IMG/VR virus record: IMGVR_UViG_3300002026_000009
Span: 1 to 64,000 of that record
Source: a virus
Reading direction: 5' to 3' (one strand)
Length of the DNA stretch: 64,000 nt
Part shown: positions 1 to 64,000 of the stretch, piece after piece
How positions within the stretch are numbered: position 1 is the stretch's first letter
Layout: each line of letters begins with the position of its first letter
Translations under genes and position numbers: made by a program
The notes under the pieces: generated by a model
What the model saw: the letters and a program-made list of their open reading frames with translations, nothing else
Database searches by the model: none
Told to the model about the DNA's origin: nothing

Positions 1-77
1 TTTGGCTGTATAATTCACACATGGCGCAGATGATCGGGTTTGCAGCCAAGGGCAGCGAAAAGAAAATAAAAAATCTT

Positions 78-106
78 TTCGCAAACTGCAAAAACTGTGC
101 TACAAT
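78..106 (+). promoter_or_regulatory. sigma70-type promoter TTCGCA-N17-TACAAT
   Basis: Hexamers read directly. Region 1-106 is a diverged copy of 1905-2011. Confidence 0.45.
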
Positions 107-132
107 GTAGCCACTGCAACGAAAGGTTCAAA

Positions 133-618
133 ATGATTACAGAAATTAACGTGTTTGACTGTGATGGTGTGTTGCTGGACTCTAGCCACCGCTATGCTAC
201 ACAAACGAGAGCAGACGGTGCAACTGTTATTGATCTGGCACACTGGATCGAAAATGAGCACAAAGCGTATGATGACGAACCATTGCCCACGGCATTGCGT
301 GAATATGCGGCAAGTTTGGCAAATCCTGCCGCGTACACAATTATCGCAACTGCCGCTGTAGTTTGTGACAATCGCATTAAATGCTTGCGTGATAAAATTG
401 GAATGCCTGATTTTATTATTGGTCGCAATGGTCGCAGTGATATTCGAGGCGGCGCAGAATTGAAAATTGCCGGATTGAATAAATTGCTGCAATTAAAGCA
501 ATTCCGCAATGCGCGAGTTAATATGACAATGTATGAAGATAATTTGTCATATCTCACGAAAATCTGCAAAGCATTTAATTGCCGTGGTGTATATATCCCT
601 TCAGTTCAGGGTCACTAA
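133..618 (+). CDS. HAD-superfamily phosphatase (possibly T5 Dmp-like 5'-deoxynucleotidase)
   Basis: ORF 97..618. HAD motif I FDCDGVLLD follows the Met at 133, with a GAAAGG RBS upstream. TAA stop. Confidence 0.6.
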   Translation: MITEINVFDCDGVLLDSSHRYATQTRADGATVIDLAHWIENEHKAYDDEPLPTALREYAASLANPAAYTIIATAAVVCDNRIKCLRDKIGMPDFIIGRNGRSDIRGGAELKIAGLNKLLQLKQFRNARVNMTMYEDNLSYLTKICKAFNCRGVYIPSVQGH

Positions 619-689
619 TTAAATAGGTTTGTTAATTGTCCTACACAATTAACTTGCGATTATCCGGCAATTCCGGTATATAAAGGAAA

Positions 690-1394
690 ATGAAAATGGC
701 TAAAAAACAATTCTTTGCGATTCTTGACACTGAAACCACAATGGAAAATACAGTTGCTGATTTTTCAATTATCATTGTCGATCGTGAAGGTGTAATTCAC
801 AATCAATGCGCGGTAATGGTAAAAGATCATTATGGCAAATTTGAATTGTTCCACGATAAAGCTGCAAATGATATTTGGGGTTATGCTGGTTTGGAGCGTA
901 GAAAAAATAACTATGTCGATATGCTTAATTCCGGCAAACGAATGCTTGCATCTGTAACTGCAATTAATGCGTGGATTCAGCAAGCAATCGGTAAATACAA
1001 TCCAACACTTACCGCATATAATCTGGCATTCGATAAAGACAAATGCGAAAAGACTGGAATTGATTTGTCGGGTTTTAAAGATTCATTTTGCCTTTGGCAA
1101 GCCGCTGTTGGTAATATATGCAAAACTAAACAATATCGTCAGTTTACATTGGAGCAACACGGGTTTAATTCAGTTACCAGTTTTGGTAATATGACTTTCC
1201 AAACTAATGCGGAAATGGTTTGTGCATTTATTAAGGGTGAATTTATTAAAGAGCCACATACATCATTAGAAGATGCGCGAGATTTTGAATTGCCAATCCT
1301 CCAATTGATCTTGAAAAAGGCTAAATGGAAAGAGAAAATCACCCCTTACAATTGGCGCGAATTTCAGGTTAAAGATCATTTCACTGCAAAATAA
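690..1394 (+). CDS. DEDD-family 3'-5' exonuclease (DnaQ-like)
   Basis: Exo I motif ILDTETT and a C-terminal HTSLEDA (H-x4-D) motif. TAA stop. Confidence 0.65.
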   Translation: MKMAKKQFFAILDTETTMENTVADFSIIIVDREGVIHNQCAVMVKDHYGKFELFHDKAANDIWGYAGLERRKNNYVDMLNSGKRMLASVTAINAWIQQAIGKYNPTLTAYNLAFDKDKCEKTGIDLSGFKDSFCLWQAAVGNICKTKQYRQFTLEQHGFNSVTSFGNMTFQTNAEMVCAFIKGEFIKEPHTSLEDARDFELPILQLILKKAKWKEKITPYNWREFQVKDHFTAK

Positions 1395-1396
1395 AT

Positions 1397-1414
1397 AATG
1401 GGCGAAAGCCCATT
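1397..1414 (+). terminator. hairpin AATGGGC-GAAA-GCCCATT
   Basis: Perfect 7-bp stem with a GNRA loop just after the stop codon. The same hairpin recurs at 2398. The U tract is weak. Confidence 0.4.
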
Positions 1415-1429
1415 TAATTGGAGAATTAA

Positions 1430-1573
1430 ATGGAAACAATTAAATTTTTCTGTGAAATTAGATTCGACCCTGAAATTGTAGATAGGGAATACTTGGAACA
1501 ATTGATTTATTCCTATTTAAATGAAACATGCGGAAATGCGGAAGCAGATATTGAAATTGAAAAGAAAGAATAA
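1430..1573 (+). CDS. hypothetical small protein (47 aa)
   Basis: ATG 8 nt after a GGAG. Translates as METIKFFCEIRFDPEIV... with a TAA stop. Too short for the ORF track. Confidence 0.35.
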   Translation: METIKFFCEIRFDPEIVDREYLEQLIYSYLNETCGNAEADIEIEKKE

Positions 1574-1574
1574 T

Positions 1575-1603
1575 AAATGGGCCAATTGGCCCATTTATTT
1601 TAT
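1575..1603. terminator. bidirectional intrinsic terminator AAATGGGCC-AATT-GGCCCATTT
   Basis: 9-bp palindromic hairpin flanked by A-rich and T-rich runs. Confidence 0.6.
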
Positions 1604-1660
1604 CTCAAATATAAGTCTCGGCTTATATATAGCGCTATAAATATTATAGCGCGGGCGCCA

Positions 1661-1690
1661 ATTATATACTATATAATTGGGCCGTGTCAA
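1661..1690 (-). promoter_or_regulatory. leftward promoter TTGACA-N18-TATAAT with no leftward ORF
   Basis: TGTCAA at 1685-1690 and ATTATA at 1661-1666 on the top strand. It faces the terminator at 1575-1603. Confidence 0.4.
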
Positions 1691-1982
1691 GGGGTTTGTA
1701 CGAAAAACAACACAAATAAATAAAATATTTTGCTTGCAAAATCGCTCTGGACGTGGTACAATAAGGTGCGGGTGCGCCGAAACCCGCTCCTAAAATGATA
1801 GCACGAGGTCGCTACCGTATTATATCACGTCTGGAGGTGTTTGTATATAGGGGTTTCCACCACTGTGGTATTTTCACACTCGAAAATTTTTTGTTGATTT
1901 TGTACGGGTTTGTCTGTATAATTCTCTACATGATGCAGCGATCGGGCAGCGTCAGACGGCAAAAAGAAAATAAAAAATCTTT

Positions 1983-2011
1983 TTGCAAATGCTCAAAAAC
2001 TGGTGTATAAT
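1983..2011 (+). promoter_or_regulatory. promoter TTGCAA-N17-TATAAT
   Basis: Hexamers read directly, upstream of CDS 2065. Confidence 0.6.
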
Positions 2012-2064
2012 ATCCTCACTGGCCCAGCAGATTCTGGGAACCTTAGCTTACTAGGAAAATCGAA

Positions 2065-2394
2065 ATGACTGCTACTACTAAAACTGTAAACTACACTGCC
2101 GAGCAAACCGCCGCAATGGTTGCTGCTTACATGGCTGCCCCAACTGCCGATACTGTGGCAACCCTTGCTGAACAGTTCGGCAAGACTGTGAAATCTGTGG
2201 TTGCCAAATTGAGCCGCGAGAAAGTTTACGTTGCCAAAACCTATGTTACAAAAACTGGTGAGGCTGTTGTGAAAAAAGACAGCCTGGCAGATAAGCTGGC
2301 CGAGATCGTTGGCTTGACCGAGGCCGAGGCTGATAGCTTGACCAAGGCCAACAAAACGGCACTGGCTAAGATCATCGCAAAGCTGGAAGGCTAA
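2065..2394 (+). CDS. GcrA-like HTH family protein (paralogue 1)
   Basis: Sequence VNYTAEQ...GKTVKSVVAKLSREKVY is shared with the proteins at 4182, 6431(-), 34413 and 38351. AGGAAA RBS, TAA stop. Confidence 0.7.
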   Translation: MTATTKTVNYTAEQTAAMVAAYMAAPTADTVATLAEQFGKTVKSVVAKLSREKVYVAKTYVTKTGEAVVKKDSLADKLAEIVGLTEAEADSLTKANKTALAKIIAKLEG

Positions 2395-2397
2395 TCT

Positions 2398-2434
2398 AAT
2401 GGGCGAAAGCCCATTTAATAGGCGAAAGCCTATT
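2398..2434 (+). terminator. tandem GAAA-loop hairpins
   Basis: AATGGGC-GAAA-GCCCATT followed by AATAGGC-GAAA-GCCTATT, directly after the stop codon. Confidence 0.45.
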
Positions 2435-2461
2435 AAATGTGTTTTTAACTGGAGAAATTAA

Positions 2462-2635
2462 ATGTGGCCTCAAATTGCTGTAATTTGTTTGTTTGTTACT
2501 AACTTTGCGGTTAATTCTGCACTGCATGGTAAACCGCGTGATGTTAACTATTCCATTTGGACTTCCATTATCAATATTGCAATTTGGGCAGTTGTGCTGA
2601 ATTACGGTGGATTTTTTAATAACCTGAAAGGCTAA
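2462..2635 (+). CDS. small membrane protein (57 aa)
   Basis: GGAG RBS. Translates as MWPQIAVICLFVTNFAV...IAIWAVVLNYGG, with two hydrophobic segments. TAA stop. Confidence 0.4.
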   Translation: MWPQIAVICLFVTNFAVNSALHGKPRDVNYSIWTSIINIAIWAVVLNYGGFFNNLKG

Positions 2636-2639
2636 TAAA

Positions 2640-2852
2640 ATGCTGATTATTGCACAATATGTTAATCCATATGGTGAAGAATTTTTTGCATCAATTGTCT
2701 GCGATGAAATGCGCGGTGAGATAATTGAACAACTAACTACCGAATTGGTAGATAAATGCGGCGATGAAATACGGCTCGAGGATATCTATTTCTACAATTC
2801 GGTGCGGCTTAGGGTCGAAATTAAAAAGGAATATGTAATCTCGGAATACTAA
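2640..2852 (+). CDS. hypothetical protein
   Basis: ORF track entry. Tightly packed after the previous stop. TAA stop. Confidence 0.55.
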   Translation: MLIIAQYVNPYGEEFFASIVCDEMRGEIIEQLTTELVDKCGDEIRLEDIYFYNSVRLRVEIKKEYVISEY

Positions 2853-2854
2853 TT

Positions 2855-2880
2855 AAAGCGGCAATTGCCGCTTTTTATTT
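2855..2880. terminator. bidirectional terminator AAAGCGGC-AATT-GCCGCTTT
   Basis: 8-bp palindromic hairpin followed by TTATTT. Confidence 0.6.
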
Positions 2881-2946
2881 ATCTGCCTGCTATAATATTT
2901 ATAGCACAGCATATACCGTGCTATAAATATTGTAGCGGGGGCGCCA

Positions 2947-2976
2947 ATTATACTCTATAATTGGCGCACGTGTCAA
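2947..2976 (-). promoter_or_regulatory. leftward promoter TTGACA-N18-TATAAT with no leftward ORF
   Basis: TGTCAA at 2971-2976 and ATTATA at 2947-2952. The module is paralogous to 1661-1690. Confidence 0.4.
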
Positions 2977-3228
2977 GCATTTTCGTGCAACTTTACATAT
3001 CTTTACACAATGTTGTTTTTTCGCAACACCATGTGCGCCGTGAATGCGAATCATTCTCAGGTAGGTTCGTATATGCGTGTATGCTTATATTCTGTGCTAT
3101 TGATAATATAGCAGCGCTATCATTTTTGTAGCAGCGCTATCAAAAGCATAGCAGAGGTATCACCTCTGCGCCAGTGGTAGTTCGAAGTGAAAATCCTTGC
3201 AAAAATTCCGGGAGGTACCTCGCGCCCA

Positions 3229-3258
3229 ATTATAAGTGGAAATCCTTGGTAATGTCAA
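3229..3258 (-). promoter_or_regulatory. leftward promoter TTGACA-N18-TATAAT with no leftward ORF
   Basis: TGTCAA at 3253-3258 and ATTATA at 3229-3234. Confidence 0.4.
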
Positions 3259-3339
3259 GGGAAAAATTTTGCACTTGAAAAAATTTTCCAAATGAAATAT
3301 AATATTAAAAGTGGAAAAAATTATTTCGGAGGAAAAATA

Positions 3340-3996
3340 ATGAAGTATAAAAAATGGACGGATGAAGATTTTGCAGAATTAGCCAGGCTTAATGCACTAG
3401 GTAAAACTGCTAAAGAAATTGCAGACATATTGGGATGTAGTGATGAAACAATTAAAAGCTATAAAGTAAAACTGGGACTAAGTCGTAGATCAAATAGTAA
3501 CAGATTCGATTTTAATAAGTATAAGAATACCTTGGATGAATTAAGTATTACGGCGGTTGACTGTACATAGGTAAAAGGTAATAGCTTATTCAGCTGCATG
3601 AAGTGTGGGCTTGAGTGGAAAGCTAGATTATTTGATGTATGTTCTAGAAAACAGGAGTGTCCAGAATGTAAACCCAAGCACACGTCTAAAGCCGCTAATA
3701 CCTGGTTAGACTCTATTGGGATTACGCGCAGAGAAGTTAAAATACCTGGTACACAATACAAGGTTGACGGCTTAGGGTCAGATGGGGTTACAGTATACGA
3801 ATTTCTAGGAGACTACTGGCATGGTAATTTAGAGGTATTTGACTCAGAAGATGTAAATGCTGTAACCGGCGATACATATGGTACGTTATTTGATAGCACT
3901 GTTGAAAGGTTATTAGATATTAAATCTAGAGGGTACAAGGTAATTTACATATGGGAAAATGATTACCTTAAAGGTAATAAGCCAGAAGAGATGTGA
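3340..3996 (+). CDS. HTH + zinc-ribbon + PD-(D/E)XK-type putative homing endonuclease, one in-frame TAG (3568)
   Basis: ORFs 3292..3570 and 3598..3996 are in the same frame and are separated only by a TAG. GGAGG RBS before ATG 3340. Motifs CMKCG...CPEC and YEFLGDYWHGN. TGA stop. Confidence 0.6.
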
Positions 3997-4006
3997 AATT
4001 ATTGTC

Positions 4007-4035
4007 TTGCCACAGCAACCACAACCCTGTATAAT
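4007..4035 (+). promoter_or_regulatory. promoter TTGCCA-N17-TATAAT
   Basis: Hexamers read directly. Confidence 0.5.
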
Positions 4036-4114
4036 TAAGGCTTCAAAGGGGAAATTCAAATGACACTGGCAGACCTAACCGACACCGAACGCGCAGACGC
4101 TGAGAAATTCTGGC

Positions 4115-4143
4115 TTGAATCGCAAGATTGATCGGCGTATAAT
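4115..4143 (+). promoter_or_regulatory. promoter TTGAAT-N17-TATAAT
   Basis: Hexamers read directly, upstream of CDS 4182. Confidence 0.55.
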
Positions 4144-4181
4144 ATAGACTTCAACGCAGTAATCAACTAAAGGAAACGAAC

Positions 4182-4481
4182 ATGACTAAAGCAGTAAATT
4201 ACACTCCTGAGCAAGAGACCCAGATCGTTGACCAGTATCAGGCTGGTATGTCCACCGACGAAATCGCTACCATGTTGGGCAAGAGCGTTCGTTCTGTGGT
4301 TGCAAAGTTGTCCCGCCTGGGTGTGTACAAAACCAAGGCAAAAACTGCTGGTGAGACCAAGACTACCAAGGCTGATCTGGTAGCTCTGATTGAGGGTCGT
4401 TATGCTGTTGAGCCTGGTACCTTCGCTGAGCTGGAAAAGCTGACTAAGGCTACCCTCACCTTGCTGGCCCGTGAAGATTGA
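4182..4481 (+). CDS. GcrA-like HTH family protein (paralogue 2)
   Basis: VNYTPEQ...STDEIATMLGKSVRSVVAKLSRLGVY. AAAGGAAA RBS, TGA stop. Confidence 0.7.
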   Translation: MTKAVNYTPEQETQIVDQYQAGMSTDEIATMLGKSVRSVVAKLSRLGVYKTKAKTAGETKTTKADLVALIEGRYAVEPGTFAELEKLTKATLTLLARED

Positions 4482-4486
4482 TGCAG

Positions 4487-4537
4487 TTTAGGGTCAGAAA
4501 ATTTGATATTGACCCTAAATCGCCAAAAGTGTATAAT
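4487..4537 (+). promoter_or_regulatory. palindromic operator overlapping promoter TTGACC-N17-TATAAT
   Basis: Inverted repeat TTTAGGGTCA-N13-TGACCCTAAA at 4487-4519. Its right arm supplies the -35 box. A homologous module lies at 35982-36032. Confidence 0.55.
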
Positions 4538-4551
4538 ATATACTTAGACAC

Positions 4552-5531
4552 TCGCAATAAGGACAGGCAATACCGCATACCGATAAATACTGTCTTGCGT
4601 GAGTGTTCTATTTAATGTTATAATAATATATCTTAGACAGTTCTAGCCTCCGCCACGGACGCGACGAACATACTAAGTAGAGTGTTTCAGGTGTCTGCCA
4701 ACACTGTGACCCTAAGTTGCAGAGGCCTACACAGCGTGTACTGGTTAGAATGATATTCTTGCATAGCAGCAACCATGGCCAGTGGTGCAGGCTACACGAG
4801 TATCAGCCTATGGGACGTTGTTCGTGGACCACTACAACCGGATCGGGAACATTCTACTTAGTATTTGGGTTGCTATCTGATGATGGTCACACCCTGAGCG
4901 TAGCTCTAAAGTTGACCGAAACCCTAGGCTGTGTGGGCCTGCTCCGGCTTAGGGTCATAGTGAAAACTGTAGGTAACTAGGAACACCTATATCCCCTAGT
5001 CGTGTTTGGTGCTCTCACGTACCCAAAGTAGCCCGTTCGTATTCGTTAAGTACACCCCGCTAGAGTGATAGACTTACCATATCCCTGCTATAGGCAATAG
5101 ACTTGGAGCGCAATCTCCTAAGGTAAAACTACTGGCGGAAACGATAAACAGTTCCTTAATTAGCTAAAGGTATAAAACGATAGCTAGCCAATACAACACC
5201 ACCCGAGTGTCTTCGGTATCCCATCATCTAAGCTAAGAGCGTGGTTTTCACTACGTAATCTAGGTATCGAATCCTAGTGGGCGCTGGTTAGTCAATTTTG
5301 TTGCAAAATTGACTAGTCTAGTGAATACTTTATCAGCCAGCCAGGCGATTGGCTCAAGTCTAGCCACCTTGAGATTAGTCCGGTTTAGGGTCAGGGAAAC
5401 CAGTAAGTCAATCGCGGCCTGATTGCGGTAAGTCGTTTCCTAAAGTTTAATGGCAAGATCGCAACTTGTTGTTAGACATAAAACCATCGCCAGTTTTAGA
5501 GCCTCGGTACAGTAGTGCCGGGGCTTTTTTG
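4552..5531 (+). ncRNA. candidate long non-coding transcript (~0.9 kb)
   Basis: Two tandem promoters (-10 boxes at 4532 and about 4618) and a strong terminator at 5500-5531 bracket a region with TAA/TGA stops in all frames. Many local hairpins, e.g. 5291-5313, and a T-arm-like CTAGG-TATCGAATC-CTAG at 5259-5277. Confidence 0.35.
5500..5531 (+). terminator. intrinsic terminator
   Basis: 8-bp stem AGCCTCGG/CCGGGGCT followed by T6. Confidence 0.7.
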
Positions 5532-5561
5532 TTGCCCTAAGAATCCTCGAGAAATTTATGC

Positions 5562-5589
5562 TTGTCAAAATTTTTCATTATGATATAAT
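5562..5589 (+). promoter_or_regulatory. promoter TTGTCA-N16-TATAAT
   Basis: Hexamers read directly. Flanked by TTCTC(G/A)AGAA palindromes. Confidence 0.55.
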
Positions 5590-5639
5590 AAAGTATTCTC
5601 AAGAAATTGTGAGAATTCATTTAACCAAGGAAAATTTAT

Positions 5640-5978
5640 ATGCAGTATTCTCAAGAAACACAAGAAGAAGTTATCGAAGCACTAAAAACTGGAAGTACCC
5701 CTAAAGAAATCCACGAATTTACAGGTATTTCTTTAGCAACTATCTATCGTTGGCGGGATGAGAATTCTCGAGAATCTACTCCAGTTCTCGAGAATTCTCA
5801 GGAACGATTGGAAAAAGTTGTAGAGTTTCTCAAGAAATTCTTAACCCCTCAGCTAGAACAAGATATTAAGCTAGCGGATAAACAACTTAGTGAAGCTACC
5901 GGAGGTTTATCTGAGAAGATATGTCTAAAATGCTTGGAGAGATTTCAGCAGCTTAGGACCGAGTTAGAGTCCTTGTAA
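5640..5978 (+). CDS. small HTH DNA-binding protein
   Basis: STPKEIHEFTGISLATIYRWRDE looks like an HTH. AAGGAAA RBS, TAA stop. Confidence 0.65.
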   Translation: MQYSQETQEEVIEALKTGSTPKEIHEFTGISLATIYRWRDENSRESTPVLENSQERLEKVVEFLKKFLTPQLEQDIKLADKQLSEATGGLSEKICLKCLERFQQLRTELESL

Positions 5979-5982
5979 AATT

Positions 5983-6006
5983 AGCCCACCTTGAGTGGGC
6001 TTTTTC
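5983..6006 (+). terminator. intrinsic terminator GCCCAC-CTTGA-GTGGGC + T5
   Basis: Read directly. Confidence 0.65.
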
Positions 6007-6012
6007 GTGCCT

Positions 6013-6041
6013 ATTATAAAGTGGAAAACCTCCGCTGTCAA
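6013..6041 (-). promoter_or_regulatory. leftward promoter-like TTGACA-N17-TATAAT
   Basis: TGTCAA at 6036-6041 and ATTATA at 6013-6018. The predicted start runs straight into the hairpin at 5983-6006, so function is doubtful. Confidence 0.3.
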
Positions 6042-6294
6042 GTGTATTTTCTAGGCTCTCTGACCCTAAGCCGTAGCAAACTGCGAAGGCTCAAATTGAG
6101 CTTGTACCGCGATAATTTGAGTTAATTTAGTCAATTGTAGTCCAATTTTGGTTAGTCTCATTTAATTTGTGCTATTTGTGGATTTTGTTAGATTTATTCA
6201 GTTTAGGGTCAGGTTTGGGAGGCTGTCTGCGCCCAAAAGTGCTGCAACGGGGTTTTGCAACCACAATTTTTAGGTGGCCACCGTAATCAATTCT

Positions 6295-6424
6295 GACCCT
6301 AAATTGAAGCGATTGGAACAGGTAGGGCAGGTTAGTGCCGACCCTAAATTGAAGCGATTGGAACAGGTAGGGCAGGTTAGTGCCGACCCTAAATTGAAGC
6401 GATTGGAACAGGTAGGGCAGGTTA
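6295..6424 (+). repeat. 45-bp tandem direct repeat, 2.9 copies
   Basis: Identical units start at 6295, 6340 and 6385. Each begins with GACCCTAAATTGAAGCG. The array sits where converging transcription units meet. Confidence 0.95.
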
Positions 6425-6430
6425 CTTTTT

Positions 6431-6730
6431 TCATGTTGTTAGATGCTTGATTAATAGCTGTAGCACGCTTTTATTGCACTTTTCTAGGCTATCAAACACC
6501 AGTGGATCTTCTCCGCATAGTGTAGCAATCTCCTCGACTAAGGTGGCCTTTCGTATAGAAGGAGTACCCATTTTAGTCACGTATGGTTGCTTTCGGTATA
6601 GTCCCATACTAGACAGCTTGGCAATTAGTGAGCGTTCGCTGATTTCTAGTGCCACAGCGATTTCCTGCGGTGTTTGGGTCTCTAGTCGCAACTTAATGTC
6701 GGCTAGGAGTTCTGGAGTATATTTTACCAT
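6431..6730 (-). CDS. GcrA-like HTH family protein (paralogue 3)
   Basis: VKYTPELL...PQEIAVALEISERSLIAKLSSMGLY. ATG 6730 shares TAATG with the upstream stop codon. The ORF track start is 6742. TGA stop. Confidence 0.65.
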   Translation of the reverse strand: MVKYTPELLADIKLRLETQTPQEIAVALEISERSLIAKLSSMGLYRKQPYVTKMGTPSIRKATLVEEIATLCGEDPLVFDSLEKCNKSVLQLLIKHLTT

Positions 6731-7524
6731 TACAGCTCCCAAGGCATACGATTAGCTTTTGGTGCTACAGTCTCCGTAACAGATTTAGATACAACTTCTG
6801 TTTCTACTAGCGGAGGTGGCATAGAATCCCACGATTTAGGGTCAAGGATCATGTACTGATGTCGATTATCTGGATGTGCTGCCCAGGTTTGGCAAAGTAC
6901 CATACGTTGAATCTGCTGCAATTGAGCAGGACCCTTACCACAGCCACCATAAGTCCAGGACAGTCCATTAAGGCCATAAGTGCTAATGTAACTTTTTACA
7001 GTTCCCATTTTATCACCGCTCTTAACTGTAACACCTAGAGTACGCCACTCAATAATATCTTCTAGAGCATACTCTGGGATTTCTTCCGTCATTAGTGTGG
7101 CAAGGTCTTTACCAACCAAGTACTCTAGACCGTCTGACCCCCAGTCGCTGTATTTAATGCCATTGAACTGTTTGTGTGGCATCATTAGCAGCGGCACTAG
7201 ACGGCAATATGGCAGACCCTCAGTTGAGGTCTGCTTGAGCAAATAACGATCGCTAACACTAAACCAGTAGTAGATGCCTTTGTCTAGAGGATCTTTCCAA
7301 TTAGCTTTAATATATTCTCGTGGCTGAATTAAACCATCTTTGCCTCTAGAGATGGACCACTTAGCTACCCTTGCGGAGGCTTGTGCATATGCCCACGGCT
7401 TGTGCTTGATTCCATACTTTTCAGCCCATTCAGCGACCTCTTTCTTCCAATCCTCTTTACCAGTACAGTTCTCAAATAATTCTTGCAAACCAAGATTCTC
7501 AATAGTATTTTTAGCTTTAAACAT
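6730..7524 (-). CDS. hypothetical protein (264 aa)
   Basis: Long ORF with a TAA stop. No family recognised. Confidence 0.7.
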   Translation of the reverse strand: MFKAKNTIENLGLQELFENCTGKEDWKKEVAEWAEKYGIKHKPWAYAQASARVAKWSISRGKDGLIQPREYIKANWKDPLDKGIYYWFSVSDRYLLKQTSTEGLPYCRLVPLLMMPHKQFNGIKYSDWGSDGLEYLVGKDLATLMTEEIPEYALEDIIEWRTLGVTVKSGDKMGTVKSYISTYGLNGLSWTYGGCGKGPAQLQQIQRMVLCQTWAAHPDNRHQYMILDPKSWDSMPPPLVETEVVSKSVTETVAPKANRMPWEL

Positions 7525-7653
7525 GTTTTTCTTTCTGTCTTGCGGGACAATATTAGATTCGCTTTTTCTTTATAAAGAATAAAAAGACGTAAAAATTCTT
7601 AATTGAAAATAAAAAATTTAAATATAGGTTTGGGCTCCACATCATCTGGACAT

Positions 7654-7776
7654 GTGTGTTGAGTCTGAGAAAACTTTTTATAATTTTCGAGGATTTCAAA
7701 TATGTCCCCGGTAAACCGTAGAGGGGGGCCATCATGAACTCCTGAAAAATAAAAAAGATTTTCAGACTCAACACAC
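7654..7776. repeat. 20-bp inverted repeat with ~80-nt spacer
   Basis: GTGTGTTGAGTCTGAGAAAAC at 7654-7674 pairs with GATTTTCAGACTCAACACAC at 7757-7776. Confidence 0.7.
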
Positions 7777-7803
7777 AGTATAATTTCTCTAGTAATTACA
7801 TAT

Positions 7804-7833
7804 ATTGTATCACATTCGAATTATACCTGTCAA
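7804..7833 (-). promoter_or_regulatory. leftward promoter TTGACA-N18-TACAAT
   Basis: TGTCAA at 7828-7833 and ATTGTA at 7804-7809, upstream of the genes at 7524..6431. Confidence 0.55.
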
Positions 7834-7854
7834 ACTTATTTTTATGGTGCTGTT

Positions 7855-8085
7855 TCACCACACGATTTCAATGTAACACTCTCTATGGGTAATTGTATAC
7901 CCTAAACCGCGCAAGGTGTCCAAGACGGGGGTTATTGTTGTAGGCGCAATAAATAAACTGTTGAATCCATTATCCGCTAACTCAGTAATAGCATCTAGTA
8001 TCCTACCCAGTTTTGGATATGGCGCGTACTCAAACTTGTCGCGGAAAGCATTAGTCACTTCTCTAGCCCTTTGTGCTGTTACCAT
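7855..8085 (-). CDS. hypothetical protein, paralogue of 8079..8300
   Basis: The end ...LGYTITHRECYIEIVW resembles ...LGYNVKTVQEWTDTTWKITW in the neighbour. Start at the internal Met (the ORF track gives 8112). TGA stop. Confidence 0.55.
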   Translation of the reverse strand: MVTAQRAREVTNAFRDKFEYAPYPKLGRILDAITELADNGFNSLFIAPTTITPVLDTLRGLGYTITHRECYIEIVW

Positions 8086-16740: not shown

Positions 16741-17020
16741 GTTGACGGAAACGTATTCTGGACGGCGGGGCAGTACCGCCCAGGTCCACCATAAAACACA
16801 CTACGGCACTGTCTTAGTTCAGTGTGGTTCGATTAAGTAGTGTGTTTTATATTGGGCCTGACACAGTTTCGACAGGGTAAAGAGTACTGATATGGACAAC
16901 TCGTCAGGAGTAGACGTTAAAAGCAAACTAAACTAACCGCAAACGACAGCGAGTTCGCCCTAGCCGCTTAAGGCTTGGCTGAGGTTTGACCCGTTACCTT
17001 ATTAACAAAAACGGGTCACT
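16741..17020 (+). ncRNA. ssrA: circularly permuted (two-piece) tmRNA gene
   Basis: The acceptor piece ends ...GGAC-GGCGG-GGCAGTA-CCGCC-CAGGTCC-A-CCA at 16793. A 12-bp hairpin spacer occupies 16795-16850. The coding piece starts GGGCCTGACACAGTTTCGACAGGG at 16853. The acceptor stem GGGCCTG/CAGGTCC has a G3:U70 pair. The tag ORF GCA AAC GAC AGC GAG TTC GCC CTA GCC GCT TAA (16939-16971) encodes ANDSEFALAA. The outer boundaries are uncertain. Confidence 0.75.
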
Positions 17021-17030
17021 AATTTCTCTC

Positions 17031-17059
17031 TTGAAGACGCTGGTTATCTTTGATATAAT
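17031..17059 (+). promoter_or_regulatory. promoter TTGAAG-N17-TATAAT
   Basis: Hexamers read directly. Confidence 0.55.
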
Positions 17060-17083
17060 TATTGTTCTTTAGGAGATTAAAGC

Positions 17084-17278
17084 ATGGCTGGATATACAAA
17101 AGAATTTTTGGTTGATGCCTTTCTTTCGCGGTATATGGACATTGATCCACAAAAATTTGAAGACCTAGCCACTATGGCTAACAACTTCTATGATGCAGAA
17201 GGCCGCGACAAGTTCCGCGCGTACTGCTCACTAGATGCTGAGGCAATTAGGGTTTATAAAAATTGGCTTGCGGCTTAA
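17084..17278 (+). CDS. hypothetical protein
   Basis: AGGAG RBS. TAA stop. Confidence 0.6.
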   Translation: MAGYTKEFLVDAFLSRYMDIDPQKFEDLATMANNFYDAEGRDKFRAYCSLDAEAIRVYKNWLAA

Positions 17279-17317
17279 TTGGTTTTTTGTTATAATTATT
17301 GTTCTCTTGGAGAATAT

Positions 17318-17515
17318 ATGCCTGTAACATTACACCCAGCAGTTTGGAGCAAAGTTTATGATAACCCCAAAGTGGCTAAGGCCGCATGGGATGCCGGTAA
17401 GGATTTTAAAATCCTAGATGGGCCATACTGCTCAAAACGTGACAGGGAGCTGTTAGTTAAACAGTACGCTAAGATTGTTATCGAGTACAAGCCTGGGCAC
17501 TTTCTTGAGGTATAA
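17318..17515 (+). CDS. hypothetical protein
   Basis: ORF 17279..17515. GGAG RBS before ATG 17318. Confidence 0.55.
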   Translation: MPVTLHPAVWSKVYDNPKVAKAAWDAGKDFKILDGPYCSKRDRELLVKQYAKIVIEYKPGHFLEV

Positions 17516-17525
17516 GAATTCTGTC

Positions 17526-17554
17526 TTGAATGTCTTAGCTAAACGGTGTATAAT
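17526..17554 (+). promoter_or_regulatory. promoter TTGAAT-N17-TATAAT
   Basis: Hexamers read directly. No ORF for about 130 nt downstream. Confidence 0.55.
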
Positions 17555-17560
17555 ATAGTT

Positions 17561-17690
17561 TCTTTCGCAATAACTGAGTATACAGTTGGGCGCGAAATAA
17601 AATAAAGGCCAAAACAACCAGTGTGGATTGCTGTGACCCGTCCTCAGTAGCGCAGAGTCGCTAATCAAGTTTTGAAATATAGACTTGATT
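17561..17690 (+). ncRNA. candidate small RNA
   Basis: A promoter-fed, ORF-free stretch of about 130 nt that ends at the hairpin ATCAAGT...ACTTGAT just before the next promoter. Confidence 0.25.
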
Positions 17691-17713
17691 TCAAAGATTA
17701 TTTAGTATATAAT
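17685..17713 (+). promoter_or_regulatory. promoter TTGATT-N17-TATAAT
   Basis: Hexamers read directly. Confidence 0.55.
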
Positions 17714-17741
17714 TAGTCTTTGAAATCAATTGAGAACCAAA

Positions 17742-18041
17742 ATGCGCGAACTTTACGTTATTGAATTTGAGTCAGCTAACTACGCTGGTGCACACGAAAC
17801 CTGCATGGTATGGGCCACTAGCGAAGATGATGCTCAAACGCAATTTGAGCTATCTGGATGGGGCGAAGATTACTACCGCAAACAAGACTACGATCAGTAC
17901 GTAGACGAAAATGGTAGTGATGAAGATGTAGCTTGCTGGTCAACATTTAATCGTGCTGTGCGCGTGGCAGGTTCTAGTTACGAACAGTTTGTTAACGATC
18001 CTTCGCAAGCTAGTTTTTATCAGATTGTTAACGAAGAATAA
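17742..18041 (+). CDS. hypothetical acidic protein
   Basis: ORF 17730..18041. ATG at 17742. TAA stop. Confidence 0.6.
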   Translation: MRELYVIEFESANYAGAHETCMVWATSEDDAQTQFELSGWGEDYYRKQDYDQYVDENGSDEDVACWSTFNRAVRVAGSSYEQFVNDPSQASFYQIVNEE

Positions 18042-18046
18042 ATAAT

Positions 18047-18129
18047 GGAGTAGATGGAACAATGGCGTTCTAGCCGGCTGTAACCCGGTGGCCTCTGGCA
18101 GGTAAGTTCGATCCTTACCTACTCCACCA
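18047..18129 (+). tRNA. tRNA-Tyr (GTA)
   Basis: Acceptor GGAGTAG/CTACTCC, anticodon loop CTGTAAC, long variable arm, T loop TTCGATC, A73, CCA encoded. Confidence 0.85.
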
Positions 18130-18277
18130 ATTTTATTAGAAATCTTCTAGCAATAGACACTTGGGCATACTGGACGCAGTACATGAGGCTTGACAGCCTA
18201 CAAGTGGCCGATACGTAGACTAAAGCCCGGCAGGGTGATTAAGATGCGTAGTCGGGGGATTCCTAATAAGATTAGTC

Positions 18278-18361
18278 GGGAGAGTGGTGGAATGGCATAC
18301 ACAGGGCGCTTAAAACGCCCCGCCGCAAGGCATACGGGTTCGAATCCCGTCTCTCCTACCA
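18278..18361 (+). tRNA. tRNA-Leu (TAA)
   Basis: Class II. Anticodon arm GGGCG-CTTAAAA-CGCCC, long variable arm, T arm ACGGG-TTCGAAT-CCCGT, A73, CCA. Confidence 0.8.
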
Positions 18362-18366
18362 ATTAT

Positions 18367-18443
18367 GCGGATATGACGAAATAGGTAAACGTGTCACGCT
18401 TAGAACGTGAATTCTGGGGGTTCGAGTCCCTCTATCCGCACCA
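18367..18443 (+). tRNA. class I tRNA with anticodon TAG (formally Leu-CUA reader, identity uncertain)
   Basis: Perfect acceptor GCGGATA/TATCCGC, anticodon arm TCACG-CTTAGAA-CGTGA, 5-nt variable loop, A73, CCA. 77 nt. Confidence 0.7.
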
Positions 18444-18454
18444 AGTTTTATGCA

Positions 18455-18526
18455 GCAGTTAGTGTAGTGGAAGCACATGAGTCTGTGAAACTCATAGGAA
18501 CGGATCGTATCCGTACTGACTGCCCA
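18455..18526 (+). tRNA. tRNA-His (GTG)
   Basis: G-1 (18455) lies opposite C73. Acceptor CAGTTAG/CTGACTG, anticodon arm TGAGT-CTGTGAA-ACTCA, reduced D arm, T loop ATCGTAT, CCA. Confidence 0.75.
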
Positions 18527-18538
18527 AAGATAGTTAAT

Positions 18539-18613
18539 GGAGCATTCGTCTATCGGTTAGGACACCTGGTTTTCATCCAGATAAGAGGAGTTCGATTCTC
18601 CTATGCTCTTCCA
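18539..18613 (+). tRNA. tRNA-Glu (TTC)
   Basis: Acceptor GGAGCAT/ATGCTCT, anticodon loop TTTTCAT, T arm AGGAG-TTCGATT-CTCCT. Confidence 0.8.
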
Positions 18614-18642
18614 AATTTTTCAACAGCAACTAAAAGGCAAAC

Positions 18643-18771
18643 ATGAGCTACAATCGCGAACTGGAAACTGACAAGCAAGCTAAACAAACCTCGGACAAAA
18701 ATCTGAAGGCTGCAGCTAGTGAGCGACTGAAGAAAAACGCCGAGTGGAAAAAGCGTAATCAAGCTAAATAA
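18643..18771 (+). CDS. hypothetical small basic protein (42 aa)
   Basis: MSYNRELETDKQAKQ...KKRNQAK. Lies between tRNA genes. Confidence 0.3.
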   Translation: MSYNRELETDKQAKQTSDKNLKAAASERLKKNAEWKKRNQAK

Positions 18772-18778
18772 CCTACGT

Positions 18779-18873
18779 GCCACCATAGCTTAACGGTAAA
18801 GCTCCGGCCTTATACTCCGGCGATGGCTCTAGATTGGGGCATGATATAGGTTCGAATCCTATTGGTGGTACCA
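18779..18873 (+). tRNA. atypical tRNA, anticodon TAT (Ile-AUA type) with 25-nt variable insertion
   Basis: Acceptor GCCACCA/TGGTGGT, D arm GCTT-AACGGTA-AAGC, anticodon arm CCGGC-CTTATAC-TCCGG, extra hairpin at 18821-18845, T arm ATAGG-TTCGAAT-CCTAT, CCA. Confidence 0.55.
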
Positions 18874-18874
18874 A

Positions 18875-18985
18875 ATGAATAAACTAAAAACGCACTTGTT
18901 ACTAACAAGCATAATGTTATGCTGTATACTGTTTGCAGTGTGGTTCAACATCGTAGTGCTGTTTATTAGTTTTGTAAGTAATTAA
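18875..18985 (+). CDS. small membrane protein (36 aa)
   Basis: MNKLKTHLLLTSIMLCCILFAVWFNIVVLFISF. Confidence 0.3.
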   Translation: MNKLKTHLLLTSIMLCCILFAVWFNIVVLFISFVSN

Positions 18986-19061
18986 CGCGGGGTATGTCAG
19001 CGGCAGACGGCTGGGCTCATAACCCAGAGGTCGTGGGTTCGAGTCCCACCCACCGCAACCA
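18986..19061 (+). tRNA. tRNA-Met (CAT), initiator-like
   Basis: The 5' CGCGGGG and the anticodon arm CTGGG-CTCATAA-CCCAG carry three G:C pairs, as in fMet tRNAs. The 3' end is ...CGCAACCA. Confidence 0.75.
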
Positions 19062-19068
19062 AATAAAT

Positions 19069-19143
19069 GCATCGTTAGCTCAGAGGTAGAGTTCCTGATT
19101 TACATTCAGGCTGTCGGCAGTTCGATCCTGTCACGATGTACCA
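19069..19143 (+). tRNA. tRNA-Val (TAC)
   Basis: Acceptor GCATCGT/ACGATGT, anticodon arm CCTGA-TTTACAT-TCAGG, CCA. Confidence 0.85.
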
Positions 19144-19148
19144 AATAT

Positions 19149-19224
19149 CCGTCCGTGGTCTAATGGATAAGGCAAGGGACTTCTATTCCCTACGATATGG
19201 GTTCGACTCCTGTCGGGCGGGCCA
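19149..19224 (+). tRNA. tRNA-Arg (TCT)
   Basis: Acceptor CCGTCCG/CGGGCGG, anticodon arm AGGGA-CTTCTAT-TCCCT, G73, CCA. Confidence 0.85.
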
Positions 19225-19239
19225 ATAATTTAAAATACT

Positions 19240-19407
19240 ATGAACGTACTTGTTGTATCAAATCCAGAACTTGGTTGGGATTGTGTTATTGGTGTCTACG
19301 CTGACACACCACGCAATCGTGAACTACTGCAGTCCAAAGAAGAAAATGACGGGTATGTAATCACAGAGCGAGATCTAGAGCAGGACTACGAAGATTGTAC
19401 TGATTGA
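19240..19407 (+). CDS. hypothetical small acidic protein (55 aa)
   Basis: MNVLVVSNPELGWDCVIGVYAD... TGA stop. Confidence 0.4.
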   Translation: MNVLVVSNPELGWDCVIGVYADTPRNRELLQSKEENDGYVITERDLEQDYEDCTD

Positions 19408-19472
19408 TATTTGTAACTCAACTAACTTAAAGGAGAACATTATGCGATTGTGAACAACAACAGGAGCATAAT

Positions 19473-19832
19473 ATGTCTAGAACATACAAAGACAAAAAGT
19501 GGAAGCTACGTCACCCAGAAAATGAATATACATTTGGTGTCGAACGTGTAGCATATGAAGTACAGCGTAGAAACTGGAGCACAGGCGAACTGCTAGACGA
19601 GTACTCTACACGTTATGCATACTTTGATATTCCAGGTGCAAAAAAGAAAAAGCCTCGTCATGAGCATGGTGTGTGGAACTGGTGCAGGAATACGCCTAGT
19701 TGGTGGAATAAAATGACCAGTCATGTCCCAAAGCGTGCTAAGTGCCGTAATTGGGAAAAGACTCGTACGCTAGATAATCTTGACGAAACCTGTCCAGACT
19801 ACGGACGCAAGCCACACATTTACTACTATTGA
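19473..19832 (+). CDS. hypothetical basic protein
   Basis: ORF track entry. AGGAG RBS. TGA stop. Confidence 0.6.
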   Translation: MSRTYKDKKWKLRHPENEYTFGVERVAYEVQRRNWSTGELLDEYSTRYAYFDIPGAKKKKPRHEHGVWNWCRNTPSWWNKMTSHVPKRAKCRNWEKTRTLDNLDETCPDYGRKPHIYYY

Positions 19833-19842
19833 AAAAATTTAC

Positions 19843-19871
19843 TTGACTTTTGGCTGCATATGTACTATAAT
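19843..19871 (+). promoter_or_regulatory. promoter TTGACT-N17-TATAAT
   Basis: Hexamers read directly. Confidence 0.6.
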
Positions 19872-19901
19872 ATGTATGTGGTCAAAAATTATAGGAAAAA
19901 T

Positions 19902-20630
19902 ATGACAATAGGTATTTATAGGCTAATATTTAAAGGTACGGATAAAGTTTATATTGGTCAGTAGGTAAATATAAAGAATAGATATTCTGAGCACCTGCGT
20001 ACATTTAAAGAAGGAAGTGCATCTTGTAAACTGCAAGATGCATATAATTTATACGATATACCTAGCCTAGATATACTGTGTTAGTGTAATCTAACTGAGT
20101 TAGACTCACTAGAGAATGAGGCCATAGAACTTTTTGATAGTGCTAATAATGGGTTTAATACATTTACTCATGAAGGTGGGTCTATACGAAGTGCTGGTGG
20201 GCTAGACCACTGGAACTCGAAGTATCCTAAACGACTTATATTAAAAGTCTTTGCAGCTCTCATTAGATACAAAGACTTATCGTATGCTGCAATAGCTAGA
20301 AAGTTAAACACTTCTCCGTATTTAGTACACAATGTTGTATCTGGGAAGCATCATTTATGGTTGAAAGATTCATATCCAGGTAAATTTGCTATAATGTTAG
20401 AGCTTAAAGCCGGTAAAAAAGATAGAACTAAGAAAACAATAAGTACAGAATTAGGTAATATACCAGTACTTGTATCCCCATCAGGTGATTATTTCAAAGT
20501 ACCGAATATTCGACAGTTTTGTGTAGAGCATCCAGACTTTTGTAGTAACATAGATGCATCTAGATCGTCTTTAGGTAAAGTAATTAAAGGCACAAAGACT
20601 TCTCACAAAGGCTGGGTATTAGCCTCTTAA
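19902..20630 (+). CDS. GIY-YIG homing endonuclease, 2 in-frame TAG (19962, 20082)
   Basis: One frame reads MTIGIYRLIFKGTDKVYIGQ-TAG-VNIKNRYSEH...KGWVLAS, 243 codons with no TAA or TGA. The ORF track shows only the last third (20361..20630). Confidence 0.7.
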
Positions 20631-20638
20631 ATATTGTC

Positions 20639-20667
20639 TTGATTTTGTAAACCAAACCGTGTATAAT
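20639..20667 (+). promoter_or_regulatory. promoter TTGATT-N17-TATAAT
   Basis: Hexamers read directly. Confidence 0.55.
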
Positions 20668-20687
20668 TATTGTTTTAAAGGATAATT

Positions 20688-21647
20688 ATGCTCGGTTTCG
20701 CTTGTAAAATTAACAGTGCATACGATACAGCAGCTTCCGGGCTGAATATCAAGGGTACAACTCTTACATGGTTACGTGCTAACCCTGATAAAGCGTATAT
20801 CAAGCTATCTGACTTGTTGCGCGATAATCTCAAGGCATTAGAGGCTCAGATTGAGTTTATTGGTGCCCTGCCAAAGCAGCAGCGAATGTTTCGTATTACC
20901 AGTGACTTGCTTCCCGCATACACTACTGATGATTTTATGCCATTCTACTACCAAGATCATATCCAGCAAATACTGGAACATATACTTGGTCGTATTGGTG
21001 CTCGTGCTAGATAGTTAGGCATTCGCCTTTCAATGCATCCTGGCCAGTTCTGTGTATTAGCTAGCGATAATCCAGCGGTTGTAGAAAATTCTATTGCAGA
21101 GTTTGAGTATCACGCTGATATTATTCGTTGGCTAGGGTACGGTAAAACATTTCAAGACTTTAAGTGTAATATCCACATTGGTGGTAAACGTGGCCCTGCG
21201 GGACTGCGTGAAGCGTACTACCAGCTTAGTCAAACTGCACGTAACTGCATTACAGTTGAAAATCAGGAATTTACCTGGGGACTAGAGCATTGCCTAGAAT
21301 TGGCTGATATTATACCTACTGTATTCGATATTCACCACGACTGGATTTACAACGGCAAATATCGTACAGAAATTCCTCTAGACGTGCTAACTAGCTGGCG
21401 TGGGCTTCGTCCTACAATGCATGTTAGCTGTTCTAGAGTTCGTGAGCATGACGCAACGGCTATAGCTACCAAGCAAGCACTACGTGCTCATAGTGATTAC
21501 ATCTACGAGTCTGTGCTGGTAGACGAGCTACTGCCATGTTACCATGAACACTTTGATATAATGGTTGAGGCCAAAGAAAAGAATTTTGCTCAGCAACAGC
21601 TTGTCGATAGTTGGGTAGAAAAATTTGGATTTGACCCCAATGTTTGA
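20688..21647 (+). CDS. UV-damage endonuclease (UvdE family), 1 in-frame TAG (21012)
   Basis: ORFs 20688..21014 and 21033..21647 are in frame. Motifs FRITSDLLP, IRLSMHPGQF, NIHIGG, ENQE and DIHHD span the TAG. Confidence 0.75.
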
Positions 21648-21659
21648 TTACTGTATAAT
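21631..21659 (+). promoter_or_regulatory. promoter TTGACC-N17-TATAAT
   Basis: Hexamers read directly. Feeds the tRNA block at 21.8-22.4 kb. Confidence 0.55.
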
Positions 21660-21804
21660 TTATTTATAAATTGAAAGAGCGACTCATTATCCTTAAATGG
21701 TAGCGAGAAAGGCGCGTTTACTAGGATCGTAAAAACAACTAGACGGGCAGTGTATCAATGCTTAGTAATAATTTGATGCCGGTACCCATACGACAATGGG
21801 TTAT

Positions 21805-21880
21805 CTCTGGTTCGGTTAGCGGCTATACCTCTACGTTTGGGACGTAGCTTTCGTAGGTTCGAGTCCTACACCAGAGACCA
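21805..21880 (+). tRNA. tRNA-Pro (TGG)
   Basis: C1:G72 acceptor CTCTGGT/ACCAGAG, anticodon arm CTACG-TTTGGGA-CGTAG, CCA. Confidence 0.85.
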
Positions 21881-22061
21881 TAAGTAAATATCTTGCTAGT
21901 TCCATGTATTTGGAACCTTGCACTCCAGTGAAATAAGGGTACCCGGCCGGTATATCCCTAAAGCGGAGTAGTTCTAGTATAGCTAGCCTTTAGCGGGGTA
22001 GTGCAAAAGCTAGAGTATGCGTAATTTGACTACGTAGGCAGCAAACAGGATATTTAATTAT

Positions 22062-22136
22062 GGGCTATTAGTGCTAACGGGAACACGCCTGGTTTGCAAC
22101 CAGGAATTGACAGTTCGATCCTGTCATGGTCCACCA
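22062..22136 (+). tRNA. tRNA-Ala (TGC)
   Basis: G3:U70 acceptor GGGCTAT/ATGGTCC, anticodon arm CCTGG-TTTGCAA-CCAGG, CCA. Confidence 0.85.
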
Positions 22137-22331
22137 AAACCTACCTTAGGGTTCGTTGTCGCAACGGTTAGAGGCTAATACCTCAGGCGTCCGTGATCTA
22201 TATAGTCGTCACGTTAAACCTCTTTATGAGTGACCACAGCCGCCAAGCAGTGGGGTACAAAGGAACTATACGTATTATGTACGCGGTAGGAGCGAAATGC
22301 CTACGCTGGAGTCGTAACCAGCACTAATTCA

Positions 22332-22411
22332 GGAGGTAGGGACTGCACGGCGTGGTCGCCACACTGTCACTGTGGATATTCAGATGGGTTCAATTCCCAT
22401 TACCTTCGCCA
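22332..22411 (+). tRNA. tRNA-Asp (GTC)
   Basis: Acceptor GGAGGTA/TACCTTC, anticodon arm CCACA-CTGTCAC-TGTGG, G73, CCA. 8-nt variable loop. Confidence 0.8.
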
Positions 22412-22487
22412 GTTTAGCCGAAAAGGGTAGCTCCCTCCGTTATTACCACGAATAATAACTAGGCTTTCATCTTTCGTGGAGATTATA

Positions 22488-23213
22488 ATGAATAGTGGAA
22501 TTTACTCCCTTAAATGGGATTAGCAAGGTTTAATATATGTTGGCCTAAGCCAGGATATAGATGGCAGATTGAAAAGTCATATAAATATGTTACTAGGTAA
22601 CAGGCATACTAACTATAAAGTACAGAATGCTTTTAATAAATTTGGGCATCCAAGTACAGAAGTACTTGAATTATGTGACATATAGAAGCTAGCAGAAAGA
22701 GAAGTTTATTGGTGTAATAAACTAAATGCGCTAGGACCAAATGGGTTATGTATTGTTGAGCCTGGAATAGTAGGTTTTGGTACAAATAGCAACTATACTA
22801 AATATAGTAAATATCAAATACTAAAAGTATTTTCCTTGTTATACAATGGTCAAAAAAGTTAGACAGAAATAGAATAGATGACCAAAGTATAGTCTAGGAC
22901 TGTAAAAGATATTTCACGTGGTAATTAGCACTTATGGTTAAGGGAACAGTATCCCCAAAAATATGATTTAATGCTAAAAGCTGATAGAGCCGCTATAGGT
23001 ATTCAATAGAAATCCAGAACATTAAAAGGATACTTACTAACTCCATAGCTAGATGTCGTGCCTATACACAGTTATGCAGATTTTGTACGAAATATACATC
23101 CAGAACTGGATCAAAAGTAGATAAATACTATGGTCTAGGGTTTGGCAAGAGTTTTACGTGGCGAACGTAAAACTTATAAAGGGTATAGTAGAGCAGATGG
23201 AGTAGTCGCATAA
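22488..23213 (+). CDS. GIY-YIG homing endonuclease, 10 in-frame TAG
   Basis: 242 codons (MNSGIYSLKWD-TAG-QGLIYVGLSQDIDGRLKSH...YKGYSRADGVVA) with ten TAG and no TAA or TGA until 23211. The 3' end overlaps the suppressor tRNA. Confidence 0.6.
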
Positions 23214-23285
23214 CGGTATTGCAGGGGTCTCTAAAACCCCCGGTCAGAAATGGCCTTCTGAGTTCGACCCTCAGCTACTCCGCCA
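23199..23285 (+). tRNA. suppressor tRNA, anticodon CTA (reads TAG); Ser-type architecture
   Basis: Reads as GGAGTAG TC GCATAACGGTATTGC A GGGGT CTCTAAA ACCCC CGGTCAGAAATGGCCTT CTGAG TTCGACC CTCAG CTACTCC G CCA. It has a 3-bp D stem, a 17-nt variable arm, G73, and G2:C71, A3:U70 and C11:G24 pairs. Its arm lengths and variable arm match tRNA-Ser(GCT) at 27406. Confidence 0.85.
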
Positions 23286-23295
23286 AAAGAAAACG

Positions 23296-23577
23296 ATGAT
23301 AAAAGTACCTGATGAGTGGTTGCCACTAGCCAATGAGTTGTTAGCAGATTTAAATCTGCTGAAAAAACAAAAAGTATACGAGACACTAGAAGTCTTATGG
23401 ATAGTAGAAAAAGACAGGCACTTAAAAGTTGCCTATAGATTAGAGCCTGATGTTGATGAATTATATGAAGTAATCATGAACATCATTAAGTATTACGAGA
23501 AACATATGCAAGCTATTTCCTTTACCAAAACAAGTAATATCCAGGGTAATACTGGAGGAAGTAGCACAGCCTTTTGA
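23296..23577 (+). CDS. hypothetical protein
   Basis: ORF track entry. TGA stop. Confidence 0.6.
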   Translation: MIKVPDEWLPLANELLADLNLLKKQKVYETLEVLWIVEKDRHLKVAYRLEPDVDELYEVIMNIIKYYEKHMQAISFTKTSNIQGNTGGSSTAF

Positions 23578-23601
23578 TTTATAGACTTACTCTATAAACT
23601 C

Positions 23602-23626
23602 AAGGGGCCAATTGGCCCCTTTTTTA
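23602..23626 (+). terminator. intrinsic terminator AAGGGGCC-AATT-GGCCCCTT + T run
   Basis: Read directly. Confidence 0.7.
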
Positions 23627-23628
23627 TT

Positions 23629-23703
23629 GCCCCATTATCCTTAATGGCAGAGGTCTGCTTTTGTAATGCAGGTGTGTGTGTTCGATTCATACATGGGGCA
23701 CCA
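23629..23703 (+). tRNA. tRNA-Thr (TGT)
   Basis: Acceptor GCCCCAT/ATGGGGC, anticodon loop TTTGTAA, CCA. Confidence 0.8.
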
Positions 23704-23714
23704 GAATTTCTGTC

Positions 23715-23743
23715 TTGATTTACCAAAGCCTTTCGTGTATAAT
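23715..23743 (+). promoter_or_regulatory. promoter TTGATT-N17-TATAAT
   Basis: Hexamers read directly. Confidence 0.55.
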
Positions 23744-23767
23744 AGAGGCTTAAACAGTGAGAAAAAC

Positions 23768-23962
23768 ATGAATTACCGTAAGCGCAAAAAAGCTATTACC
23801 AAGAAGCTAGCGCTACAAGGTGTACGTTTAGCGTACAATCCTCTTAACCGACATGCAGGCAGCGAATATGAGTTTTACCTATTCCAATTGCGTGTTTTAA
23901 AAAATATGAAAAGAGCACTAAATGAGCGCAAAAAATCGAAAAAAGCTGCCAAAGCCGCGTAA
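23768..23962 (+). CDS. hypothetical highly basic protein (64 aa)
   Basis: ORF 23666..23962, trimmed to the Met after the tRNA and promoter. Confidence 0.5.
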   Translation: MNYRKRKKAITKKLALQGVRLAYNPLNRHAGSEYEFYLFQLRVLKNMKRALNERKKSKKAAKAA

Positions 23963-24049
23963 CATATTTGCGACTTTGGCATGTAAACGGGTTGCTGGTT
24001 CCCATACAAAACCATACAAATCACTTCGCGGTAGGCTAAATCGCGATAC

Positions 24050-24124
24050 GGAGGTATAACTTAACGGTTAAAGTACGGCACTTTTAATGCTGTAATCAGG
24101 GTTCGATTCCCTGTGCCTCCACCA
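24050..24124 (+). tRNA. tRNA-Lys (TTT)
   Basis: Acceptor GGAGGTA/TGCCTCC, anticodon arm CGGCA-CTTTTAA-TGCTG, CCA. Confidence 0.85.
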
Positions 24125-24165
24125 TATTTAAATGTATTGTTTAGTGCCTTTAAATATGGTAATGT

Positions 24166-24240
24166 TGGGGGTTAGTGAAATGGTTATCACCACGCACTTT
24201 GACTGCGTTATTTCAAGTTCGAGTCTTGAACCCTCTGCCA
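24166..24240 (+). tRNA. tRNA-Gln (TTG)
   Basis: U1 is unpaired and G73 is present, as in bacterial tRNA-Gln. Perfect D arm GTGA/TCAC. Anticodon arm ACGCA-CTTTGAC-TGCGT, CCA. Confidence 0.85.
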
Positions 24241-24253
24241 AATAAGGAAACGT

Positions 24254-24592
24254 ATGGAAAGACCAGACTGCTGGAAGATTGTTAAAATAACTGCTCCAAC
24301 CGGAGAAATACACTATCGTGTAGCAATGGGCTGGTACGGTGGTTATTTAGGTAGTGATAGCTGGCAGATGAATAGTGGAATTGCTAGCCATTACTTTACA
24401 AACGAGGATAAAGATGTTGTTTTTGTTGGCGTTAGTGGTAGCGAATATATATGTTCACTACACAATGAAGGTTTAAACGGCTACGTTTCAAGCGTGGTTG
24501 TTGGTTATAGTAAAAAACTAGCCAATATAGGTGCTAGTATTGAAGAAGTATTTTTTAGCGAATACTGCGTGTGTAGTTCAATGGTAGAATAA
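24254..24592 (+). CDS. hypothetical protein
   Basis: ORF track entry. The 3' end overlaps tRNA-Gly by 26 nt. Confidence 0.5.
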   Translation: MERPDCWKIVKITAPTGEIHYRVAMGWYGGYLGSDSWQMNSGIASHYFTNEDKDVVFVGVSGSEYICSLHNEGLNGYVSSVVVGYSKKLANIGASIEEVFFSEYCVCSSMVE

Positions 24593-24640
24593 GACGTTGC
24601 CAACGTTTGGACGAGAGTTCGATCCTCTCCACCCGCACCA
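24567..24640 (+). tRNA. tRNA-Gly (GCC)
   Basis: Acceptor GCGTGTG/CACCCGC (one U:C mismatch), anticodon loop TTGCCAA, CCA. Confidence 0.8.
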
Positions 24641-24641
24641 T

Positions 24642-24716
24642 GCTGGATAGACCGAGTGGCGAGGTACCGTCTTGATAAGGCGGCTGTAGATGGATCGTAA
24701 CCATCATCCAGTACCA
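24642..24716 (+). tRNA. tRNA-Ile (GAT)
   Basis: Acceptor GCTGGAT/ATCCAGT, anticodon arm CCGTC-TTGATAA-GGCGG, T arm GATGG-ATCGTAA-CCATC, CCA. Confidence 0.75.
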
Positions 24717-24725
24717 AAATAAAAT

Positions 24726-24804
24726 ACCGTATAGGCCGACAAGGTGTTAGGCAAATGGCTGTTAACCATTCTCAAGCTGGGTTCGATTCCTAGATACGGT
24801 GCCA
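24726..24804 (+). tRNA. tRNA-Asn (GTT)
   Basis: Acceptor ACCGTAT/ATACGGT, anticodon arm AATGG-CTGTTAA-CCATT, G73, CCA. Confidence 0.8.
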
Positions 24805-24811
24805 ATTAAAT

Positions 24812-24888
24812 CCCGATATAGCTCAAGTGGACTAGAGCGTGCGTGTGCACTGCGCAAGATGGTGGTTCGAATCCGCCTTGAGGGGCCA
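24812..24888 (+). tRNA. tRNA-like gene with defective acceptor stem (anticodon position GCA); possible pseudo-tRNA
   Basis: The D arm (GCTC/GAGC) and T arm (GGTGG-TTCGAAT-CCGCC) are perfect and the gene ends GCCA. Only 4 of 7 acceptor pairs form, and the loop GTGCACT is atypical. Confidence 0.4.
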
Positions 24889-25027
24889 AGAAAAAAGTAT
24901 CGTATAGGGAACATTGCCGAATACTTCACCCTGGACTGGGCGTCCATCGGAACCTATAGACCTTCTGCAGGGGGTTTATAACAGTGTTTATTTAACATTG
25001 TTATAAGTCAGGCAAAGAAATTTGCAC

Positions 25028-25056
25028 TTGCCTTGTTTCCTAAAACCCTGTATAAT
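25028..25056 (+). promoter_or_regulatory. promoter TTGCCT-N17-TATAAT
   Basis: Hexamers read directly. Feeds the 560-nt non-coding leader of rsr. Confidence 0.55.
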
Positions 25057-25069
25057 TATATCTTTAACA

Positions 25070-25276
25070 GCGACTAAAACAACACACTGTTGTAGCGAAA
25101 GTAAACTGCTTGGCGGCAGTTAAAATCAGTTACTTCAAACTATGATGGTCTGGGCTTGTAACCGGACGCCCCTCATATACGGTTAGTATATAATCCCTAA
25201 TGTAAGGCATGTTGTAGGTTAATGAACATGCTGAGCACTGATGCGGATATTCTCAATAGTGTGTTGCTTTAGTTGT
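25070..25276 (+). ncRNA. Y-RNA-like module 1 (long terminal stem)
   Basis: Positions 25070-25088 pair with 25258-25276 over 19 positions with one A:C mismatch. The interior contains CAGTTACTTC (25127) and the hairpins 25177-25191 and 25207-25232. Confidence 0.45.
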
Positions 25277-25283
25277 AGTGTTT

Positions 25284-25371
25284 AAATCGGTTACTTCTTT
25301 TTATTTGTTCTAAAAACGACTGGGTGTTCGATTCCCCGGAGGCCGCTGGTGCATGGGCCAATATCCGATTT
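25284..25371 (+). ncRNA. Y-RNA-like module 2
   Basis: Closing stem AAATCGG/CCGATTT, then TTACTTC, then a degenerate T-arm (GGGTGTTCGATTCCCC) and a D-arm-like GGCC-GCTGGTGCAT-GGCC. Confidence 0.4.
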
Positions 25372-25482
25372 TCCTGTTCTCAACTTTCTTCTTTGGTGTC
25401 TCGACCGTTACGTTCTCGTAATATAAAGACTTGATTTTAGGTAAACCGTCTCCCTAAAGCCAACCCTATTTTAGTAGTGTTA

Positions 25483-25586
25483 GAAACAGTTACTTCACTT
25501 TTAATGAAGAGGTCGGTGGTTCGAGTCCACCCAGGTTGGTCTCTAGCCTGTAGCTCAGTTGGATAGAGCGCTAAAATCTCTGTTTC
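25483..25586 (+). ncRNA. Y-RNA-like module 3 with permuted tRNA-like domain (YrlA-type)
   Basis: Closing stem GAAACAG/CTGTTTC. Order of elements: hairpin CTTCA-CTTTTAA-TGAAG, AGGTC, T arm GGTGG-TTCGAGT-CCACC, acceptor 3' strand CAGGTTG, cap GTCTC, acceptor 5' strand TAGCCTG, TA, D arm GCTC-AGTTGGATA-GAGC. Confidence 0.6.
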
Positions 25587-25621
25587 GTCTTGTTCTCTAA
25601 ATTCTTTTTTTAAAGGAAACT

Positions 25622-26932
25622 ATGTCTTCGATCAATCGCGTATCCCGTGTAGTTAATAAAACTTTCGAGGGTGCTGCTGCAAAACTAATTACTCCTGAAG
25701 CTAAGCTGAATCGTGTGGTTATGGCTTCCATGCTGTGGGAAGGACAATTTTACATCGACGGCCAAAAGTCGGCTGATGTAATTAAAGACCTTGTTGCTAA
25801 AGTCGACCCTAAGGTGGTAGAGTCTATTGCAATCAAGGCACGCGAAGCCATGAAACTTCGCCATGTGCCACTGTTCATTACCCGTGAACTGGCACGTATC
25901 GGCAAACTCTCACACGAGGTGCTAACTCGTGTTATCCAGCGTCCTGACGAATTGGGTGAGTTTGTATCAATGTATTGGATGGATAAGAAACAACCGCTGT
26001 CCAATCAAGTTAAACGTGGTCTAGCTAACGCTTTCCACAAGTTTAACGAATACCAGTTTGCTAAGTGGAATAAGTCTAGCGCAGCTGTGAAGCTCCGTGA
26101 TGTACTATTCCTAACCCACGCTAAACCTCGTACAGAGGGTGAGGCCGATCTCTTCAAGCGTATCGCTGATGAGAAACTGGAAACTCCAGATACTTGGGAA
26201 ACCGAGCTGTCTGGTGGTGCGGATAAAGGTGCTACCTTTACTCGCCTTATGAAGGAAAATAAGTTGGGTGCACTGGCATTCCTTCGTAACCTGCGGAATA
26301 TGGTACAGGCTGGAGTTGACGAAAGCCTTATCCGGGAATACGCTCGTGGTGTGAATACTGACCGTGTTCTTCCATTCCGCTTCCTTGCAGCAGCCCGCAT
26401 CGTTCCTCAATTCGAGGACATGCTGGAAAGCATGATGCTTCGTAGCCTTGAAAGCCACGAAAAGCTGCCAGGAAAAACCGTTCTGCTAATCGACGTTAGT
26501 GGCTCGATGTTCGGTACGAAAGTATCTGAAAAGAGCGATCTTGATCGTTTTGACGCAGCAGCTGCACTTGCTATTCTAGCTCGTGAAATCTGTGAAGAAG
26601 TAGAAATCTACTCCTTCTCGTACAACGCAGTTCGCGTTCCAGCCCGTCGTGGCATGGCACTGGTAGAGGCTATTCGCAACAGCCAAAACCACGGTGGTAC
26701 AGCAACAGGTAAAGCTGTTCGTAGCATTAACGCTAATGTTGAGTATACTCGCTGTATCATCTTCACCGATGAACAGTCGCATGACGTAGTACCTAACCCA
26801 ACAGGTATTGGTTATATCATCAACGTAGCTGCCTACGAAAACGGTATCGGTAACTCTAACTGGACTACCATTAGTGGTATGTCTGAAGCCGTTATCGACT
26901 ATATCCAGTTGTCTGAAAAGACAGTGGATTAA
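25622..26932 (+). CDS. rsr: Ro60-related protein (Rsr): TROVE + vWA domains
   Basis: 436 aa. The N-terminal part is TROVE-like. The vWA MIDAS motif LLIDVSGSM is present. AAAGGAAA RBS, TAA stop. Confidence 0.75.
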   Translation: MSSINRVSRVVNKTFEGAAAKLITPEAKLNRVVMASMLWEGQFYIDGQKSADVIKDLVAKVDPKVVESIAIKAREAMKLRHVPLFITRELARIGKLSHEVLTRVIQRPDELGEFVSMYWMDKKQPLSNQVKRGLANAFHKFNEYQFAKWNKSSAAVKLRDVLFLTHAKPRTEGEADLFKRIADEKLETPDTWETELSGGADKGATFTRLMKENKLGALAFLRNLRNMVQAGVDESLIREYARGVNTDRVLPFRFLAAARIVPQFEDMLESMMLRSLESHEKLPGKTVLLIDVSGSMFGTKVSEKSDLDRFDAAAALAILAREICEEVEIYSFSYNAVRVPARRGMALVEAIRNSQNHGGTATGKAVRSINANVEYTRCIIFTDEQSHDVVPNPTGIGYIINVAAYENGIGNSNWTTISGMSEAVIDYIQLSEKTVD

Positions 26933-27075
26933 AGACTAGAATTGATCCTTCTAGTCTACAACGCGTGATGCTCCAGGAACCACTTGCCTATGGTCGAGAG
27001 CTAGTAACCACACGGTAGTCAGTCCGGTTAAATAATGTTGGCTCTAAGCTTCGGCTTAGAAAAGTGCTTAGTGTA

Positions 27076-27116
27076 GTAACAGTTACTTCATTTTTGGTAT
27101 AATAAAAGCCTGTTAC
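27076..27116 (+). ncRNA. Y-RNA-like module 4 (stem-loop only)
   Basis: GTAACAG/CTGTTAC stem enclosing TTACTTC... Confidence 0.3.
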
Positions 27117-27272
27117 GCTTTTTCTAGCTCTTTTCTAAGCCATAGCGTATATTTTGATTACATCACTAACCACACTTCTAGTACCGCACAGTTGGGTGCA
27201 TGCAGGGTTCGAATCCCAGGGCAAAAACATCAAAATAGTTTTTCTTGGCTAATTTTTACAATCCTTAGCGTA

Positions 27273-27381
27273 TAAACAGTTACTTCTTAACCTCAATAGC
27301 CGTACCTGGGTTCGATTCCCAGCATCCCTAAACTGGGGTGTAATCTAATGGTAGGATTGGCTAACTAAAAAAGCCTGTTTA
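27273..27381 (+). ncRNA. Y-RNA-like module 5 with permuted tRNA-like domain (YrlA-type)
   Basis: Closing stem TAAACAG/CTGTTTA, then TTACTTC. T arm CTGGG-TTCGATT-CCCAG, acceptor CATCCCT-AAAC-TGGGGTG capped by a tetraloop, then TA and the D arm ATCT-AATGGTA-GGAT. Confidence 0.6.
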
Positions 27382-27405
27382 ATTTTTCTAGGATTACTTT
27401 ATATT

Positions 27406-27492
27406 GGAAGATGTGTTGCAAGGTGCGACATCGGTTTGCTAAACCGCCGTTCAGAAATGGGCTGATAGGTTCGATTCCTATATCTTCCGCCA
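27406..27492 (+). tRNA. tRNA-Ser (GCT)
   Basis: Class II. Acceptor GGAAGAT/ATCTTCC, anticodon loop TTGCTAA, variable arm CGTTCAGAAATGGGCTG, G73, CCA. Confidence 0.85.
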
Positions 27493-27505
27493 ACTAATAA
27501 ATATT

Positions 27506-27733
27506 ATGCACGACCCTAAATCGCTAGAAGCGTTCTTCTTAGAGTATATGCCTAGGACTAAAGAAGTTCTAGAGTCACTATGGGCTACAGATCGACGTGA
27601 GTTGTCCTAGGTTCTTCAAGAGTTTATGCGCGCAAGCGGAGAAAATTCTTGGATGTACCCGTATTTTTCCGATCTAGATTATTACACACGAACAGCACAA
27701 CATAAGTACACCAATCCCTGGGAAGTACTGTGA
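27506..27733 (+). CDS. hypothetical protein, 1 in-frame TAG (27608)
   Basis: MHDPKSLEAFF...RELS-TAG-VLQEFMRASG... The TGA stop overlaps the GTG start of the next gene. Confidence 0.45.
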
Positions 27734-27954
27734 GCAATATATCCACTGATTACGTCGCTAGTGATACCACTAGGCGACGTATTGTTGTTACTAGTCTCAT
27801 CCTTAGCTGGGCCATTATAGGCTGGCTAATTTTATACGGCAATCAATCTAATAGCCTACACGAATCGGCTTTAGCCTGGAGTTACGCGTACAATATTTTA
27901 GTACTATTTGCATATAGCTTTGGTACTATTATTAAAGACTACTTTAAGAAATAA
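27730..27954 (+). CDS. membrane protein (74 aa)
   Basis: ORF track entry. Two hydrophobic segments. Confidence 0.5.
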   Translation: MSNISTDYVASDTTRRRIVVTSLILSWAIIGWLILYGNQSNSLHESALAWSYAYNILVLFAYSFGTIIKDYFKK

Positions 27955-27955
27955 T

Positions 27956-28029
27956 ATCTCCTTAGTGTAATGGCAACACGTCGCGCTCCAAACGCGTTAA
28001 TCAGGGTTCGAGTCCTTGAGGGGATGCCA
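27956..28029 (+). tRNA. tRNA-Trp (CCA)
   Basis: Acceptor ATCTCCT/AGGGGAT, anticodon loop CTCCAAA, G73, CCA. Confidence 0.85.
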
Positions 28030-28035
28030 AAACCT

Positions 28036-28127
28036 GGAAAGTAGTGCAGCGGGGCTGGTCCTGCGACGAGCCTTGAAAACTCGGTTCTCAGAAATGGGAT
28101 GGGGTTCGACTCCTCTGCTTTCCTCCA
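28036..28127 (+). tRNA. tRNA-Ser (TGA)
   Basis: Class II. Acceptor GGAAAGT/GCTTTCC, anticodon loop CTTGAAA, variable arm containing CAGAAATGG. The D loop is long and position 73 is U. Confidence 0.7.
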
Positions 28128-28166
28128 ATTTTTAACCAGCGCCCACCGCGCAAAATTTAGCACATT

Positions 28167-28793
28167 ATGAGTAAAGATTCCAAAAGCATTGACCTTGATA
28201 ACATTGTTAGTGGAGGCTCTAATGTCTTTACTAAAACAGTTGCACGTGACTATAGCTTCTACCTTAGTGGAGAAATTCTAGAGCCTAGTGAATATATAGA
28301 GTGGTTTGATACTATTCGCACTGCTGGGCCCAACGACAGCGTAACCATTCACATTAATTAGATGGGTGGCAATCTAGATACAGCTATTCAGTTTATTCGT
28401 GTTCTAGGTGAGACTCAAGCAGAGGTTATTACTAGCGTTGAAGGTTCTTGCATGAGTGCAGCTACCATGATCTTTTTATAGGGTCATAGTCTACAGATTA
28501 CACCTTTTAGCCTTTTCATGTTCCACAACTATAGTGGAGGTGCCTTTGGTAAGGGCGGGGAAATGTACGACAACATTATGTTCGAACGTAAGTGGTCAAG
28601 TGAATTTTTACACCATGTTTACAAAGACTTCTTAACAGCAGAAGAAATTAATTCTATGCTAGATAATAAAGATATTTGGATGGGACATACAGAGGCGGAA
28701 GATCGCTGCCGTAAAATGATGAAGGCGCGTACCGCAGCAACAAAAGCTCAACAGTGTGAACTTGATATAGACGACGCAGATGACGCCAGTTAA
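28167..28793 (+). CDS. ClpP-like serine protease, 2 in-frame TAG (28359, 28479)
   Basis: ORFs 28167..28361 and 28518..28793 plus the piece between them share one frame. IHIN-TAG-MGG resembles ClpP INSPGG, GSCMSAA carries the Ser, and MFHNYSGGAFG resembles MIHQPxGG with the His. Confidence 0.7.
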
Positions 28794-28800
28794 TTAACAC

Positions 28801-28829
28801 TTGAATTGTCTGTTAAGTTTTGATATAAT
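28801..28829 (+). promoter_or_regulatory. promoter TTGAAT-N17-TATAAT
   Basis: Feeds the tRNA-Cys, Met and Arg block. Confidence 0.6.
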
Positions 28830-28838
28830 TATTCTTTA

Positions 28839-28913
28839 AATACAGTGGCCGAGCGGCGAGGCAAGTGATTGCAAATCACTATTATGTGGGTTCGAATCCC
28901 ATCTGTATTTCCA
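28839..28913 (+). tRNA. tRNA-Cys (GCA)
   Basis: Perfect acceptor AATACAG/CTGTATT, anticodon loop TTGCAAA, U73, CCA. Confidence 0.85.
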
Positions 28914-28914
28914 T

Positions 28915-28991
28915 AGTCAAGTAGCTCCAACGGTTAGAGTAACGGTTTCATACGCCGGCTGTTGTAGGTTCGAGTCCTACCTTGACTACCA
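28915..28991 (+). tRNA. tRNA (CAT): elongator Met or Ile2
   Basis: Acceptor AGTCAAG/CTTGACT, anticodon loop TTCATAC, T arm GTAGG-TTCGAGT-CCTAC, CCA. Confidence 0.8.
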
Positions 28992-28994
28992 AAT

Positions 28995-29069
28995 ACCTCG
29001 TTAGTACAACGGATAGTGCACTAGGCTACGAACCTGGGAATGTGAGTTCGATTCTTGCACGAGGTACCA
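28995..29069 (+). tRNA. tRNA-Arg (ACG)
   Basis: Acceptor ACCTCGT/ACGAGGT, anticodon arm CTAGG-CTACGAA-CCTGG, CCA. Confidence 0.85.
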
Positions 29070-29070
29070 T

Positions 29071-29196
29071 AAATAACCGCATACATCAGCTACAATGGAA
29101 CACCGATAGCCTATTACAAGTTCCGGATACGTAATAGGCAGGCCATGAAGAGTTAGAGCTGGCAGAAGTTTAAGCATTCAGTATGCGGTTATTTAT
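29071..29196 (+). other. 126-nt structured element closed by a 14-bp stem
   Basis: AAATAACCGCATAC (29071-29084) pairs with GTATGCGGTTATTT (29183-29196). An inner 9-bp hairpin GCCTATTAC/GTAATAGGC is present. The 3' arm covers the RBS and start of the next CDS. Confidence 0.4.
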
Positions 29197-29476
29197 GGCA
29201 AAAACATTTACATCTATTAAAAATCCAGCACTACAGCTAACTGACCAACTACCATTTGGTAAGTTTAAAGGCTGTAGAATTTGTGATATACTCGAGGACG
29301 ATTGGGAATATCTTAAGTGGATGAAGCAAAATACTAGCATTAACTTTAGCCGACCAGTACTTGACTCAATTACAGCGCGGTTTTCAGCTTGGGCAGATGA
29401 AACACACTATAACGAAGAAGTAGCCCCGTATCTTAACAATGATGCCGATATTGACCCAGAGGATGTACCATTTTGA
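29195..29476 (+). CDS. hypothetical protein
   Basis: ORF 29183..29476. Start at MAKTF. Confidence 0.55.
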   Translation: MAKTFTSIKNPALQLTDQLPFGKFKGCRICDILEDDWEYLKWMKQNTSINFSRPVLDSITARFSAWADETHYNEEVAPYLNNDADIDPEDVPF

Positions 29477-29700
29477 CTAAACGAGTATTTAAAACCGTAT
29501 CACTTAGCCCTAATACATCAACACAACGTAGTACTGAGTATATTCCTAGTCGCGTGACTTCTGGTGGTTCTACTGCTGCTAAGCCTGTAATGACGTATAC
29601 CGGACATGAAATGGTTGGCATTGCTATTATTCATAAAAGCTGCCTGCAACCTGTCTTTAGTAAAGAAGCAGCCGAAGATACCGCTAAAATGCGTAGATAA
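29473..29700 (+). CDS. hypothetical protein
   Basis: ATGA overlap. TAA stop. Confidence 0.55.
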   Translation: MTKRVFKTVSLSPNTSTQRSTEYIPSRVTSGGSTAAKPVMTYTGHEMVGIAIIHKSCLQPVFSKEAAEDTAKMRR

Positions 29701-29705
29701 ATAAA

Positions 29706-29779
29706 GCGTGGTTCGTTTAATGGTAGGACTTCTGCCTTCCAAGCAGATAGCAAGGGTTCGATTCCCTTACCCCGCACCA
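29706..29779 (+). tRNA. tRNA-Gly (TCC)
   Basis: Acceptor GCGTGGT/ACCCCGC, anticodon arm TCTGC-CTTCCAA-GCAGA, CCA. Confidence 0.85.
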
Positions 29780-29788
29780 AGGAAAATA

Positions 29789-30112
29789 ATGTATACATCA
29801 TATTATACTTATCTAGAAGAAACAAGTGTTCGCAGATCAAAGTATGCAGAACCAATTAACGATTTAGAACCCATGAGAACCAATCTTACAAACGATAACA
29901 TCGAAACCTACGTTCGTAAACACGCTTACATCGTAGCATCCATGTCCGATGCTGGTCTTAGCGTTGCCGAGGCTCCTGTAATTCATCCTACAATTATCGT
30001 AGCACGTGCAGAATGCCAACGTCTTGCTAAACTGAATCCTGGTAAAAACTTCATTGCCCTACAATTAGGCGCATTGGAGCGAGTAGCGTATCAGCCAAAC
30101 GTTTCAATTTAA
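29789..30112 (+). CDS. hypothetical protein
   Basis: ORF 29708..30112, trimmed to the Met after the tRNA (GGAAAA RBS). Confidence 0.55.
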   Translation: MYTSYYTYLEETSVRRSKYAEPINDLEPMRTNLTNDNIETYVRKHAYIVASMSDAGLSVAEAPVIHPTIIVARAECQRLAKLNPGKNFIALQLGALERVAYQPNVSI

Positions 30113-30116
30113 TCAC

Positions 30117-30145
30117 TTGATTCGTTGAAGTGTTTATTGTATAAT
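30117..30145 (+). promoter_or_regulatory. promoter TTGATT-N17-TATAAT
   Basis: Hexamers read directly. Confidence 0.55.
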
Positions 30146-30169
30146 TTATACTTCAACGGAGAAATTAAA

Positions 30170-30517
30170 ATGGAAAATATGCGTAAAATTGTTGTCCACG
30201 TTACTGCTGGTACTGGTATGGATAACTGGGAGTTCTACGAAGTAGACCCTAAGGTAGAGCGAGGCGTAATCGACAACTTTGCTGAAGAGGCCGCCATCGA
30301 ATGGGCAGATTCATATGGCATAGGCGACCCCGGCAATTACCCAGACGAGCAAGACTTCGAAGACGATGAAGATGGGTACTCTGATGCCATTGATGAATGG
30401 GAAGCAGCCAGCCACGACTGGGATCAAGTAGAAGGCTCATTCGAAGATTACGTTCCAGAAAAACACGATGGATACTCAATGACGGGTACTCCAGAGTTTC
30501 AACGCTTCTCTAGCTGA
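30170..30517 (+). CDS. hypothetical very acidic protein
   Basis: GGAG RBS before ATG 30170. The 3' end overlaps tRNA-Phe. Confidence 0.55.
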   Translation: MENMRKIVVHVTAGTGMDNWEFYEVDPKVERGVIDNFAEEAAIEWADSYGIGDPGNYPDEQDFEDDEDGYSDAIDEWEAASHDWDQVEGSFEDYVPEKHDGYSMTGTPEFQRFSS

Positions 30518-30579
30518 TGAGGTCATAGCAGTGGATTGAAAATCCATGGAAACAGGTTCGAGTCCTGTGGGAAGCACCA
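30504..30579 (+). tRNA. tRNA-Phe (GAA)
   Basis: Acceptor GCTTCTC/GGGAAGC, anticodon arm GTGGA-TTGAAAA-TCCAT, CCA. Confidence 0.8.
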
Positions 30580-30590
30580 TACAAATCAAT

Positions 30591-30776
30591 ATGACAACAC
30601 TATTTGCCTTATACATTTGGACAGTTGTAGGTGTAGGAGAAAGTCGCGTATCTAGCCTAGTTAAATACGACTGGCGATACAGTGGTGAGTATAAAACACT
30701 AGCTCATTGTGAGCGTGCTAGAACTGCATTAGGTCTAAAACCTGAAGTATCTAGATGTATAGACACAGGTAAGTGA
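30591..30776 (+). CDS. small secreted/membrane protein
   Basis: MTTLFALYIWTVVGVG. ORF 30546..30776 trimmed. Confidence 0.45.
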   Translation: MTTLFALYIWTVVGVGESRVSSLVKYDWRYSGEYKTLAHCERARTALGLKPEVSRCIDTGK

Positions 30777-30821
30777 TCATATTTTTAACCCTAAATTATA
30801 CCCTAATTCGGGGTTAAACAT

Positions 30822-30989
30822 ATGATAAGTAAAGATAAATTAGAAAAAGTAGCCGCTATAATTCATAAATTTAATACAGAGTATAAGTTTATAAAAGAGC
30901 CTGACTTTCCTCCATGTCCAATATGTGGGCGCATTATTTACTGCGGAGTAAATGAACTATGTTCATTGAAAGAATGTCCTAAAAAATGA
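30822..30989 (+). CDS. small CxxC...C protein (55 aa)
   Basis: PPCPICGRIIYCG...CSLKEC. ATGA overlap with the next gene. Confidence 0.4.
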   Translation: MISKDKLEKVAAIIHKFNTEYKFIKEPDFPPCPICGRIIYCGVNELCSLKECPKK

Positions 30990-31522
30990 GCAATATTTTT
31001 CTTATTAGTGATAGTCACTTCTCACACGAAAATAGCTGGAAAACCTTCAAGCTAGATGACGGAGTTACTCCAATGCGTCCATTTACCTCAACTGAGGAAA
31101 TGGATGAAACAATGGTAGATAATTGGAACCGTGTAGTACGTCCACAAGACAAAGTATATCATCTAGGTGATATTGCAATGTCTAAGCGTCCACTACATGC
31201 AATCATGCCTAGACTTAATGGAGAGAAAGTCCTTATTAAAGGCAACCATGATATTGAAAAAATTACTTGCTACCTCCAGTACTTTAAGGATGTTAGAGGT
31301 AGTCACATGCTCGATAGGTTGGCGCTTAGTCACATACCTATTCATCCTGATAGTCTATCTCGCTGGCGCGGCAACATTCACGGGCATTTGCACAACTACC
31401 ACGTAAAACTTCCTAACGGGTTATTCGACCCTAGATACGTTTGTGTTAGTGTAGAGCGTATTAACTATACTCCGATACCTTTCGAAGAAGTTAATACTAT
31501 GTTTAAGGCAAGAGGTCTTTAA
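30986..31522 (+). CDS. metallophosphoesterase (Ser/Thr phosphatase-like)
   Basis: Motifs ISDSHF, HLGDI, GNHD and GHLH. Confidence 0.7.
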   Translation: MSNIFLISDSHFSHENSWKTFKLDDGVTPMRPFTSTEEMDETMVDNWNRVVRPQDKVYHLGDIAMSKRPLHAIMPRLNGEKVLIKGNHDIEKITCYLQYFKDVRGSHMLDRLALSHIPIHPDSLSRWRGNIHGHLHNYHVKLPNGLFDPRYVCVSVERINYTPIPFEEVNTMFKARGL

Positions 31523-31528
31523 TTAACC

Positions 31529-31800
31529 GCACTCATAGCTCAATGGTTAGAGCAGTGAACTTAAAATAATGGGTCGCTATATTGGAAACGATATAGTAGT
31601 CAGGTGTAAATTCGGTGAACGCTTTAATATGCCAACGCCGAGCGAAGCCCGAAAGGGAACGTGTAGAGACTATAATCACCCACCTAAGGCTTGCTAAGGT
31701 GAAGGCATAGTCCAGACCACAAACATTAATACTGGTAGTGAAAACTATAGTGGTAAGCATAATTCATTGGTTACAGGTTCGAGTCCTGTTGAGTGCACCA
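31529..31800 (+). tRNA. tRNA (CAT) interrupted by a group I intron
   Basis: Exons 31529-31561 and 31758-31800 join into a 76-nt cloverleaf: GCACTCA..GTGAA-CT|CATAA-TTCAT..TGAGTGC-A-CCA. Splice points are approximate, within 1-2 nt. Confidence 0.75.
31562..31757 (+). mobile_element. group I intron (~196 nt, no ORF) in tRNA anticodon loop
   Basis: The 5' exon ends in U and the intron ends in G. P7-type elements GTAGAGACTATAA and AAGGCATAGTCC are present. Confidence 0.65.
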
Positions 31801-31814
31801 TATAAAAAATAATC

Positions 31815-31843
31815 TTGCAAATTTTTGAGTCCTCTGTTATAAT
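31815..31843 (+). promoter_or_regulatory. promoter TTGCAA-N17-TATAAT
   Basis: Hexamers read directly. Confidence 0.55.
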
Positions 31844-31865
31844 ATAAGTTAACGGAGGATAAAAA

Positions 31866-32504
31866 ATGGATAAATATACTGCTCTTGTAGAGGCACTAGA
31901 TATAGTGTCCCCTAATTATAGAGAAATTATTACAAAATTCAGTGATAGTGCACTGAGACAAAATAAAACGTCATTTGCTGGTATTACGCCAGAGGCTTTC
32001 CTTGAGTTGATTTCTAGACATTCTTACTCATTAACTGAACTTGGATTTTCTGCTTCTACAACGACAAGACTACTAAAAACACTATGCCCTGAAAGAGTTA
32101 CTGGTTCTACAGGGTCAAAAATATGTACTTATATATTACAAGAAGTAGGGTGTAAGTACTGCTCAAACTGTAGGCAGGTAAAGCTAGTAGAAGATTTTAG
32201 ACCAAATGCTGCACAAAAAACTGGATTAAATACTTTATGTAAAGACTGCCATGCTGCGACTACTAAGGTTACTCAAGCGAGTAGACAACATGAGTATCGT
32301 GCATCTAAAATACAAAGAGTGGTACCTTGGTCAGAATTAGAAGAAATAAAGAAATTCATTAACAAATGCCCTACAGGGTATCATGTAGATCATATTATAC
32401 CTTTAAATGGTGAAAAAGTATCTGGGCTACACGTGCTGGCCAACTTACAGTACTTATTGGCCTCAGAAAATTGTAGTAAATCAAACAAATTTAACATATC
32501 ATGA
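31866..32504 (+). CDS. HNH homing endonuclease
   Basis: HVDHIIPLNG...N...N motif and multiple CxxC. Lies next to the intron-containing tRNA. Confidence 0.7.
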   Translation: MDKYTALVEALDIVSPNYREIITKFSDSALRQNKTSFAGITPEAFLELISRHSYSLTELGFSASTTTRLLKTLCPERVTGSTGSKICTYILQEVGCKYCSNCRQVKLVEDFRPNAAQKTGLNTLCKDCHAATTKVTQASRQHEYRASKIQRVVPWSELEEIKKFINKCPTGYHVDHIIPLNGEKVSGLHVLANLQYLLASENCSKSNKFNIS

Positions 32505-32716
32505 CAAAATACGCAGTAGCCCACCACGACTTAGCAACAGGCGAACTCAGCCTTCTGATTATATCAGATGCACTTAATGAAGTAGATGCATGTGCTAGAG
32601 CACTAACAGATATAGACCCTAGCTATGACTACGCTGAACTAGCTGAGTGTGCTGATATAGATGCACTGTGGGATCTTCTTTCCGATGAAGAAAGCATCAC
32701 AGTATTGCCTGTATAA
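32501..32716 (+). CDS. hypothetical acidic protein
   Basis: ATGA overlap. TAA stop. Confidence 0.55.
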   Translation: MTKYAVAHHDLATGELSLLIISDALNEVDACARALTDIDPSYDYAELAECADIDALWDLLSDEESITVLPV

Positions 32717-32722
32717 ATCCCC

Positions 32723-32746
32723 GCCACCAGCTTGGTGGCTTTTTTA
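32723..32746 (+). terminator. intrinsic terminator GCCACCA...TGGTGGC + T6
   Basis: Read directly. Confidence 0.7.
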
Positions 32747-32767
32747 TTGGAGAGAAAAAATTCTCTC

Positions 32768-32796
32768 TTGAAGTTTTTAATAAATTCGAGTATAAT
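32768..32796 (+). promoter_or_regulatory. promoter TTGAAG-N17-TATAAT
   Basis: Hexamers read directly. Confidence 0.55.
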
Positions 32797-32826
32797 TATT
32801 TTTTAACAACTAGCAAAAGGCTAAAA

Positions 32827-33156
32827 ATGAACAAGCAAATTTTCTTTGGTGCTTATACACAAGACGAACTAGACGAAATGGGCATTAGCGATGTATTCGA
32901 GCACAATGGTAGCTTCTATGAGTTTCGTCTTGACGTATTTCTTGAGGATGGCTTCTGCCGCTTGACTGATTCCATTGGTCGTATGGTTCCATTTGACATG
33001 ACACACTACCAAGAATTTGCAAAAGCATTGCAATTGGTAGTATCACTACAAAATATGCAAGACATGAAGGAAACTCTGGACACGGTACTCTACAATGGAA
33101 AATCAGCTATTGGACTCCACTACGATCGAGAACTGGGCGAAGTTACCAGCGAGTAA
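32827..33156 (+). CDS. hypothetical protein
   Basis: ORF track entry. AAAGG RBS. Confidence 0.6.
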   Translation: MNKQIFFGAYTQDELDEMGISDVFEHNGSFYEFRLDVFLEDGFCRLTDSIGRMVPFDMTHYQEFAKALQLVVSLQNMQDMKETLDTVLYNGKSAIGLHYDRELGEVTSE

Positions 33157-33370
33157 AAAAGCCCAGCTAGTGTGTGATATATTTTCGCAGGAGTGGAGTA
33201 GTCTAGAAATTACACAGCTAGCAAAGCTATGTACTTATGCTAGCCTTGAGGGCCACGAGATCCCCAATAATACTCAAGCAATGTTATCCGTACTAGCGTG
33301 CTTAGAACAAGCGGGAGCTATTGAAACCCGTGAGTCAGAAGATAAAAAATTAGAAGTAAGGACTAAATAA
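33095..33370 (+). CDS. hypothetical protein (start uncertain)
   Basis: ORF track entry. Overlaps the previous gene by 62 nt. Confidence 0.4.
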   Translation: MENQLLDSTTIENWAKLPASKKAQLVCDIFSQEWSSLEITQLAKLCTYASLEGHEIPNNTQAMLSVLACLEQAGAIETRESEDKKLEVRTK

Positions 33371-33371
33371 T

Positions 33372-33797
33372 ATGGCAGTTGGTAAAGCATCAAAATCACA
33401 AGAAGCATACTACTCTAAGTACAAAACACTAGCTCCAATTAACCGCAAACGTAAGCTAGAGCGCATATTGAAGGCCCAACCAAATAACGAACAAGTTAAA
33501 ATGGCTCTCAAGGATATTCACTATCGCCGTAAGACCCCTAATACGCATGTGTGGTCAGCTAGTGATAAACGCATGGCACAGGTGCTGCGAGACTGGACAG
33601 GCGGGTTTAATATGGAGATTCTTAACTCCAACCCTAAAACAGCTAGTGACGCAATGCAAAGACTGCCTAGTCGTGGGGCTGTAAAACAAGATGACACCCT
33701 GCAGGCACGTAGTATGTTTGCACTTAAAACGCGACTTAAAGTTAACGGTACACTGCTGTTTCCTACTTCCACGCGGTTGAATGGGCTTGTTAGCTAA
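33372..33797 (+). CDS. hypothetical basic protein
   Basis: ORF track entry. Confidence 0.6.
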   Translation: MAVGKASKSQEAYYSKYKTLAPINRKRKLERILKAQPNNEQVKMALKDIHYRRKTPNTHVWSASDKRMAQVLRDWTGGFNMEILNSNPKTASDAMQRLPSRGAVKQDDTLQARSMFALKTRLKVNGTLLFPTSTRLNGLVS

Positions 33798-34051
33798 TGG
33801 CAGAACTCATTTTCTATTACGCTATTTTTGCAACAAGTGTGGGTATTTGGGCTTGTTATGATCTACTACCAGAAGTACGCAGAAAACTATTCGAAGAAAA
33901 TCGGCTAGACGATGTTATGTACGATAGGCCACTAATAGCATTCGTAACGCTGCTAGTTATTAGTACTGTTATGGCTCCTCTTGTTGTAGTTACTATTCTA
34001 GTACCCGGCCTTCGCAATAGCGCTGTCTCAGCACTAGTTAAAAAGGTTTAA
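33797..34051 (+). CDS. membrane protein
   Basis: TAATG overlap. Two TM segments. Confidence 0.55.
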   Translation: MAELIFYYAIFATSVGIWACYDLLPEVRRKLFEENRLDDVMYDRPLIAFVTLLVISTVMAPLVVVTILVPGLRNSAVSALVKKV

Positions 34052-34061
34052 AAATATAGAG

Positions 34062-34090
34062 TTGCACTAGAGACCCTAAAGTTGTATAAT
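34062..34090 (+). promoter_or_regulatory. promoter TTGCAC-N17-TATAAT
   Basis: The spacer contains GACCCTAAA. Confidence 0.55.
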
Positions 34091-34124
34091 ATATACTTCT
34101 CTGGCACACAAAGGGTTACGAAAA

Positions 34125-34400
34125 ATGGCACTAATTTACAGCTTTAAATATACGGACGCTAAAGGCAAGCAATCTGATAGAGTGCTGATGGCACACACTG
34201 TACCTGCTACAATGTACGGTGGCACAGACATTACTGAGCTGGATGAGGAAGCGCGTGGTCTGTTTATCGCAGCAGTTGAGGGTGCTAAAGATTCGTATAC
34301 TGCACAATTGCAGAAAATACATGAGGAATTTGACCTCAAACACAAGTACCGTCAGTTCAAAGCAGAGTCTATGACTGATGTAACCACAGAATCAATTTAA
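34125..34400 (+). CDS. hypothetical protein
   Basis: ORF track entry. Confidence 0.6.
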   Translation: MALIYSFKYTDAKGKQSDRVLMAHTVPATMYGGTDITELDEEARGLFIAAVEGAKDSYTAQLQKIHEEFDLKHKYRQFKAESMTDVTTESI

Positions 34401-34412
34401 AGGAAATCAAAA

Positions 34413-34772
34413 ATGGCATGGACCGACGAACAAAAAGCACAAGCTAAACAAATGTACTTGGATGGCAATCCCACTCCAGAAAATTCAACCGAGCTGGTCA
34501 AGCAAATTGCTGAAGACCTCGACCAGTCTGCTAACGGTGTACGTATGCTACTGACCCAAGCAGGCATTTACGTCAAGAAAGACGACAAGGCTAAGCCTAC
34601 TACAGGCACGGCTAAAAAAGAAGGTGATGCTCCAAAGCGCGTTAGCAAAGAATCTCAAATCGCTGAGCTGAAAGCTGCAATCGAAGCCCGTGGTGCTGAA
34701 GTTGATGCTGACATTCTCGATAAACTTACAGGTAAAGCTGCCCAATACTTTGTAAAAGTTCTGGCTGCTTAA
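34413..34772 (+). CDS. GcrA-like HTH family protein (paralogue 4)
   Basis: MAWTDEQKAQAKQMYLDG...IAEDLDQSANGVRMLLTQAGIY. Confidence 0.65.
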   Translation: MAWTDEQKAQAKQMYLDGNPTPENSTELVKQIAEDLDQSANGVRMLLTQAGIYVKKDDKAKPTTGTAKKEGDAPKRVSKESQIAELKAAIEARGAEVDADILDKLTGKAAQYFVKVLAA

Positions 34773-34775
34773 TTT

Positions 34776-34800
34776 AAGGCAGCTTTAGGCTGCCTTTTTC
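34776..34800 (+). terminator. intrinsic terminator AAGGCAGC...GCTGCCTT + T run
   Basis: Read directly. Confidence 0.65.
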
Positions 34801-34815
34801 ATTTTAAGGACTAAT

Positions 34816-35436
34816 ATGGCAACACGCAAACCAAAGGATGACGAACTACTTGATGATGCTCATTTGGAGCGTGTAATCGCCCTGCTTGAGCCGAAAGAAG
34901 AAGATGCCAAGCCTATCACTAAGAAAGATGCTTGCCAGATTCTTAACATTGCCTACAACACTACAAGGCTAGGACAGTTAATTGATCGCTACAAAGAAAA
35001 GAAGTCTCGTGAGACAAAAAGACGAGCGGAGCTACGCGGCAAGCCCCTTTCTTCAGAAGAAATTGCTTATATCATTGGAGAATACCTGGAAGGAGTTTCC
35101 GTCGAAGAAATTTCTCGCTCGACGTACCGTTCGCGCGAGAAAGTCGCTCAGGCCTTGGTTGAAGCTAACGTACCGGTCAGACCTGCTAGTTACGATTACT
35201 TCAGACCGGAACTTATCCCTGACGATGCAACACGCGAAAGGTTTAAGGTTGGTGAAGTTGTCTGGTCTGCTCAGTATGATTCAGCAGCAAAAATTGAAAA
35301 GGAAGATACGCACTCAACATGGGGGTTCATTTATAGAGTGTGGCTTCTTAGCGAGAAGTGGAGGCAGTACGCGCATGTCCCAGCCTGCGAGCTTGCCAGT
35401 TTAGAACATTTGAGAAAATTAGGAGTACGAGTATAA
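34816..35436 (+). CDS. hypothetical protein (206 aa)
   Basis: ORF track entry. Confidence 0.65.
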   Translation: MATRKPKDDELLDDAHLERVIALLEPKEEDAKPITKKDACQILNIAYNTTRLGQLIDRYKEKKSRETKRRAELRGKPLSSEEIAYIIGEYLEGVSVEEISRSTYRSREKVAQALVEANVPVRPASYDYFRPELIPDDATRERFKVGEVVWSAQYDSAAKIEKEDTHSTWGFIYRVWLLSEKWRQYAHVPACELASLEHLRKLGVRV

Positions 35437-35630
35437 TGCACGGCGCCCAACCTATAAATAATGTGCTTATAAAACACTTTCAAGTTACGCATAAGCATGG
35501 GTACCTGATAGACCAACTTACATCGTGGCAACTTCTAGCAATGGAAAATCTGCTAAAGTGCAGACGCGGAGATGTACCCGCCGACTATGTTATTGAGCAA
35601 GCACTTGTTTTACTAGATACAGACCAATGA
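35436..35630 (+). CDS. hypothetical protein
   Basis: TAATG overlap. ORF 35358..35630 trimmed. Confidence 0.5.
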   Translation: MHGAQPINNVLIKHFQVTHKHGYLIDQLTSWQLLAMENLLKCRRGDVPADYVIEQALVLLDTDQ

Positions 35631-35974
35631 GCGTAACCTGGCCGGACATTACATTTCCGCCAATAAACCTGCACGTAATGGTGCCCCTATTTAAAATGGC
35701 AAATCAAATTCATTATGAAAAGCTCATTTACCATAATGAGGATAAATTTTACCAGCTGCGGTTAACCGTTAGCGAGTTTAGAGATAAGTATTATGTTAAC
35801 GTACGGAAGTACTTTCAGACGTATGAAGGGGACTTCCAGGCTAGTCGCGAGGGCGTCTCGATGGAAGCTTCGATGGGAAATATCAGTGCTCTACTTGAGG
35901 GCTTACTGGAAATTGTCTCAAACGAAGAAGGTCAAGAGTTGATTAAAAAACTATACAACGAACGTTGTAAGTGA
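35627..35974 (+). CDS. hypothetical protein
   Basis: ATGA overlap. TGA stop. Confidence 0.6.
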   Translation: MSVTWPDITFPPINLHVMVPLFKMANQIHYEKLIYHNEDKFYQLRLTVSEFRDKYYVNVRKYFQTYEGDFQASREGVSMEASMGNISALLEGLLEIVSNEEGQELIKKLYNERCK

Positions 35975-35981
35975 TATGCAG

Positions 35982-36032
35982 CTTAGGGATCAGAAATTTA
36001 CATTTGACCCTAAGTTGTATTTATTGTATAAT
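35982..36032 (+). promoter_or_regulatory. palindromic operator overlapping promoter TTGACC-N17-TATAAT
   Basis: CTTAGGGATCAGAAATTTACATTTGACCCTAAG, homologous to the module at 4487-4537. Confidence 0.55.
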
Positions 36033-36058
36033 ATATTCTTTACAGCGTGTATTATACA

Positions 36059-36403
36059 ATGAACAACTTTCTTAAAAATCTTACGTTCTATCAAACCAAT
36101 CAACGTGCTCTGGTTCAGGAACCTTTTTCATTTGAAGATAATTTTACAAATGTAAGGTATGTGGAAGAGCGTGTTGTGTACGAACTAGCAGCTAAAATTG
36201 GGGATCGAGTAGTAATTAGTGAGAGTATGGCTTCTGAAGCTAAGAATCTTATTAAACACAAACTCATGCGATCACTTAATGAGCACGTACATGGCGGGTA
36301 TAGACTACCACTATTAGATTTGTTTAGACACTTAGTCAAACGCGGTGACCAAGAAGGTATTAAGCAATTAGAAAAGATTATGGACGAAATGTTTAAAGTA
36401 TGA
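36059..36403 (+). CDS. hypothetical protein
   Basis: ORF 36047..36403. ATG at 36059. Confidence 0.55.
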   Translation: MNNFLKNLTFYQTNQRALVQEPFSFEDNFTNVRYVEERVVYELAAKIGDRVVISESMASEAKNLIKHKLMRSLNEHVHGGYRLPLLDLFRHLVKRGDQEGIKQLEKIMDEMFKV

Positions 36404-37362
36404 ACAAACAACAAATTTCCAACTATCTTGATCGGTGCAGCGATGCGTATTATGCGGGTAATCCTATTCTTGATGACGCTACCTTTGACAGTCTCGCTGA
36501 CCTTGTTGGTTACAACAGAGTGGGCGCTACGGTCACTAGCGGGAAGGTTCGACACCTCTATCAAATGTACTCGCTTCAAAAGCATTACGAAGATGAAGGT
36601 GCCCACCCTCTAAAAGGCTATACTGGTGGTATCTCTACCAGTCCTAAACTGGATGGTGCTGCAATCTCTATTCTGTATGTTGATGGTGCACTAACTCGCG
36701 TAACCACTCGTGGTGATGGGGTTGAGGGTCAGGACATTACAGATAAGTTCCTGACTACAAAGTCACTGATTCCCCACAATATTCCTAGTATCGGTACATT
36801 CCAGATTACTGGTGAGATTGTAGCCCCGAATCATATTGAGAATGCTCGTAACTACGCTGCTGGTGCTCTCAACTTGAAAGATGTTGCAGAGTTCAATACT
36901 CGCGCAATCGAGTTCTTCGCTTATGGTGTTCAGCCATACATTAGCGAGAGTTTTGTTACTGACATGCAGCAACTCAAGGCATGGGGATTCAATACAGTTT
37001 TCGAATCGGAAATTGATAAGATTTACCCTTGCGATGGTGTTGTACATCGTATCAACAGTAACAAAGTATTTGTTGAGTGGGGTTACACAGGTAAGCATCC
37101 CAAAGCTGCCTATGCTCTTAAAGTTCGGCAGCAAGCTGTTGAAACTAAGATTATTGGTGTTGAGTGGCAAGTCGGTAAGACAGGTCGCGTTTCACCAGTA
37201 GCTATTCTAGAACCTGTTATGATTGGTGACGCTCAAGTTAGCCGCGCTACTCTTAACAATCCTGGGTTTATCGAAATGCTTGGCATTGAGATCGGAGATA
37301 CAGTAGCCATTATTCGTAGTGGCGAGATCATTCCTAGAATCCTTCACAAGGTTGATGCATGA
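36400..37362 (+). CDS. NAD-dependent DNA ligase, N-terminal part (adenylation + OB)
   Basis: KxDG motif SPKLDGAAISI, and TRGDGVEGQDIT. Confidence 0.8.
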   Translation: MNKQQISNYLDRCSDAYYAGNPILDDATFDSLADLVGYNRVGATVTSGKVRHLYQMYSLQKHYEDEGAHPLKGYTGGISTSPKLDGAAISILYVDGALTRVTTRGDGVEGQDITDKFLTTKSLIPHNIPSIGTFQITGEIVAPNHIENARNYAAGALNLKDVAEFNTRAIEFFAYGVQPYISESFVTDMQQLKAWGFNTVFESEIDKIYPCDGVVHRINSNKVFVEWGYTGKHPKAAYALKVRQQAVETKIIGVEWQVGKTGRVSPVAILEPVMIGDAQVSRATLNNPGFIEMLGIEIGDTVAIIRSGEIIPRILHKVDA

Positions 37363-37532
37363 CTAAATGTATTTATAAAACTGCTAGCGGCGATTGTAGA
37401 AATGTTCATATGCTTGATAATAAAAATCCTTCCATTAAAAAATGTGTACTGCTTGAACCACGTAGTAACCCAAAAGTACTAATATTTTGCAAGCTAGAGC
37501 GTGGCCCGGAGTCCTTGCTAACTAACCCATAA
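37359..37532 (+). CDS. hypothetical small protein between the ligase halves (57 aa)
   Basis: ATGA overlap with the stop of the ligase N-terminal part. Confidence 0.35.
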   Translation: MTKCIYKTASGDCRNVHMLDNKNPSIKKCVLLEPRSNPKVLIFCKLERGPESLLTNP

Positions 37533-37542
37533 AAATTTAGAC

Positions 37543-37571
37543 TTGCTGTTGGTGTGGGTTTCGTGTATAAT
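37543..37571 (+). promoter_or_regulatory. promoter TTGCTG-N17-TATAAT with AAATTTAGAC upstream box
   Basis: The same AAATTTAGACTTG head recurs at 47353 and 56767. Confidence 0.55.
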
Positions 37572-37598
37572 ACATATATTCAGTCGATAAACACATTT

Positions 37599-38354
37599 AT
37601 GAAAATTGACATTCCTACACATTGCCCATGTTGCAGTGAGCCACTCGAATTTACTAACGATCAGTTATTTTGTGTTAACTCTAGTTGCCCAGCACAGCTT
37701 TACAAGCGGGTTGAGCATTTTACAAAAACTCTTGGCATTAAAGGATTTGGCTCTAAAACTATCGAAAAACTAGCCCTAGATTCAATCCCCGAGATTTATT
37801 ATTTAGAATTTGAAGATGTAGCCGCTGCCCTGGGCAGTGAGCGTATGGCAGAAAAATTATTACTCGAAATTGAGGCTAGCCGAAATGCCTCACTAGACAA
37901 GGTACTGGCTGCATTTTCAATCCCTCTTATCGGACAAACGCTGTCAACACGGCTTTGTCAAGTAGTCAATAACATTGACGAAATTACAGCCGAAGCTTGC
38001 AATTCCGCAGGTTTAGGTGCTAAAGCTACAGCCAACTTGATCGGTTGGTTGAATACAGAATTTCTAGAGGTCAGAGAGTTTTTACCCTTTGACTTTAAGA
38101 CTTCTGGAACTGCCAGCAACACAGATAACGGTAAAAGTATCTGTATTACTGGTAAACTCGTTACCTTTAAAACCAAAGCAGAAGCCACAACAGCCCTAAC
38201 AACGGCTGGATACAAAGTAGTAGAGTCAGTAACAAAACAAACAGACATGCTAGTGGACGAAGGCGATAAAGGTAGCGCAAAACGTAAACGTGCCGAAGAA
38301 CTCGGTATTCCTATTATTACAAATCTCAAAGATTTTTTGAAAGAAAACAAATGA
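37599..38354 (+). CDS. NAD-dependent DNA ligase, C-terminal part (Zn finger, HhH, BRCT)
   Basis: CPCCSEPLEF...CVNSSCPAQ, HhH-like repeats, and a C-terminal BRCT-like ITGKL... Confidence 0.75.
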   Translation: MKIDIPTHCPCCSEPLEFTNDQLFCVNSSCPAQLYKRVEHFTKTLGIKGFGSKTIEKLALDSIPEIYYLEFEDVAAALGSERMAEKLLLEIEASRNASLDKVLAAFSIPLIGQTLSTRLCQVVNNIDEITAEACNSAGLGAKATANLIGWLNTEFLEVREFLPFDFKTSGTASNTDNGKSICITGKLVTFKTKAEATTALTTAGYKVVESVTKQTDMLVDEGDKGSAKRKRAEELGIPIITNLKDFLKENK

Positions 38355-39103
38355 CAGAAAAAACTATTGCTAAAAACTGGTCTGACGAAGCCGTTGCAAC
38401 CCTGAACTCTATTGTTGGCTCCGCTAGCCCTGTTAGCGTTGAGTTGGTTGAGCAAGCTGCCGAAGCTCTCGGTAAGTCTACCCGTTCGATTGCAAGCAAA
38501 CTGCGTCAGCTAGACCGCGATGTTGCTAGCATGGCTAAGGAAAAAGTTGCTGCCTTTACCAAAGAAGAAGGTGATGCACTGGCTGCTTTCGTTAATAGCA
38601 ACGCAGGTCAATATACATACAAAGAAATCGCTGAAAACTTCCGTGGTGGTAAGTTCTCTGCCAAGCAAGTTCAAGGTAAGCTGCTGGCACTGGAACTGAC
38701 TGGTTCAGTTAAGCCTACTGAAAAAGTTGAAGTTGCTGGTAAGTACAGCGAAGCCGAAGAAGCCCAGTTCGTTGCGCTGGCTAACAGTGGTGCCTTCATC
38801 GAAGACATTGCCTCTGCTCTTGGCAAAGAAGTTAGCTCTGTTCGCGGTAAAGCACTGAGCTTGATGCGTAAAGAGCAAATTGCTAAGATTCCTGCACAAC
38901 GCGAATCACATGCAGCTAATACTGTTGATCCAGTTGAAGCTCTTGGTACCAAGATTGCTACTATGACTGTAGCTGAGATTGCTGCAGCAGTTGACAAGAC
39001 TGAGCGCGGTATTAAGACAATGCTGACACGTCGTGGTATTGATTGTGCCGATTATAAAGGCGCAGCTAAAAAAGAAAAAGCAGAAGCTAAATCTGCTGCT
39101 TAA
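38351..39103 (+). CDS. protein with four GcrA-like HTH repeats
   Basis: Four internal repeats of the (W/Y)(S/T)xE...hxxIAxxLGK(S/E)xxS(I/V)xxKLxxL type. Confidence 0.65.
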   Translation: MTEKTIAKNWSDEAVATLNSIVGSASPVSVELVEQAAEALGKSTRSIASKLRQLDRDVASMAKEKVAAFTKEEGDALAAFVNSNAGQYTYKEIAENFRGGKFSAKQVQGKLLALELTGSVKPTEKVEVAGKYSEAEEAQFVALANSGAFIEDIASALGKEVSSVRGKALSLMRKEQIAKIPAQRESHAANTVDPVEALGTKIATMTVAEIAAAVDKTERGIKTMLTRRGIDCADYKGAAKKEKAEAKSAA

Positions 39104-39112
39104 ATGAGTTAA

Positions 39113-39150
39113 GGGACGGAGATGCGGTAAAAGGCTCTCCGTCCTTTTTT
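39113..39150 (+). terminator. intrinsic terminator GGACGGAG...CTCCGTCC + T6
   Basis: Read directly. Confidence 0.7.
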
Positions 39151-39205
39151 ACTGGAAGTTCTAACAAATGCGTTAGCGTATTTGTTAGAGTTGCCGAGGA
39201 AACCT

Positions 39206-39508
39206 ATGCAAGTAACAATAACATACACAGATACTACTAGCTTTACTAAAGAAGAAGTAGTGCGTAATGCTGTCCACAATTATGGCAAAACAGCAGACGT
39301 AAAAGTAATGCCCGAAAGTTCAAATGCGCACGACTTAATTTATTTTGGTCTGCAGCAAATGATTACACATGAGCAGCTTAGCTTAATCTATGATAGCTCT
39401 GGTAGCTATCAACGAGACCTTAAAAAATTGCGTGCCGAAGCCCTGTATAAGCTAGAAGAGATTCTTGATGCTGTTATAGTGGACAATGAAGCCAAAGTAG
39501 CTAACTAA
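39206..39508 (+). CDS. hypothetical protein
   Basis: GAGGAAA RBS before ATG 39206. Confidence 0.55.
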   Translation: MQVTITYTDTTSFTKEEVVRNAVHNYGKTADVKVMPESSNAHDLIYFGLQQMITHEQLSLIYDSSGSYQRDLKKLRAEALYKLEEILDAVIVDNEAKVAN

Positions 39509-39520
39509 ACGGAGGCTATC

Positions 39521-49599: not shown

Positions 49600-51403
49600 A
49601 TATAAACGACTACGTTGGAGTAACTGCTTCTCCTACGGCGAAAATAATACGCTAGACTTCAATACTTCACAGATTCTACAACTTGTTGGTAGAAACGGGC
49701 ACGGTAAAAGCTCAATTGCCCTTATTTTAGAAGAAGTCTTATTTAATAAGAACTCAAAAGGCGTAAAAAAGCAGCATATTATCAATCGTAATTCTAAGGC
49801 TAAGAACTATAGCATTGGACTGGACTTTGCTAAAGACGGCGTAGAGTACACTATTGAAGTAACTCGTGGTAGTACCCAGACCGTTGTTCTGCTACGCAAT
49901 GGCGAAGATATTTCTAGCCATACAGCTACACAGACTTTCAAGGATATCGAGGCATTAATAGGGTATGACCATAAAACTTTCAGTCAGATTGTATACCAAA
50001 GCTCTACAGCTAGCCTTGAGTTCCTTACTGCTACAGACACTGCGCGTAAGAAGTTTCTTATTGACTTGCTTAATTTGGGTAGATACACAACTGCTCTTGA
50101 AGTCATCAAGGCTAAAGCACAGGTTGTATCAAAGGAGGTTACAGTTCAGGAGACTAAGCTAAAGCAGGCTCAGGGCTGGTTAGCCAAATATATTGGGCGC
50201 GACTTACAGAAAAAATCTTTAGTCGAAGTTCCGACTCTGCCTGATAGTCTATATGCCGAAAGTGCGCGACTTGAAAAATCCATTCAAAACGTGGGTTCGG
50301 AAACGGCAAAGATTGAAAAGAATCTGACATATAAAAAGCTATTAGACGGGGTAGAATTATATCCACTTCCCGAAGAAACTTTTTCTGCCGCTGATTTGAA
50401 AGCCTTAGAAACTGCAGAAATTGGCGTGGCTGCTGAAATTGCACAAATTGATAAACAGCTAAAGCAATTGGCTGCTACAAAAGACAGGTGCCCTACTTGT
50501 GGACAAAGTCTTGGGGTAGATACTAGTCATATTGCTAATGAGGTTGCTAAGCTAAATCAAGAACGTAAACTACTTGTAGCAACAAAACCGGAACTAGCCG
50601 ATAAAATAGCTAAACTTAAAGCGGCTAAAGCAGCCATTGATCGTTCTAATGAAGCACAAGAAAAATACGAAAAGTATCATCAGTTATACGACCCTAAGCT
50701 GCCGCAGGTAGTGCCAGATACAACTGCACTAACCGCTGAGCTTGCAGCTGTTAATGCTAGCATTAAAAAACATCAGCAAGAAATAAAAGCCGCACAGGAT
50801 GCTAATAAAGCAGCTGAAGTTCATAATGCTCAAGTAGATGGCATTCTAGAGCAGATTAGTGAGTTTGAACTTGAACGGGATGTTGCTACGCGCTCCCTTA
50901 CAGAGTTAGTAAAACTATCTAGTAGCTATGCAGTACTAACAAAAGCGTTTAGTACCACAGGACTAGTAGCATACAAAATCGAATGTCTTGTTAAAGACTT
51001 GGAGAAAATTACAAATGAATACTTGGCAGAAATGGCAGATGGACGATTCCAGCTCTCTTTCGAGATATCACAATCGGACAAGCTCAACGTGGTCATTACC
51101 GACAACGGAACAGATATCGACATTGCAGCTCTTAGCACAGGCGAGCGTGCCAGGGTTAACGTTGCTACTTTGCTGGCTATCCGCCGGTTAATGCAGAACC
51201 TTAGCAATACTCGTACTAATTTGCTTATCTTAGATGAAACAATAGAAAATCTCGATGCAGATGGTAAAGAACGTTTGATAGAGATTCTGTTGAATGAGCC
51301 AGATTTAAACACAGTTCTTATTTCTCATAGCTTTACACACCCACTTATTGATCGTGTTAGCATTGTTAAAGAACGTAATATGTCGAGGATTGATCGTGGT
51401 TGA
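49592..51403 (+). CDS. SbcC/Rad50-like ATPase
   Basis: Walker A GRNGHGKSS, a long coiled coil with a CPTCGQ zinc hook, signature LSTGE and Walker B LILDE. Confidence 0.8.
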   Translation: MIEYKRLRWSNCFSYGENNTLDFNTSQILQLVGRNGHGKSSIALILEEVLFNKNSKGVKKQHIINRNSKAKNYSIGLDFAKDGVEYTIEVTRGSTQTVVLLRNGEDISSHTATQTFKDIEALIGYDHKTFSQIVYQSSTASLEFLTATDTARKKFLIDLLNLGRYTTALEVIKAKAQVVSKEVTVQETKLKQAQGWLAKYIGRDLQKKSLVEVPTLPDSLYAESARLEKSIQNVGSETAKIEKNLTYKKLLDGVELYPLPEETFSAADLKALETAEIGVAAEIAQIDKQLKQLAATKDRCPTCGQSLGVDTSHIANEVAKLNQERKLLVATKPELADKIAKLKAAKAAIDRSNEAQEKYEKYHQLYDPKLPQVVPDTTALTAELAAVNASIKKHQQEIKAAQDANKAAEVHNAQVDGILEQISEFELERDVATRSLTELVKLSSSYAVLTKAFSTTGLVAYKIECLVKDLEKITNEYLAEMADGRFQLSFEISQSDKLNVVITDNGTDIDIAALSTGERARVNVATLLAIRRLMQNLSNTRTNLLILDETIENLDADGKERLIEILLNEPDLNTVLISHSFTHPLIDRVSIVKERNMSRIDRG

Positions 51404-51590
51404 GTATAAAACATAGTATGAATGGTATCGTACTCTACAAAGTCCAGTAATATTAGACCCAGATGGTTGGGATAGAGCTAACTTTAAATACTCTTTCCAT
51501 GAGGAAGAAATAACTAAAGAAGAGTATCTACACAGACATAGTAGGTCTACTACCTTAGTTTATCCAGTAGAGGCGGAAAATCATGGTTGA
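51396..51590 (+). CDS. hypothetical small protein, 1 in-frame TAG (51414)
   Basis: GTG 51396 is the only possible start. There is no start codon downstream of the TAG. The stop forms ATGGTTGA with the next gene. Confidence 0.45.
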
Positions 51591-52035
51591 CCCACGCGCC
51601 AAAGGCGCCAGGGCAGAAACTGTAATTAGAGATGCACTACGCAAACATACAGGGCTGCAGTGGGAACGAGTACCGGGAAGTGGTGCTCTTGACCCTAAGC
51701 ATAAGCTAAAAGGAGACATTTATGTTCCTAATGCAAATAACCTGTACTGCGTGGAGGCAAAACATTATGCTGAGGATCATCTTACAAGTGCTGTGCTAAC
51801 AAGTAAGAATCCTCAGCTAATGCAGTTCTGGGAACAAACAGTTCGTGAGAGTTAGCAGGTCGATAAAGAACCGTTATTAATCTTTAAGCATGATCGTAGT
51901 AAGCTGTTTGTAGGATTTAAAGATTTCCCAAGTGGTAACTATAATTATATGTTTATACATCACTCAACACATGAGTTCTATGTAGCCTTGTTAGATGATT
52001 GGCTACAACACGAAAGCATAAAATTTACAACTTAA
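51583..52035 (+). CDS. PD-(D/E)XK nuclease, putative Holliday-junction resolvase, 1 in-frame TAG (51853)
   Basis: GDIYV...VEAKH motif. ORF 51583..51855 continues in frame to the TAA at 52033. Confidence 0.6.
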
Positions 52036-52061
52036 TTAAGTATACCAAACAAAATTTTACC

Positions 52062-52090
52062 TTGACAGCGATTGTAAAAAATAGTATAAT
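52062..52090 (+). promoter_or_regulatory. promoter TTGACA-N17-TATAAT
   Basis: Consensus hexamers. Confidence 0.65.
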
Positions 52091-52111
52091 TGTTGCTTCT
52101 TGGGAGATTTT

Positions 52112-52810
52112 ATGCAAAAAATGGCAGGTATTTATAAGCTTTTATACAAAACTGGTCACTATTATATTGGTCAGAGCGTTAATTTAAGTAGTAGAAAATT
52201 AAATCACTATAAAATGTTAATGCTTAAAAAGCATCATAGCTATAAGATGCAGGAGCATTATGATACACACCAGGAGCTACCTGAATTCATAGTCGTTAAA
52301 TATTGCGATATCAATGATCTTAATGCTGAAGAATCATCCTTAATAAAGTTAGATGATCCATTATGCTTAAATGTAAAAGCCGGTGGAGACAATAATTACG
52401 GATATGAAGCTATAGGTGCTAAGTACCTAACAGCTGATATTGAAGTAGCATTTTTACTTTTGGTAAACAATCCTGGTATTTCACACAAAGAAGTTGCCGA
52501 TATCTCTGGTATAGATATTTCTACAGTACATGATATTAGTGCAGGTAGAAATAGAGTGTTCACGGAAATGAGTAAGATATATCCGGAACTATATGCGCAG
52601 TTGTTAAAACAAAAAGCCCCTAATACACGTGGCAAAACTACTATCATGCTGCAGCATGAAGATGGTAGACAAATTACCTTAATAAGTGGGCAATACTAGG
52701 ATTTTTGCAGAAACTATGGGGTTCAATCCTCTAACCTTTCCAAAGTTGTACAAGGTAAAAGAACATCTACAATGGGGTGGAAACTTATAAATAAATATGA
52801 AAACTTTTAA
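52112..52810 (+). CDS. GIY-YIG homing endonuclease, 1 in-frame TAG (52697)
   Basis: MAGIYKLLYKTGHYYIGQSVNLSSRKLNH... After the TAG comes the typical C-terminus ...GKRTSTMGWKLI. Confidence 0.7.
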
Positions 52811-53636
52811 TACATTCACAGAATCAAATAATACTACTGCTCTAGTAGTAGATAGCCTTAACTTATGCTTTAGATACCGAAATAAAAATGTAACAAGTTT
52901 TGTTGAAGACTATGTGCGTACAGTGGAAAGCCTTAAAAAATCATATAAGGCAGGAAAAGTAATTATACTAGCGGATTGGGGAAAATCCTCGTATAGAAAA
53001 AGTATATTTCCAGAATATAAAGGTAATAGGGAACTACTACGTGCAGAGCAAACACCTGAAGAAGAGCAGTTCTTTAAAGAATTTTTTGATGAATACTTAA
53101 GAGTTCTAGAGTATTATAAAACTAATACCAAATATCCGGTATTACGTTTTCAAGGGGTAGAAGCAGACGACTTGGCTGCTCATATTGTAAGTAATAGACG
53201 AAAATACGGCCTTGAAAAAATCTGGTTAATTTCTAGTGATAGAGACTATGATTTGCTATGCAATGAACAAACAAGTCGCTTTAGCTATGTAACACGCAAA
53301 GAAATAACCTTTGATAACTACAATGAACACTACGAGTGGACTCCAGAAGAGTACATTAGTATCAAGTGCCTACAAGGAGACCCAGGTGACAATGTACCAG
53401 GCGTACTTAAGATTGGCCCCAAGACGGCTTTCAAACTTGTAAGAGAGTACGGTACAGCACTAGATATTGCAGATGCCATTCCACTACCTGGTAAGTATGT
53501 GTATATTAAAAACCTCAACGACTTTGGTGCAGATGCACTGCGTCGTAATTATCAACTAATGGACTTGTTAGCATTTAGTGACGATGCTATTGGTCTAGAA
53601 AACCTAAAAGAAATAGAAAGTGTACTATGCGCGTAA
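52797..53636 (+). CDS. flap endonuclease / 5'-3' exonuclease
   Basis: GVEADDLAA and H3TH motif GDPGDNVPGVLKIGPKTA. Confidence 0.8.
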   Translation: MKTFNTFTESNNTTALVVDSLNLCFRYRNKNVTSFVEDYVRTVESLKKSYKAGKVIILADWGKSSYRKSIFPEYKGNRELLRAEQTPEEEQFFKEFFDEYLRVLEYYKTNTKYPVLRFQGVEADDLAAHIVSNRRKYGLEKIWLISSDRDYDLLCNEQTSRFSYVTRKEITFDNYNEHYEWTPEEYISIKCLQGDPGDNVPGVLKIGPKTAFKLVREYGTALDIADAIPLPGKYVYIKNLNDFGADALRRNYQLMDLLAFSDDAIGLENLKEIESVLCA

Positions 53637-54133
53637 TACAAAATGTATACAGCAATCAAAAAATGGAAGTAGATGACAAAGCACCAGTACAGCCAGGAGA
53701 ACCAGGATACATGCCAGCAATACAGTGCTTAAAGTTAGACCCTAAGGCGTTGTTGCCTACACGAGCTAACCCATTTGATGCCGGTGCCGACCTATACGCC
53801 GCTGAAAGTCTAGAGATTCTTCCAGGTGAGTCAGCTCTTGTAAGTACTGGCATTGCTATGAAGATTCCACGAGGCTACGCAGGCTTTGTAGATCCACGAA
53901 GCTCTATGCGTACAAAGGGCTTGACAACACATGGAACCGGTATTATTGATAGTGACTATCGTGGTGCACTAAAGGTATTTATTCATAACATGGGTGATGA
54001 TCGTTTTGTTATCCAACAAGGTATTACACGTATTGGTCAAATTACAATTGTTCCAGTTATGCTACCAGAATTTGTTGATACGTGGAATGATACCGATCGC
54101 GGTGTGGGTGGATTTGGAAGTACTGGCACATGA
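53627..54133 (+). CDS. dut: dUTPase
   Basis: Motifs AGADLYA, IDSDYRG and GGFGSTG. Confidence 0.85.
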   Translation: MRVIQNVYSNQKMEVDDKAPVQPGEPGYMPAIQCLKLDPKALLPTRANPFDAGADLYAAESLEILPGESALVSTGIAMKIPRGYAGFVDPRSSMRTKGLTTHGTGIIDSDYRGALKVFIHNMGDDRFVIQQGITRIGQITIVPVMLPEFVDTWNDTDRGVGGFGSTGT

Positions 54134-54357
54134 GCGTAGCTAAATCAATCCTAGATGCTGTGCGCGTAAGTCGCGAAGCTAGCGCTAATATGCTAGAGTA
54201 CTACTACGATGAAGGTGTTATTAGTGCTACAGATTTGTATGACTACAGCCGCACTCTGCGTGCTATAAATGATGACCTAGAGTTTAGATTGCAAAGTGTT
54301 TTTGGCGTGTGTGAATCGCGCTTACAAGTAAAGAAAGAGTCAAAGAATGGAAATTAA
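54130..54357 (+). CDS. hypothetical protein
   Basis: ATGA overlap. Confidence 0.55.
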   Translation: MSVAKSILDAVRVSREASANMLEYYYDEGVISATDLYDYSRTLRAINDDLEFRLQSVFGVCESRLQVKKESKNGN

Positions 54358-56320
54358 ACAACCGTCAACACGAGCGCAGGTTATTACACGCCGTACGTAT
54401 AATCGCCCTACAAACGATAGTGGCACAGAGTTTGAGTCCTGGCGCGATACAATTACACGAGTTATCGATCACCAGCAATGGCTGTGGGAGCGCGCTGCTA
54501 AACGCGAGTTGTTAGATGTAGAGTACGCTGAATTGTACGACCTTGAGCAGTTAATGCTAGATCGTAAGGTACTTCCTAGCGGTCGTACACTGTGGTTGGG
54601 CGGTACACCAGTTGCTAAACTTCGTGAAGCTAGCCAGTTTAACTGCTCATTTACGCACGTTGAAACAGTATATGACGTAGTAGACGTTCTATGGTTACTA
54701 CTGCAGGGCTGTGGTGTTGGGTTTAAACCAATTATTGGTACACTTAACGGCTTTAGCAAACCAATCAAGCGTATTGAAGTTGTCCGTAGTACACGCACTG
54801 AAAAGGGCGGAGACGAAAACAACCTAGAGACATTTGACCGCGAAACTAAAACCTGGACAATTCGTGTTGGTGATAGTGCAGAAGCGTGGGCTAAGTCTAT
54901 TGGTAAATTAATGGCTGGTAAGTATCCAGCAGATAAGTTGGTACTTGACTTTTCTCAACTGCGTCCAGCAGGTGAGCGATTAAAGGGTTATGGTTGGATT
55001 AGCAGCGGAGATAGTGCAATCTCTACAGCGTATGTAGCAATTGCTAACATCCTTAACGGTCGTGCCGATAGTCTATTAACCCGCATGGATATTTTGGATA
55101 TTGTTAACTGGCTTGGTACAATTCTTTCTAGCCGTCGTAGTGCAGAAATTGCCCTTTTCGATTACGGTCAGCCAGAGTGGGAAGAATTTGCAGTAGCTAA
55201 GAAAGACTGGTGGTTGCACGGTAATGCACATCGTCAACAGTCCAACAATTCGCTTGTATTCAAAGAAAAACCACTTCGCGAAGAACTGGCAGGAATTTTT
55301 GATCTAATGGTAAAAGCCGGTGGTAGTGAGCCGGGATTTATCAACGAAGTAGAAGCTCTACGTCGTGCTCCATGGTTCAAGGGCGCTAATCCTTGTGTAG
55401 AGATTTTGCTAGGTAATAAATCGTTCTGTAACCTAACAGAAACTGATATTGCTAAGTTTAAGGGTGATACAGCTGGATTGCATGAAGCTATTCGACTAGC
55501 TGCTCGTGCTAACTACCGTCAAACGTGTGTAAACTTGCAAGACGGTATTCTGCAAGAGTCTTGGCATCTTAATAACTATTTCTTGCGGCTATGTGGTGTA
55601 GGTATTACTGGTATTGCAATGCGTCCAGATATGAAGTCATATGACTACGAATATCTAAAGCGTACTGCGACTGCTGCTGCTGTTAGTATGGCTAATGAAC
55701 TAGGACTACCAAGCCCTAAGAACGTTACTTGCGTTAAGCCAAGTGGTACGTTGAGCAAGATCATGGATACAACTGAGGGTGGGCACAAGCCACTAGGCAA
55801 GTACATCTTCAACAATGTACAGTTTAGCAAGCATGACCCTATTGTTGAAGTTATGCGGGCTGCTAATTACCACGTATTTAATCATCCAACAGACGATAGC
55901 GGTGTACTTATTACACTACCAGTTGAGTGGCAAGGCGTACCGTTTGATATTGTAGATGGCAAAGAAGTTAACCTAGAGTCTGCTGTTAAGCAACTTGAGC
56001 GTTACAAGCTGCTGCAAACATCTTGGAATCAGCAAAATACTTCAGTAACTATTAGCTACGATCCTAGCGAAGTACCTGATATTATTGACTGGTTGTTAGA
56101 CAACTGGGACTGCTATGTTGGCGTTAGCTTTATTTATAGAGCCGACCCTACTAAGACGGCTAAAGACCTTGGTTATCTGTACCTACCACAAGAAGTAGTT
56201 GACGAGCAGACGTACCGTAACTATGTACAGGGGCTACTACCAGTTGATCTTGAAGCAGCTAATTCTTTTGATGAATTAACCGACGAAGGCTGTGCAACAG
56301 GTGCCTGCCCAGTTAAATAA
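54347..56320 (+). CDS. nrdJ: class II (B12-dependent) ribonucleotide reductase
   Basis: 657 aa, single chain. NPCVEILL...FCNLTE active-site region and a C-terminal Cys pair CATGAC. Confidence 0.7.
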   Translation: MEIKQPSTRAQVITRRTYNRPTNDSGTEFESWRDTITRVIDHQQWLWERAAKRELLDVEYAELYDLEQLMLDRKVLPSGRTLWLGGTPVAKLREASQFNCSFTHVETVYDVVDVLWLLLQGCGVGFKPIIGTLNGFSKPIKRIEVVRSTRTEKGGDENNLETFDRETKTWTIRVGDSAEAWAKSIGKLMAGKYPADKLVLDFSQLRPAGERLKGYGWISSGDSAISTAYVAIANILNGRADSLLTRMDILDIVNWLGTILSSRRSAEIALFDYGQPEWEEFAVAKKDWWLHGNAHRQQSNNSLVFKEKPLREELAGIFDLMVKAGGSEPGFINEVEALRRAPWFKGANPCVEILLGNKSFCNLTETDIAKFKGDTAGLHEAIRLAARANYRQTCVNLQDGILQESWHLNNYFLRLCGVGITGIAMRPDMKSYDYEYLKRTATAAAVSMANELGLPSPKNVTCVKPSGTLSKIMDTTEGGHKPLGKYIFNNVQFSKHDPIVEVMRAANYHVFNHPTDDSGVLITLPVEWQGVPFDIVDGKEVNLESAVKQLERYKLLQTSWNQQNTSVTISYDPSEVPDIIDWLLDNWDCYVGVSFIYRADPTKTAKDLGYLYLPQEVVDEQTYRNYVQGLLPVDLEAANSFDELTDEGCATGACPVK

Positions 56321-56330
56321 TAGGACTAAT

Positions 56331-56501
56331 ATGTATACATATAAAAGTGCAACACAACGAACAGTGTCAGTAGATAAAACTATGGACATTGATGCTACTA
56401 CAGGCGTTGTAGTAGAACAGCCACTAGAGTTACTAGATCAACTAGTACTTGAAGGGTTTTTAACTAGAACTCCACCACTACAAGGAAGTACCAATGATTA
56501 A
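56331..56501 (+). CDS. hypothetical small protein, paralogue of 56494..56700
   Basis: MYTYKSATQRTVSV aligns with MINYRSATGRTVPM. Confidence 0.5.
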   Translation: MYTYKSATQRTVSVDKTMDIDATTGVVVEQPLELLDQLVLEGFLTRTPPLQGSTND

Positions 56502-56700
56502 TTATCGTAGTGCCACAGGCCGAACAGTACCAATGGGACGTTATCAAGTCACTGCTAATCCAGGCGTAGACCTGGAAGTAGAAGATACAGAACTAGAAGC
56601 CCTTGTAGTTAGCGGCGTCTTAATCAAGGACGGAGGTGCTCCAGTGGAGGCCCCAAAATCCGTGGAAAACGCCACTCCTCCGACTGGCAAATCCAAGTAA
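56494..56700 (+). CDS. hypothetical small protein
   Basis: ORF track entry. Confidence 0.5.
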   Translation: MINYRSATGRTVPMGRYQVTANPGVDLEVEDTELEALVVSGVLIKDGGAPVEAPKSVENATPPTGKSK

Positions 56701-56711
56701 AGAAATAAAAA

Positions 56712-56748
56712 AGCCCCCTACAGCTTATGGCCGTAGGGGGCTTTTTCT
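56712..56748 (+). terminator. intrinsic terminator (10-bp stem) + T run
   Basis: AGCCCCCTAC...GTAGGGGGCT. Confidence 0.75.
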
Positions 56749-56776
56749 TTGTCGGTGTAGGAGTGAAAATTTAGAC

Positions 56777-56805
56777 TTGTGTCGTATTTTTATTTCTGCT
56801 ATAAT
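56777..56805 (+). promoter_or_regulatory. promoter TTGTGT-N17-TATAAT with AAATTTAGAC head
   Basis: Hexamers read directly. Confidence 0.5.
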
Positions 56806-56827
56806 AGTTTTTTAAATGGAGACTATT

Positions 56828-57727
56828 ATGGAAATAAATTCGGGAATATACATATTATACTTTGAATGCGACGATGGTATGTACTACGTAGGCAAATCAT
56901 CAAATATATCAGCTAGATACTATGAGCATTGTAGAAAACTAATGTACGGGTCACATATTAACAAAGCGCTTAGTCGTGGATATAATAAATATGGTGAAGT
57001 ACCTACATTATTTAGGTTAGAAGAAGTATAGGTAGAAAAGCAATCTGAAAGAGAAATTTATTGGATAGCTACATTAGATACGTATAAGAATGGAATGAAC
57101 GCTACTTTAGGTGGTGATGATCTAGGATATGGAGCAAATACTCCTAGTTCACTATATGAAGAAGATACATATATAAAAATACTGTAGGAATTGGCTAATA
57201 CAGATAAGTCTTTACGTGATATATAGATTGATTTAGATGTATCTTATTAGGTTGTTCAAAAAATATCTAATTTCTCAGAACATACCTGGTTAATAGAAAA
57301 GTATCCAGAACTAGCTGCTAAAGTTAAAGAAAAATGTGGTAATAGAAAAGGATATATTGCAGACTCCTAGGTATATGAAAATATTATGAGACTTAGAGCC
57401 TATACAGATATTTCAAACGTAGAGATAGCCGAAAAATGCGGAGTTAAATTATCTGTAGTACGCAATATTATATATGCACAAAATCATCTCTACTTAAGGG
57501 ATAAATTTCCTACTGAGTGGAACTTAATGTATGCGAAACGTGGTACTATACTAAAAGGTAAGAAAGATACTGAGGAATATCCTAATATCAAAGACAAGGA
57601 TGGTAATGTATATAAGATATAGGGTTCGTGCAAGGCATTTAGTGAAGCACATGGATTAGACTATACACATCTACATAAAGTACTAAGAGGTAAAGCTCTA
57701 AGTCATAGGGGCTGGACTCTTGCGTAA
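56828..57727 (+). CDS. GIY-YIG homing endonuclease, 6 in-frame TAG
   Basis: One frame of 300 codons reads SGIYILYFECDDGMYYVGKSSNISARYYEH...HRGWTLA, with six TAG and no TAA or TGA. The ORF track shows only two fragments. Confidence 0.65.
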
Positions 57728-57768
57728 TAAAAAAGCCGCCAAAGCTATTTAGCTTTGGCGGCTTTTTA
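57728..57768. terminator. bidirectional terminator (13-bp stem)
   Basis: AGCCGCCAAAGCT-ATTT-AGCTTTGGCGGCT flanked by A and T runs, between convergent genes. Confidence 0.8.
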
Positions 57769-57769
57769 C

Positions 57770-58495
57770 TTAATAATGACGGTAGGCTTTTAATACCTTT
57801 TTACATACACCGCTACGAATACAATCATCATCAGTAAATTGTATTACTTCTACTTCGTCTAGATGGCGAAGTTTACCAATGGCATCTTCTAACCCTGTGG
57901 CATCAATTCTATCACGTTGACCAACGTCACCATTAATCATCATTTTAGTATTATTACCAATACGTGTTAGCAACAGCTTCATTTGCATTGGCGTTGCCTA
58001 TTGCATCTCATCTGCCAATATAATGCAGTCTTTAAAGGACCTGCCGCGCATGAATGCTAGAGGGACTGGTTCGATTGTACCAATCTTAAGACAGTATTCA
58101 ACAAAACTCTTACCCAATAGTTCGTTTAAAGTCTCCATATATGGAACTAGATAGGGTAACATCTTGCCTTCAACAAGATCTCCTGGTAAGAATCCTAGCT
58201 CTTCGCCGCAAGCTTCTACAGCTGGGCGAGTAAGGATTATCTTATTTACTCGTCTATAATATAGTTGCTCTGCTGCATAGTGTGTACTAACATACGTTTT
58301 ACCAACCCCCGCATCACCTAGTGCGAATACAATATCCTTAGTATTTAGTGCATCTATATAATCTTGTTGACGATATGTCTGCGCTTCTAGTTTAGGAAAT
58401 TTCTGAGCCGGTTTGCGGTCTGCAGGAGATTGATAGCCCATATCTTGTACCATCTGTGTAGTACGACGAGCTTTTTTACCAGAGGAAGTAGCCAT
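57770..58495 (-). CDS. phoH: PhoH-like ATPase, 1 in-frame TAG (57998-58000)
   Basis: ORFs 57998..58495 and 57770..57988 are in frame. Walker A GDAGVGKT. ...ILADEMQ-TAG-ATPMQMKLLLTRIGNN matches the family pattern DEAQN..QMK..LTR.G. Confidence 0.8.
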
Positions 58496-58503
58496 GTGAT
58501 TCC

Positions 58504-59057
58504 TTAGTTATTTAAAAGAGGTACGTATTTATGTATACGTACATTTAGTACATCATGTACATGATGATTGTTAATATCCCTAGCACTGCGATTAGCATAT
58601 AGTACTTTACGGGATTTAACGTTATATAGTTCAACGTTGTTAAACCAATATCTGTGATTGCAAGAGGCGCTAAGGTTGCACGCTACGCGTGAACGCCGCA
58701 CATCACTAACACCTCCATTATACGCGCTATCTGCAAAAGCTAGCGGCTCGTGCGTGTCTAGGAATAATGAGTAATTGGCTCGACTCATTAGTATCATAGT
58801 GCGTATTTGAAGATCTGGACGACTATAGATAGTACTCCAGTTTAGCTCACCTAACTCTTGTGGCCAACGACGACGCGCATCTTGCAGCGAATCAAATCGT
58901 AGGCTTCCATCTTCTCGCCAGGCTCTTGTAAGCTGCCCAAGGCCCGCACCCTCTTCTTTTGAAGTTTTAAGCCGCGATTGTGGGTTCCAACATTTGGAGT
59001 GCTTAAGGTGCTGGCAGCTTTCATGTTCGATTAGACTGGCGAGATATGCTTTTTTGG
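58504..59057 (-). CDS. lytic transglycosylase (SLT) domain, reached by -1 shift at A_AAA_AAG
   Basis: This frame reads KKAYLASLIEHES...GLGQLT...AYNGG, and it has no start codon of its own before Met 58797. Confidence 0.6.
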
Positions 59058-59450
59058 TACGTTAGGCCAGTATGTGGCTACCTCACTGGCAAGTACTGGT
59101 AGGTGTATTTTAGCTTGTGCCGGAATATACGTCTTAACATCTTGAGCCCGCGCCGATGGACCAAATAATCCGTAGATAGCCATAACGAATAGGCACATGC
59201 CTAAGAAGGTAATAGCCTACCCAATAGACTACTTCTTGGCCTCGTCGTACAGGTCGCCCATATCTACATACGGGAAAAGTAGTTTACGCAGCCAATGTCC
59301 AGCTAGAACTACCAGGATTGGTGTAGTTAGGTAGATTAAGAATTCCTACGTAATTGCCCCGGCTGTAGGGTCTGTTACATATTTAACAACCAATAGTAGT
59401 AGTGTAACTACTAATAGGGATAGGTTACGTTTATTGAAGTAAGGTTTCAT
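59031..59450 (-). CDS. 3-TM membrane protein (holin-like), 3 in-frame TAG, zero-frame product
   Basis: MKPYFNKRNLSLLVVTLLLLVV... with TAGs at 59346, 59229 and 59217. Ends PKKHISPV-TAA. ATGA-coupled to the upstream ORF. Confidence 0.5.
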
Positions 59451-59617
59451 CTTCTGATTTGTCCTATTAGCTGATCTAGTACATTGTCTATACGATCTAG
59501 ACGTTTCTACATACTTTCAATATGCTACTCTAGATCACGAGCACGCTACTCTAAGTGCGCAATATGTTCTCGTGCATTTGGTGTTAAACCTAGTACACGT
59601 AGTATCCAATTTTTCAT
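59447..59617 (-). CDS. small coiled-coil protein, 3 in-frame TAG
   Basis: ATGA overlaps at both ends. MKNWILRVLGLTPNAREHIAHLE-TAG-RARDLE-TAG-HIESM-TAG-KRLDRIDNVLDQLIGQIRR. Confidence 0.5.
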
Positions 59618-59871
59618 TGTACTACATCCTTTACTGCTTCAATAAGCTTTTTATGGCGTAACCTGCACTCACCATACTGTTCAATGTACTGCAAGTCTTC
59701 GTGCAGCAGATCTTGTAGCGCTATAGGACTTAGAGTTTTTAACTCTGGGCATTGTAATAATAATTCCGCAGGCACATTTACACGTTTTAATACCTCTACA
59801 CGTTCAATAACTGGAGGATTGTGGTTGCAAGCCGCTAAGATTGGTAAAAGAAGAAAGATTAAGTATTTCAT
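59614..59871 (-). CDS. o-spanin (outer-membrane lipoprotein, Rz1-like)
   Basis: Lipobox LLPILAAC. ATGA overlap with the i-spanin gene. Confidence 0.7.
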   Translation of the reverse strand: MKYLIFLLLPILAACNHNPPVIERVEVLKRVNVPAELLLQCPELKTLSPIALQDLLHEDLQYIEQYGECRLRHKKLIEAVKDVVQ

Positions 59872-60224
59872 TTGTTAGCTCTTTCTATAATCTTGCGGCG
59901 CGCTTCCAATAATTGCTCACTTGCTACACAGTCACCTTCACGAACCACTACTAGTGGCCCACTTTCTTTTAGTGCTGCGCGTATTTGTTGAGTATCTTGT
60001 ATTAATGCATTAATTTCTTTTGTTAGATCAACAGATCTTAGGCTTAGTGCTTTATTTACTACTGCAGTTTGGTTGTCTAAGGCTGTACGATATTCTGCAA
60101 CTTGTTTTGTATACTGCTCTGCTGCTGCTAATTCACCTGCTCTATATCCCGTAGTAGACCCTAAATAGTATACAAGGGCTAGTATTGCAGCTAGTGCTAC
60201 CACTATAATTATATTTTGTTTCAT
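59868..60224 (-). CDS. i-spanin (Rz-like)
   Basis: N-terminal TM segment IIIVVALAAILALVYYL followed by a coiled coil. Confidence 0.7.
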   Translation of the reverse strand: MKQNIIIVVALAAILALVYYLGSTTGYRAGELAAAEQYTKQVAEYRTALDNQTAVVNKALSLRSVDLTKEINALIQDTQQIRAALKESGPLVVVREGDCVASEQLLEARRKIIERANK

Positions 60225-60262
60225 TTTAGCCCTAAGAATTTAGGTACGGTTAATAGTAGCTT

Positions 60263-60715
60263 CTAGATAAATCCACCTATTTTACTTTTATCTGTCATAC
60301 CACTAATAGGCTGTTCCCAAACAGCGGCAGCTACCTCAGCTGGAGTAATAGAACTGCCACTAGTAGCAATACCTTGTGCTTGTACAGGTACTGTTAGTTT
60401 TACAAGAACGTTGTAGTTACCTACAGTAGGAACGACTGGGTCACCACCGCCATCTACGAATAAATTGCCGGTAATATTTAATACTTGGGTAGCTTCCATT
60501 GGTCGTACTCGCCAGCCGTTTGCTAGAAAGTAGTATGGTGGAATTGATAGTCCACTGCCCAAGCCATCGCCACCTACAGAAGTAAAGGCAGGCAGATACT
60601 TTAGGTTATCTGCCTGACTAGCCCAGTCGACCCAAGTAGCATATATACTCTGTGCAGTAACATTAGTACTATCTAGTATAATTAGCTTATTAACGGGGTC
60701 GATTGTATATGCCAT
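60263..60715 (-). CDS. tail-fibre-associated structural protein (may extend to 60221 through TAG)
   Basis: The ORF ends in TAG. Reading through adds 13 codons and ends in a TGA that overlaps the i-spanin ATG. Confidence 0.55.
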   Translation of the reverse strand: MAYTIDPVNKLIILDSTNVTAQSIYATWVDWASQADNLKYLPAFTSVGGDGLGSGLSIPPYYFLANGWRVRPMEATQVLNITGNLFVDGGGDPVVPTVGNYNVLVKLTVPVQAQGIATSGSSITPAEVAAAVWEQPISGMTDKSKIGGFI

Positions 60716-60718
60716 ATA

Positions 60719-62083
60719 TTATGCGTAAACGCGATCTTGTTCTGCAACCAAGGATAGAGAGATTGCTTTACTCTTTGTTAGCGTACCAGTTGCGACTGCA
60801 AACTTACCTGTACCAGGTTTTACACCAATTAGTGTTACTGCACGATCTGTACCAGGCGTCGCACCGCCCTGAGTATTACCATCGTAGTCGTACGTAAATG
60901 ATATTGAACCACTAGAGATAGTACCTGCGATAGGTGTGCCGCTTGCGTCGTTGACGGTAATTGCACCGCTTTCGCCGTAGTCATTGCCAGCACCTGGAGG
61001 AGCTGTAAACATAAGGCGATAACTTGAACCTGCGCCAACCAGCACGCTGTTAAAGGTCATAGTACCGGCTGCACTGTATGGATATGTACGTGTTACACCG
61101 TTTTGGTCTTTAAACTCAATACGGTTGGTATCAGCTGAAAGTAGGTTTTCAACGAACACACCGGTTGTTGTTTGTAGGGTATCACCAACGAAGCCTAATA
61201 GGGCTGCTGCAGTTTTACCGTTTACGGTACCGGCTCCTGCGTCTATATCGCTATCTTGACGTAGTAAGTATTGAACCTTAGTATAGATTTGTTCTAGCGT
61301 AGCGTTATTACCATTAATAACAACACGGAATGGATAACTACCACCACCAATTGTTTTGTTCTGGTCACTACCATAGTACGTAATTGTAATACCACTATAA
61401 GGGGCACCACTCATTGCAGCATCATTAGCTTGAATCTTTAAGTCATCTTCGTTAGAAAGTAGCAAGTTAACAATGTTAGCACCGGTCGACGTTTTACCCG
61501 TATCGGCTAGAACAGAGTCTTTGTATTTTTTACCGTATTCACGAACGAAGCCTTTAAAGTAACTACGCTTATCAAAGTTACCATTGCTGGCATCCCCAAA
61601 AACTTGAATACCTTCGTTACATTGGTCTGTAAAGGTAAAGTTAATTGGCGCGTCTGTTGAAGCACGCTGGTAATACAGCTGAGCACCGGTTGACACACCA
61701 CCCAGGCCTACAATACCTACGTATTGACGTTGTAGTACGCCCGCTGCGGAGAATTCACTCCAGCCACCATCGCGTAACATTTGACGAGTAGCATCGGCGT
61801 TAAATGTCCAACCACTAAAAGTTGAACCATCAGTACCAATTTGGAACTGACCAGATAACGCGTCGATTGCGTATGCAGGGAATGGGCTATCTTGATATGT
61901 TGAGGTAGCCCACAGGTCCACCAATTTAGAGTATAGAGCCTGCCAGGTTACACCATCTTTCGCTATAAGACCGTTAGTTGTAGAACCGTCGGCGCTTGCT
62001 AGCAATTGGATAGTCTTGGCTGTCTCGTTAATTACTAGGTTTGTGCCAACTACCAGTTGGCTTTTACTTGTTAGTTTTGCCAT
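60719..62083 (-). CDS. tail fibre / structural protein
   Basis: 454 aa, rich in Gly, Thr, Ser, Asn and Ala. GGAG RBS. Confidence 0.6.
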   Translation of the reverse strand: MAKLTSKSQLVVGTNLVINETAKTIQLLASADGSTTNGLIAKDGVTWQALYSKLVDLWATSTYQDSPFPAYAIDALSGQFQIGTDGSTFSGWTFNADATRQMLRDGGWSEFSAAGVLQRQYVGIVGLGGVSTGAQLYYQRASTDAPINFTFTDQCNEGIQVFGDASNGNFDKRSYFKGFVREYGKKYKDSVLADTGKTSTGANIVNLLLSNEDDLKIQANDAAMSGAPYSGITITYYGSDQNKTIGGGSYPFRVVINGNNATLEQIYTKVQYLLRQDSDIDAGAGTVNGKTAAALLGFVGDTLQTTTGVFVENLLSADTNRIEFKDQNGVTRTYPYSAAGTMTFNSVLVGAGSSYRLMFTAPPGAGNDYGESGAITVNDASGTPIAGTISSGSISFTYDYDGNTQGGATPGTDRAVTLIGVKPGTGKFAVATGTLTKSKAISLSLVAEQDRVYA

Positions 62084-62148
62084 GTTTAGGCTCCATAGTT
62101 ACGGTCGATTGTTTGAGCTACTGGTAGGCTAGCATTTGTAGTACCTAG

Positions 62149-64000
62149 CTAGTAGTTGCGAATGTATAGTGGTACATATCCTGGCTTGATAACACCGATA
62201 TCTACCGGCTGTGCAGTTTCATATTCGTACACCCAACTAGAACCAGCATAATTATCCACTGATGCTATAATATTTGTTGTCCCAGCTTGTAGAATGACAA
62301 CATCAGAACCAGATACCAATCCAGTCAATGTTAGCTTAACTGTGTCTAATGGATAACTGTTATCAGTGTGAGCTGCGTAGTTAGACCAGCCGTTGAATCT
62401 AATAACAGTGATCGCAGTGGCAATTGCTGTTACACAAGTAACTTTTACCTTGAATCTAGTTCCTGCTGGATTTGGGGTTTCATCCGGAAGATGATTGAAG
62501 TAAACAATACCCGACGCAGTACCGGTATTAGCTCTAGTCAGTGTGACTGTGGTTCCGACTACTGATACAACTCTATTACGCTGAGCGATGTTAGTACCAC
62601 CGTACAACCAATCCCCGGGTGAAATACCAGTTGTATTAGCGATAGTAATAGTAAATGCACCGTTAGCACCTGTGTTTACGGTTTTGACTCTAGACAGGTT
62701 CTTGAATGTACCACTAAACCCTGAGCCAGTATCAATATCGTATTCAAGTAAGAAGTTAGATAAAGTGCTACCAGCTAATGTTGGAGCTAAGTATTCATCG
62801 AACCCAGTGAACCCTTTGGCAAAGTAAGGCATTTCCCATACAGCAGATGTTCCTACTACACCCATCAAAACCCCACCACTGGAGTTAAACTTAGGTGTTC
62901 CAGATAACACTGTATAGTAAGCTGCTGTGTCTGTTGTGGGCTCGTTCATCCGTAGAGTAATGTTACCCGTGCCTCTAGAGAACGTGGTCATGAAGTGATG
63001 ACCATAAACCGAAGCTTGCCCAGATACACCGGGAATACCGCCGAAACCTTTTAGTTGCGCATTGAGGTTAGCTGGATTGATTAGTTCAATACCAAAAGTA
63101 TTGAGAGCATTGTCATTTTGCTTGTAAACGTTTTCGTATGTTACTCCAGTATCAGAGTTAATGAACGTTGTTACTGTGCTTCTAACCCGGTCTACGTAGC
63201 AGTTCTGTAATCTGTAGTTAGAGCAGTTACCGCCAGTAACAAACAATCCACCCATGCCCATGGTATTAGGATTCCAACTTCCACACTTCAATGGATTGGT
63301 TTTTGTACCTAGATTTCTGAATGTTACATTATTTGCTCCACCTCCAATACGAGCAGCAGTGCTAGATGGATGGCAGTTAGGTATAGTATCATTCATGCCG
63401 AATGTCAAACCATCAACAACTACATCTGATGATCTAGTATCAATGTTGATAGCAGAATATCCACCTGTTGCATTTGTGTATCCAGTGAATCTATCACAAT
63501 AGTCTGTATTGTTGATCCGCACTTTGTTACTCGTAGTAACTAAGATCTGACTGTTGAATGTCTTATTATTGTTTAAGGTTATGTTGTCACATGAAGATAA
63601 GTTAAACGAATATCCGGAACTTCTGGCGTATTGAATAATACCAAACTCACAATCATTGAACGTCAAATTATTACAGAAGTTGACGTTCACAGCGTGGTCT
63701 GATGTTCCCGGAGTATTGCCACGTTTCAACGTGGCATTGGTGATAGTACCACCTGAGAAATTAGAAGTAAGCAACAGTGTGTTAATGTCTAAGCTACCAT
63801 ACATCCCTACGCCGACATTATCTAACGTCATAGCAGTAGCACATTCAGAAATTTGCAATGTATCCATGTGCCAATTGTTTATAAGACGTACACTATATGC
63901 TTGACCGAACGTAGCTGCCCAGTTATTGTTGCAGAAGAATTCTAGATCAATAGCACCCGCAGAGGTTGTTGTAAACTCAGGTCTAGTACCTTGAGTACCG
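62149..64000 (-). CDS. tailspike-like beta-helix protein (5' end outside window)
   Basis: Repeated N-x-T/N-N motifs typical of right-handed beta-helices. The frame stays open upstream of Met 63867 to the window edge. It ends in TAG, and readthrough would add 20 codons (TAG plus 19 sense codons) before the TAA at 62086. Confidence 0.6.
   Translation of the reverse strand, partial: GTQGTRPEFTTTSAGAIDLEFFCNNNWAATFGQAYSVRLINNWHMDTLQISECATAMTLDNVGVGMYGSLDINTLLLTSNFSGGTITNATLKRGNTPGTSDHAVNVNFCNNLTFNDCEFGIIQYARSSGYSFNLSSCDNITLNNNKTFNSQILVTTSNKVRINNTDYCDRFTGYTNATGGYSAINIDTRSSDVVVDGLTFGMNDTIPNCHPSSTAARIGGGANNVTFRNLGTKTNPLKCGSWNPNTMGMGGLFVTGGNCSNYRLQNCYVDRVRSTVTTFINSDTGVTYENVYKQNDNALNTFGIELINPANLNAQLKGFGGIPGVSGQASVYGHHFMTTFSRGTGNITLRMNEPTTDTAAYYTVLSGTPKFNSSGGVLMGVVGTSAVWEMPYFAKGFTGFDEYLAPTLAGSTLSNFLLEYDIDTGSGFSGTFKNLSRVKTVNTGANGAFTITIANTTGISPGDWLYGGTNIAQRNRVVSVVGTTVTLTRANTGTASGIVYFNHLPDETPNPAGTRFKVKVTCVTAIATAITVIRFNGWSNYAAHTDNSYPLDTVKLTLTGLVSGSDVVILQAGTTNIIASVDNYAGSSWVYEYETAQPVDIGVIKPGYVPLYIRNY

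Follow-up and report, generated by a model that had tools for sequence, protein, structure and literature searches.

A T5-like phage in which UAG is very probably read as serine by a phage-encoded tRNA(CUA)

In the window (the whole stretch of DNA analysed, 64,000 nucleotides of IMG/VR record IMGVR_UViG_3300002026_000009), TAG is supported as a sense codon that is never a terminator, and we propose with considerable confidence, although no protein-level data are available, that this T5-like (Demerecviridae-type) phage has removed UAG from its set of stop codons and has it decoded as serine by a paralogue of its own tRNA-Ser family with a CUA anticodon. The sense reading of TAG, put forward in an earlier note on this DNA, is upheld by homologues that span the TAGs, by a tRNA(CUA), by two relatives and by TAG stops in relatives without that tRNA. 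The in-frame TAGs, the lack of TAG terminators, the Ser-type features and T5 tRNA-Ser3 ancestry of the tRNA, the serine at conserved sites and the pattern among relatives were all computed. The host is not known, but there are indications of a proteobacterial, non-gut one, and the standard code was assumed for it.

Genes were called twice on the window, once with stops limited to TAA and TGA and once with the standard code, and all counts refer to these 64 kb, the whole contig being about 100 kb long. The TAA/TGA-only calls gave 89 genes, ending in TAA (54) or TGA (35) and never in TAG, just as had been claimed; in relatives 20 of 324 genes are TAG-terminated, giving a probability of 0.003 for none in 89. 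Standard-code ORFs that ended in TAG and had a coding score of at least 4 were all N-terminal fragments of TAG-bearing genes. The earlier note had counted 34 TAGs in 14 genes, and each lies where it was placed (1, 2, 1, 10, 1, 2, 1, 1, 1, 1, 6, 1, 3 and 3 per gene, with minus-strand positions given as the low coordinate, 57998 standing for codon 57998-58000), but this total was understated. Two more minus-strand ORFs, at 60263 and 62149, had been described as formally ending in TAG and running on to a later stop; the read-on was correct but their ambiguous status was not, as about 7 homologues align through the first TAG to a conserved C-terminus (...KLL...GLK) and more than 60 through the second (...PVAQ..DRNY), so both are sense codons and the true total is 36 in-frame TAGs in 16 genes (18% of the 89). 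These genes are:

3292..3996, plus strand, helix-turn-helix and zinc-finger nuclease-like protein (a PD-(D/E)XK endonuclease in the earlier note), one TAG at 3568
19860..20630, plus strand, GIY-YIG homing endonuclease, two TAGs at 19962 (within the YIGQ-S motif) and 20082
20688..21647, plus strand, UvdE UV endonuclease, one TAG at 21012
22488..23213, plus strand, GIY-YIG homing endonuclease, ten TAGs at 22521, 22683, 22860, 22875, 22890, 22926, 23007, 23046, 23118 and 23136
27506..27733, plus strand, small conserved gene, one TAG at 27608, a site spanned by homologues in relatives L120, L121 and L122
28167..28793, plus strand, ClpP-like protease, two TAGs at 28359 and 28479
47412..47816, plus strand, small gene, one TAG at 47529
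51396..51590, plus strand, small gene, one TAG at 51414 (codon 7)
51583..52035, plus strand, PDDEXK_15 / RusA-like resolvase, homologue of T5 D14, one TAG at 51853
52100..52810, plus strand, GIY-YIG homing endonuclease, one TAG at 52697
56816..57727, plus strand, GIY-YIG homing endonuclease, six TAGs at 57029, 57185, 57224, 57248, 57368 and 57620
57770..58495, minus strand, PhoH, one TAG at 57998-58000, within DEMQ-TAG-ATPMQMK
59031..59450, minus strand, holin-like membrane protein of the lysis cassette, three TAGs with first bases at 59348, 59231 and 59219
59447..59617, minus strand, 56-amino-acid coiled-coil gene of the lysis cassette, three TAGs at 59548, 59527 and 59509
60221..60715, minus strand, tail-module protein, one TAG at 60263-60265 (codon 151 of 164)
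62086..63867, minus strand, tail-fibre-like protein, one TAG at 62149-62151 (codon 573 of 593)

That the ORF pieces flanking a TAG make up one protein was confirmed by single Pfam domains that cross TAGs in UvdE, the ClpP-like protease, PDDEXK_15, PhoH and GIY-YIG. The UvdE TAG is codon 109, inside a domain match of residues 34-274, and the CLP_protease match covers residues 53-178, with the TAG at codon 65 aligned to the S of INSPGG. The product of 47412..47816 matches PHROG 4258 over residues 40-128, the first matched residue being TAG codon 40, and that of 51396..51590 matches PHROG 11725 over residues 5-55, across its TAG. The latter gene has indeed no start after its TAG, its sole start-like codon being the GTG of codon 1, and the ATGA overlap at each end of 59447-59617 was also found. 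The holin-like gene has the spanins (59614-60224) on one side and an endolysin-like ORF (58504-59061) on the other.

Relatives both with and without the trait were found, and it is patchy among them. L122 carries an orthologous tRNA(CUA) at the same site, directly after tRNA-Asp, with compensating changes in the acceptor and T stems and an identical anticodon loop. In L119, 4.7 kb of sequence contain 25 in-frame TAGs, and the PhoH of this relative, 92% identical, has a TAG at the same site as that of the window. The tRNA is absent at the syntenic site of L120, whose TROVE protein (88% identity) is the closest among those with surrounding DNA. TAG terminators occur in relatives that lack the tRNA, for instance in the ribonucleotide reductase gene of L003 and in GIY-YIG genes of L001 and L005; the homologue of the 56816..57727 endonuclease in L001 and L002 (51% identical) has no in-frame TAG and a TAG terminator.

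The TAGs are unevenly distributed, the homing endonucleases having 20 in 1,270 codons (1.6%; Fisher p = 2e-15) and the two lysis genes 6 in 195 (3.1%; Fisher p = 4e-8), compared to 10 in 14,209 (0.07%) for all other genes, an enrichment of about 20- to 45-fold. According to a study of other recoded phages (bioRxiv 10.1101/2021.08.26.457843), the bias there likewise falls on lysis genes, on tail genes and on a homing endonuclease. That the skew is regulatory, and not the neutral outcome of weak constraint on AT-rich mobile genes, is inferred and has not been shown.

There is some room for TAG being mainly still a stop, with the tRNA giving only a low-level read-through that attenuates a few genes, which would be suppression without a change of code and which we consider unlikely. 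TAG occurs in only 16 of 89 genes, mostly once in each, the genes richest in TAG are homing endonucleases, where very low expression is plausible, the classical Ser-inserting amber suppressors of E. coli are only partly efficient, and Pfam, PHROG and annotation searches of the window found neither a release factor nor an inhibitor of RF1 nor an aminoacyl-tRNA synthetase. However, TAGs lie within the conserved PhoH, ClpP-like protease, UvdE and resolvase genes, conserved C-termini of tail proteins are found downstream of TAGs, and several tail genes of L119 have 4-6 TAGs each. The lack of TAG terminators here, set against tRNA-less relatives with genes that end in TAG, fits a read-through strong enough for TAG ends to be selected against. 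How several TAGs per structural gene would be read efficiently against host RF1 in L119 remains unexplained.

The putative decoder and its surroundings are:

18047..30579, plus strand, tRNA array of 26 tRNA genes for all 20 amino acids (ARAGORN), including the suppressor tRNA
23199..23285, plus strand, suppressor tRNA with anticodon CUA (ARAGORN, Rfam and cloverleaf fold)
27406-27492, plus strand, tRNA-Ser(GCU) of the array, paralogue of the suppressor tRNA

The suppressor tRNA (87 nt; 48 bits to the Rfam tRNA model, whose gathering score is 29) is of class II, with an acceptor stem GGAGUAG/CUACUCC, a discriminator G73, an encoded CCA end and a long variable arm which it has in common with the window's tRNA-Ser(GCU), and it shares 69% identity and the D-arm (GCATAACGGTATTGCAG) with tRNA-Ser3(GCU) of phage T5. 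Seryl-tRNA synthetase identifies its tRNAs by the long variable arm together with G73 and the acceptor stem, without reading the anticodon, so the host enzyme should charge this tRNA with serine; this charging is inferred. The arrangement resembles E. coli supD-type suppressors and T5 tRNA-Ser1 or tRNA-Ser3 given an amber anticodon, in which a tRNA-Ser body with CUA puts serine at UAG without a new enzyme, and the T5 homologue of the window tRNA is annotated as one of the effective amber suppressors obtained by this swap (RefSeq NC_005859). Those, however, are laboratory mutants or constructs in genomes with TAG stops, whereas the window tRNA is a natural, conserved gene in a genome with no TAG terminators and with TAG in frame.

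Serine was also the residue found at the most conserved TAG sites. At the PhoH site it is present in 5 of 5 close relatives and in 80 of 116 homologues, the other 36 having N; at the INSPGG site of the ClpP-like protease it is found in 4 of 4 relatives (S 5, G 1 and T 1 with more homologues); the TAG in the YIGQ-S motif aligns with serine in all homologues; and a TAG of L119 at RGR-S-F of the PhoH alignment does so in 109 of 116. Summed log-odds over TAG sites were +6 to +9 bits for serine, -2.5 to -7 for alanine and -7 to -18 for glutamine, a margin for serine of about 10 bits and 14-22 bits respectively. At many TAG sites homologues have E, A, T, Y or H, as is expected at variable positions, and so the case for serine made from sequence alone comes down to about five conserved sites and the tRNA. 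On this basis UAG is very probably serine and not the glutamine usually assumed for phages.

Another small residue (alanine or threonine) or a non-standard one such as pyrrolysine appears very unlikely. ARAGORN labels the tRNA "Pyl", but it does so for any tRNA with a CUA anticodon, the variable loop of PylT is very short and no pyl genes were among the annotated proteins of the window. At the tail-fibre-like TAG the aligned residue is A in 17 homologues, T in 13 and S in 6, but ThrRS reads the anticodon (textbook knowledge) and the tRNA has A3:U70 and not the alanine-defining G3:U70. A phage of the same family, AhSzq-1, does appear to use UAG as alanine. The Aeromonas phages AhSzq-1 and AhSzw-1 (Shenzhenvirus, Demerecviridae), to which Cook et al. 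2024 (PMC11210395) gave a code 15 flag, have many in-frame TAGs and a tRNA(CUA) in a tRNA array, with a suppressor apparently derived, as here, from a tRNA that is charged without regard to its anticodon. The AhSzq-1 suppressor differs from that of the window in being 75 nt long with G3:U70 and A73, features of alanine identity, and its TAG sites score best as alanine (+19 bits; serine -3, glutamine -22). Its recoding, which extends across the replication and structural genes, is an event separate from that in the window.

A reassignment to glutamine (genetic code 15), which crAss-like and Lak phages have and which automatic gene callers assume, is slightly harder still to credit. A public protein collection does list the PhoH proteins of the window (P0001) and of L119 (P0002) together with Q at their TAG positions, and the only Demerecviridae flagged by Cook et al. 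are put under code 15, but no homologue of the 116 has glutamine at the PhoH site, the log-odds are negative, a class II tRNA with G73 is unlike the window's tRNA-Gln and GlnRS, by textbook knowledge, reads the anticodon and rejects long-arm tRNAs. The gut phages with amber recoding (crAss-like, Lak and others, code 15) and Sup-CUA tRNAs (Borges et al. 10.1101/2021.08.26.457843; Peters et al. PMC9523058) do share with this phage in-frame TAGs amid standard-code relatives, a phage-encoded tRNA(CUA), close relatives that differ in code, a recoded stop that is a rare terminator in relatives (about 6% of genes) and clustering of TAG in genes for lysis and for the tail and in a homing endonuclease. 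They differ in that their UAG is glutamine, whereas here it would be serine, carried by a Ser-type class II tRNA that is paralogous to the phage's own tRNA-Ser, in a T5-like, seemingly non-gut lineage, and in that recoding is sparse in the window, with no release factor or synthetase gene seen nearby.

A reading of the interrupted genes as pseudogenes or split genes, or of the TAGs as sequencing or assembly errors, has nothing specific in its favour beyond the frequent decay of homing endonucleases and is effectively refuted, as all 36 interruptions are TAG, with no TAA, TGA or frameshift as the earlier note had stated, even though TAA and TGA occur off-frame in the same genes as often as TAG does (TAA 1134, TAG 858, TGA 877; about 0.3^36 under a random-stop model), the PhoH TAG recurs in the independent L119 assembly at 73% nucleotide identity, the matching tRNA is present and conserved and operon overlaps are preserved.

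The endonuclease gene with ten TAGs (22488..23213) is an insertion that separates tRNA-Asp from the suppressor tRNA, two genes which lie only 6 nt apart without it in L122, and it runs 15 nt into the 5' end of the suppressor tRNA. T5 hegA-D, which are HNH genes, are likewise free-standing endonuclease genes inserted between tRNA genes, hegC overlapping tRNA-Ser2 by 14 nt, and T4 SegB is another free-standing homing endonuclease in a phage tRNA region. The window gene, unlike these T5 genes, is GIY-YIG and, because of its ten TAGs, needs the abutting tRNA for its own translation.

We suggest that the tRNA-Ser paralogue of the array, charged with serine by host SerRS (inferred, not shown), would compete with host release factor 1 for UAG and insert serine there, the efficiency of suppression also being an inference, and that the genome may have adapted by dropping TAG as a gene end and by confining it in conserved genes to rare serine-tolerant sites. 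Many TAGs are carried by selfish or timing-sensitive genes (GIY-YIG homing endonucleases, the holin-like protein, the small lysis-cassette protein and tail proteins), and on this model the proteins of these genes could not be made until tRNA(CUA) is expressed, the yield from a gene with ten TAGs being predicted to be a small fraction of the TAG-free yield. In the green alga Scotinosphaera, as cited in PMC11687900, UAG is serine in the nuclear code; it is like the phage in giving the same codon to serine with UAA still a stop, but it is a eukaryotic nuclear genome of unrelated lineage and termination machinery. No description of UAG read as serine by a phage-encoded suppressor tRNA was found in the literature. 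Amber recoding as a phenomenon is already well known in phages, but UAG as serine in a T5-like lineage is new.

Genes in the window were called twice, with TAA and TGA as the only stops and then under the standard code. As the earlier note had held for its own gene set, no gene ends in TAG (of the 89 called here, 54 end in TAA and 35 in TGA), and each standard-code ORF that ends in TAG with a reasonable coding score proved to be the front piece of a TAG-containing gene. All of the 34 in-frame TAGs, in 14 genes, from which that note had argued that TAG behaves as a sense codon across the window were present at the positions it gave, as were two arrangements it had singled out, the absence of any start-like codon downstream of the TAG in CDS 51396-51590 and the ATGA overlaps that couple CDS 59447-59617 to a neighbour at each end. 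In each of UvdE, the ClpP-like protease, PDDEXK_15, PhoH and GIY-YIG, one Pfam domain continues across the TAG or TAGs. Decay as the origin of these interruptions can be ruled out, because all of them are TAG although off-frame TAA and TGA are equally common (TAA 1134, TGA 877 and TAG 858 when these genes are read in their two remaining frames).

Two further ORFs had been described as formally ending in TAG, at 60263 and 62149, and then running on to a later stop; the second part of this description held and the first did not, as homologues, which were located via the gene lying between the two, align through both TAGs. The genes concerned are:

60221-60715, minus strand: 164-aa tail-module protein, TAG at 60263
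60719-62083, minus strand: neighbouring gene, through which the homologues were located
62086-63867, minus strand: tail-fibre-like protein, 593 aa, TAG at 62149

More than 60 IMG/VR loci align past the TAG at 62149 to the same C-terminus (...YIRNY-x-L...PVAQ..DRNY), and about seven align past that at 60263 to the same C-terminus (...GGxI-x-KLL...GLK); a tblastn search of cultured phages for the C-terminus of 60221-60715 matched the N-terminal half only. The true total is therefore 36 in-frame TAGs spread over 16 genes, and the interpretation of TAG as a sense codon throughout the window is supported to the point where we regard it as practically certain.

The window (41% G+C and phage-like) has 26 plus-strand tRNA genes in the interval 18047-30579, together with a T5-like replication set (a D5-like regulator, DnaB-like helicase, primase, two-part NAD-dependent ligase and SbcCD-like D12/D13) and a further T5-like set of D11-like SSB, D14-like resolvase, flap endonuclease and dUTPase; a class II ribonucleotide reductase, PhoH, a ClpP-like protease and ThyX are also encoded. 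These replication and nucleotide-metabolism genes and the large tRNA array are as in T5-like phages (Demerecviridae); the genome ends, with any long terminal repeats, fall outside the window. The family A DNA polymerase (PolA) shares 51% identity with the enzyme of Vibrio phage pVp-1 and relatives, and no close cultured phage was found at the DNA level when 20 kb was compared with cultured phages by megablast. Clues to the host come from a match to the beta-proteobacterial tmRNA model and from tail-module homologues in Betaproteobacteria genome bins. Homologues of the three-gene tail module (60221-63867, minus strand), with identities of up to 78%, occur in over 80 IMG/VR contigs that vary greatly in size (L029-L115) and in metagenome-assembled genome bins under the labels Betaproteobacteria, Casimicrobium and Rhizobiaceae. 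The module has the look of one that serves host recognition and is exchanged widely, and it is a weak host clue. Other features observed were:

16683-17046, plus strand: phage tmRNA (Rfam permuted tmRNA model 123 bits, beta-proteobacterial tmRNA model 108 bits), missed by ARAGORN
24812-24885, plus strand: extra tRNA-like sequence (Rfam 32.3 bits), absent from the ARAGORN calls
25622-26932, plus strand: TROVE/Ro60-like protein with a vWA domain, encoded midway through the tRNA array and present in all relatives examined (46-91% identity)
43706-44920, plus strand: group I intron splitting the DNA polymerase gene between AKAIN and FGILYG (Rfam RF00028, 47.4 bits at 43706-44025 and 29.3 bits at 44768-44920; gathering score 50)
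43983-44888: ORF of that intron, 301 aa, endonuclease-like, with zero TAGs

ARAGORN also called permuted tmRNAs in four related IMG/VR tRNA regions (L009, L010, L013 and L014), with tags ANDxxxALAA or variants such as ANDTQFALVA and ANDESFRIAA, and the presence of tmRNAs in relatives makes them a family trait that is not tied to recoding. The default Rfam run missed six of the ARAGORN tRNAs, including both Ser-type ones.

Within the array lies a tRNA that matches the recoded codon:

23199-23285, plus strand: tRNA with anticodon CUA (the suppressor tRNA)

It was called by ARAGORN and scores 48 bits with the Rfam tRNA model against a gathering score of 29. The molecule is 87 nt, has a cloverleaf fold and is of class II, its long variable arm containing a 5-bp helix. 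Its sequence and fold give G73, G1:C72, G2:C71, A3:U70 and C11:G24, which we take to be the bacterial (E. coli) tRNA-Ser identity set, whereas the discriminator is A73 in the tRNA-Leu and tRNA-Tyr of the window. The variable arm differs very little from that of tRNA-Ser(GCU) in the window, the D-arm (GCATAACGGTATTGCAG) is identical to that of T5 tRNA-Ser3(GCU), and this T5 tRNA has the highest overall identity (69%) among the tRNAs compared. SerRS does not read the anticodon. The T5 RefSeq record states that putting an amber anticodon into tRNA-Ser1 or tRNA-Ser3 gives an effective amber suppressor. On these two grounds the suppressor tRNA is expected to be charged with serine, which is inferred rather than shown; the Ser found at conserved TAG-aligned sites is likewise only indirect evidence of charging.

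Pyrrolysine is suggested only by the software, since ARAGORN labels any CUA-anticodon tRNA 'Pyl'; pyrrolysine decoding involves a PylT-type tRNA with a short variable loop together with pylS/pylBCD, while the variable arm of the suppressor tRNA is long and the annotated window proteins included no pyl gene products. A Gln-type suppressor was also rejected, the tRNA being class II with a long variable arm and G73, unlike the window's tRNA-Gln. The anticodon-stem pattern picked out a tRNA(CUA) in just one phage, an unrelated one from IMG/VR, the D-arm plus anticodon pattern had no match in IMG/VR and the variable-arm pattern had none in the JGI metagenomes. In the unrelated phage contig, L026 (IMGVR_UViG_3300028805_000183; 37.6% G+C), the tRNA(CUA) at 5784-5872 is 89 nt long and combines a long variable arm with G73, and genes that look structural contain up to 8 in-frame TAGs; this tRNA may be another class II amber suppressor, from a different lineage.

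As judged from the alignments alone, TAG falls opposite serine wherever the homologues are conserved, while the residues aligned with variable TAG sites are mixed (E, A, T, Y, H).

Residues aligned with TAG in homologues
PhoH, DEMQ-TAG-ATPMQMK: Ser in 5 of 5 relatives (71-74% identity)
PhoH, same site, 116 homologues: S 80, N 36, Q 0
ClpP-like protease, TAG at codon 65 (the S of INSPGG): S in 4 of 4; with more homologues S 5, G 1, T 1
GIY-YIG, YIGQ-TAG: Ser in all homologues
Tail-fibre site: A 17, T 13, S 6, Q 4

Log-odds summed over the aligned columns ranged from +6.0 to +9.0 bits for Ser, from -2.5 to -6.9 for Ala and from -6.7 to -17.7 for Gln, with Ser ranked top at each threshold tried; this evidence for serine is moderate alone and strong when combined with the suppressor tRNA. 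The ancestry of the codons at TAG sites was less informative, only 13 of 179 aligned relative codons being one step from TAG, as the relatives are too diverged. Glutamine, the residue of genetic code 15, is what a public protein collection holds at every TAG of the PhoH proteins of this phage (P0001) and of its relative L119, a Logan assembly (P0002), and the source contig of P0001 has been gene-called under code 15 by some caller; the log-odds are nevertheless negative for Gln, which occurs at the PhoH site in none of the 116 homologues, and code 15 was rejected. The stored PhoH means that the recoding is detectable by existing tools and that the residue is assigned wrongly; if the Ser assignment is right, the P0001 and P0002 sequences are wrong at their TAG residues. 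Exact-protein look-ups found neither P0001 nor the 572-aa tail fragment on record. A window protein is also carried by a 6.3-kb Logan contig from SRR931349, the sole such contig found. The full explanation, in which serine is inserted via the suppressor tRNA in a genome adapted to TAG recoding, is in our judgement very likely, and three marks of a recoded phage with a suppressor tRNA are present, namely an in-frame stop in conserved genes with homology across it, its absence as a terminator and a matching phage tRNA.

Relatives both with and without the trait were found. In the ENA scaffold L122, whose TROVE protein is 75% identical, an 88-nt tRNA(CUA) lies immediately 3' of tRNA-Asp with the same ORF downstream as in the window; compared with the window's tRNA it has compensating changes in the acceptor and T stems and an unchanged anticodon loop (CUCUAAA), and there are about 3 in-frame TAGs in 20 kb. 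L119, whose PhoH is 92% identical to that of the window as protein and 73% as DNA, carries 25 TAGs in frame within 4.7 kb; the 9 genes affected are tail proteins (4-6 TAGs each), both spanins, a small lysis gene, a holin-like gene and PhoH, which has one TAG at the same site as in the window and another at RGR-S-F, where 109 of 116 homologues have Ser. A CUA tRNA is absent from ten related IMG/VR tRNA regions (L009-L014, L016-L019), and the suppressor tRNA is missing from the syntenic place in L120, whose TROVE protein (88% identical) is the closest among those with surrounding DNA retrieved. ARAGORN also reported an 80-nt CTA tRNA in another locus, L015 (12438-12517), directly after tRNA-Asp in the same place as in the window and L122, on which we have not relied, since it is not related to them in sequence and is oddly shaped, having an anticodon stem of 6 bp. 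Relatives without the suppressor tRNA do end genes in TAG, examples being the L003 gene for ribonucleotide reductase and the GIY-YIG genes in L001 and L005; 20 of their 324 genes terminate in this way, making none of 89 in the window improbable by chance (P = 0.003). The trait is genuine and heritable, is bound to the tRNA and has a patchy occurrence among close relatives, as has also been reported of other recoded phages (10.1101/2021.08.26.457843).

Two Demerecviridae, the Aeromonas phages AhSzq-1 and AhSzw-1, have been listed as code 15 by Cook et al. (PMC11210395). In AhSzq-1 (MG676224; L024/L025), a phage cultured on Aeromonas hydrophila, many in-frame TAGs lie in replication and structural genes, and its tRNA(CUA) (L025 12795-12869) is 75 nt with G3:U70 and A73, like its own tRNA-Ala. 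Across 26 aligned TAG sites the log-odds were +19.3 bits for Ala, -3.0 for Ser and -22.5 for Gln; this call was obtained with extra T5 sequence added to the T5 and pVp-1 loci, smaller earlier tallies having been undecided. AhSzq-1 appears to read TAG as alanine, and with serine in the window there would seem to have been at least two reassignments of UAG among T5-like phages, one to Ala and another to Ser. That phages recode stop codons by means of suppressor tRNAs is established, and proteomics has confirmed TAG=Gln (PMC9523058). One survey predicted Gln, Trp, Ile and Tyr isotypes, and no Ser, for phage Sup-CUA tRNAs (PMC10879173), and a further report gives UAG=Ser for a green alga nuclear code (PMC11687900). 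We found no paper on UAG=Ser in a phage or bacterium, nor on recoded T5-like phages specifically, though subscription journals were poorly covered and an earlier report is not excluded. To the earlier note the present analysis adds the identity of the decoder and of the amino acid, the context of the lineage and the uneven distribution of TAG.

In-frame TAGs by gene class
Five homing-endonuclease-type genes: 20 in-frame TAGs in 1,270 codons (1.6%)
Holin-like and 56-aa lysis-cassette genes: 6 in-frame TAGs in 195 codons (3.1%)
All other genes: 10 in-frame TAGs in 14,209 codons (0.07%)

Both excesses over the remaining genes were significant by Fisher's test (p = 2e-15 for the homing endonucleases, p = 4e-8 for the two lysis genes). 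The two TAG-rich lysis genes are located between the following:

59614-60224: spanins
58504-59061: endolysin-like ORF

The lysis/tail end of the window (57770-64000) holds 9 of the 16 TAGs outside endonucleases, with the proviso that most structural genes lie outside the window. Concentration of recoded codons in lysis genes, a trait of recoded phages with a suppressor tRNA, is thus seen here. Borges et al. (10.1101/2021.08.26.457843) described a bias to the lysis cassette, an adjacent tail gene and an intron homing endonuclease in unrelated gut phages, and proposed that recoding blocks such proteins until the code switch has occurred. The endonuclease, lysis and tail bias found here repeats theirs and lends weight to the view that dangerous proteins are delayed or limited through recoding. 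It is also possible that the distribution is neutral, TAG being near its compositional expectation in AT-rich, weakly constrained endonuclease genes (the five homing-endonuclease-type genes are 33-35% G+C against 41% for the window) while TAA and TGA are still purged, and the regulatory and neutral readings are not separable by sequence alone.

Pfam and PHROG, applied to nearly all window proteins, revealed neither a release factor nor an aminoacyl-tRNA synthetase nor an RF1 antagonist. With host RF1 competing, very little protein would be expected from a gene with 10 TAGs, and for an endonuclease such a low yield may be the purpose; the 4-6 TAGs in each L119 tail gene argue for efficient suppression. 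The factor that ensures this efficiency is either outside the window or unknown. The gene with 10 TAGs directly adjoins the suppressor tRNA:

22488-23213, plus strand: GIY-YIG endonuclease gene with 10 TAGs

It is inserted at the spot where, in L122, 6 nt separate tRNA-Asp from the suppressor tRNA, and its last five codons and stop lie inside the suppressor tRNA (overlap 23199-23213); T5 hegC overlaps tRNA-Ser2 likewise, by 14 nt. We can only speculate that, if the two are co-transcribed, RNase P cleavage would strip the endonuclease of its stop codon and leave a non-stop mRNA. With tRNA and endonuclease sitting as one unit, it is possible that the code change is spread by mobile endonucleases or that these make dependence on it compulsory. 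Tentatively, and conscious that it could well prove wrong, we propose that UAG was reassigned at least twice in T5-like phages, to Ser here and to Ala in the Shenzhenvirus AhSzq-1, each time by an anticodon change in a resident phage tRNA whose synthetase ignores the anticodon, that UAG=Ser is an undescribed phage code and that the endonuclease/tRNA unit is possibly spreading it.

To our knowledge, phage annotation pipelines offer only TAG=Gln for amber recoding. This choice puts the wrong residue at every TAG here, as in the PhoH proteins P0001 and P0002, and the same mis-assignment appears true of the cultured AhSzq-1, so inference of the amino acid should belong to recoding calls. UAG=Ser, if true, would be a bacteriophage code not yet described and one that current tools mistranslate as Gln. 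The synthetases of Ser and Ala tRNAs do not read the anticodon, so an anticodon change alone makes these tRNAs suppressors, and phage tRNA arrays would be ready-made raw material for a change of code. T5-like phages are among the most tractable phage systems and, with AhSzq-1 in culture, may offer a direct test of the regulatory hypothesis.

Follow-up and report, generated by a model that had tools for sequence, protein, structure and literature searches.

The DNA uptake sequences that Neisseria and Pasteurellaceae use for transformation are bacterial words, found at about 1 per kb. Phages have operator and promoter-box systems of their own, such as the MotA boxes of T4, and GcrA-type regulators bind promoters together with sigma-70. 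In phage T5, the first-step-transfer DNA contains an untranslated repeat/injection-stop region with paired DnaA boxes (Davison, bioRxiv 10.1101/866236), and the A2 protein, a dsDNA-binding dimer whose target is not known, is essential for second-step transfer (bioRxiv 10.1101/866236; 10.64898/2026.04.02.716235). Additionally, the genomes of T5, tf and phiKMV-like phages bear single-strand interruption sites with a short asymmetric consensus, 5–20 per genome, on one strand only (PMC3517423).

The window analysed here, meaning the whole 64-kb stretch of an uncultured T5-like phage, contains 29 exact copies of GACCCTAA, 21 on the top strand and 8 on the bottom strand, and every coordinate and strand given in the first-pass annotation matched. 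No other 8-mer of the window is as over-represented, as an 8-mer ranking showed. A few copies had been put forward as the expectation; dinucleotide-preserving shuffles (n=100) yielded a mean of 1.41 copies and a maximum of 6 (Poisson P ~6e-28 for 29 copies against ~1.4 expected). The following base is indeed always A or G (29/29), the extended consensus is GACCCTAA-R-B-Y-G, with G at +11 in 24/29 copies, and the word spans 8–12 bases, GACCCTAA(RCYG), the full site being approximately YTGACCCTAARCYG. When exact copies are included, sites with at most one mismatch number 78 versus 41.5 ± 6.8 in shuffles; the one-mismatch variants themselves, previously described as many, are at chance level (49 versus ~40 expected), and the word is therefore sharp. 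Hundreds of IMG/VR contigs from an uncultured T5-like clade with 31–45% G+C keep it, with 197 copies versus 17 expected in a helicase set of relatives, 243 versus 23 in a reductase set and 286 versus 15 in an A2-like set, and relatives bearing the identical word share just 44–57% identity in the helicase. It is lacking in T5, apart from 1 copy in 100 kb, and in Vibrio phage PG07. The over-representation of GACCCTAA is thus genuine in this phage and its relatives.

The word was found in three settings, namely an untranslated array, the cores of a few sigma-70 early promoters, and genes, at about 1 per 3–4 kb. The array and the candidate reader genes are as follows:

2065..2394, plus strand: A2-like paralogue 1 (109 aa), assigned by paralogy; candidate reader of the word
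4182..4481, plus strand: A2-like paralogue 2 (99 aa), with a GcrA-type helix-turn-helix
4488..6429, no strand: untranslated cluster core, 10 alternately oriented copies between two convergent A2-like genes
4488..4518, no strand: inverted pair TTTAGGGTCA-N13-TGACCCTAAA, left copy 4488−, right copy 4511+
6062..6069, plus strand: copy upstream of the consensus leftward promoter 6041->6013, at 20 bp from its −35 hexamer
6295..6429, plus strand: three 45-bp tandem units, each beginning GACCCTAAATTG; repeat family D1
6431..6742, minus strand: A2-like paralogue 3 (103 aa), on the far side of the cluster from paralogue 2 and convergent with it
34413..34772, plus strand: T5 D3 homologue (35% identity, E 8e-16); alternative candidate reader
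38351..39103, plus strand: T5 D5 homologue (42% identity, E 5e-55; PHROG 323, E 7.5e-41); alternative candidate reader

The cluster copies are 4488−, 4511+, 4708+, 4949−, 5385−, 6062+, 6203−, 6295+, 6340+ and 6385+. Copy 4488− lies 7 nt past the stop codon of the A2-like gene 4182–4481, copy 4511+ provides the −35 hexamer TTGACC of promoter 4509–4537 (17-bp spacer, TATAAT), and the tandem units lie directly 3′ of the A2-like gene 6431–6742(−). A like array of 6–10 copies with the consensus cTGACCCTAAACTG occurs in three relatives (L373, L370 and L305), and the same architecture was seen in L157, L249, L263 and L287 and in a density profile covering 79 loci; the cluster lies downstream of paralogue 1 in 79 IMG/VR relatives. 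Pairs analogous to 4488/4511 are present in L263, L249 and L305, and inverted pairs of the word in non-coding DNA are 15–22 bp apart. Like the T5 injection-stop region, this is 1–2 kb of untranslated DNA adjoining A2 gene(s), in which a short word of protein-binding type recurs densely, both as direct and as inverted repeats, and which is kept throughout a phage clade although the ORFs beside it vary. It differs from the T5 region in its word, which is GACCCTAA rather than the DnaA box, and in that this word is also dispersed genome-wide under selection; neither a DnaA-box cluster nor an A1 or dmp homologue was detectable in the window.

Outside the array, three further copies lie in promoter cores or between genes:

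27512..27519, plus strand: intergenic copy, 20 nt past tRNA-Ser (27406–27492)
34072..34079, plus strand: copy within a 17-bp promoter spacer, TTGCAC-tagaGACCCTAAagttg-TATAAT
36006..36013, plus strand: copy providing the −35 hexamer TTGACC of promoter 36004–36032

The promoter with copy 34072 precedes the operon for the D3, D2 and T5.115 homologues, and the same spacer placement recurs in relatives (L008, L014, L020, L026, L060, L263/L249, L287 and L285). Promoter 36004–36032 lies upstream of ORF 36047 and a split NAD ligase, and a degenerate inverted partner, cttagggatcag, is found upstream of its copy. This use of a short word at fixed places of sigma-70 promoters, spacer or −35, resembles MotA boxes and GcrA regulators, the latter also through the GcrA-type DNA-binding domain of a candidate reader. 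However, there are two registers 8 bp apart, few promoters bear the word (3–4 of ~46 promoter-like sites in the window), most copies are intragenic without promoter context, and there is no known methylation dependence. Promoter regulation cannot account for the ~15 intragenic copies, which are listed below:

2809..2816, minus strand: antisense frame 1 (..RV..) copy inside the small ORF 2640–2852(+)
3772..3779, minus strand: antisense Leu-Gly-Ser copy, ORF 3598–3996(+)
6836..6843, minus strand: sense Asp-Pro-Lys copy, ORF 6730–7524(−)
8251..8258, minus strand: sense Asp-Pro-Lys-Leu copy, ORF 8079–8300(−)
9590..9597, plus strand: antisense Leu-Gly-Ser copy, ORF 9457–9774(−), a gene also called in JGI contig L292
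13926..13933, plus strand: antisense (..Arg-Val) copy, cell-wall hydrolase gene 13761–14348(−) (PF07486, E 4.8e-24)
16033..16040, plus strand: sense Asp-Pro-Lys-Leu copy, ORF 15676–16083
25805..25812, plus strand: sense Asp-Pro-Lys copy, Ro60/TROVE-vWA gene 25622–26932
30245..30252, plus strand: sense Asp-Pro-Lys copy, ORF 30125–30517
39727..39734, plus strand: sense frame-2 (..Thr-Leu-Lys..) copy, 5′ end of the DnaB-like helicase reading frame
46310..46317, plus strand: sense Asp-Pro-Lys copy, variable loop of the D10-like helicase
46850..46857, plus strand: sense Asp-Pro-Lys-Leu copy, D10-like helicase
50690..50697, plus strand: sense Asp-Pro-Lys-Leu copy, D13 (SbcC-like) gene
51691..51698, plus strand: sense Asp-Pro-Lys copy, PDDEXK endonuclease gene
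53738..53745, plus strand: sense Asp-Pro-Lys copy, ORF 53627–54133
60157..60164, plus strand: antisense Leu-Gly-Ser copy, late-region ORF 59868–60224(−)

The word had been said to occur in all reading frames; in fact, coding copies in the window are overwhelmingly sense GAC-CCT-AAR, encoding Asp-Pro-Lys (DPK), with one sense frame-2 copy (39727) and five antisense copies, three right of 9 kb (9590, 13926 and 60157) and two in the left 4 kb (2809 and 3772), and the third sense frame, which contains TAA, is unused. Several relatives have antisense copies at a similar distance downstream of the reductase gene, comparable with 60157. The companion proposal of selection at the DNA level was, on the other hand, supported. 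DPK is the top over-represented tripeptide of the window (5.4x), and 12 of its 13 occurrences are spelled GACCCTAAR, versus 15% by codon usage; clade-wide, 240/315 DPK use GACCCT, compared with 18% for DPR. In the variable loop of the D10-like helicase, DPK occurs in 21/50 homologues and is spelled with the word in 21/21, and the tripeptide at 46850 occurs in only 4/50, 4/4 being spelled with it. In each of the four stop-free frames, antisense as well as sense, the word is enriched ~10–30-fold over codon usage, with odds ratios, clustered by orthologous position, of 9 for DP[KN], 11 for sense frame 2, 29 for antisense LGS and 18 for antisense RV, while the control tripeptides are rarely spelled with TTAGGG (LGT 0/142, LGA 4/131). 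Since enrichment is similar in both orientations, selection acts on double-stranded DNA whatever the orientation; it targets DNA, not protein, and is strong enough to put Asp-Pro-Lys into many proteins. New DPK tripeptides seem costlier than synonymous conversion of existing LGS, and the word may have a residual sense-strand preference. DNA uptake sequences likewise pair an exact core with weaker flanking sequence, occur in both orientations and form intergenic inverted pairs, and there too selection on DNA produces a strong bias to certain reading frames and tripeptides; what sets the present word apart is its occurrence in lytic-type phage genomes, with a dense array beside helix-turn-helix genes and sites in promoter cores.

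The strand polarity noticed earlier holds as a positional split, as the bottom-strand copies all lie left of 8.3 kb (8/8) and the copies right of 9 kb are all on the top strand (15/15), but not as a property of one strand. In the reductase set of relatives, the word tracks gene orientation (225 sense versus 17 antisense), and minus-strand late genes bear minus-strand copies. Most copies fall on the sense strand because just four of six frames are free of stops and, under phage codon usage, the one read as Asp-Pro-Lys is 20–80x closer to the word; the top-strand excess right of 15 kb arises because copies are mostly sense and most genes there are on the top strand. Thus, the apparent polarity is a by-product of reading frames and gene direction, and a functional one was not supported in view of the similar enrichment in both orientations, the alternating non-coding copies and the use of the sense strand by relatives.

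Orientation bears directly on two earlier suggestions. If a site-specific nickase acted on the word, in the manner of T5, BF23, Pseudomonas phage tf and phiKMV-like phages, virion DNA would have a single-strand interruption at or beside each copy. The phage is T5-like, T5-type genomes bear localized nicks (PMC10644984, PMC3517423), the word is as sharp and asymmetric as the 9-nt tf site, and the window copies right of 9 kb share one strand. Nevertheless, such nicking is quite unlikely, as copies in relatives occupy both strands following gene direction, nicking of the alternating cluster copies and inverted pairs 15–22 bp apart would give double-strand breaks, and copies lie in promoter cores. 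Moreover, the word differs from every published nick consensus, that of T5, R/GCGCRGG (PMC3517423), being unrelated, T5 virtually lacks the word, and nicks annotated in the T5 record are opposite the strand of the D-region genes, whose sense strand bears the word here. An orientation-dependent Chi-like signal attenuating a RecBCD/AddAB-type exonuclease that enters from the linear genome ends could draw on the over-representation of an 8-mer, on bottom copies at the left and top copies elsewhere, the layout expected for two-end protection, and on the extension GCTGG, which in 3 copies is similar to the first bases of E. coli Chi. It is most improbable given the equal enrichment in both orientations after codon-usage correction, the alternation within the cluster and the minus-strand copies in minus-strand late genes of relatives, which have the wrong orientation for right-end entry. 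The contigs of 31–45% G+C that keep the same word probably have different hosts, moreover, which favours a phage-encoded reader.

A role in mRNA or translation, either as an in-frame sense GACCCUAAR site for an RNase or RNA-binding protein or through a ribosomal event at CCC-UAA in the −1 frame, would agree with the sense excess in the reductase set, with 199 copies in the DPK frame, and in the helicase set (197 sense, 0 antisense). It is very unlikely, however, because antisense Leu-Gly-Ser is enriched as strongly as the sense frames, with controls at 0–3%, the window ORFs contain five antisense copies (the 13926 gene being domain-verified and the 9590 gene JGI-called), non-coding copies have both orientations, and some copies, in a −35 hexamer or spacer, lie upstream of the transcription start and are untranscribed from that promoter. 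Reading by a host factor, or by a DNA-modifying enzyme (methyltransferase or hypermodification), instead of an A2/D3/D5-type protein is an unlikely alternative to which an exact, sharp and asymmetric word, typical of enzymes, would be suited; T5-like phages escape restriction and methylation by means not known (PMC10644984), and the A2/D3/D5-type readers are candidates only. Against it, the word is identical across relatives that range from 31 to 45% G+C and have just 44–57% helicase identity; it is not obvious what a phage would gain from enriching a modification target, the part of the window proteins that was scanned contained no methyltransferase, and placement in promoter cores and in an array beside helix-turn-helix genes is the pattern that usually marks a cognate binding protein.

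Of the functions listed in the first-pass annotation, a protein-binding signal fits best. With a probability of about 0.5, GACCCTAA (~YTGACCCTAARCYG) is the recognition word of a phage-encoded, sequence-specific dsDNA-binding protein, the likeliest reader being one or more of the GcrA-type helix-turn-helix proteins in the T5 A2/D3/D5 family. The densest site cluster is flanked by three paralogues from this family, an association that is phylogenetically non-independent because the synteny lies within one clade. Paralogue 2 matches Pfam GcrA (PF07750, 27.0 bits versus a cut-off of 26.9), PHROG 323 'D5-like' and PHROG 1725, and the N-domain of its AF2 model (pLDDT 77) superposes on the GcrA DBD (5yiu) with TM 0.81 and rmsd 0.8 Å over 43 residues. 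Paralogue 3 matches PHROG 1725 and, by BLASTP, T5 A2 (E 0.003), and an identical gene in L292 has a weak PF26822 Phage_T5_A2 match. The D3 homologue is a DNA-binding protein of the A2-like helix-turn-helix family encoded downstream of the promoter bearing copy 34072, and the D5 homologue has three repeats of the A2/D3-type helix-turn-helix. Since T5 and Vibrio phage PG07 have A2, D3 and D5 without the word, reader specificity would need to be clade-specific.

Such a protein would use the word in three ways. The array of 6–10 alternately oriented sites between convergent A2-like genes would correspond to the repeat regions, also untranslated, in T5 first-step-transfer DNA; a few sigma-70 early promoters would have an operator in their core, either within the 17-bp spacer or in overlap with the −35 hexamer; and dispersed sites, ~1 per 3–4 kb, would be spread over the remaining genome. 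Within genes, selection for the word as DNA has fixed GAC-CCT-AAR as the codons used and has even given rise to Asp-Pro-Lys(-Leu/Pro) in variable loops. Enrichment irrespective of orientation, selection on the DNA, conservation in the clade, placement in promoter cores and synteny with A2-like genes are shown here, whereas binding by a protein, the identity of that protein and the effect of binding are inferred; the outcome may be early-promoter shut-off or nucleation of the protein on phage DNA.

The octamer GACCCTAA, which reads GACCCTAAR with the base that follows it and is called the word here, was found 29 times in the window, at exactly the positions and on the strands listed in the first-pass annotation (21 top-strand and 8 bottom-strand copies). 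The enrichment claimed there was borne out by dinucleotide-preserving shuffles of the window, which contained a mean of 1.4 and a maximum of 6 copies, and the word is the top 8-mer of the window both by frequency and by over-representation. As already noticed, the base directly after it is A or G in 29/29 copies, and the extended window consensus is H-GACCCTAA-R-B-Y-G, with G at +11 in 24 of 29 copies. Among 36 non-coding copies from the window and its relatives, the extension consists of T at -1, R at +8, C at +9, Y at +10 and G at +11, or roughly YTGACCCTAARCYG. The impression that one-mismatch variants are also numerous was not sustained, since about 49 occur against about 40 expected (78 against 41.5 +/- 6.8 when at most one mismatch is allowed); this lack of enrichment among the variants indicates that the word is sharp.

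The phage from which the window comes is uncultured and distantly T5-like; it encodes a split NAD ligase, homologues of T5 D2, D3, T5.115 and D5, a DnaB-like helicase, a primase, a DNA polymerase, a D10-like helicase, SbcCD-like D12/D13 and a flap endonuclease, together with 26 tRNA genes. Its closest cultured relatives share at most 37% amino-acid identity, no nucleotide match to 36 kb of the window was found among 50,697 phage records, and exact look-up of the proteins encoded at 690-1394 and 62149-63867 returned no record. A JGI contig, L292, is essentially identical to the window and begins 1.9 kb left of its start. IMG/VR contains hundreds of contigs from this clade that carry the word, their helicase identities being 44-95% and their G+C contents 31-45%: the surroundings of the helicase gene hold 197 copies in 814 kb (17 expected), those of the ribonucleotide reductase 243 in 1.19 Mb (23 expected) and those of the A2-like gene 286 in 846 kb (15 expected). 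T5 (100 kb) carries a single copy and Vibrio phage PG07 carries 9 against 4 expected, with neither cluster nor extended consensus, and both are regarded as lacking the system. ThyX, used as a marker, yielded only one useful relative (locus L157), which has the word cluster as well, and tblastn of an A2-like protein against cultured phages gave no match. A 454-aa late protein was rejected as a clade marker, since it led to unrelated phages that lack the word (30-68% G+C). Relatives 60-78% identical to this protein (gene at 60719-62083, minus strand; relatives in loci L077-L156) occur in phage contigs with a G+C content of 55-68% that have nothing else obvious in common with the window phage, and the gene seems to be a structural one that has been exchanged widely. 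A double-site pattern scan of genome contigs returned more than 120 hits, all of them tandem or low-complexity repeats in unrelated bacteria and none T5-like, and gave no pointer to the host. A tmRNA encoded at 16683-17046 (plus strand), not called by ARAGORN, scores 108 bits against the Betaproteobacteria tmRNA model (gathering score 84) and 123 bits against the permuted tmRNA model; its type may point to the lineage of the host.

Other genes of the window also deserve mention. A tRNA with anticodon CUA lies at 23199-23285 among the phage tRNAs (called tRNA-Pyl by ARAGORN), and at least two genes run in frame through TAG into sequence resembling the same protein, namely PhoH (57998-58495 and downstream; ILADEMQ, the TAG, then ATPMQMKLLLTRIG) and a PDDEXK endonuclease (51583-52030; RES, the TAG, then QVDKEPLLIFKH), which together suggest that this T5-like phage recodes amber codons or reads through them. 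Within the tRNA region, a gene for a Ro60/TROVE plus vWA protein (25622-26932, plus strand) could represent a Ro-type RNA-binding module with tRNA-like partners. The product of 14973-15461 (plus strand) matches the N-terminal domain of dATP/dGTP diphosphohydrolases (PF18909, E 4e-36), a domain type that occurs in phages altering their nucleotide pools. At 42027-46033 (plus strand), the DNA polymerase reading frame ends at 572 aa, compared with 855 aa in the T5 record, and is followed by a 301-aa ORF (43983-44888) rich in Cys-x-x-Cys pairs and then by more ORFs; the polymerase gene looks as though it were split by an inserted endonuclease-like gene.

The proposal that selection acts on the DNA and not on the protein was confirmed by the coding copies. 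When the word is co-oriented with a gene, it is mostly read as GAC-CCT-AAR, that is Asp-Pro-Lys, often followed by Leu, and coding copies avoid the sense frame containing TAA, so that the earlier statement that all reading frames are used had to be abandoned. The coding copies of the window are as follows.

Coding copies of the word in the window
Sense, Asp-Pro-Lys: 6836, 8251, 16033, 25805, 30245, 46310, 46850, 50690, 51691, 53738
Sense, frame 2: 39727 only
Antisense (five): 2809, 3772, 9590, 13926, 60157

In the window, 12 of the 13 Asp-Pro-Lys tripeptides are spelled with the word, compared with 15% expected from codon usage (binomial P ~1e-9), and no tripeptide of the window proteome is more over-represented than Asp-Pro-Lys (5.4x). 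Across 1,713 distinct clade proteins, the GACCCT spelling is used in 240/315 Asp-Pro-Lys and in 18% of Asp-Pro-Arg, and Asp-Pro-Lys is 5-8x commoner than Glu-Pro-Lys, Asn-Pro-Lys or Asp-Pro-Arg. The first helicase site of the window falls in a loop that is variable in an alignment of 50 homologues (DPK, TAR, NPK, TPK, EPK and others), and all 21 aligned sequences having DPK there use the word. The word is a clean viral example of DNA-level selection rewriting protein sequence.

With regard to strand polarity, it was verified that all copies right of 9 kb are on the top strand; however, the polarity is not tied to one DNA strand but follows gene direction. Twelve of these 15 copies lie in top-strand transcription units and three are antisense in minus-strand ORFs. 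Antisense copy 13926 is inside a domain-verified hydrolase gene and 9590 inside an ORF that JGI also called as a gene. The eight bottom-strand copies belong to the 2.8-8.3 kb region, which contains the untranslated core 4488-6429. In the helicase surroundings of relatives, where the genes all point one way, the word is found 197:0 on the sense strand, and downstream of the reductase, where the late genes are reversed, it moves to the other strand. The 225 sense versus 17 antisense copies of the reductase set (188+/55- by DNA strand), together with this switch, tie the polarity to gene direction. For each stop-free frame, an odds ratio was then calculated from the share of compatible peptides carrying the word and the share expected from codon usage, after orthologous positions had been collapsed.

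Word use at compatible peptides, by frame
Sense frame 0, Asp-Pro-Lys/Asn: 47/74 positions, odds ratio 9
Sense frame 2, x-Thr-Leu-[KRSN]: 9/242 positions, odds ratio 11
Antisense, Leu-Gly-Ser: 10/56 positions, odds ratio 29
Antisense, [FLIV]-Arg-Val: 2/80 positions, odds ratio 18

Control tripeptides with TTAGGG gave 0/142 for Leu-Gly-Thr and 4/131 for Leu-Gly-Ala. The enrichment is therefore of the same order in both orientations, and Asp-Pro-Lys predominates because 16% of these tripeptides would carry the word by chance already, compared with 0.2-0.8% in the other frames. A motif's strand polarity can thus be a pure reading-frame artefact.

The densest concentration of the word lies between genes of the A2-like family, arranged as follows.

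2065-2394, plus strand: third A2-like paralogue
4182-4481, plus strand: A2-like paralogue, convergent with 6431-6742
4488-6429: untranslated core with ten word copies in alternating orientation, two of them paired as inverted repeats at a promoter and three carried by 45-bp tandem units
6431-6742, minus strand: A2-like paralogue

Inverted word pairs are 15-22 bp apart. The relatives repeat this module, with an A2-like gene, 1.5-2 kb of untranslated DNA bearing 6-10 alternating cTGACCCTAAACTG sites and a convergent A2-like gene, so that the window and its relatives alike have an array adjoining candidate binding-protein genes. Searched against Rfam, the untranslated stretch at 4.4-6.5 kb gave no match, and its nucleotide sequence is not conserved in relatives. 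The A2-like paralogues match PHROG families described as 'D5-like' and 'DNA binding protein'. Among them, one reaches 27.0 bits against Pfam GcrA PF07750 (cut-off 26.9), and only weak matches were obtained to PF26822 Phage_T5_A2 and, by BLASTP, to T5 A2 itself (E 0.003). An AlphaFold model (pLDDT 77) predicts an N-terminal three-helix domain and a second helical domain, the former superposing on the DNA-binding domain of Caulobacter GcrA (5yiu) with TM 0.81 and rmsd 0.8 A over 43 residues (Foldseek E-value 0.48). A PDB sequence search with the A2-like and D5-like proteins gave nothing meaningful. Just past the 45-bp repeats, a 27-bp difference separates window 6295-6450 from L292 8180-8337, the contigs being otherwise identical, which indicates that the repeat region varies in length between populations. 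From a near-consensus promoter (4509-4537) to a strong terminator-like hairpin (5498-5527), about 1 kb (4540-5527, plus strand) lacks a credible ORF and contains long-range complementary segments (4661-4686/4848-4873; word copies 4708/4949); a non-coding RNA is possibly encoded here. The minus strand also has four sigma-70 promoters with a perfect 12/12 match to the consensus (1661-1690, 2947-2976, 3229-3258 and 6013-6041), amid plus-strand ORFs, two of them within a 49-bp repeat (1625-1673/2911-2959).

A good share of the non-coding copies sit in sigma-70-type promoter cores, always oriented with transcription, in two placements.

Spacer placement (5-7 bp before TATAAT, within the 17-bp spacer): window 34072, in front of the operon for D3- and D2-like proteins; relatives' loci L008, L014, L020, L026, L060, L263/L249, L287, L285
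-35 placement (overlapping the hexamer, TTGACCctaa-N13-TATAAT): window 4511 and 36006; relatives' loci L063, L231

Of about 46 promoter-like sites in the window, no more than 3-4 contain the word. A promoter-element model was rejected for the intragenic copies, which have no -10 at either fixed spacing. These observations indicate an operator-like role at a few early promoters and not a general promoter element.

Taken together, the sharp asymmetric word, the orientation-independent selection on duplex DNA, the arrays beside helix-turn-helix genes, the operator positions at promoters and the conservation across base compositions are best fitted by a recognition site for a phage-encoded DNA-binding protein. 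Obvious candidates for this protein are the A2-like paralogues or, in their place, the homologues of D3 and D5, which are related to them. The T5 record annotates D5 as a protein that binds DNA and is required for late transcription as well as for early shut-off. Nick-type and Chi-like functions, both suggested at the outset, need a polarity related to strand or ends, which is contradicted by the relatives, the cluster and the frame analysis. A Chi-like recombination or anti-exonuclease signal would account for an over-represented oligomer (29 copies against 1.4 expected) but is hardly credible, since in relatives the word follows the gene strand and not DNA ends or replication direction, sense and antisense frames are equally enriched and the cluster alternates in orientation. 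It is unlikely that the word is a T5-type nick site, which would have to lie on one strand, whereas 8 of 29 window copies and 55 of the reductase set (188+/55-) are on the other, and inverted pairs are only 15-22 bp apart. The tf nick consensus has the form TACT/RTGMC. By inspection, the extended word does not resemble the published nick consensuses, which are R/GCGCRGG for T5, unrelated to the word, CGACN5CCTA/CTCCGG for phiKMV, and TACTGTGAC and TACTATGAC for tf (PMC3517423). An RNA or translational signal is very improbable, given that antisense copies are equally enriched and some copies lie upstream of transcription starts. That the word is read by a host factor or a DNA-modifying enzyme is doubtful.

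The array occupies the place corresponding to the untranslated repeat regions with paired DnaA boxes in the first-step-transfer DNA of T5 (bioRxiv 10.1101/866236). Unlike the T5 iss, however, the 4.4-6.5 kb region contains no DnaA box (TTWTNCACA; 5 in the window against 8.6 expected). The iss is situated at the inner end of a long terminal repeat, close to A1 and dmp; homologues of these two genes were not detected in the window. In T5 (NC_005859; loci L075/L076), GTGCAAATCCGAC occurs 7-9x on one strand of the injection-stop region (9753-10490), the first copy lying 5 bp away from the major nick annotated at 9748/9749, and again at 12154 and twice inside D13 (78936, 78951). Separately, unrelated phage contigs of ~60% G+C carry two TTTAGGGTCA/TGACCCTAAA repeat arrays around a short central segment (L257 4797-5124; L260 3246-3509; L268 10559-10840; L283 7889-8152), between VRR-NUC-like and HNH genes and beside an SNF2 helicase. 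These are probably an iteron-like origin or operator using the same 10-mer, and no A2-like protein was detected near them.

A site recognized by a phage-encoded protein belongs to a known kind, the binding-site arrays and operators of phage regulators; what is unusual is genome-wide selection strong enough to shape the proteome. Neither this word nor any comparable genome-wide word of T5-like phages was found described in the literature searched: full-text searches with the word returned only miRNA and telomere papers, and those on over-represented motifs of T5-like phages nothing relevant. T5-type phages enter in two steps, destroy host DNA and spare their own on a basis that is not known, and T5 A2 is a dsDNA-binding dimer, essential in second-step transfer, whose target is not known (bioRxiv 10.1101/866236; 10.64898/2026.04.02.716235). 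The roughly 15 dispersed sites could be points at which the protein starts to assemble on phage DNA, in the service of shut-off, protection or entry of the DNA. More tentatively, with a probability of about 0.15, the word could be a genome-wide 'self' tag of the T5-like clade, read by A2-like proteins made from the first-entering DNA; binding to the array and dispersed sites would then either drive or rectify second-step entry as a ratchet, or label phage DNA and so spare it both the nuclease with which the phage destroys host DNA and restriction or methylation by the host. Lying between A2-like genes, in early-promoter cores and dispersed under selection, the word is a concrete, testable candidate for the target of such proteins, and the 'self' tag, if true, would provide the first sequence-level handle on the role of T5 A2.

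Follow-up and report, generated by a model that had tools for sequence, protein, structure and literature searches.

A circularly permuted tmRNA gene in the genome of an uncultured T5-like phage

Among the phages that carry a two-piece tmRNA are the Pelagibacter phages HTVC008M and Mosig, the Methylophilales phage Melnitz and the phiCbK-like phages of Caulobacter. These are large virulent phages in which the ssrA gene is permuted, and they carry tRNA genes also (PMC9004378). Further published carriers are the cyanophages S-CRM01, S-CAM1, S-CAM3 and S-SSM7, the roseophages DSS3P8 and MD18, and the Stenotrophomonas phage Mendera (PMC9004378), and Table S1 of Buchholz et al. (2022) holds many cultured carriers of phage two-piece tmRNA (PMC9004378). 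In that survey, 402 of the 18,146 phage genomes examined had tmRNA genes; 133 of these were unique, and ARAGORN called 53 of the unique tmRNAs two-piece (PMC9004378); a tmRNA database published in 2025 contains 79 phage tmRNAs (PMC11915505). It was in Caulobacter that the two-piece tmRNA was established (Keiler et al. 2000, as cited in PMC11915505 and PMC9004378).

Here we describe a tmRNA locus in a 64,000-nt stretch of viral DNA (the window). We are confident, although short of certainty, that the segment from 16730 to about 17030 on the + strand is an ssrA gene, functional, intact and circularly permuted, that belongs to an uncultured T5-like phage. The initial annotation of this DNA regarded permuted ssrA genes as confined to alpha-proteobacteria, beta-proteobacteria and cyanobacteria, and a phage copy as unusual, which the published phage carriers contradict (PMC9004378). 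Phage permuted tmRNAs are already established, and the premise of novelty is therefore wrong: a phage-borne permuted tmRNA is not a first, being known from dozens of phages. What is specific to the present gene is moderate, namely a T5-like carrier, the joining of an alpha-type elbow to a beta-type body, and the fact that ARAGORN misses it at default settings.

Identity and anatomy of the gene

The locus is a permuted tmRNA gene in phage DNA, as the initial annotation had proposed; covariance models, ARAGORN at a relaxed threshold and covariation among relatives all agree on this. That annotation had named ARAGORN and covariance models (Infernal) as suitable checks; the covariance models return the gene, and so does ARAGORN once its threshold is lowered. 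With the models of Rfam 15, tmRNA_permuted (RF04321) matches 16730-16971 over its full length (1-213) with 123 bits (E 1.5e-23), well above the gathering cut-off of 47 bits, and beta_tmRNA (RF01850) matches 16683-17046 with 108.4 bits (E 4.7e-32; gathering cut-off 84 bits). In clan competition among the tmRNA models it is the beta match that is retained, beating the alpha model. ARAGORN at its default threshold called no tmRNA in the window and 26 tRNAs in the same run; when the threshold was lowered to 95%, our local run returned a "Permuted" tmRNA with identical domains and tag. The default miss probably arises because the T-loop is GGCAGUA and not UUCGAAU. Folding of the window's own precursor sequence gives a z-score of -3.4, and the predicted fold recovers the T-arm, the acceptor stem, the spacer hairpin, the stop-codon hairpin and the terminal hairpin (16987-17018).

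Reading of positions 16500-17300, together with exact string searches, recovered every element that had been described, with ends displaced by 1-2 nt. The acceptor piece, which is the 3' part of the tRNA-like domain, occupies 16730-16791 (+), beginning where the RF04321 match begins, and contains the 5' strands of helix 2, the T-arm, the 3' acceptor strand, A73 and an encoded CCA. Its outer helix-2 strand, AGUUGU (16730-16735, +), pairs in the RNAalifold structure with ACAACU (16896-16901) of the coding piece, and its helix 2a strand, UAUUCUG (16754-16760, +), pairs with CAGGGUA (16873-16879). The T-arm (GGCGG, GGCAGUA and CCGCC; 16764-16780, +) has a non-canonical loop in the place of the usual UUCGAAU and is followed by the 3' acceptor strand CAGGUCC (16781-16787, +), A73 (16788) and CCA (16789-16791). 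The sequence and order of this 3' element had thus been read correctly, but it ends at 16791 and not at 16793. Likewise, the 5' element, GGGCCTGACACAGTTTCGACAGGG, is present but begins at 16854 rather than 16853, and with the CCA end at 16791 the gap between the elements is therefore 62 nt and not 60. The order is permuted, in that the CCA end lies upstream of G1 (16854) with this spacer between them. The two acceptor strands form a stem of 7 bp, GGGCCTG/CAGGTCC, in which G3 (16856) faces U70 (16785), a pairing that had been recognized at the outset.

The coding piece, which comprises the 5' tRNA-like strand and the mRNA-like part, extends from 16854 to a putative end at 17032 (+), with RF04321 reaching to 16971 and RF01850 to 17046. 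It opens with the 5' acceptor strand GGGCCUG and a D-loop analogue, ACACAGUUUCGAC (16854-16873, +), in which AG at 16865-16866 takes the place of the GG of most tmRNAs. The resume codon is preceded by a conserved core of 27 nt, UCGUCAGGAGUAGACGUUAAAAGCAAA (16901-16927, +), within which the hairpin CGUC-AGGAGUA-GACG is found at 16902-16916; inspection by eye of 16902-16938 gave no convincing pseudoknot 1 beside this hairpin. The tag reading frame (16939-16971, +) starts at a GCA resume codon and translates, exactly as annotated, to ANDSEFALAA followed by TAA. Both the MFE and the centroid fold contain a hairpin, AGCC-GCUUAA-GGCU (16962-16975, +), and in this predicted fold the stop codon of the tag frame sits in the loop. 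Further downstream are a terminal hairpin and U-rich tail (16987-17032, +), the hairpin consisting of 9 bp (16987-16995 with 17010-17018) in both the RF01850 alignment and the fold. The 14-nt loop of this hairpin, ACCUUAUUAACAAA, fits the loop consensus of beta_tmRNA, and relatives too have this hairpin, with a T-run behind it; hairpin and tail probably represent the 3' end or a terminator. Upstream of the acceptor piece, the region 16672-16729 (+) contains a weak candidate promoter, identified by a consensus scan as TTGTAA-18-TATGAT at 16672-16701, and a second candidate -10, the extended-like TGgTAATAT, can be read at 16721-16729. The promoter columns of the RF01850 alignment fall on this same region.

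Conservation across the family and the variant T-loop

Intact relatives of the gene form a family found in at least 130 IMG/VR contigs and two cultured phages. Ahead of the tag lies the 27-nt core TCGTCAGGAGTAGACGTTAAAAGCAAA, which is identical in Synechococcus phage BUCT-ZZ01 and in the Ralstonia jumbo phage RsoM2USA, as well as in 11 IMG/VR contigs; the copies in the two named phages, which are unannotated in either genome, score above both the RF04321 and the RF01850 cut-offs. When the locus was searched with megablast and blastn in a set of 50,697 phage records, only short core matches were obtained, in these same two phages. The window's tRNA-like 3' half gave chance-level matches only against the phage records, and the most common IMG/VR type of the family had no match among the 50,697. 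A 26-nt core had no match in 185,579 species-representative bacterial and archaeal genomes. The pattern formed by the odd T-loop, the acceptor strand and CCA occurs in at least 120 IMG/VR contigs, and nearly all of these matches are followed by GGGCCTG and the D-loop analogue 25-380 nt downstream. The tags encoded by relatives are ANDERFALAA, ANDELFALAA, ANDEQFALAA and similar sequences.

Covariation was assessed in an alignment of 22 diverse family members from which the spacer had been removed. In this alignment, RNAalifold finds the stems of the T-arm and the acceptor as well as three segments of helix 2 that run between the two pieces. Across 27 base pairs, pairing is seen in 94.4% of cells and compensatory changes in 20 of the pairs, including pairs in the inter-piece helices, which are 89-100% paired in the 22 sequences. 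Compensatory changes are seen in five of the six pairs of outer helix 2 (RNAalifold columns 10-15 with 117-123) and in all seven pairs of helix 2a, and the T stem is 100% paired with three covarying pairs. The observed level was reached by none of 500 shuffles, and slid controls gave 33-46% pairing. G3:U70 is present in all 22 aligned relatives. Covariation and fold together therefore indicate that the two-piece architecture is under selection in this phage tmRNA family.

The T-loop of the window departs from the canonical UUCRANY, having GGCAGUA without U54, U55 and A58. The same loop is present in at least 120 viral contigs, where the stems beneath it use about 10 different compensating sequences, and its partner in the D-loop analogue changes with it: a GG..G T-loop occurs with A-G in 109 of 111 distinct sequences, a UU..A T-loop with G-G in six of six, and the intermediate UG..A with A-G in three of three. 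The same tRNA-like domain is used by about 20 alphaproteobacterial species in their own tmRNA (195-223 bits with RF01849), these being Micavibrio and uncultured Rickettsiales and Rhodospirillales genomes, and Burks et al. (2005) described GG in the T-loop of Reclinomonas mitochondria and UG in that of Caulobacter (PMC1168896). On both counts we reject the T-loop as a new feature. Given that it recurs naturally with a co-varying D-loop, we regard it as a variant feature and not as a disqualifying one; judged by this recurrence, GGCAGUA appears to be a functional, known variant of alpha/mitochondrial type rather than evidence of decay.

Among the phage genes that have this domain, some score as alpha-type (L018, L025 and L026) and others as beta-type (the window, L044, L095 and L110). 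The window's gene therefore joins an alpha/mitochondrial-type elbow to a beta-like body. Because phage genes combine the two in this manner, phages may have carried permuted ssrA genes from one bacterial class to another, a suggestion that we hold to be weaker than the one made below for the spacer. The variant loop also bears on detection, since of the 128 loci that have this T-loop a default ARAGORN run detects 61 and misses 67. About half of these loci are missed, and ARAGORN-based surveys therefore undercount phage tmRNAs, which RF04321 is able to recover.

The carrier, a proposed mechanism and its rivals

The tmRNA locus lies in a gap of 455 nt between ORFs at 16359-16628 and 17084-17278, all on the + strand, and 1 kb upstream of an array of 26 tRNA genes (18047-30579). 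The PolA of the window is 51% identical to those of the Vibrio T5-like phages pVp-1 and KIT04, and the window further encodes DnaB-like and other helicases, a primase, an SbcCD-like nuclease, an NAD ligase, RNR, dUTPase, ThyX, PhoH and a SleB-like hydrolase of a kind typical of T5-like phages. Cultured homologues of the hydrolase are found in T5-like enterobacterial phages; as a marker of the host we rejected it, since these homologues back T5-like identity only. No cellular housekeeping gene was seen among about 66 ORFs scanned in the window, no integrase was found among the window ORFs scanned, and no SmpB was found within the 64 kb. Several proteins of the window have exact matches in an NCBI WGS record (prefix JFJP01, contig of 100,539 bp) and in JGI sample 3300001765, and the RNR protein had no exact match. 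[quoted passage not shown] By its gene content, with a replication module and a tRNA array, the carrier is a T5-like phage; it is uncultured and comes from an environmental contig, and with it a T5-like lineage joins the phages that have a ribosome-rescue RNA of their own. A Ro60/Y-RNA pair and a near-complete tRNA set accompany the tmRNA in this lineage. Amber read-through was considered for the split PolA gene and rejected, as the gap contains TAA, TGA and TAG stops.

It had also been suggested that the gene may point to the lineage of the host. We reject this, since the closest cultured carriers of the core infect Ralstonia and Synechococcus elongatus, that is, a betaproteobacterium and a cyanobacterium, and since the core is absent from the bacterial and archaeal genomes searched. 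That same absence, together with the phage context and the hosts of these two carriers, speaks against an origin on a betaproteobacterial chromosome. A GcrA-like Pfam match (E 6.6e-6, in one of 46 ORFs) was left unused as a hint of the host; its ORF was not located in the follow-up scan, and the match may be a generic helix-turn-helix match. Citrobacter, Stenotrophomonas, Xanthomonas and the hosts of crAss-phages have a one-piece tmRNA of their own. All of these are among the hosts of the published carriers (PMC9004378). The type of a phage tmRNA is no predictor of host.

By analogy with the family, we propose that a single precursor of about 16730-17030 would be transcribed in the orientation shared by the genes on either side and by the tRNA array that follows. 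Host RNase P would cleave 5' of G1 (16854), which is preceded by a U at -1 that suits the preference of bacterial RNase P, and the 3'-end machinery would trim to the encoded CCA (16791), such that the 62-nt, stem-closed spacer would be discarded. The acceptor stem and helix 2 (16730-16735/16896-16901 and 16754-16760/16873-16879) would keep the two pieces joined. Host AlaRS would charge this two-piece RNA via G3:U70, and the charged tmRNA, with host SmpB and EF-Tu, would enter stalled ribosomes and allow translation to resume on the GCA at 16939. The ribosome would then append ANDSEFALAA and terminate at TAA, by which it would be freed and the peptide marked for host proteases. As no SmpB is encoded within the window, function would depend on a host SmpB that accepts this tRNA-like domain. 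The likely benefit, in a module with 26 tRNA genes, is that ribosomes would stay free for use as the DNA and mRNA of the host are broken down, and phage tmRNA and tRNA set may also counter RNA-cleaving defences. The gene lends support to the idea that large virulent phages come with a module for RNA maintenance and translation.

One objection to a functional gene is that it could be a decaying ssrA relic, whose aberrant T-loop would block elbow folding, processing, or the binding of SmpB/EF-Tu. The replacement of UUCGAAU by GGCAGUA, the lack of a default ARAGORN call and the window's beta_tmRNA score, the lowest among canonical-loop relatives of the 27-mer group, are consistent with decay. However, the same loop is kept in at least 120 viral contigs above richly covarying stems and co-varies with its D-loop partner (109 of 111). 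About 20 alphaproteobacterial species use it in chromosomal tmRNAs that score 195-223 bits with RF01849, GG and UG T-loops had been recorded earlier for the tmRNAs of Reclinomonas mitochondria and of Caulobacter (PMC1168896), and the tag frame, G3:U70 and CCA are all intact here. We therefore consider a relic very unlikely. Alternatively, the RNA could be expressed and act chiefly on the trans-translation of the host as a competitor or re-programmer, through titration of SmpB or a changed fate of tagged proteins. In E. coli, the endogenous tmRNA is reportedly inhibited by the tag-less tmRNA of mycobacteriophage DS6A (cited in PMC11915505), selective tagging of host proteins was suggested as a possibility by Buchholz et al. 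(PMC9004378), and no phage SmpB was found in the window. Yet an inhibitor needs neither a resume context nor a complete tag frame nor a canonical ALAA end, all of which are retained here and throughout the family, and we judge a chiefly competitive role to be improbable.

There is also the question of whether the locus is bacterial DNA, either a mis-assembled host fragment or a part of ssrA carried in the attachment site of an integrating element, given that tmRNA genes are common integration sites and that prophages often bear ssrA fragments (PMC9004378). At this locus the two pieces are found together with a spacer, a tag and a terminal hairpin, so it is not a 3' ssrA fragment. Moreover, no integrase was seen among the ORFs scanned, the flanking genes are phage genes, two independent assemblies contain the identical locus, and the core 26-mer is absent from the 185,579 bacterial and archaeal species genomes, such that a bacterial source is scarcely credible. 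We thus strongly favor the hypothesis that the locus is a functional ssrA gene belonging to the phage.

The spacer and comparison with known systems

The intervening sequence of 62 nt (16792-16853, +) is predicted to be removed on maturation. The 12-bp hairpin that the initial annotation had placed here, AAAACACACTAC (16793-16804) with GTAGTGTGTTTT (16837-16848), stands and can be extended to an outer stem of 14 bp (16791-16804 with 16837-16850). Inside it, an inner hairpin pairs 16806-16811 with 16820-16825, and a T-loop-like GGTTCGATT is unpaired at 16826-16834. A closing stem is general in the family: when the first 16 nt and the last 20 nt were compared in the 113 distinct family spacers that measure 30 nt or more, a stem of at least six pairs was found in 92% (mean 10.8 pairs, vs. 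3.1 in shuffles). The closing stem starts right after CCA and finishes about 4 nt before G1. Most family spacers start with UAAA, UAAG or AAAG after CCA and finish with UGAU or UAAU before G1, and the A/U-rich stretch past the encoded CCA would fit an endonucleolytic cut followed by exonuclease trimming. No intact tRNA was found in any family spacer, and no ORF in the window's own.

In related contigs, outside the window, long spacers are each filled by one ORF. Among the 22 distinct spacers that reach 150 nt or more, 15 have a single ORF that spans 88-97% of the spacer; in shuffled spacers the ORF covers about 35%, and the observed value was reached in 0-1 of 200 shuffles. These spacer genes have 23-123 codons and are found in several spacers shorter than 150 nt as well. 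They have a Shine-Dalgarno-like UAAGGA directly after CCA, and their stop is the conserved UGA right before G1. Homologous pairs of spacer ORFs differ mostly by substitutions at third codon positions, as for L045 and L076 with 10, 7 and 33 substitutions at codon positions 1, 2 and 3, and one spacer encodes a full-length membrane protein of the DUF2061 family (E 3.5e-20). We tentatively suggest that the spacer hairpin of the window is a conserved cargo slot for small protein genes in its empty state, a reading that is possible although we would not call it probable; the window's spacer itself has only a hairpin with a T-loop-like remnant. If this is true, tRNA-type processing of the tmRNA precursor would simultaneously free a mini-mRNA, comparable to tRNA punctuation in mitochondria, and the spacer protein genes, if confirmed, would be a new way to package and release small phage genes. 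We found no description of spacer-encoded ORFs in tmRNA in the searchable literature, and the only spacer contents reported in the tmRNA database paper are a tRNA-Ala gene and a repeat element.

Several lines of comparison place the gene among known tmRNAs. Like the published phage two-piece tmRNAs, it has an intact tag with an AA end and presumably needs a host SmpB; unlike them, it has no glutamine riboswitch that we could detect, and it belongs to a T5-like phage, of which there are none in the published table (PMC9004378, Table S1). With the betaproteobacterial two-piece tmRNA (RF01850), the best-scoring clade-specific model, it shares the layout of helix 2, the hairpin before the tag, a tag of the ANDxxFALAA type, the post-tag region and a terminal hairpin with the conserved CCUU..AAC.AAA loop. 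It differs from that model in its T-loop, which is GGCAGUA where the consensus is UUCGAUU, in its D-loop, which has AG in place of GG, and in being carried by a phage. The elbow instead resembles that of the alpha/mitochondrial two-piece tmRNA (RF01849) in its Micavibrio-like group, which has the same succession of GGAC, stem, GGCAGUR, stem and CAGGUCCACCA, the same GGGCCUG and an A-G D-loop, whereas these bacteria have another mRNA-like body and long alpha-type tags such as ANDNFVVANDN...AA. Finally, the one-piece tmRNAs of mycobacteriophage Bxz1-like phages, Streptomyces phages and Bacillus phage G are also encoded by phage ssrA genes beside tRNA genes, but these have the standard gene order and yield a single RNA, whereas the gene described here is permuted.

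Co-variation of the tRNA elbow across the tmRNA family

In an alignment of about 120 members of the permuted tmRNA family, drawn from phage loci (L001-L133) and bacterial loci (L134-L158), co-variation in the tRNA elbow is clean. Position 18 of the D-loop (G or A) is tracked by position 55 of the T-loop (U or G), and T-loop positions 54 and 58 change jointly from U..A to G..G. An intermediate T-loop, UGCGAAU, is found together with A18 in L007, L010, L012, and L013. The family includes genes in two cultured phages that are unannotated in the deposited genomes, namely Synechococcus phage BUCT-ZZ01 (L001 2832-3128; ON615601) and Ralstonia phage RsoM2USA (L002 2876-3071; MG752970). In both cases the tmRNA gene lies in an "empty" intergenic stretch. 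The tag of the RsoM2USA tmRNA is wrongly read by ARAGORN, and the homology-based frame gives ANDSRYAVAA.

Contents of the spacers

We observed that the spacer, that is, the stretch between the CCA end and G1 that is presumably removed on maturation, is filled by a single small ORF of 23-123 codons in related phage permuted tmRNA genes. Such an ORF occupies the spacer in L118, L049, L088, L133, L027, L045, L076, and L121, as well as in L018, L030, L091, L094, L005, L046, and L067; shorter examples of ORF-bearing spacers are found in L016, L069, and L087. In these genes, a Shine-Dalgarno-like UAAGGA directly follows CCA and the stop codon of the ORF lies immediately upstream of G1. The closing stem UAAGGAA/UUCUUUA would sequester the ribosome-binding site of the ORF. 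Substitutions in the spacer ORFs are biased toward third codon positions. The cargos are not the same from group to group; one belongs to the DUF2061 membrane proteins (E 3.5e-20).

The spacer of the window tmRNA carries the motif GGTTCGATT (16826-16834), which is unpaired there. This motif is canonical T-loop-like. In the spacers of four relatives (L032, L035, L100, and L112), it folds as a proper T-arm-like hairpin, although the T-loop of the tmRNA itself is non-canonical. None of the spacers yielded an intact tRNA.

Protein genes of the window

A homologue of the SleB-like cell-wall hydrolases (PF07486) is encoded at 13761-14348 on the minus strand. PF07486 homologues lie within ~0.1-2.5 kb of the permuted tmRNA gene in about 35 viral contigs that otherwise differ from one another; besides the window, these include L003-L013, L037, L044, L046, L060, and about 25 more loci. 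At 14973-15461, the plus strand encodes the N-terminal domain of a MazZ-like dATP/dGTP diphosphohydrolase (PF18909; E 4e-36), a domain linked to phage genomes that carry a modified base (2-aminoadenine).

The polA gene (42027-45540, plus strand) is split into two parts (42027-43742 and 44923-45540), whereas the polymerase of the close relatives P0002 and P0003 is uninterrupted (767 aa). The 1.18-kb insertion carries a 301-aa ORF (43983-44888) without a match in a Pfam search, and ~12 residues are duplicated where the insertion joins. The inserted DNA is likely an intron or a mobile element of the endonuclease type. Stop-codon read-through is ruled out because the gap has all three stop codons.

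The tRNA array and its Ro60/Y RNA-like pair

Several tRNA calls in the array differ between ARAGORN and Rfam: those at 18047, 22332, 24642, 24726, and 27406 were made by ARAGORN only, and one (24812-24885) by Rfam only. The ARAGORN calls include some of 79-95 nt, and the 27406 call scores only as tRNA-Sec, under the threshold of that model. ARAGORN labels as Pyl an 87-nt tRNA with a CUA anticodon (23199-23285, plus strand), for which Rfam gives no report at the gathering threshold. Its predicted fold is a cloverleaf whose variable arm is long, so this tRNA may be an amber suppressor. TAG is the terminator in 4 of 33 long ORFs.

Also within the array, a full-length match to the YrlA (Y RNA-like) model (25483-25589, plus strand; 40.9 bits, E 5.7e-7, under the cut-off of 69) lies 33 nt upstream of a gene for a Ro60/TROVE plus vWA protein (25622-26932, plus strand). 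This layout is the same as in the known Rsr-Y RNA arrangement, but here it is phage-borne and next to a tmRNA.

What the first reader, a model, noticed from the sequence alone, without database searches (positions are those of the whole stretch)
16741..28793. Possible translation and RNA quality-control island linked to amber recoding
Within 12 kb the phage carries four elements that could act together:
- a suppressor tRNA(CUA)
- a tmRNA whose tag ends in ALAA, the class of degron handled by ClpXP in bacteria
- a ClpP-like protease gene (28167..28793) that lies far from any head genes and is itself TAG-dependent
- an Rsr/Y-RNA module, which in bacteria is linked to structured-RNA decay

Amber suppression makes ribosomes read through host TAG stops and can drive them to mRNA 3' ends. 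That would raise demand for trans-translation and for proteolysis of tagged products.

The co-location suggests a coordinated system that buffers the cost of recoding. This link is my hypothesis and is not demonstrated by the sequence.
Basis: inference. Interest (0 to 1): 0.75.

Follow-up and report, generated by a model that had tools for sequence, protein, structure and literature searches.

The report
Phage tRNA block with amber suppressor
All four elements are real, but the tmRNA, the ClpP-like protease and the Rsr/Y-RNA module are inherited parts of the tRNA block of a large group of T5-like water phages that lack the amber suppressor, so they did not arise to buffer recoding.

Summary
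All four elements exist. There is a two-piece tmRNA (16683-17046, tag ANDSEFALAA). There is an 87-nt tRNA(CUA) (23199-23285). Rsr (25622-26932) has two upstream Y-like RNAs. A ClpP-family gene (28167-28793) carries two in-frame TAGs and an intact Ser-His-Asp triad.

The window is the early region of a T5-like phage.

In 77 non-redundant related loci that carry the ClpP-like gene:
- 50 lie in tRNA arrays.
- 41 carry a two-piece tmRNA, always directly upstream of the ClpP-like gene.
- Several also carry rsr and the Y-like RNAs.
- None has a tRNA(CUA), and none has an in-frame stop.

The quality-control genes are therefore ancestral and the suppressor is a lineage-specific addition. The proposed link to recoding is not supported.

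The ClpP-like gene is not the prohead protease. It matches the early "Clp protease" of T5-like phages, whose function is unknown.

Two results are new:
- The tmRNA→ClpP-like gene pair is conserved in this group.
- TAG recoding here is sparse and most likely reads as Ser. TAG falls on a Ser that is invariant in 83 of 83 ClpP-like homologues, and the tRNA is Ser-like. The recoding touches about ten accessory genes, most heavily the GIY-YIG homing endonucleases. Core replication genes have no in-frame TAG.

The parts
16683..17046 (+). Two-piece (permuted) tmRNA. The tag ORF at 16939-16971 reads ANDSEFALAA*. The acceptor piece ends in CCA at 16785-16791.
   Evidence: Rfam RF04321 scores 123 bits and RF01850 scores 108 bits. 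The variant T loop GGCAGUA is shared with relatives. Homologous tmRNAs occur in 47 related loci.
18047..30579 (+). tRNA array: 26 genes called by ARAGORN, plus tRNA-Ser(UGA) at 28040-28124 and a weak tRNA-like element at 24812-24885.
19902..20630 (+). GIY-YIG homing endonuclease HE1, with 2 in-frame TAGs.
   Evidence: Pfam GIY-YIG. Paralogue alignment. GC content 0.35.
20688..21647 (+). UV-damage endonuclease UvdE, with 1 in-frame TAG at codon 109.
   Evidence: Pfam UvdE, E 1e-32, with the match spanning the TAG. 24 homologues in relatives have no in-frame stop.
22488..23213 (+). GIY-YIG homing endonuclease HE2, with 10 in-frame TAGs. It sits between tRNA-Asp and the suppressor tRNA and overlaps the start of the suppressor by 15 nt.
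23199..23285 (+). Amber suppressor tRNA(CUA). It is a type II tRNA with a 5-bp variable arm capped by a GAAA loop and a G73 discriminator base, so it is most likely charged with Ser.
   Evidence: ARAGORN. Rfam tRNA, 48 bits. Sequence and fold. Its closest type II tRNAs are tRNA-Ser.
25284..25371 (+). Second Y-like RNA, with a closing stem and a T-arm-like hairpin.
   Evidence: Conserved in 8 relatives, with 11 of 18 predicted pairs showing compensatory changes.
25483..25589 (+). YrlA-like Y RNA with a tRNA-like module, immediately upstream of rsr.
   Evidence: Rfam YrlA scores 40.9 bits, E 7e-7, below the gathering score. Conserved upstream of rsr in relatives. Covariation. 78% DNA identity to the region upstream of rsr in Xanthomonas phages.
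25622..26932 (+). Rsr (Ro60 orthologue, TROVE plus vWA domains), with no in-frame TAG.
28167..28793 (+). ClpP-family serine peptidase with in-frame TAGs at codons 65 and 105. The triad residues S97, H120 and D169 are intact.
57770..58495 (-). PhoH-like ATPase with 1 in-frame TAG at codon 166.
   Evidence: The alignment to PDB entry 3b85 covers residues 38-238 and spans the TAG. Phage homologues cover residues 4-238.
51583..52035 (+). PD-(D/E)XK endonuclease with 1 in-frame TAG.
   Evidence: Pfam PDDEXK_15, E 2.8e-30, covers residues 5-113 and spans the TAG at codon 91.
52100..52810 (+). GIY-YIG homing endonuclease HE4, with 1 in-frame TAG.
56816..57727 (+). GIY-YIG homing endonuclease HE3, with 6 in-frame TAGs.

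Best explanation
The 12-kb stretch is the tRNA and accessory-gene block of the early region of an uncultivated T5-like phage, probably one that infects a betaproteobacterium.

The block was inherited by descent. It carries a near-complete tRNA set, a two-piece tmRNA with a host-type ...ALAA degron, Rsr with two Y RNAs, and an early ClpP-family peptidase. That peptidase corresponds to the T5/BF23 'Clp protease' of unknown function.

Inferred role, from the known functions of these families:
- After host shut-off the phage maintains the translation apparatus.
- The tmRNA, working with host SmpB, EF-Tu and AlaRS, frees ribosomes stalled on broken mRNAs and tags the unfinished peptides.
- Clp proteases degrade the tagged peptides.
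- Rsr and the Y RNAs, working with host PNPase, remove structured or damaged RNA.

A tRNA-Ser-like amber suppressor was added later, in this lineage only. It allows TAG to be read as a sense codon, most likely Ser, in about ten genes. Most of these are accessory or selfish genes: 4-5 homing endonucleases, UvdE, ClpP-like, PhoH, a PD-(D/E)XK nuclease and a membrane protein. Core replication genes keep the standard code.

The quality-control genes are therefore not an adaptation to recoding.

What is shown: the identity of each element, the ancestry and gene order, the absence of the suppressor in relatives, and the use of TAG as a sense codon. What is inferred: the physiological roles, the Ser assignment, and any coupling between the tmRNA and the ClpP-like protein.
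For: T5-like identity:
- The DNA polymerase is 51% identical to those of Vibrio T5-like phages.
- The window carries the matching replication and nucleotide-metabolism genes.
- One product gives a weak Pfam Phage_T5_A2 hit.

Ancestry of the quality-control genes:
- Of 77 non-redundant ClpP-like loci, 50 lie in tRNA arrays and 41 carry a two-piece tmRNA. In all 41 the tmRNA lies less than 1 kb upstream of the ClpP-like gene.
- rsr and the Y RNAs lie in the same arrays.
- None of these loci has a tRNA(CUA), and none of the homologues has an in-frame stop.

TAG is read as a sense codon:
- All 28 in-frame stops in the ten affected genes are TAG.
- Homology runs across the TAG in ClpP-like, UvdE, PhoH, the PD-(D/E)XK nuclease and the homing endonucleases.
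- The predicted gene set holds only 22 in-frame TAGs, all in a minority of genes. The homology-supported core genes (polymerase, helicases, primase, ligase, SbcCD, RNR, ThyA, Rsr) have none.

TAG most likely means Ser:
- ClpP-like codon 65 aligns to Ser in 83 of 83 homologues, within the YINS motif.
- The 'YIGQS' and two other conserved Ser positions in the homing endonucleases align to TAG.
- The tRNA has G73 and a variable arm like the phage's own tRNA-Ser genes.

Not the prohead protease:
- The best PHROG match is 'ATP-dependent protease', E 2e-62, against E 9e-25 for the nearest head-protease family.
- In Erwinia phage KEY the orthologue lies next to dNMP kinase, holin and lysozyme.
- BF23 has both a Clp protease (ORF45, function unknown) and a separate prohead protease (ORF164) (PMC10644984).

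Known precedents:
- Two-piece tmRNAs in phages (PMC9004378).
- Rsr/YrlA modules in phages (PMC4201824).
Against: - The relatives are sampled as fragments of 21 kb or less centred on ClpP-like or rsr, so a suppressor elsewhere in those genomes would have been missed.
- Only 64 kb of this phage is visible. Most of its late genes and its own prohead protease were not seen.
- PhoH codon 166 aligns to the conserved Asn of DEAQN, not to Ser. The tRNA's acceptor stem is identical to that of the phage tRNA-Tyr. The Ser assignment is therefore not certain.
- One unrelated metagenomic phage (L103/L104) has a tRNA(CUA) about 1 kb from a one-piece tmRNA. A broader association between suppressors and tmRNAs is therefore not excluded.
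Confidence: 0.75

Rival explanations
1. One reading: the suppressor, tmRNA, ClpP-like gene and Rsr/Y RNA form a co-adapted system. Its job is to absorb the cost of amber read-through, namely non-stop ribosomes, tagged products and aberrant RNA.
For: - All four elements lie within 12 kb on one strand.
- The ClpP-like gene itself needs the suppressor.
- One unrelated phage lineage (L103/L104) has a tRNA(CUA) about 1 kb from a tmRNA.
Against: - The three quality-control elements are present and keep their gene order in dozens of relatives that have no suppressor and no in-frame TAG.
- L097, another TAG-recoded phage with a type II tRNA(CUA), shows no tmRNA, ClpP-like or rsr gene within 14.5 kb.
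- Few phage genes end in TAG, and those that do have nearby back-up stops.
- In this lineage the tmRNA has moved 11 kb away from the ClpP-like gene, rather than closer to it.
Confidence: 0.08
2. The tmRNA and the ClpP-like gene form a functional phage cassette that is independent of recoding. The phage tmRNA tags peptides with ...ALAA. The phage ClpP-like subunit, docked to host ClpX or ClpA or mixed into host ClpP rings, degrades them. This recycles ribosomes and amino acids during infection.
For: - The tmRNA lies directly upstream of the ClpP-like gene, on the same strand, in 41 of 41 tmRNA-bearing loci. This holds across sub-lineages that differ in their flanking tRNAs, and ClpP-like identity to the window protein is only 52-69%.
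- The catalytic triad is invariant.
- All significant PDB matches to the family profile are genuine ClpP proteins.
- The tags are canonical Clp degrons.
Against: - The adjacency may be one ancestral arrangement passed on by descent.
- ClpP-like genes occur without any tmRNA in 27 loci that have no tRNAs and in 9 tRNA-array loci, as well as in T5-like, Pakpunavirus and Xanthomonas jumbo phages.
- Phages of the phiCbK type have a tmRNA and rsr but gave no match to this ClpP-like protein.
- The N-terminal region does not align to the axial loops of ClpP.
- The pair is separated in the window itself.
Confidence: 0.3
3. The TAG-interrupted genes are decaying pseudogenes and the tRNA(CUA) is an incidental mutant tRNA with no coding role.
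For: In-frame stops are concentrated in dispensable or selfish genes, and the homing endonucleases are AT-rich.
Against: - All 28 interruptions are TAG. None is TAA or TGA, and there are no frameshifts, across about 2,300 codons.
- Catalytic residues and full-length homology are retained.
- A TAG replaces a Ser that is invariant in 83 of 83 homologues.
- A well-formed cognate tRNA is present.
Confidence: 0.04
4. The ClpP-like protein is the phage's prohead (head-maturation) protease.
For: It gives weaker matches to head-maturation protease PHROGs. BF23 Clp protease was detected at a low level in virions.
Against: - The best family match is not a head protease.
- The gene sits in the early tRNA block, far from any structural gene.
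- In T5-like phages the orthologue lies among early genes, and a separate prohead protease exists.
- In Xanthomonas jumbo phages it lies between the ligase and primase genes.
Confidence: 0.03

Closest known systems
tRNA and accessory-gene region of T5-like phages (Demerecviridae), including the early 'Clp protease' (BF23 ORF45, Erwinia phage KEY gp121)
   Same: - Early-region block of about 20-28 tRNA genes, interspersed with small ORFs and homing endonucleases.
- A ClpP-family gene separate from the prohead protease.
- The same replication gene set.
   Different: - Cultured T5-like phages examined here (KEY) show no tmRNA, rsr or suppressor in this block.
- Identity to KEY's Clp protease is only 31%.
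- Here the ClpP-like gene needs amber suppression.
Phage-encoded two-piece tmRNAs of aquatic phages (for example Melnitz and pelagiphages; PMC9004378)
   Same: A permuted tmRNA with a canonical degron, carried by an aquatic phage and expressed from the early region.
   Different: - The phage family is different.
- No glutamine riboswitch was found here.
- In this clade the tmRNA is paired with a ClpP-like gene. No description of that pairing turned up in the papers I searched.
Bacterial and phage Rsr (Ro60) with YrlA-type Y RNAs (Chen et al. 2014, PMC4201824)
   Same: A TROVE/vWA protein with an adjacent tRNA-like Y RNA on the same strand, and more than one Y RNA per locus.
   Different: - The Y RNA scores below Rfam's YrlA gathering threshold.
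- The second Y-like RNA sits elsewhere in the tRNA array in relatives, between tRNA-Asn and tRNA-Gln.
- No rtcBA genes are present.
Stop-codon recoding in phages with suppressor tRNAs (code 15, TAG→Gln; Borges et al., bioRxiv 10.1101/2021.08.26.457843)
   Same: A phage-encoded tRNA(CUA), in-frame TAGs in only a subset of genes, and core early genes in the standard code.
   Different: - TAG most likely reads as Ser through a type II tRNA, not as Gln.
- The recoded genes seen are mainly early accessory or selfish genes, not lysis or structural genes.
- Two late genes still seem to end in TAG.
- No RF2 or aaRS gene is present in the window.
- That survey reported only TAG→Gln and TGA→Trp for phages whose code differs from the host's.
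E. coli supD (serU) and T4 psu1 serine-inserting amber suppressors (from my own knowledge)
   Same: A tRNA-Ser whose anticodon can be changed to CUA without losing charging, because SerRS does not read the anticodon.
   Different: Those are laboratory mutants. Here the suppressor is a natural, fixed gene on which several intact genes depend.

Membership tests
ClpP peptidase family (MEROPS S14, Pfam PF00574) | The Pfam CLP_protease match exceeds the curated cut-off. | tested here: met
   29.7 bits against a cut-off of 20.2. A profile built from 14 homologues matches only ClpP chains in the PDB; the best is 3q7h, E 2.6e-10.
ClpP peptidase family (MEROPS S14, Pfam PF00574) | A Ser-His-Asp catalytic triad at the conserved positions. 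| tested here: met
   S97, H120 and D169 are invariant across 14 aligned homologues and align to the ClpP triad motifs.
ClpP peptidase family (MEROPS S14, Pfam PF00574) | N-terminal axial loops and hydrophobic pockets for docking ClpX/ClpA, and assembly into a tetradecamer. | tested here: inconclusive
   The PDB alignments begin at about residue 45, so the N-terminal region does not align. Assembly cannot be tested with these tools.
Phage prohead (head-maturation) protease | The gene lies in the head module beside the portal, scaffold or capsid genes, and its best family match is a head protease. | tested here: not met
   The gene lies in the early tRNA block. The best PHROG match is 'ATP-dependent protease', E 2e-62, against E 9e-25 for the nearest head-protease family. 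T5-like phages have a separate prohead protease.
tmRNA (two-piece / permuted) | The covariance-model match exceeds the gathering score over the full model. | tested here: met
   RF04321 scores 123 bits against 47, over model positions 1-213. RF01850 scores 108 bits against 84.
tmRNA (two-piece / permuted) | An alanine-accepting tRNA-like domain (G3·U70 pair, CCA end) and a tag ORF that ends in a stop codon. | tested here: met
   The GGGCCUG/CAGGUCC-ACCA pairing is read from the sequence. The tag reads ANDSEFALAA and ends in TAA.
tmRNA (two-piece / permuted) | The partner protein SmpB is available. | tested here: not met
   No SmpB domain was found in the island ORFs or in the larger ORFs of the window. 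SmpB is presumably supplied by the host.
Rsr/Ro60 - Y RNA module | A TROVE-domain protein with a vWA domain. | tested here: met
   TROVE gives E 5.5e-13, above the cut-off. The vWA matches fall just below their cut-offs. phrog_850 gives E 2.8e-46.
Rsr/Ro60 - Y RNA module | An adjacent Y RNA with a closing stem and a tRNA-like module (YrlA). | tested here: inconclusive
   Rfam YrlA scores 40.9 bits, below the gathering score of 69, with E 7e-7. Against that, the position is conserved upstream of rsr in at least 9 relatives, and 8 of 19 predicted pairs show compensatory changes.
Stop-codon-recoded phage (code 15 type) | A phage tRNA with a CUA anticodon, plus in-frame TAGs at sense positions of conserved genes. 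| tested here: met
Stop-codon-recoded phage (code 15 type) | TAG is read as Gln. | tested here: not met
   TAG falls on a Ser that is invariant in 83 of 83 homologues. The tRNA is type II with G73, and GlnRS substrates are type I tRNAs.
Stop-codon-recoded phage (code 15 type) | Recoding is concentrated in late structural and lysis genes. | tested here: inconclusive
   About 1,300 visible codons of late structural genes have no internal TAG, and two of these genes end in TAG. Most of the late region lies outside the window.

The most novel reading that the evidence does not exclude
This T5-like phage may be caught early in a TAG→Ser code change that began with a selfish element.
- A homing endonuclease packed with TAG codons (HE2: 10 TAGs against 14 standard Ser codons) sits against the suppressor tRNA.
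- Once the suppressor was fixed, TAGs drifted into useful accessory genes (ClpP-like, UvdE, PhoH, a nuclease). The suppressor then became indispensable, as a neutral ratchet.

Separately, the conserved tmRNA→ClpP-like pair may be a phage-borne cassette for trans-translation and proteolysis. If so, it would give a first functional clue for the orphan early 'Clp protease' of T5-like phages.
Probability: 0.2. Interest if true: 0.7.

Novelty: new variant of a known kind. Interest (0 to 1): 0.45.

Why it matters
- It removes an attractive but unsupported story. Phage tmRNA, ClpP-like and Rsr genes here are ordinary inherited cargo of a tRNA block, not a device that compensates for recoding.
- It gives a concrete, testable lead for the function of the T5-family early Clp protease: degradation of ssrA-tagged peptides.
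- If the Ser assignment holds, this is a natural phage amber reassignment outside the two classes reported so far (TAG→Gln and TGA→Trp).
- The pattern is sparse and biased toward selfish genes, which bears on how code changes begin.

Tried and rejected
- ARAGORN does not call the window's tmRNA, because the T loop is a variant. I used Rfam and nhmmer instead.
- Megablast of the island against cultured phages found only the Y-RNA segment and a tmRNA fragment.
- I tried to extend the genome beyond the window to see its late genes and its own prohead protease. Exact-protein look-ups for three other window proteins found nothing. The window-end 48-mer is absent from IMG/VR.
- A search for PhoH relatives gave no confirmed locus.
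- The first metagenome pattern found nothing. The second found only unrelated tRNA(CUA) genes.
- The pVp-1 annotation did not help locate a head protease.
- I looked for a tmRNA relic upstream of the ClpP-like gene. There is none; the weak 17-bit Rfam hit at 27306-27344 is noise.
- TAG = Gln was rejected because of the invariant Ser at ClpP-like codon 65 and the type II tRNA.
- TAG = Tyr was rejected because of G73 and the Ser-type variable arm, although the acceptor stem equals that of the phage tRNA-Tyr.
- The L008 'tRNA-Pyl' was judged doubtful. It has a poor T arm and L008 shows no clear recoding.

Full report
**1. What is in the sequence**

ARAGORN finds 26 tRNA genes on the + strand between 18047 and 30579. 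One of them is an 87-nt tRNA with anticodon CUA at 23199-23285. This tRNA scores 48 bits on the Rfam tRNA model, E 1.6e-9.

Rfam finds a full-length two-piece (permuted) tmRNA at 16683-17046. tmRNA_permuted scores 123 bits and beta_tmRNA scores 108 bits, both well above their gathering scores. ARAGORN misses it, probably because its T loop is GGCAGUA. Several relatives share that variant, so it is not decay. The tag ORF at 16939-16971 reads ANDSEFALAA and ends in TAA. The acceptor stem has the G3·U70 pair.

The ORF at 25622-26932 is an Rsr/Ro60 orthologue (TROVE E 5.5e-13, phrog_850 E 2.8e-46). Just upstream, at 25483-25589, lies a YrlA-like RNA. It scores 40.9 bits, E 7e-7, which is below Rfam's gathering score. 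It is nevertheless conserved at the same position in at least nine relatives and shows compensatory changes. A second Y-like RNA at 25284-25371 is also conserved and covaries.

The ORF at 28167-28793 is a ClpP-family protein with in-frame TAGs at codons 65 and 105. The one addition is that the tmRNA is of the two-piece kind.

**2. What kind of genome this is**

The large ORFs are replication and nucleotide-metabolism genes:
- family A DNA polymerase, two helicases and a primase
- NAD-dependent ligase and SbcCD
- RNR, ThyA, dUTPase and a flap endonuclease

The polymerase is 51% identical to those of Vibrio T5-like phages. There is no close DNA relative among cultured phages. An identical stretch is on a 47-kb contig of JGI metagenome 3300001765.

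The region is therefore the early tRNA and accessory block of a T5-like phage. The beta-type two-piece tmRNA and the best Rsr match (58%, to a Ralstonia phage) suggest a betaproteobacterial host. That host assignment is an inference.

**3. The co-occurrence test**

I fetched 15 IMG/VR loci that encode Rsr relatives and 80 that encode ClpP-like relatives. I scanned them with ARAGORN, nhmmer and tblastn.

Among 77 non-redundant ClpP-like loci:
- 50 lie in tRNA arrays.
- 41 of those carry a two-piece tmRNA, with tags such as ANDSQFALAA and ANDNTYALAA.
- In all 41 the tmRNA lies on the same strand, less than 1 kb upstream of the ClpP-like gene. Usually nothing lies between them.
- rsr and the Y-like RNAs lie 3-4 kb further upstream in 8 of the 31 loci that have enough flank.
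- None has a tRNA(CUA).

The only other candidates were two. One is an odd 80-nt tRNA in L008, with a poor T arm and no clear recoding in that locus. The other is in an unrelated phage, L097.

No homologue of ClpP-like (83), UvdE (24), Rsr (25), ligase or polymerase in the relatives contains an in-frame stop.

The tmRNA, the ClpP-like gene and Rsr/Y RNA are thus ancestral cargo of this clade. The suppressor and the TAG codons are a later addition specific to this lineage. In the window the tmRNA has in fact been moved 11 kb away from the ClpP-like gene.

**4. Is the ClpP-like protein the prohead protease?**

No.
- Its best PHROG match is 'ATP-dependent protease' (E 2e-62). The head-protease families score far lower.
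- Its profile matches only genuine ClpP structures, and S97, H120 and D169 are invariant.
- In Erwinia phage KEY (Markadamsvirinae) the orthologue sits beside dNMP kinase, holin and lysozyme, next to the tRNA array.
- In Xanthomonas jumbo phages it sits between the ligase and primase genes.

I could not see this phage's own head module.

**5. The recoding**

Treating TAG as a sense codon joins or extends ORFs into full-length homologues in about ten genes:

| Gene | Coordinates | In-frame TAGs |
|---|---|---|
| Homing-endonuclease-like | 3292-3996 | 1 |
| HE1 (GIY-YIG) | 19902-20630 | 2 |
| UvdE | 20688-21647 | 1 |
| HE2 (GIY-YIG) | 22488-23213 | 10 |
| ClpP-like | 28167-28793 | 2 |
| PD-(D/E)XK nuclease | 51583-52035 | 1 |
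| HE4 (GIY-YIG) | 52100-52810 | 1 |
| HE3 (GIY-YIG) | 56816-57727 | 6 |
| PhoH | 57770-58495 (- strand) | 1 |
| Membrane protein | 59031-59450 (- strand) | 3 |

All 28 interruptions are TAG. The core replication genes have none. About 1,300 codons of visible late structural genes also have no internal TAG. Two of those late genes appear to end in TAG, with back-up stops 14 and 21 codons downstream. This is sparse, partial recoding, not a genome-wide code change.

**6. Which amino acid?**

Evidence for Ser:
- ClpP-like codon 65 aligns to Ser in 83 of 83 homologues, within the YINS motif. Codon 105 aligns to Ser in 23 of 83.
- Three conserved Ser positions in the homing endonucleases align to TAG.
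- The tRNA is type II, with a 5-bp variable arm capped by GAAA like the phage's tRNA-Ser(GCU) and tRNA-Ser(UGA), and it has G73. The phage tRNA-Tyr has A73.
- Its nearest type II tRNAs are tRNA-Ser.

Evidence against Ser:
- PhoH codon 166 replaces the Asn of DEAQN.
- The acceptor stem equals that of the phage tRNA-Tyr.

I put Ser at about 0.7. A large survey reported only TAG→Gln and TGA→Trp in phages whose code differs from the host's (bioRxiv 10.1101/2021.08.26.457843). I found no paper describing a natural TAG→Ser phage in the searchable library.

**7. How it most likely works**

The roles below are inferred from the families. The phage brings its own tRNAs. It brings a tmRNA that uses host SmpB, EF-Tu and AlaRS; no SmpB gene is present in the window. 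It brings an Rsr/Y-RNA particle and a ClpP-type peptidase, which together keep translation running after host shut-off.

The conserved tmRNA→ClpP-like adjacency is suggestive of coupling between tagging and degradation. It could equally be inherited gene order. ClpP-like genes are common without a tmRNA, and tmRNA-bearing phiCbK-type phages gave no match to this protein. I rate coupling at about 0.3.

The suppressor makes a set of mostly dispensable genes, including the ClpP-like gene, depend on it. The gene with the highest TAG density, HE2, abuts the tRNA. The homing endonucleases are AT-rich, with GC 0.33-0.35 against about 0.41 for the window. This fits a selfish origin followed by drift, but that is speculation.

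**8. Verdict**

The elements are real and the island is a genuine conserved block. Its proposed link to amber recoding fails the comparative test.

Each component is of a known kind:
- phage tmRNAs, PMC9004378
- phage Rsr/YrlA modules, PMC4201824
- the T5-family Clp protease, PMC10644984
- phage suppressor tRNAs

Two things are new: the conserved tmRNA→ClpP-like pair in an uncultivated T5-like clade, and a probable TAG→Ser suppressor with sparse recoding biased toward selfish genes.

Caveat: relatives were seen only as fragments of 21 kb or less. One unrelated phage lineage does place a tRNA(CUA) about 1 kb from a tmRNA. A global survey is therefore still needed.

Noticed in passing
window 14973-15461 (+): The ORF matches Pfam PF18909, the N-terminal domain of dATP/dGTP diphosphohydrolase (MazZ-like), E 4e-36. 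It is conserved in relatives at 60-80% identity. It might point to a modified-base pathway. No PurZ-like gene was seen in the window.
   Followed up: no
window 42027-43745, 43983-44888, 45175-45543 (+): The family A DNA polymerase appears split. A 572-aa N-terminal ORF and a 122-aa ORF matching the C-terminal end of DNA_pol_A are separated by a 301-aa ORF. That ORF has no family hit and a low coding score, so it may be an inserted mobile gene.
   Followed up: partly
window 18779-18873 (+); also L002 266-357, L004 7911-8004 and others: tRNA-Ile(UAU) is 92-95 nt long in this phage and in its relatives. It carries an extra segment of about 20 nt after the anticodon arm, so it is a conserved unusual tRNA.
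   Followed up: no
window 24812-24885 (+): This tRNA-like element scores 32 bits on the Rfam tRNA model. ARAGORN does not call it, and its acceptor stem is imperfect. It follows tRNA-Asn, the position where relatives carry the second Y-like RNA.
   Followed up: no
window 60263-60715 and 62149-63867 (-): Two late, probably structural, genes end in TAG. The next in-frame stop lies 14 and 21 codons downstream. With the suppressor present they should also be made as C-terminally extended forms.
   Followed up: no
window 29183-29476 (+); about 40 related loci just downstream of the ClpP-like gene: A small protein with an ExoX-like_C / QSregVF_b motif is a conserved downstream neighbour of the ClpP-like gene. 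The conserved order is therefore tmRNA, ClpP-like gene, then this ORF.
   Followed up: partly
L103 9198-9563 and 10601-10675; L104 981-1346 and 2384-2458: An unrelated metagenomic phage lineage has a 75-nt tRNA(CUA) about 1 kb from a one-piece tmRNA (tag ADDYYEEYALAA) inside a tRNA array. No ClpP-like or rsr homologue lies in the fetched flanks.
   Followed up: partly
L097 561-2501 (-) and 5784-5872 (-): Another IMG/VR phage has an 89-nt type II tRNA(CUA) with the same anticodon arm. Its structural-looking genes carry 2-8 in-frame TAGs. This suggests that long-arm amber suppressors occur in more than one phage group.
   Followed up: partly
window 16760-16776 (tmRNA T arm); L028, L030, L041, L043, L050, L080: A sub-lineage of these phage tmRNAs has a non-canonical T loop, GGCAGUA/GGCAGUG, instead of GGUUCGA. 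ARAGORN missed the tmRNA in the window and in three of these relatives (L030, L041, L043).
   Followed up: partly
window 3292-3996 (+): This ORF encodes an HTH domain, a treble-clef zinc finger and a nuclease-like domain. It becomes a single 234-aa protein only if the TAG at codon 93 is read through. It is probably another mobile endonuclease.
   Followed up: no

Follow-up and report, generated by a model that had tools for sequence, protein, structure and literature searches.

The window, i.e., the whole 64-kb stretch of phage DNA that was analysed, comes from a T5-like phage whose PolA is ~51% identical to that of Vibrio Demerecviridae. Its plus strand carries a tRNA gene with the anticodon CUA, tRNA(CUA), right behind a gene for a GIY-YIG homing endonuclease, HEG2. 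With its last five codons and TAA stop, HEG2 reaches 15 nt into the 5' end of the tRNA gene. A promoter-like site and a terminator-like hairpin lie on either side of this region (Table 1); the promoter scan of the window gave a count of sites not above shuffle expectation.

Table 1. Features of the window that bear on the reading of TAG.
Feature	Coordinates	Strand	In-frame TAG	Evidence and remarks
Candidate single gene, HTH and treble-clef zinc finger	3292..3996	+	3568	Continuous translation; Pfam domains on either side of TAG
tRNA-Tyr(GUA)	18047..18129	+		A73; 12-nt variable region; acceptor stem as in tRNA(CUA)
HEG1, GIY-YIG homing endonuclease paralogue	19902..20630	+	19962, 20082	Homologue alignment, reverse test
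UvdE UV-damage endonuclease	20688..21647	+	21012-21014	Pfam UvdE, PDB 2j6v alignment
Promoter-like site TTGACC-17-TATAAT	21631..21659	+		11/12, consensus match only; upstream of the tRNA-Pro/Ala/Asp - HEG2 - tRNA(CUA) block
HEG2, GIY-YIG homing endonuclease paralogue	22488..23213	+	22521, 22683, 22860, 22875, 22890, 22926, 23007, 23046, 23118, 23136 (10 TAGs)	tblastn, MAFFT; 5-15 homologues per site in reverse test
tRNA(CUA), class II; proposed UAG-to-serine decoder	23199..23285	+		Anticodon 23231-23233, G73 23282, encoded CCA 23283-23285; ARAGORN, Rfam, fold, D-arm scaffold
Terminator-like hairpin	23602..23621	+		8 bp, 6 GC, then T run; downstream of ORF 23296..23577
tRNA-Ser(GCU), Ser tRNA of the phage used as reference	27406..27492	+		G73; architecture shared with tRNA(CUA)
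Clp-protease-family protein	28167..28793	+	28359, 28479	Pfam CLP_protease 29.7 bits, both TAGs inside the match
Conserved ORF	47412..47816	+	47529	13 HSPs cross TAG; 10 homologues in reverse test
PD-(D/E)XK phage endonuclease	51583..52035	+	51853	Pfam PDDEXK_15 105.8 bits across TAG
Probable fourth GIY-YIG endonuclease	52100..52810	+	52697	Pfam GIY-YIG 17.6 bits, below cutoff; 5 homologues align across TAG
HEG3, GIY-YIG homing endonuclease paralogue	56816..57727	+	57029, 57185, 57224, 57248, 57368, 57620 (6 TAGs)	Homologues, reverse test
PhoH-like ATPase	57770..58495	-	57998-58000	PDB 3b85 alignment E 1e-43, no gap at TAG
Predicted membrane protein	59031..59450	-	3 TAGs (first bases 59348, 59231, 59219)	Aligned through all three TAGs with L101, L105 and L116 (relatives), 38% identical over 134 aa
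Conserved ORF	60221..60715	-	60263-60265	Beyond the TAG position, 8/16 homologues continue for exactly 13 residues
593-aa ORF	62086..63867	-	62149-62151	Homologue extension past TAG

tRNA(CUA) is real and canonical. A sequence-only reading had described an 87-nt cloverleaf with the anticodon loop CTCTAAA, and ARAGORN, one of the checks it named, calls a tRNA at exactly the same coordinates with the anticodon CTA. The Rfam model RF00005 matches with 48.0 bits (E 1.6e-9; gathering score 29). The minimum free energy fold (-31.1 kcal/mol, z = -3.05 against shuffles) is a five-helix cloverleaf with an acceptor stem of 7 bp, a D stem of 3 bp and anticodon, variable and T stems of 5 bp each. Sequence and fold also bear out the class II body described earlier, with a 17-nt variable region, CGGTCAGAAATGGCCTT, in which a 5-bp stem is capped by a GAAA loop, as well as the 3-bp D stem and the discriminator G73. 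The pairs G1:C72, G2:C71, A3:U70, G10:C25, C11:G24 and A12:U23 are read from the sequence, and the D-loop of 9 nt has GG inside.

The label 'Pyl' that ARAGORN attached to tRNA(CUA) is derived from the anticodon only. A pyrrolysine tRNA at 23199-23285 would have the CUA anticodon in its favour and nothing else. tRNA-Pyl has a 3-nt variable loop, a compact D-loop and a 6-bp anticodon stem, whereas the gene found here specifies a 17-nt variable arm, a normal D-loop with GG and a normal anticodon stem of 5 bp, and these features speak against such an identity. In addition, pyl genes were not found among the window's annotated ORFs, and the residues that homologues show at TAG positions are not Lys-like. 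The probability of the pyrrolysine reading is practically nil.

The genes of the window contain in-frame TAG codons, which the sequence-only reading overlooked. There are about 30 of them in 12 homologue-supported genes, among which are UvdE, PhoH, a Clp-like protease, a PD-(D/E)XK nuclease, a tail-fibre-like protein and four GIY-YIG homing endonucleases. HEG1-HEG3 together hold 18 TAGs, 0 TAA and 0 TGA in 787 codons. The TAG at 19962 of HEG1 is aligned to the Ser of Y-[VI]-G-x-S, a motif position that is invariant, with Ser in 15/15 aligned sequences. HEG3 has full-length homologues in the standard code (P0001-P0008) and is 38% identical over 302 aa to a protein of the relative L115 (E 1e-56). 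UvdE joined across its TAG scores 114 bits in Pfam over profile positions 29-265, as compared to 83.6 bits when only the C-terminal half is scored, and its alignment with PDB 2j6v has no gap at the TAG position. In the Clp-like protein, the first TAG is aligned to the Ser of 'INSxGG' (homologue column S5/T1) and the second to a column of H4/S1/N1.

The lengths of homologous proteins tell the same story at the C-terminal ends. In 16/17 homologues of the PD-(D/E)XK endonuclease, 59-60 residues lie beyond the TAG position, as in the window. The TAG of PhoH is aligned to the Asn of 'DEAQN' (homologue column N14/S1), and the homologue tails measure 74-87 residues. Reading through the TAG of the conserved ORF at 60221..60715 adds 13 residues before an ATGA overlap with the next gene. 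The 593-aa ORF, for which no family match was found and which we take to resemble a tail fibre or tail spike, gains 20 residues by read-through, and 73/73 homologues go 19-21 residues past the TAG position (column T27 A19 S11 Q6 D5 L3 P2). The join of the candidate gene at 3292..3996 across its TAG found no support from homologues. An ORF adjoining the predicted membrane protein, at 59868..60224, gave a weak spanin match.

TAG terminates none of the 54 curated genes of the window, 33 of which end in TAA and 21 in TGA. In most relatives the code is standard and TAG is an ordinary stop; it is the genuine terminator of 0-25% of the relatives' genes in five sampled gene families, and over 158,045 aligned residues the relatives are essentially without in-frame stops. 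The reverse tblastn test was confined to the longest ORFs, with leftover antisense shadow ORFs removed by hand. About 30 TAG sites were backed in it by more than one homologue. For TAA and TGA it returned few matches, of 1-2 HSP each, which lie where genes meet or belong to the other strand. Several short ORFs of the window have a TAG near the 3' end and no homologues, so TAG may still serve occasionally as a terminator. The earlier name of amber suppressor is right insofar as a CUA tRNA is present. It turned out to be too weak, since TAG behaves in this genome as a reassigned sense codon and is not just suppressed.

The in-frame TAGs could instead reflect gene decay (pseudogenes) or errors of sequencing or assembly, the tRNA being unrelated or an inactive relic. 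Homing endonucleases often decay, and the window was probably obtained by metagenome assembly, as megablast against phage records gave no matching isolate. An exact-sequence scan of JGI metagenomes and look-ups of exact proteins were likewise without a match. However, the ~30 TAGs are accompanied by no credible TAA or TGA interruption, frameshifts are absent, conserved enzymes are hit with homology on both sides of the TAG, and a matching CUA tRNA is encoded by the same genome. Furthermore, the relative L079 also displays a TAG-only pattern, with 9 TAGs in an ORF of 2,494 aa. We regard decay or artefact as highly improbable.

The amino acid carried by tRNA(CUA) had been proposed from its likeness to the phage's own Ser tRNAs. 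All arm lengths indeed equal those of tRNA-Ser(GCU) at 27406 (variable layout 1 + 5 bp/4 + 2), and the two variable arms are near-identical (14/17 bases). The claim of a tRNA-Ser(UGA) at 28036 fared less well: a tRNA-like element at ~28037-28127 does contain CAGAAATGG, but ARAGORN makes no call there, and the sole Rfam match, at 28040-28124, is to the tRNA-Sec model with 32.4 bits, below threshold. The pairs G2:C71, A3:U70 and C11:G24, cited earlier as marks of Ser, are all present; however, G2:C71 and C11:G24, together with G1:C72, are shared by tRNA(CUA) and the phage tRNA-Tyr and hence do not discriminate Ser from Tyr.

The acceptor stem of tRNA(CUA), GGAGTAG/CTACTCC, is identical in 7/7 positions to that of the window tRNA-Tyr at 18047, a feature missed by the earlier reading. 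It is conceivable that tRNA(CUA) is a supF-type Tyr suppressor, descended from the phage tRNA-Tyr(GUA) through replacement of G34 by C and still charged by TyrRS. Besides the common acceptor stem, a tRNA annotated as Tyr is the top full-length match among phage records (74-75%), and U35, a major Tyr determinant, is kept. A position-specific, structure-parsed isotype classifier (34/37 correct, leave-one-out) favours Tyr by 9.5 log units on the full tRNA(CUA). This preference is driven wholly by the acceptor stem, and the classifier without that stem chooses Ser by 4.6 log units. Whole-sequence similarity is ambiguous: the closest matches are phage tRNA-Tyr at 75% and tRNA-Ser at 72%, and the mean identity amounts to 0.615 to Ser and 0.627 to Tyr.

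The other features speak against Tyr. tRNA(CUA) has G73 in place of the A73 seen in all 8 + 3 Tyr tRNAs, and its 17-nt variable arm is of the Ser type, as opposed to the 12 nt of the window tRNA-Tyr. That class II Tyr and Leu tRNAs carry A73, as the sequence-only reading maintained, holds in the window and its relatives for 8/8 Tyr and 14/14 retained Leu tRNAs. Tyrosylation depends critically on A73, G73 is an antideterminant against TyrRS and LeuRS, and G1:C72 and G2:C71 are conserved in bacterial tRNA-Ser (PMC9976931). These identity rules, like those taken from PMC5389517, hold for E. coli and are extrapolated to a host that may differ. The exact D-arm scaffold of tRNA(CUA) occurs in 73 viral tRNAs, 60 of which have Ser anticodons; in this family 56/60 Ser tRNAs have G73 and 3/3 Tyr tRNAs have A73 (Fisher p = 9e-4). 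To judge by its sequence, tRNA(CUA) is a mosaic of a Tyr-identical acceptor stem with a D-arm scaffold, a variable arm and a discriminator base of the Ser type. The tRNA features taken alone would leave Ser and Tyr ambiguous, although G73, the variable arm and the D-arm scaffold point to Ser.

The alignment of codons, to which the earlier reading had no access, provides most of the support for Ser as the likeliest residue. The residues of homologues at 28 curated in-frame TAG columns were evaluated under an empirical and a BLOSUM62 model, and with both the maximum-likelihood residue at TAG is Ser (bootstrap 87-89%), followed by Asn, Thr and Ala. The deficit with respect to Ser (empirical/BLOSUM62) is 16.5/8.5 log units for Gln, 38/20 for Tyr and 37.5/20.7 for Leu. 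As a check of the method, sets of 28 columns were drawn for each of the 20 amino acids, and ~100% of them returned the true residue. Ser accounts for 19% of the residues at TAG columns vs. 3.8% in non-Ser columns (0/20,000 random draws were as high); for real Ser codons the figure is 21% at variable sites and 43% on average. Ser dominates further TAG columns with 11/15, 11/15 and 7/15, two window paralogues being counted. In several other columns the main residue is Asp, Glu, Asn or Ala, and one column falls on the conserved Asn of PhoH. Tyr makes up 1.4% of the TAG-aligned residues, where ~60% would be expected, and with these data added a TyrRS-charged suppressor appears very unlikely.

According to the su+3 literature, mischarging by GlnRS can occur in amber suppressors that combine U35 and G73. 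Gln had been dismissed earlier because tRNA-Gln belongs to class I; that argument was too hasty because of such mischarging, while the exclusion of Gln itself stands on the codon data. A reading of TAG as Gln (genetic code 15) would have GlnRS mischarge tRNA(CUA) via U35, G73, G2:C71 and G10. It is the default of annotation tools (table 15), and TAG to Gln is the sole amber reassignment reported in phages coded unlike their host (Borges et al., 10.1101/2021.08.26.457843). Nevertheless, Gln constitutes 1.5% of the residues aligned to TAG, as against 45% in true Gln columns, and wins in 0 bootstraps. In addition, tRNA(CUA) is class II, with a strong G1:C72 pair and A3:U70 instead of G3:C70. We give Gln very little credence; TAG is most likely read as serine rather than as the Gln of other recoded phages.

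The same codon method was applied to the Aeromonas phage Akh-2. This phage has an annotated tRNA-Sup-CTA of class I whose G3:U70 and A73 make up the Ala identity set, and its TAG columns give Ala by the codon method. Akh-2 appears to read TAG as alanine, and the agreement of tRNA identity with the codon method cross-validates the method used for the window. Akh-2 is a member of Shenzhenvirus (Demerecviridae), as are the Aeromonas phages AhSzq-1 and AhSzw-1, which Cook et al. 2024 (PMC11210395) list under table 15 in their Supplementary Table S1. Like the window phage, Shenzhenvirus belongs to the T5-like family, has a CUA tRNA in its tRNA cluster and in-frame TAGs in its genes. The class I, Ala-type tRNA of Akh-2 is, however, unrelated in sequence to the class II tRNA(CUA) of the window, and recoding in Akh-2 is far denser, with 22 TAGs in an ORF of 491 aa and replication genes included. 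Akh-2 is cultured, which opens the general principle to immediate bench tests.

Taken together, it is probable that this uncultivated T5-like phage has given up TAG as a terminator and decodes it as a sense codon, inserting serine via a tRNA(CUA) charged by SerRS. tRNA(CUA) would be transcribed along with the plus-strand tRNA cluster and then processed, its CCA being encoded. The host SerRS would recognize the long variable arm, G1:C72, G2:C71 and G73, ignoring the anticodon, and G73 would also bar TyrRS and LeuRS. The resulting Ser-tRNA(CUA) would place serine at UAG in competition with the host RF1. The computations show the structure of the tRNA, the in-frame TAGs in conserved genes, the want of TAG terminators among the curated genes, relatives with the standard code and a Ser-like profile of the aligned residues; we infer the charging by SerRS, the efficiency against RF1, the timing of expression and any regulatory purpose. 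A release factor, an aminoacyl-tRNA synthetase or a second suppressor may lie outside the 64-kb window.

The placement of TAG is extremely uneven. Homing endonucleases contain 22.9 TAGs per 1000 codons (18/787) and replication genes 0.34 (2/5,944), with a Fisher p of 6e-13; in the former, TAG makes up 25% of Ser-type codons. The minus-strand block has 6 TAGs in 1,891 codons (p = 0.005), and several accessory and minus-strand genes (PhoH, the membrane protein and the tail-fibre-like protein) have 1-3 each. This distribution covers 64 kb, most late genes being beyond the window. With TAG so dense in the GIY-YIG endonucleases, full-length synthesis of TAG-bearing proteins would depend on tRNA(CUA).

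The same unevenness is also consistent with leaky suppression, in which the residue is still Ser, whereas RF1 continues to terminate at TAG and read-through is partial. The in-frame TAGs would then act as attenuators or timers, multiplicative in the toxic homing endonucleases, the level of which would be very low or delayed until the tRNA accumulates. Neither a release factor nor an RF1 antagonist was found within the window, some TAGs occupy positions at which a residue other than Ser is conserved, e.g., the Asn of PhoH, and Borges et al. (10.1101/2021.08.26.457843) described a homing endonuclease family that prefers the recoded stop and proposed a control of timing. On the other hand, leaky suppression should allow TAG terminators to persist, yet there are 0/54 among the curated genes in comparison with their use in relatives. 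Genes presumably needed in quantity (the tail-fibre-like protein, the Clp-like protease and PhoH) carry TAG, and 10 TAGs in one gene would leave a negligible product unless decoding is efficient. We therefore consider leaky suppression unlikely.

Full reassignment to serine, if true, has several consequences. The known natural code changes of phages, TAG to Gln and TGA to Trp, are explained by synthetases tolerant of near-cognate anticodons. TAG to Ser, together with the suggested Ala code, would represent a second and simpler route, in which the tRNA of an anticodon-blind synthetase captures a stop codon. Gene callers are limited to tables 4, 11 and 15, so such phages are fragmented into small ORFs or mistranslated. 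The concentration of TAG in homing endonucleases offers a testable link between code change and the control or containment of selfish nucleases. Natural, efficient amber decoders of the Ser or Ala type that work against wild-type RF1 would, if confirmed, also be useful parts for synthetic biology. A broader and rather doubtful extension is that amber has been rewritten at least twice in T5-like phages via anticodon-blind synthetases (SerRS with TAG = Ser here, AlaRS with TAG = Ala in Shenzhenvirus) and that the change is tied to selfish DNA. The TAG-dense GIY-YIG endonucleases would be 'code-locked', and, as one endonuclease gene abuts and overlaps tRNA(CUA), the pair could act as a mobile code-change cassette spreading by co-conversion of the tRNA cluster.

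Searches for the same tRNA elsewhere gave few results. An anticodon stem-loop scan of IMG/VR matched L001 and L002 only; L001, an unrelated contig, also has a class II CUA tRNA with G73, and L002 is without a tRNA. A pattern of CUA plus the variable arm and a pattern of D-arm plus CUA run against metagenomes both returned 0 matches. An orthologous tRNA-Ser(CGA) ancestor was not found. A 'tRNA-Pyl(cta)' beside tRNA-Asp in L011, considered as a positional orthologue, has no Rfam support and no tRNA fold and was rejected as a false positive of ARAGORN. A search beside the Ro60/TROVE gene for a Y RNA or tmRNA gave insignificant matches only. In the literature covered, which is incomplete so that absence is no proof, no natural phage precedent of TAG to Ser or TAG to Ala was found.

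E. coli supD (serU, a tRNA-Ser changed from CGA to CUA) and psu1+ of laboratory T4 are serine amber suppressors. Here, too, a class II Ser tRNA with CUA inserts Ser at UAG and SerRS is blind to the anticodon. These are, however, laboratory suppressors of a single mutation in genomes that keep TAG as a stop, in contrast to the natural, fixed tRNA of the window, in which ~30 TAGs are sense codons and no terminator TAG was detected over 64 kb. Himeno et al. in 1990 reportedly converted E. coli tRNA-Tyr in vitro to a serine acceptor, for which the change of A73 to G73 and a longer variable arm were sufficient. tRNA(CUA) and the phage tRNA-Tyr differ in exactly those two features and have the same acceptor helix, but tRNA(CUA) is natural and has a Ser-type scaffold in its D arm. 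Given this D arm, recombination with, or descent from, tRNA-Ser is equally possible as the origin of tRNA(CUA).

Mukai et al. (PMC5389517) reported allo-tRNAs in which Ser identity is uncoupled from the anticodon and the CUA variants of which insert Ser in E. coli. They resemble tRNA(CUA) in that a long variable arm and G73/U73 confer anticodon-independent serine identity, and differ in having 8/4 or 9/3 acceptor/T stems rather than the canonical 7/5 cloverleaf.

Stop-recoded phages (crAss-like, Lak and others) with TAG to Gln and phage Sup-CTA tRNAs were described by Borges et al. (10.1101/2021.08.26.457843), Peters et al. (10.1101/2022.01.06.475225) and Cook et al. 2024 (PMC11210395), and Borges et al. 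saw no changes other than TAG to Gln and TGA to Trp where the phage code departs from that of the host. The code 15 phages share with the window in-frame TAGs in conserved genes, a phage CUA tRNA, close relatives with the standard code, replication genes nearly free of TAG and an enriched homing endonuclease family. They differ in the amino acid, which is Gln there and probably Ser here, and in the route, which there relies on GlnRS and a near-cognate anticodon and here would rely on a class II tRNA and the anticodon-blind SerRS. They differ in setting as well: gut crAss, Lak and Agate-type phages there, a T5-like phage and environmental samples here. In general, the window is best described as a putative Ser variant of phage stop-codon recoding, distinct from the reported Gln.

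Several open reading frames (ORFs) of the window that appear to end in TAG run on in frame. UvdE joined across its TAG matches the Pfam family with 114 bits over profile positions 29-265; the C-terminal half by itself scores 83.6 bits. The alignments of UvdE to PDB 2j6v and of PhoH to PDB 3b85 show no gap at the TAG position, and the Pfam matches of Clp-protease and PDDEXK_15 run across their TAGs. All 73 homologues of a tail-fibre-like ORF (593 aa) extend 19-21 residues past the TAG position, the read-through in the window being 20, and 8 of the 16 homologues of ORF 60221..60715 do so by exactly the window's 13 residues. Three GIY-YIG homing endonuclease paralogues, with 2, 10 and 6 TAGs, align end to end to intact standard-code homologues; a probable fourth holds one TAG. 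When proteins of relatives were searched against the window, each of about 30 TAG sites was spanned by several homologues, and the TAA or TGA "hits" of this reverse test came from antisense shadows or had low support, with 1-2 HSPs where genes meet or on the other strand. The 54 curated window genes stop at TAA (33) or TGA (21) and none at TAG; TAG stops account for 0-25% across five gene families sampled in relatives. On computational grounds, TAG is very likely read as sense in the window with the help of tRNA(CUA).

A comparison with 50,697 phage records gave no close match to the window. The replication genes of the window form a T5-like module (split NAD ligase, D5-like regulator, DnaB, primase, PolA, SbcCD, flap exonuclease, dUTPase and NrdJ), with a PolA about 51% identical to that of Vibrio Demerecviridae. 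Uncultivated relatives are numerous in IMG/VR, and 136 loci were fetched for comparison. The relatives show essentially no in-frame stops in 158,045 aligned residues, and the CUA tRNA is absent from most related tRNA clusters. The exception is L079 (IMGVR_UViG_3300035661_000023), the source of two of the few such stops; it is 70% identical to the window on a 454-aa protein. Its structural genes are heavily TAG-recoded: a 2,494-aa ORF is broken only by 9 TAGs and most ORFs beside it carry 1-3, the TAG columns being noisy with A, S and T abundant. TAG recoding is therefore a derived, rare state in the clade. Another fetched locus, L020 (IMGVR_UViG_3300031990_000005), encodes the protein most similar to the 454-aa protein, at 78% identity; its GC content is 64% vs. 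41% in the window, an unusually large compositional gap for proteins so alike.

The homing endonucleases contain 18 TAGs in 787 codons, TAG making up 25% of the sum of TAG and standard Ser codons. The counts are 2 in 5,944 codons for replication and nucleotide genes, 6 in 1,891 for the minus-strand block (57.8-63.9 kb), 3 in 1,805 for tRNA-region ORFs other than endonucleases and 1 in 2,518 for the left block. TAG is enriched in the homing endonucleases relative to the rest (p = 6e-13) and is more frequent in the minus-strand block than in the replication genes (p = 0.005). The enrichment is restricted to one endonuclease family, the HNH endonuclease having no TAG and the four GIY-YIG endonucleases 19 in total.

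On the + strand, ARAGORN called 26 tRNA genes from 18047 to 30579, and placed the ends of tRNA(CUA) exactly where the sequence-only reading had them; its label "Pyl" derives from the anticodon only. The gene scores 48.0 bits against the Rfam tRNA model (E 1.6e-9), folds on its own into a full cloverleaf with a fifth helix (-31.1 kcal/mol, z = -3.05) and encodes CCA directly after G73. The features read from the sequence were all recovered: the CTCTAAA loop with CTA at 23231-23233, the pairs G2:C71, A3:U70 and C11:G24, the 3-bp D stem, the 17-nt variable region and G73. The 3' end of the endonuclease gene HEG2 reaches 15 nt into the tRNA gene. The tRNA-Ser(UGA) claimed near 28036 drew no ARAGORN call; a tRNA-like element with CAGAAATGG is present there, and in Rfam it matches nothing but the tRNA-Sec model, below threshold (32.4 bits).

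Features of the window and of other viral loci
Feature	Location	Strand	Details
tRNA(CUA)	23199..23285	+	acceptor 7 bp, D 3 bp, anticodon 5 bp, variable arm 5 bp with GAAA cap, T 5 bp
Promoter-like site	21631-21659	+	before tRNA(CUA) in tRNA block; consensus match only
Terminator-like hairpin	23602-23621		after tRNA(CUA); consensus match only
GIY-YIG endonuclease HEG1	19902..20630
GIY-YIG endonuclease HEG2	22488..23213	+	10 TAGs
Probable fourth GIY-YIG endonuclease	52100..52810
GIY-YIG endonuclease HEG3	56816..57727
HNH endonuclease	43983..44888
Tail-fibre-like ORF	62086..63867	-
tRNA-Leu(UAG)	18367..18443; L015 2620..2696		77 nt including CCA
tRNA-Ile(UAU)	18779..18873
Ro60/TROVE + vWA protein	25622..26932
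tRNA-Ser(UGA)-like gene	28037..28127		discriminator U; C:A mismatch in anticodon stem
Recoded structural genes, L079	e.g. 2417..9901
Second class II tRNA(CUA), L001	5784..5872	-	G73; 19-nt variable arm
Akh-2 tRNA-Sup-CTA	L004 2676..2750		class I; G3:U70, A73
Ser-scaffold class II tRNA	L141, L190, L202		anticodon CCA, G73
Ser-scaffold class II tRNA	L140, L189, L200		anticodon CTG, U73
Ser-scaffold class II tRNAs	L150; L183; L148		anticodons TTG; GTT; TGT

The nominal tRNA-Leu(UAG) of the window has the size of a class I tRNA and a short variable region; the Leu(UAG) tRNAs of four relatives (L007, L008, L010, L013) are 84-nt class II molecules. In the tRNA-Ile(UAU) of the window and of L005, L007, L008, L010 and L015, the variable region is longer by a conserved stretch of about 22-25 nt (genes of 92-95 nt), possibly an additional arm or an insert resembling an intron. 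The Ro60/TROVE gene within the cluster is conserved in 15 related contigs; 3' of it (27300-27390), YrlA and tmRNA-like matches were all insignificant. The homologous tRNA region of L005, L006, L009 and L010 contains tmRNA genes with tag peptides ending in ...ALAA or ...ALVA, and ARAGORN found no tmRNA in the window.

The amino acid inserted was approached along two independent lines, codon alignments and tRNA identity. At 28 curated TAG columns, an empirical substitution model and BLOSUM62 both give Ser the highest likelihood (bootstrap 87-89%), followed by Thr, Ala and Asn at 5-7 log units. Gln lies 16.5 and 8.5 log units below Ser (empirical and BLOSUM62, respectively), Tyr 38 and 20, and Leu 37.5 and 20.7. 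For calibration, sets of 28 columns with a known residue were drawn at random; whichever residue was chosen, the method recovered it in about 100% of the sets. In the GIY-YIG motif Y-[VI]-G-x-S, TAG coincides with the invariant Ser (15/15), and in the Clp motif INSxGG with the Ser (column S5/T1); three more TAG columns have Ser in 7-11 of 15. The Ser share at TAG columns is 19% vs. 43% at average Ser codons; it matches that of Ser codons at variable sites (21%). Non-Ser columns show 3.8% Ser, and none of 20,000 random draws attained 19%.

Whole-sequence similarity does not separate Ser from Tyr for tRNA(CUA). A classifier (34/37 correct, leave-one-out) assigns it to Tyr, because its acceptor stem is identical to that of the window tRNA-Tyr; with this stem removed, the assignment becomes Ser. 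The critical Tyr determinants are A73 and U35, and G73 of tRNA-Ser is an antideterminant against TyrRS and LeuRS (PMC9976931). Among well-folded viral tRNAs, 73 have exactly the D-arm scaffold TCGCATAAYGGTATTGCA; 60 of these carry Ser anticodons (G73 in 56) and three a Tyr anticodon, all three with A73 (p = 9e-4). With a Tyr acceptor stem and Ser-type discriminating features, tRNA(CUA) is thus a mosaic of Tyr and Ser, of the Ser type in the parts that bear identity; the molecule is less purely Ser than had been claimed. A Tyr-to-Ser conversion of tRNA was reportedly achieved in vitro by Himeno et al. in 1990, and tRNA(CUA) differs from the phage tRNA-Tyr in the features reportedly sufficient for that switch. 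The proposal of Ser at TAG is supported by the TAG columns and by the Ser-type identity parts, and computationally Ser is likely the residue.

Class II tRNAs with the Ser-type D-arm scaffold, long variable arms and anticodons for Trp, Gln, Asn or Thr occur in other viral contigs and are possible natural missense or recoding tRNAs. The second tRNA(CUA), in L001 (IMGVR_UViG_3300028805_000183), has exactly the anticodon stem-loop of tRNA(CUA) in the window, and its contig is unrelated in other respects; a simple check of this 14.5-kb locus for pairs of ORFs joined across TAG gave none.

In the proposed mechanism, tRNA(CUA) would be charged by the host SerRS, and Ser-tRNA(CUA) would read UAG as Ser in competition with RF1, so that full-length synthesis of the TAG-containing proteins would depend on it. 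The search of the 64-kb window revealed no release factor or synthetase. The biology reaches further than suppression. Since TAG terminators are absent, near-complete decoding, i.e., true reassignment, is the preferred reading; partial decoding, with TAG serving as a timer or attenuator, is less preferred. Taken as a full statement, amber-to-serine recoding in a T5-like phage is fairly likely on the computational evidence.

The changes established for phage stop recoding with suppressor tRNAs bearing a CTA anticodon (Sup-CTA) are TAG to Gln and TGA to Trp. In phages with a code unlike the host's, Borges et al. (bioRxiv 10.1101/2021.08.26.457843) saw only these two changes, and they noted one recoded homing endonuclease family. 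Cook et al. (PMC11210395) reported sporadic reassignment in Demerecviridae, the flagged genomes being Shenzhenvirus with table 15 (Gln). In one Shenzhenvirus, Aeromonas phage Akh-2 (MK318083.1; L208), the annotated tRNA-Sup-CTA has the set of identity elements for alanine and shares 78% identity with a phage tRNA-Ala. Akh-2 is densely TAG-recoded, replication genes included; one ORF of 491 aa contains 22 TAGs, and GenBank splits the TAG-rich genes of Akh-2 into tiny CDSs. The same codon method applied to 49 Akh-2 columns returned Ala as the best residue (bootstrap 78%), with Gln 10.2 log units lower. This result is a validation of the method and suggests that anticodon-blind synthetases offer a general route to amber reassignment. 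In the literature searched, with incomplete coverage, neither TAG to Ser nor TAG to Ala is described for a natural phage. The recoding in the window would be TAG to Ser as opposed to the established TAG to Gln.
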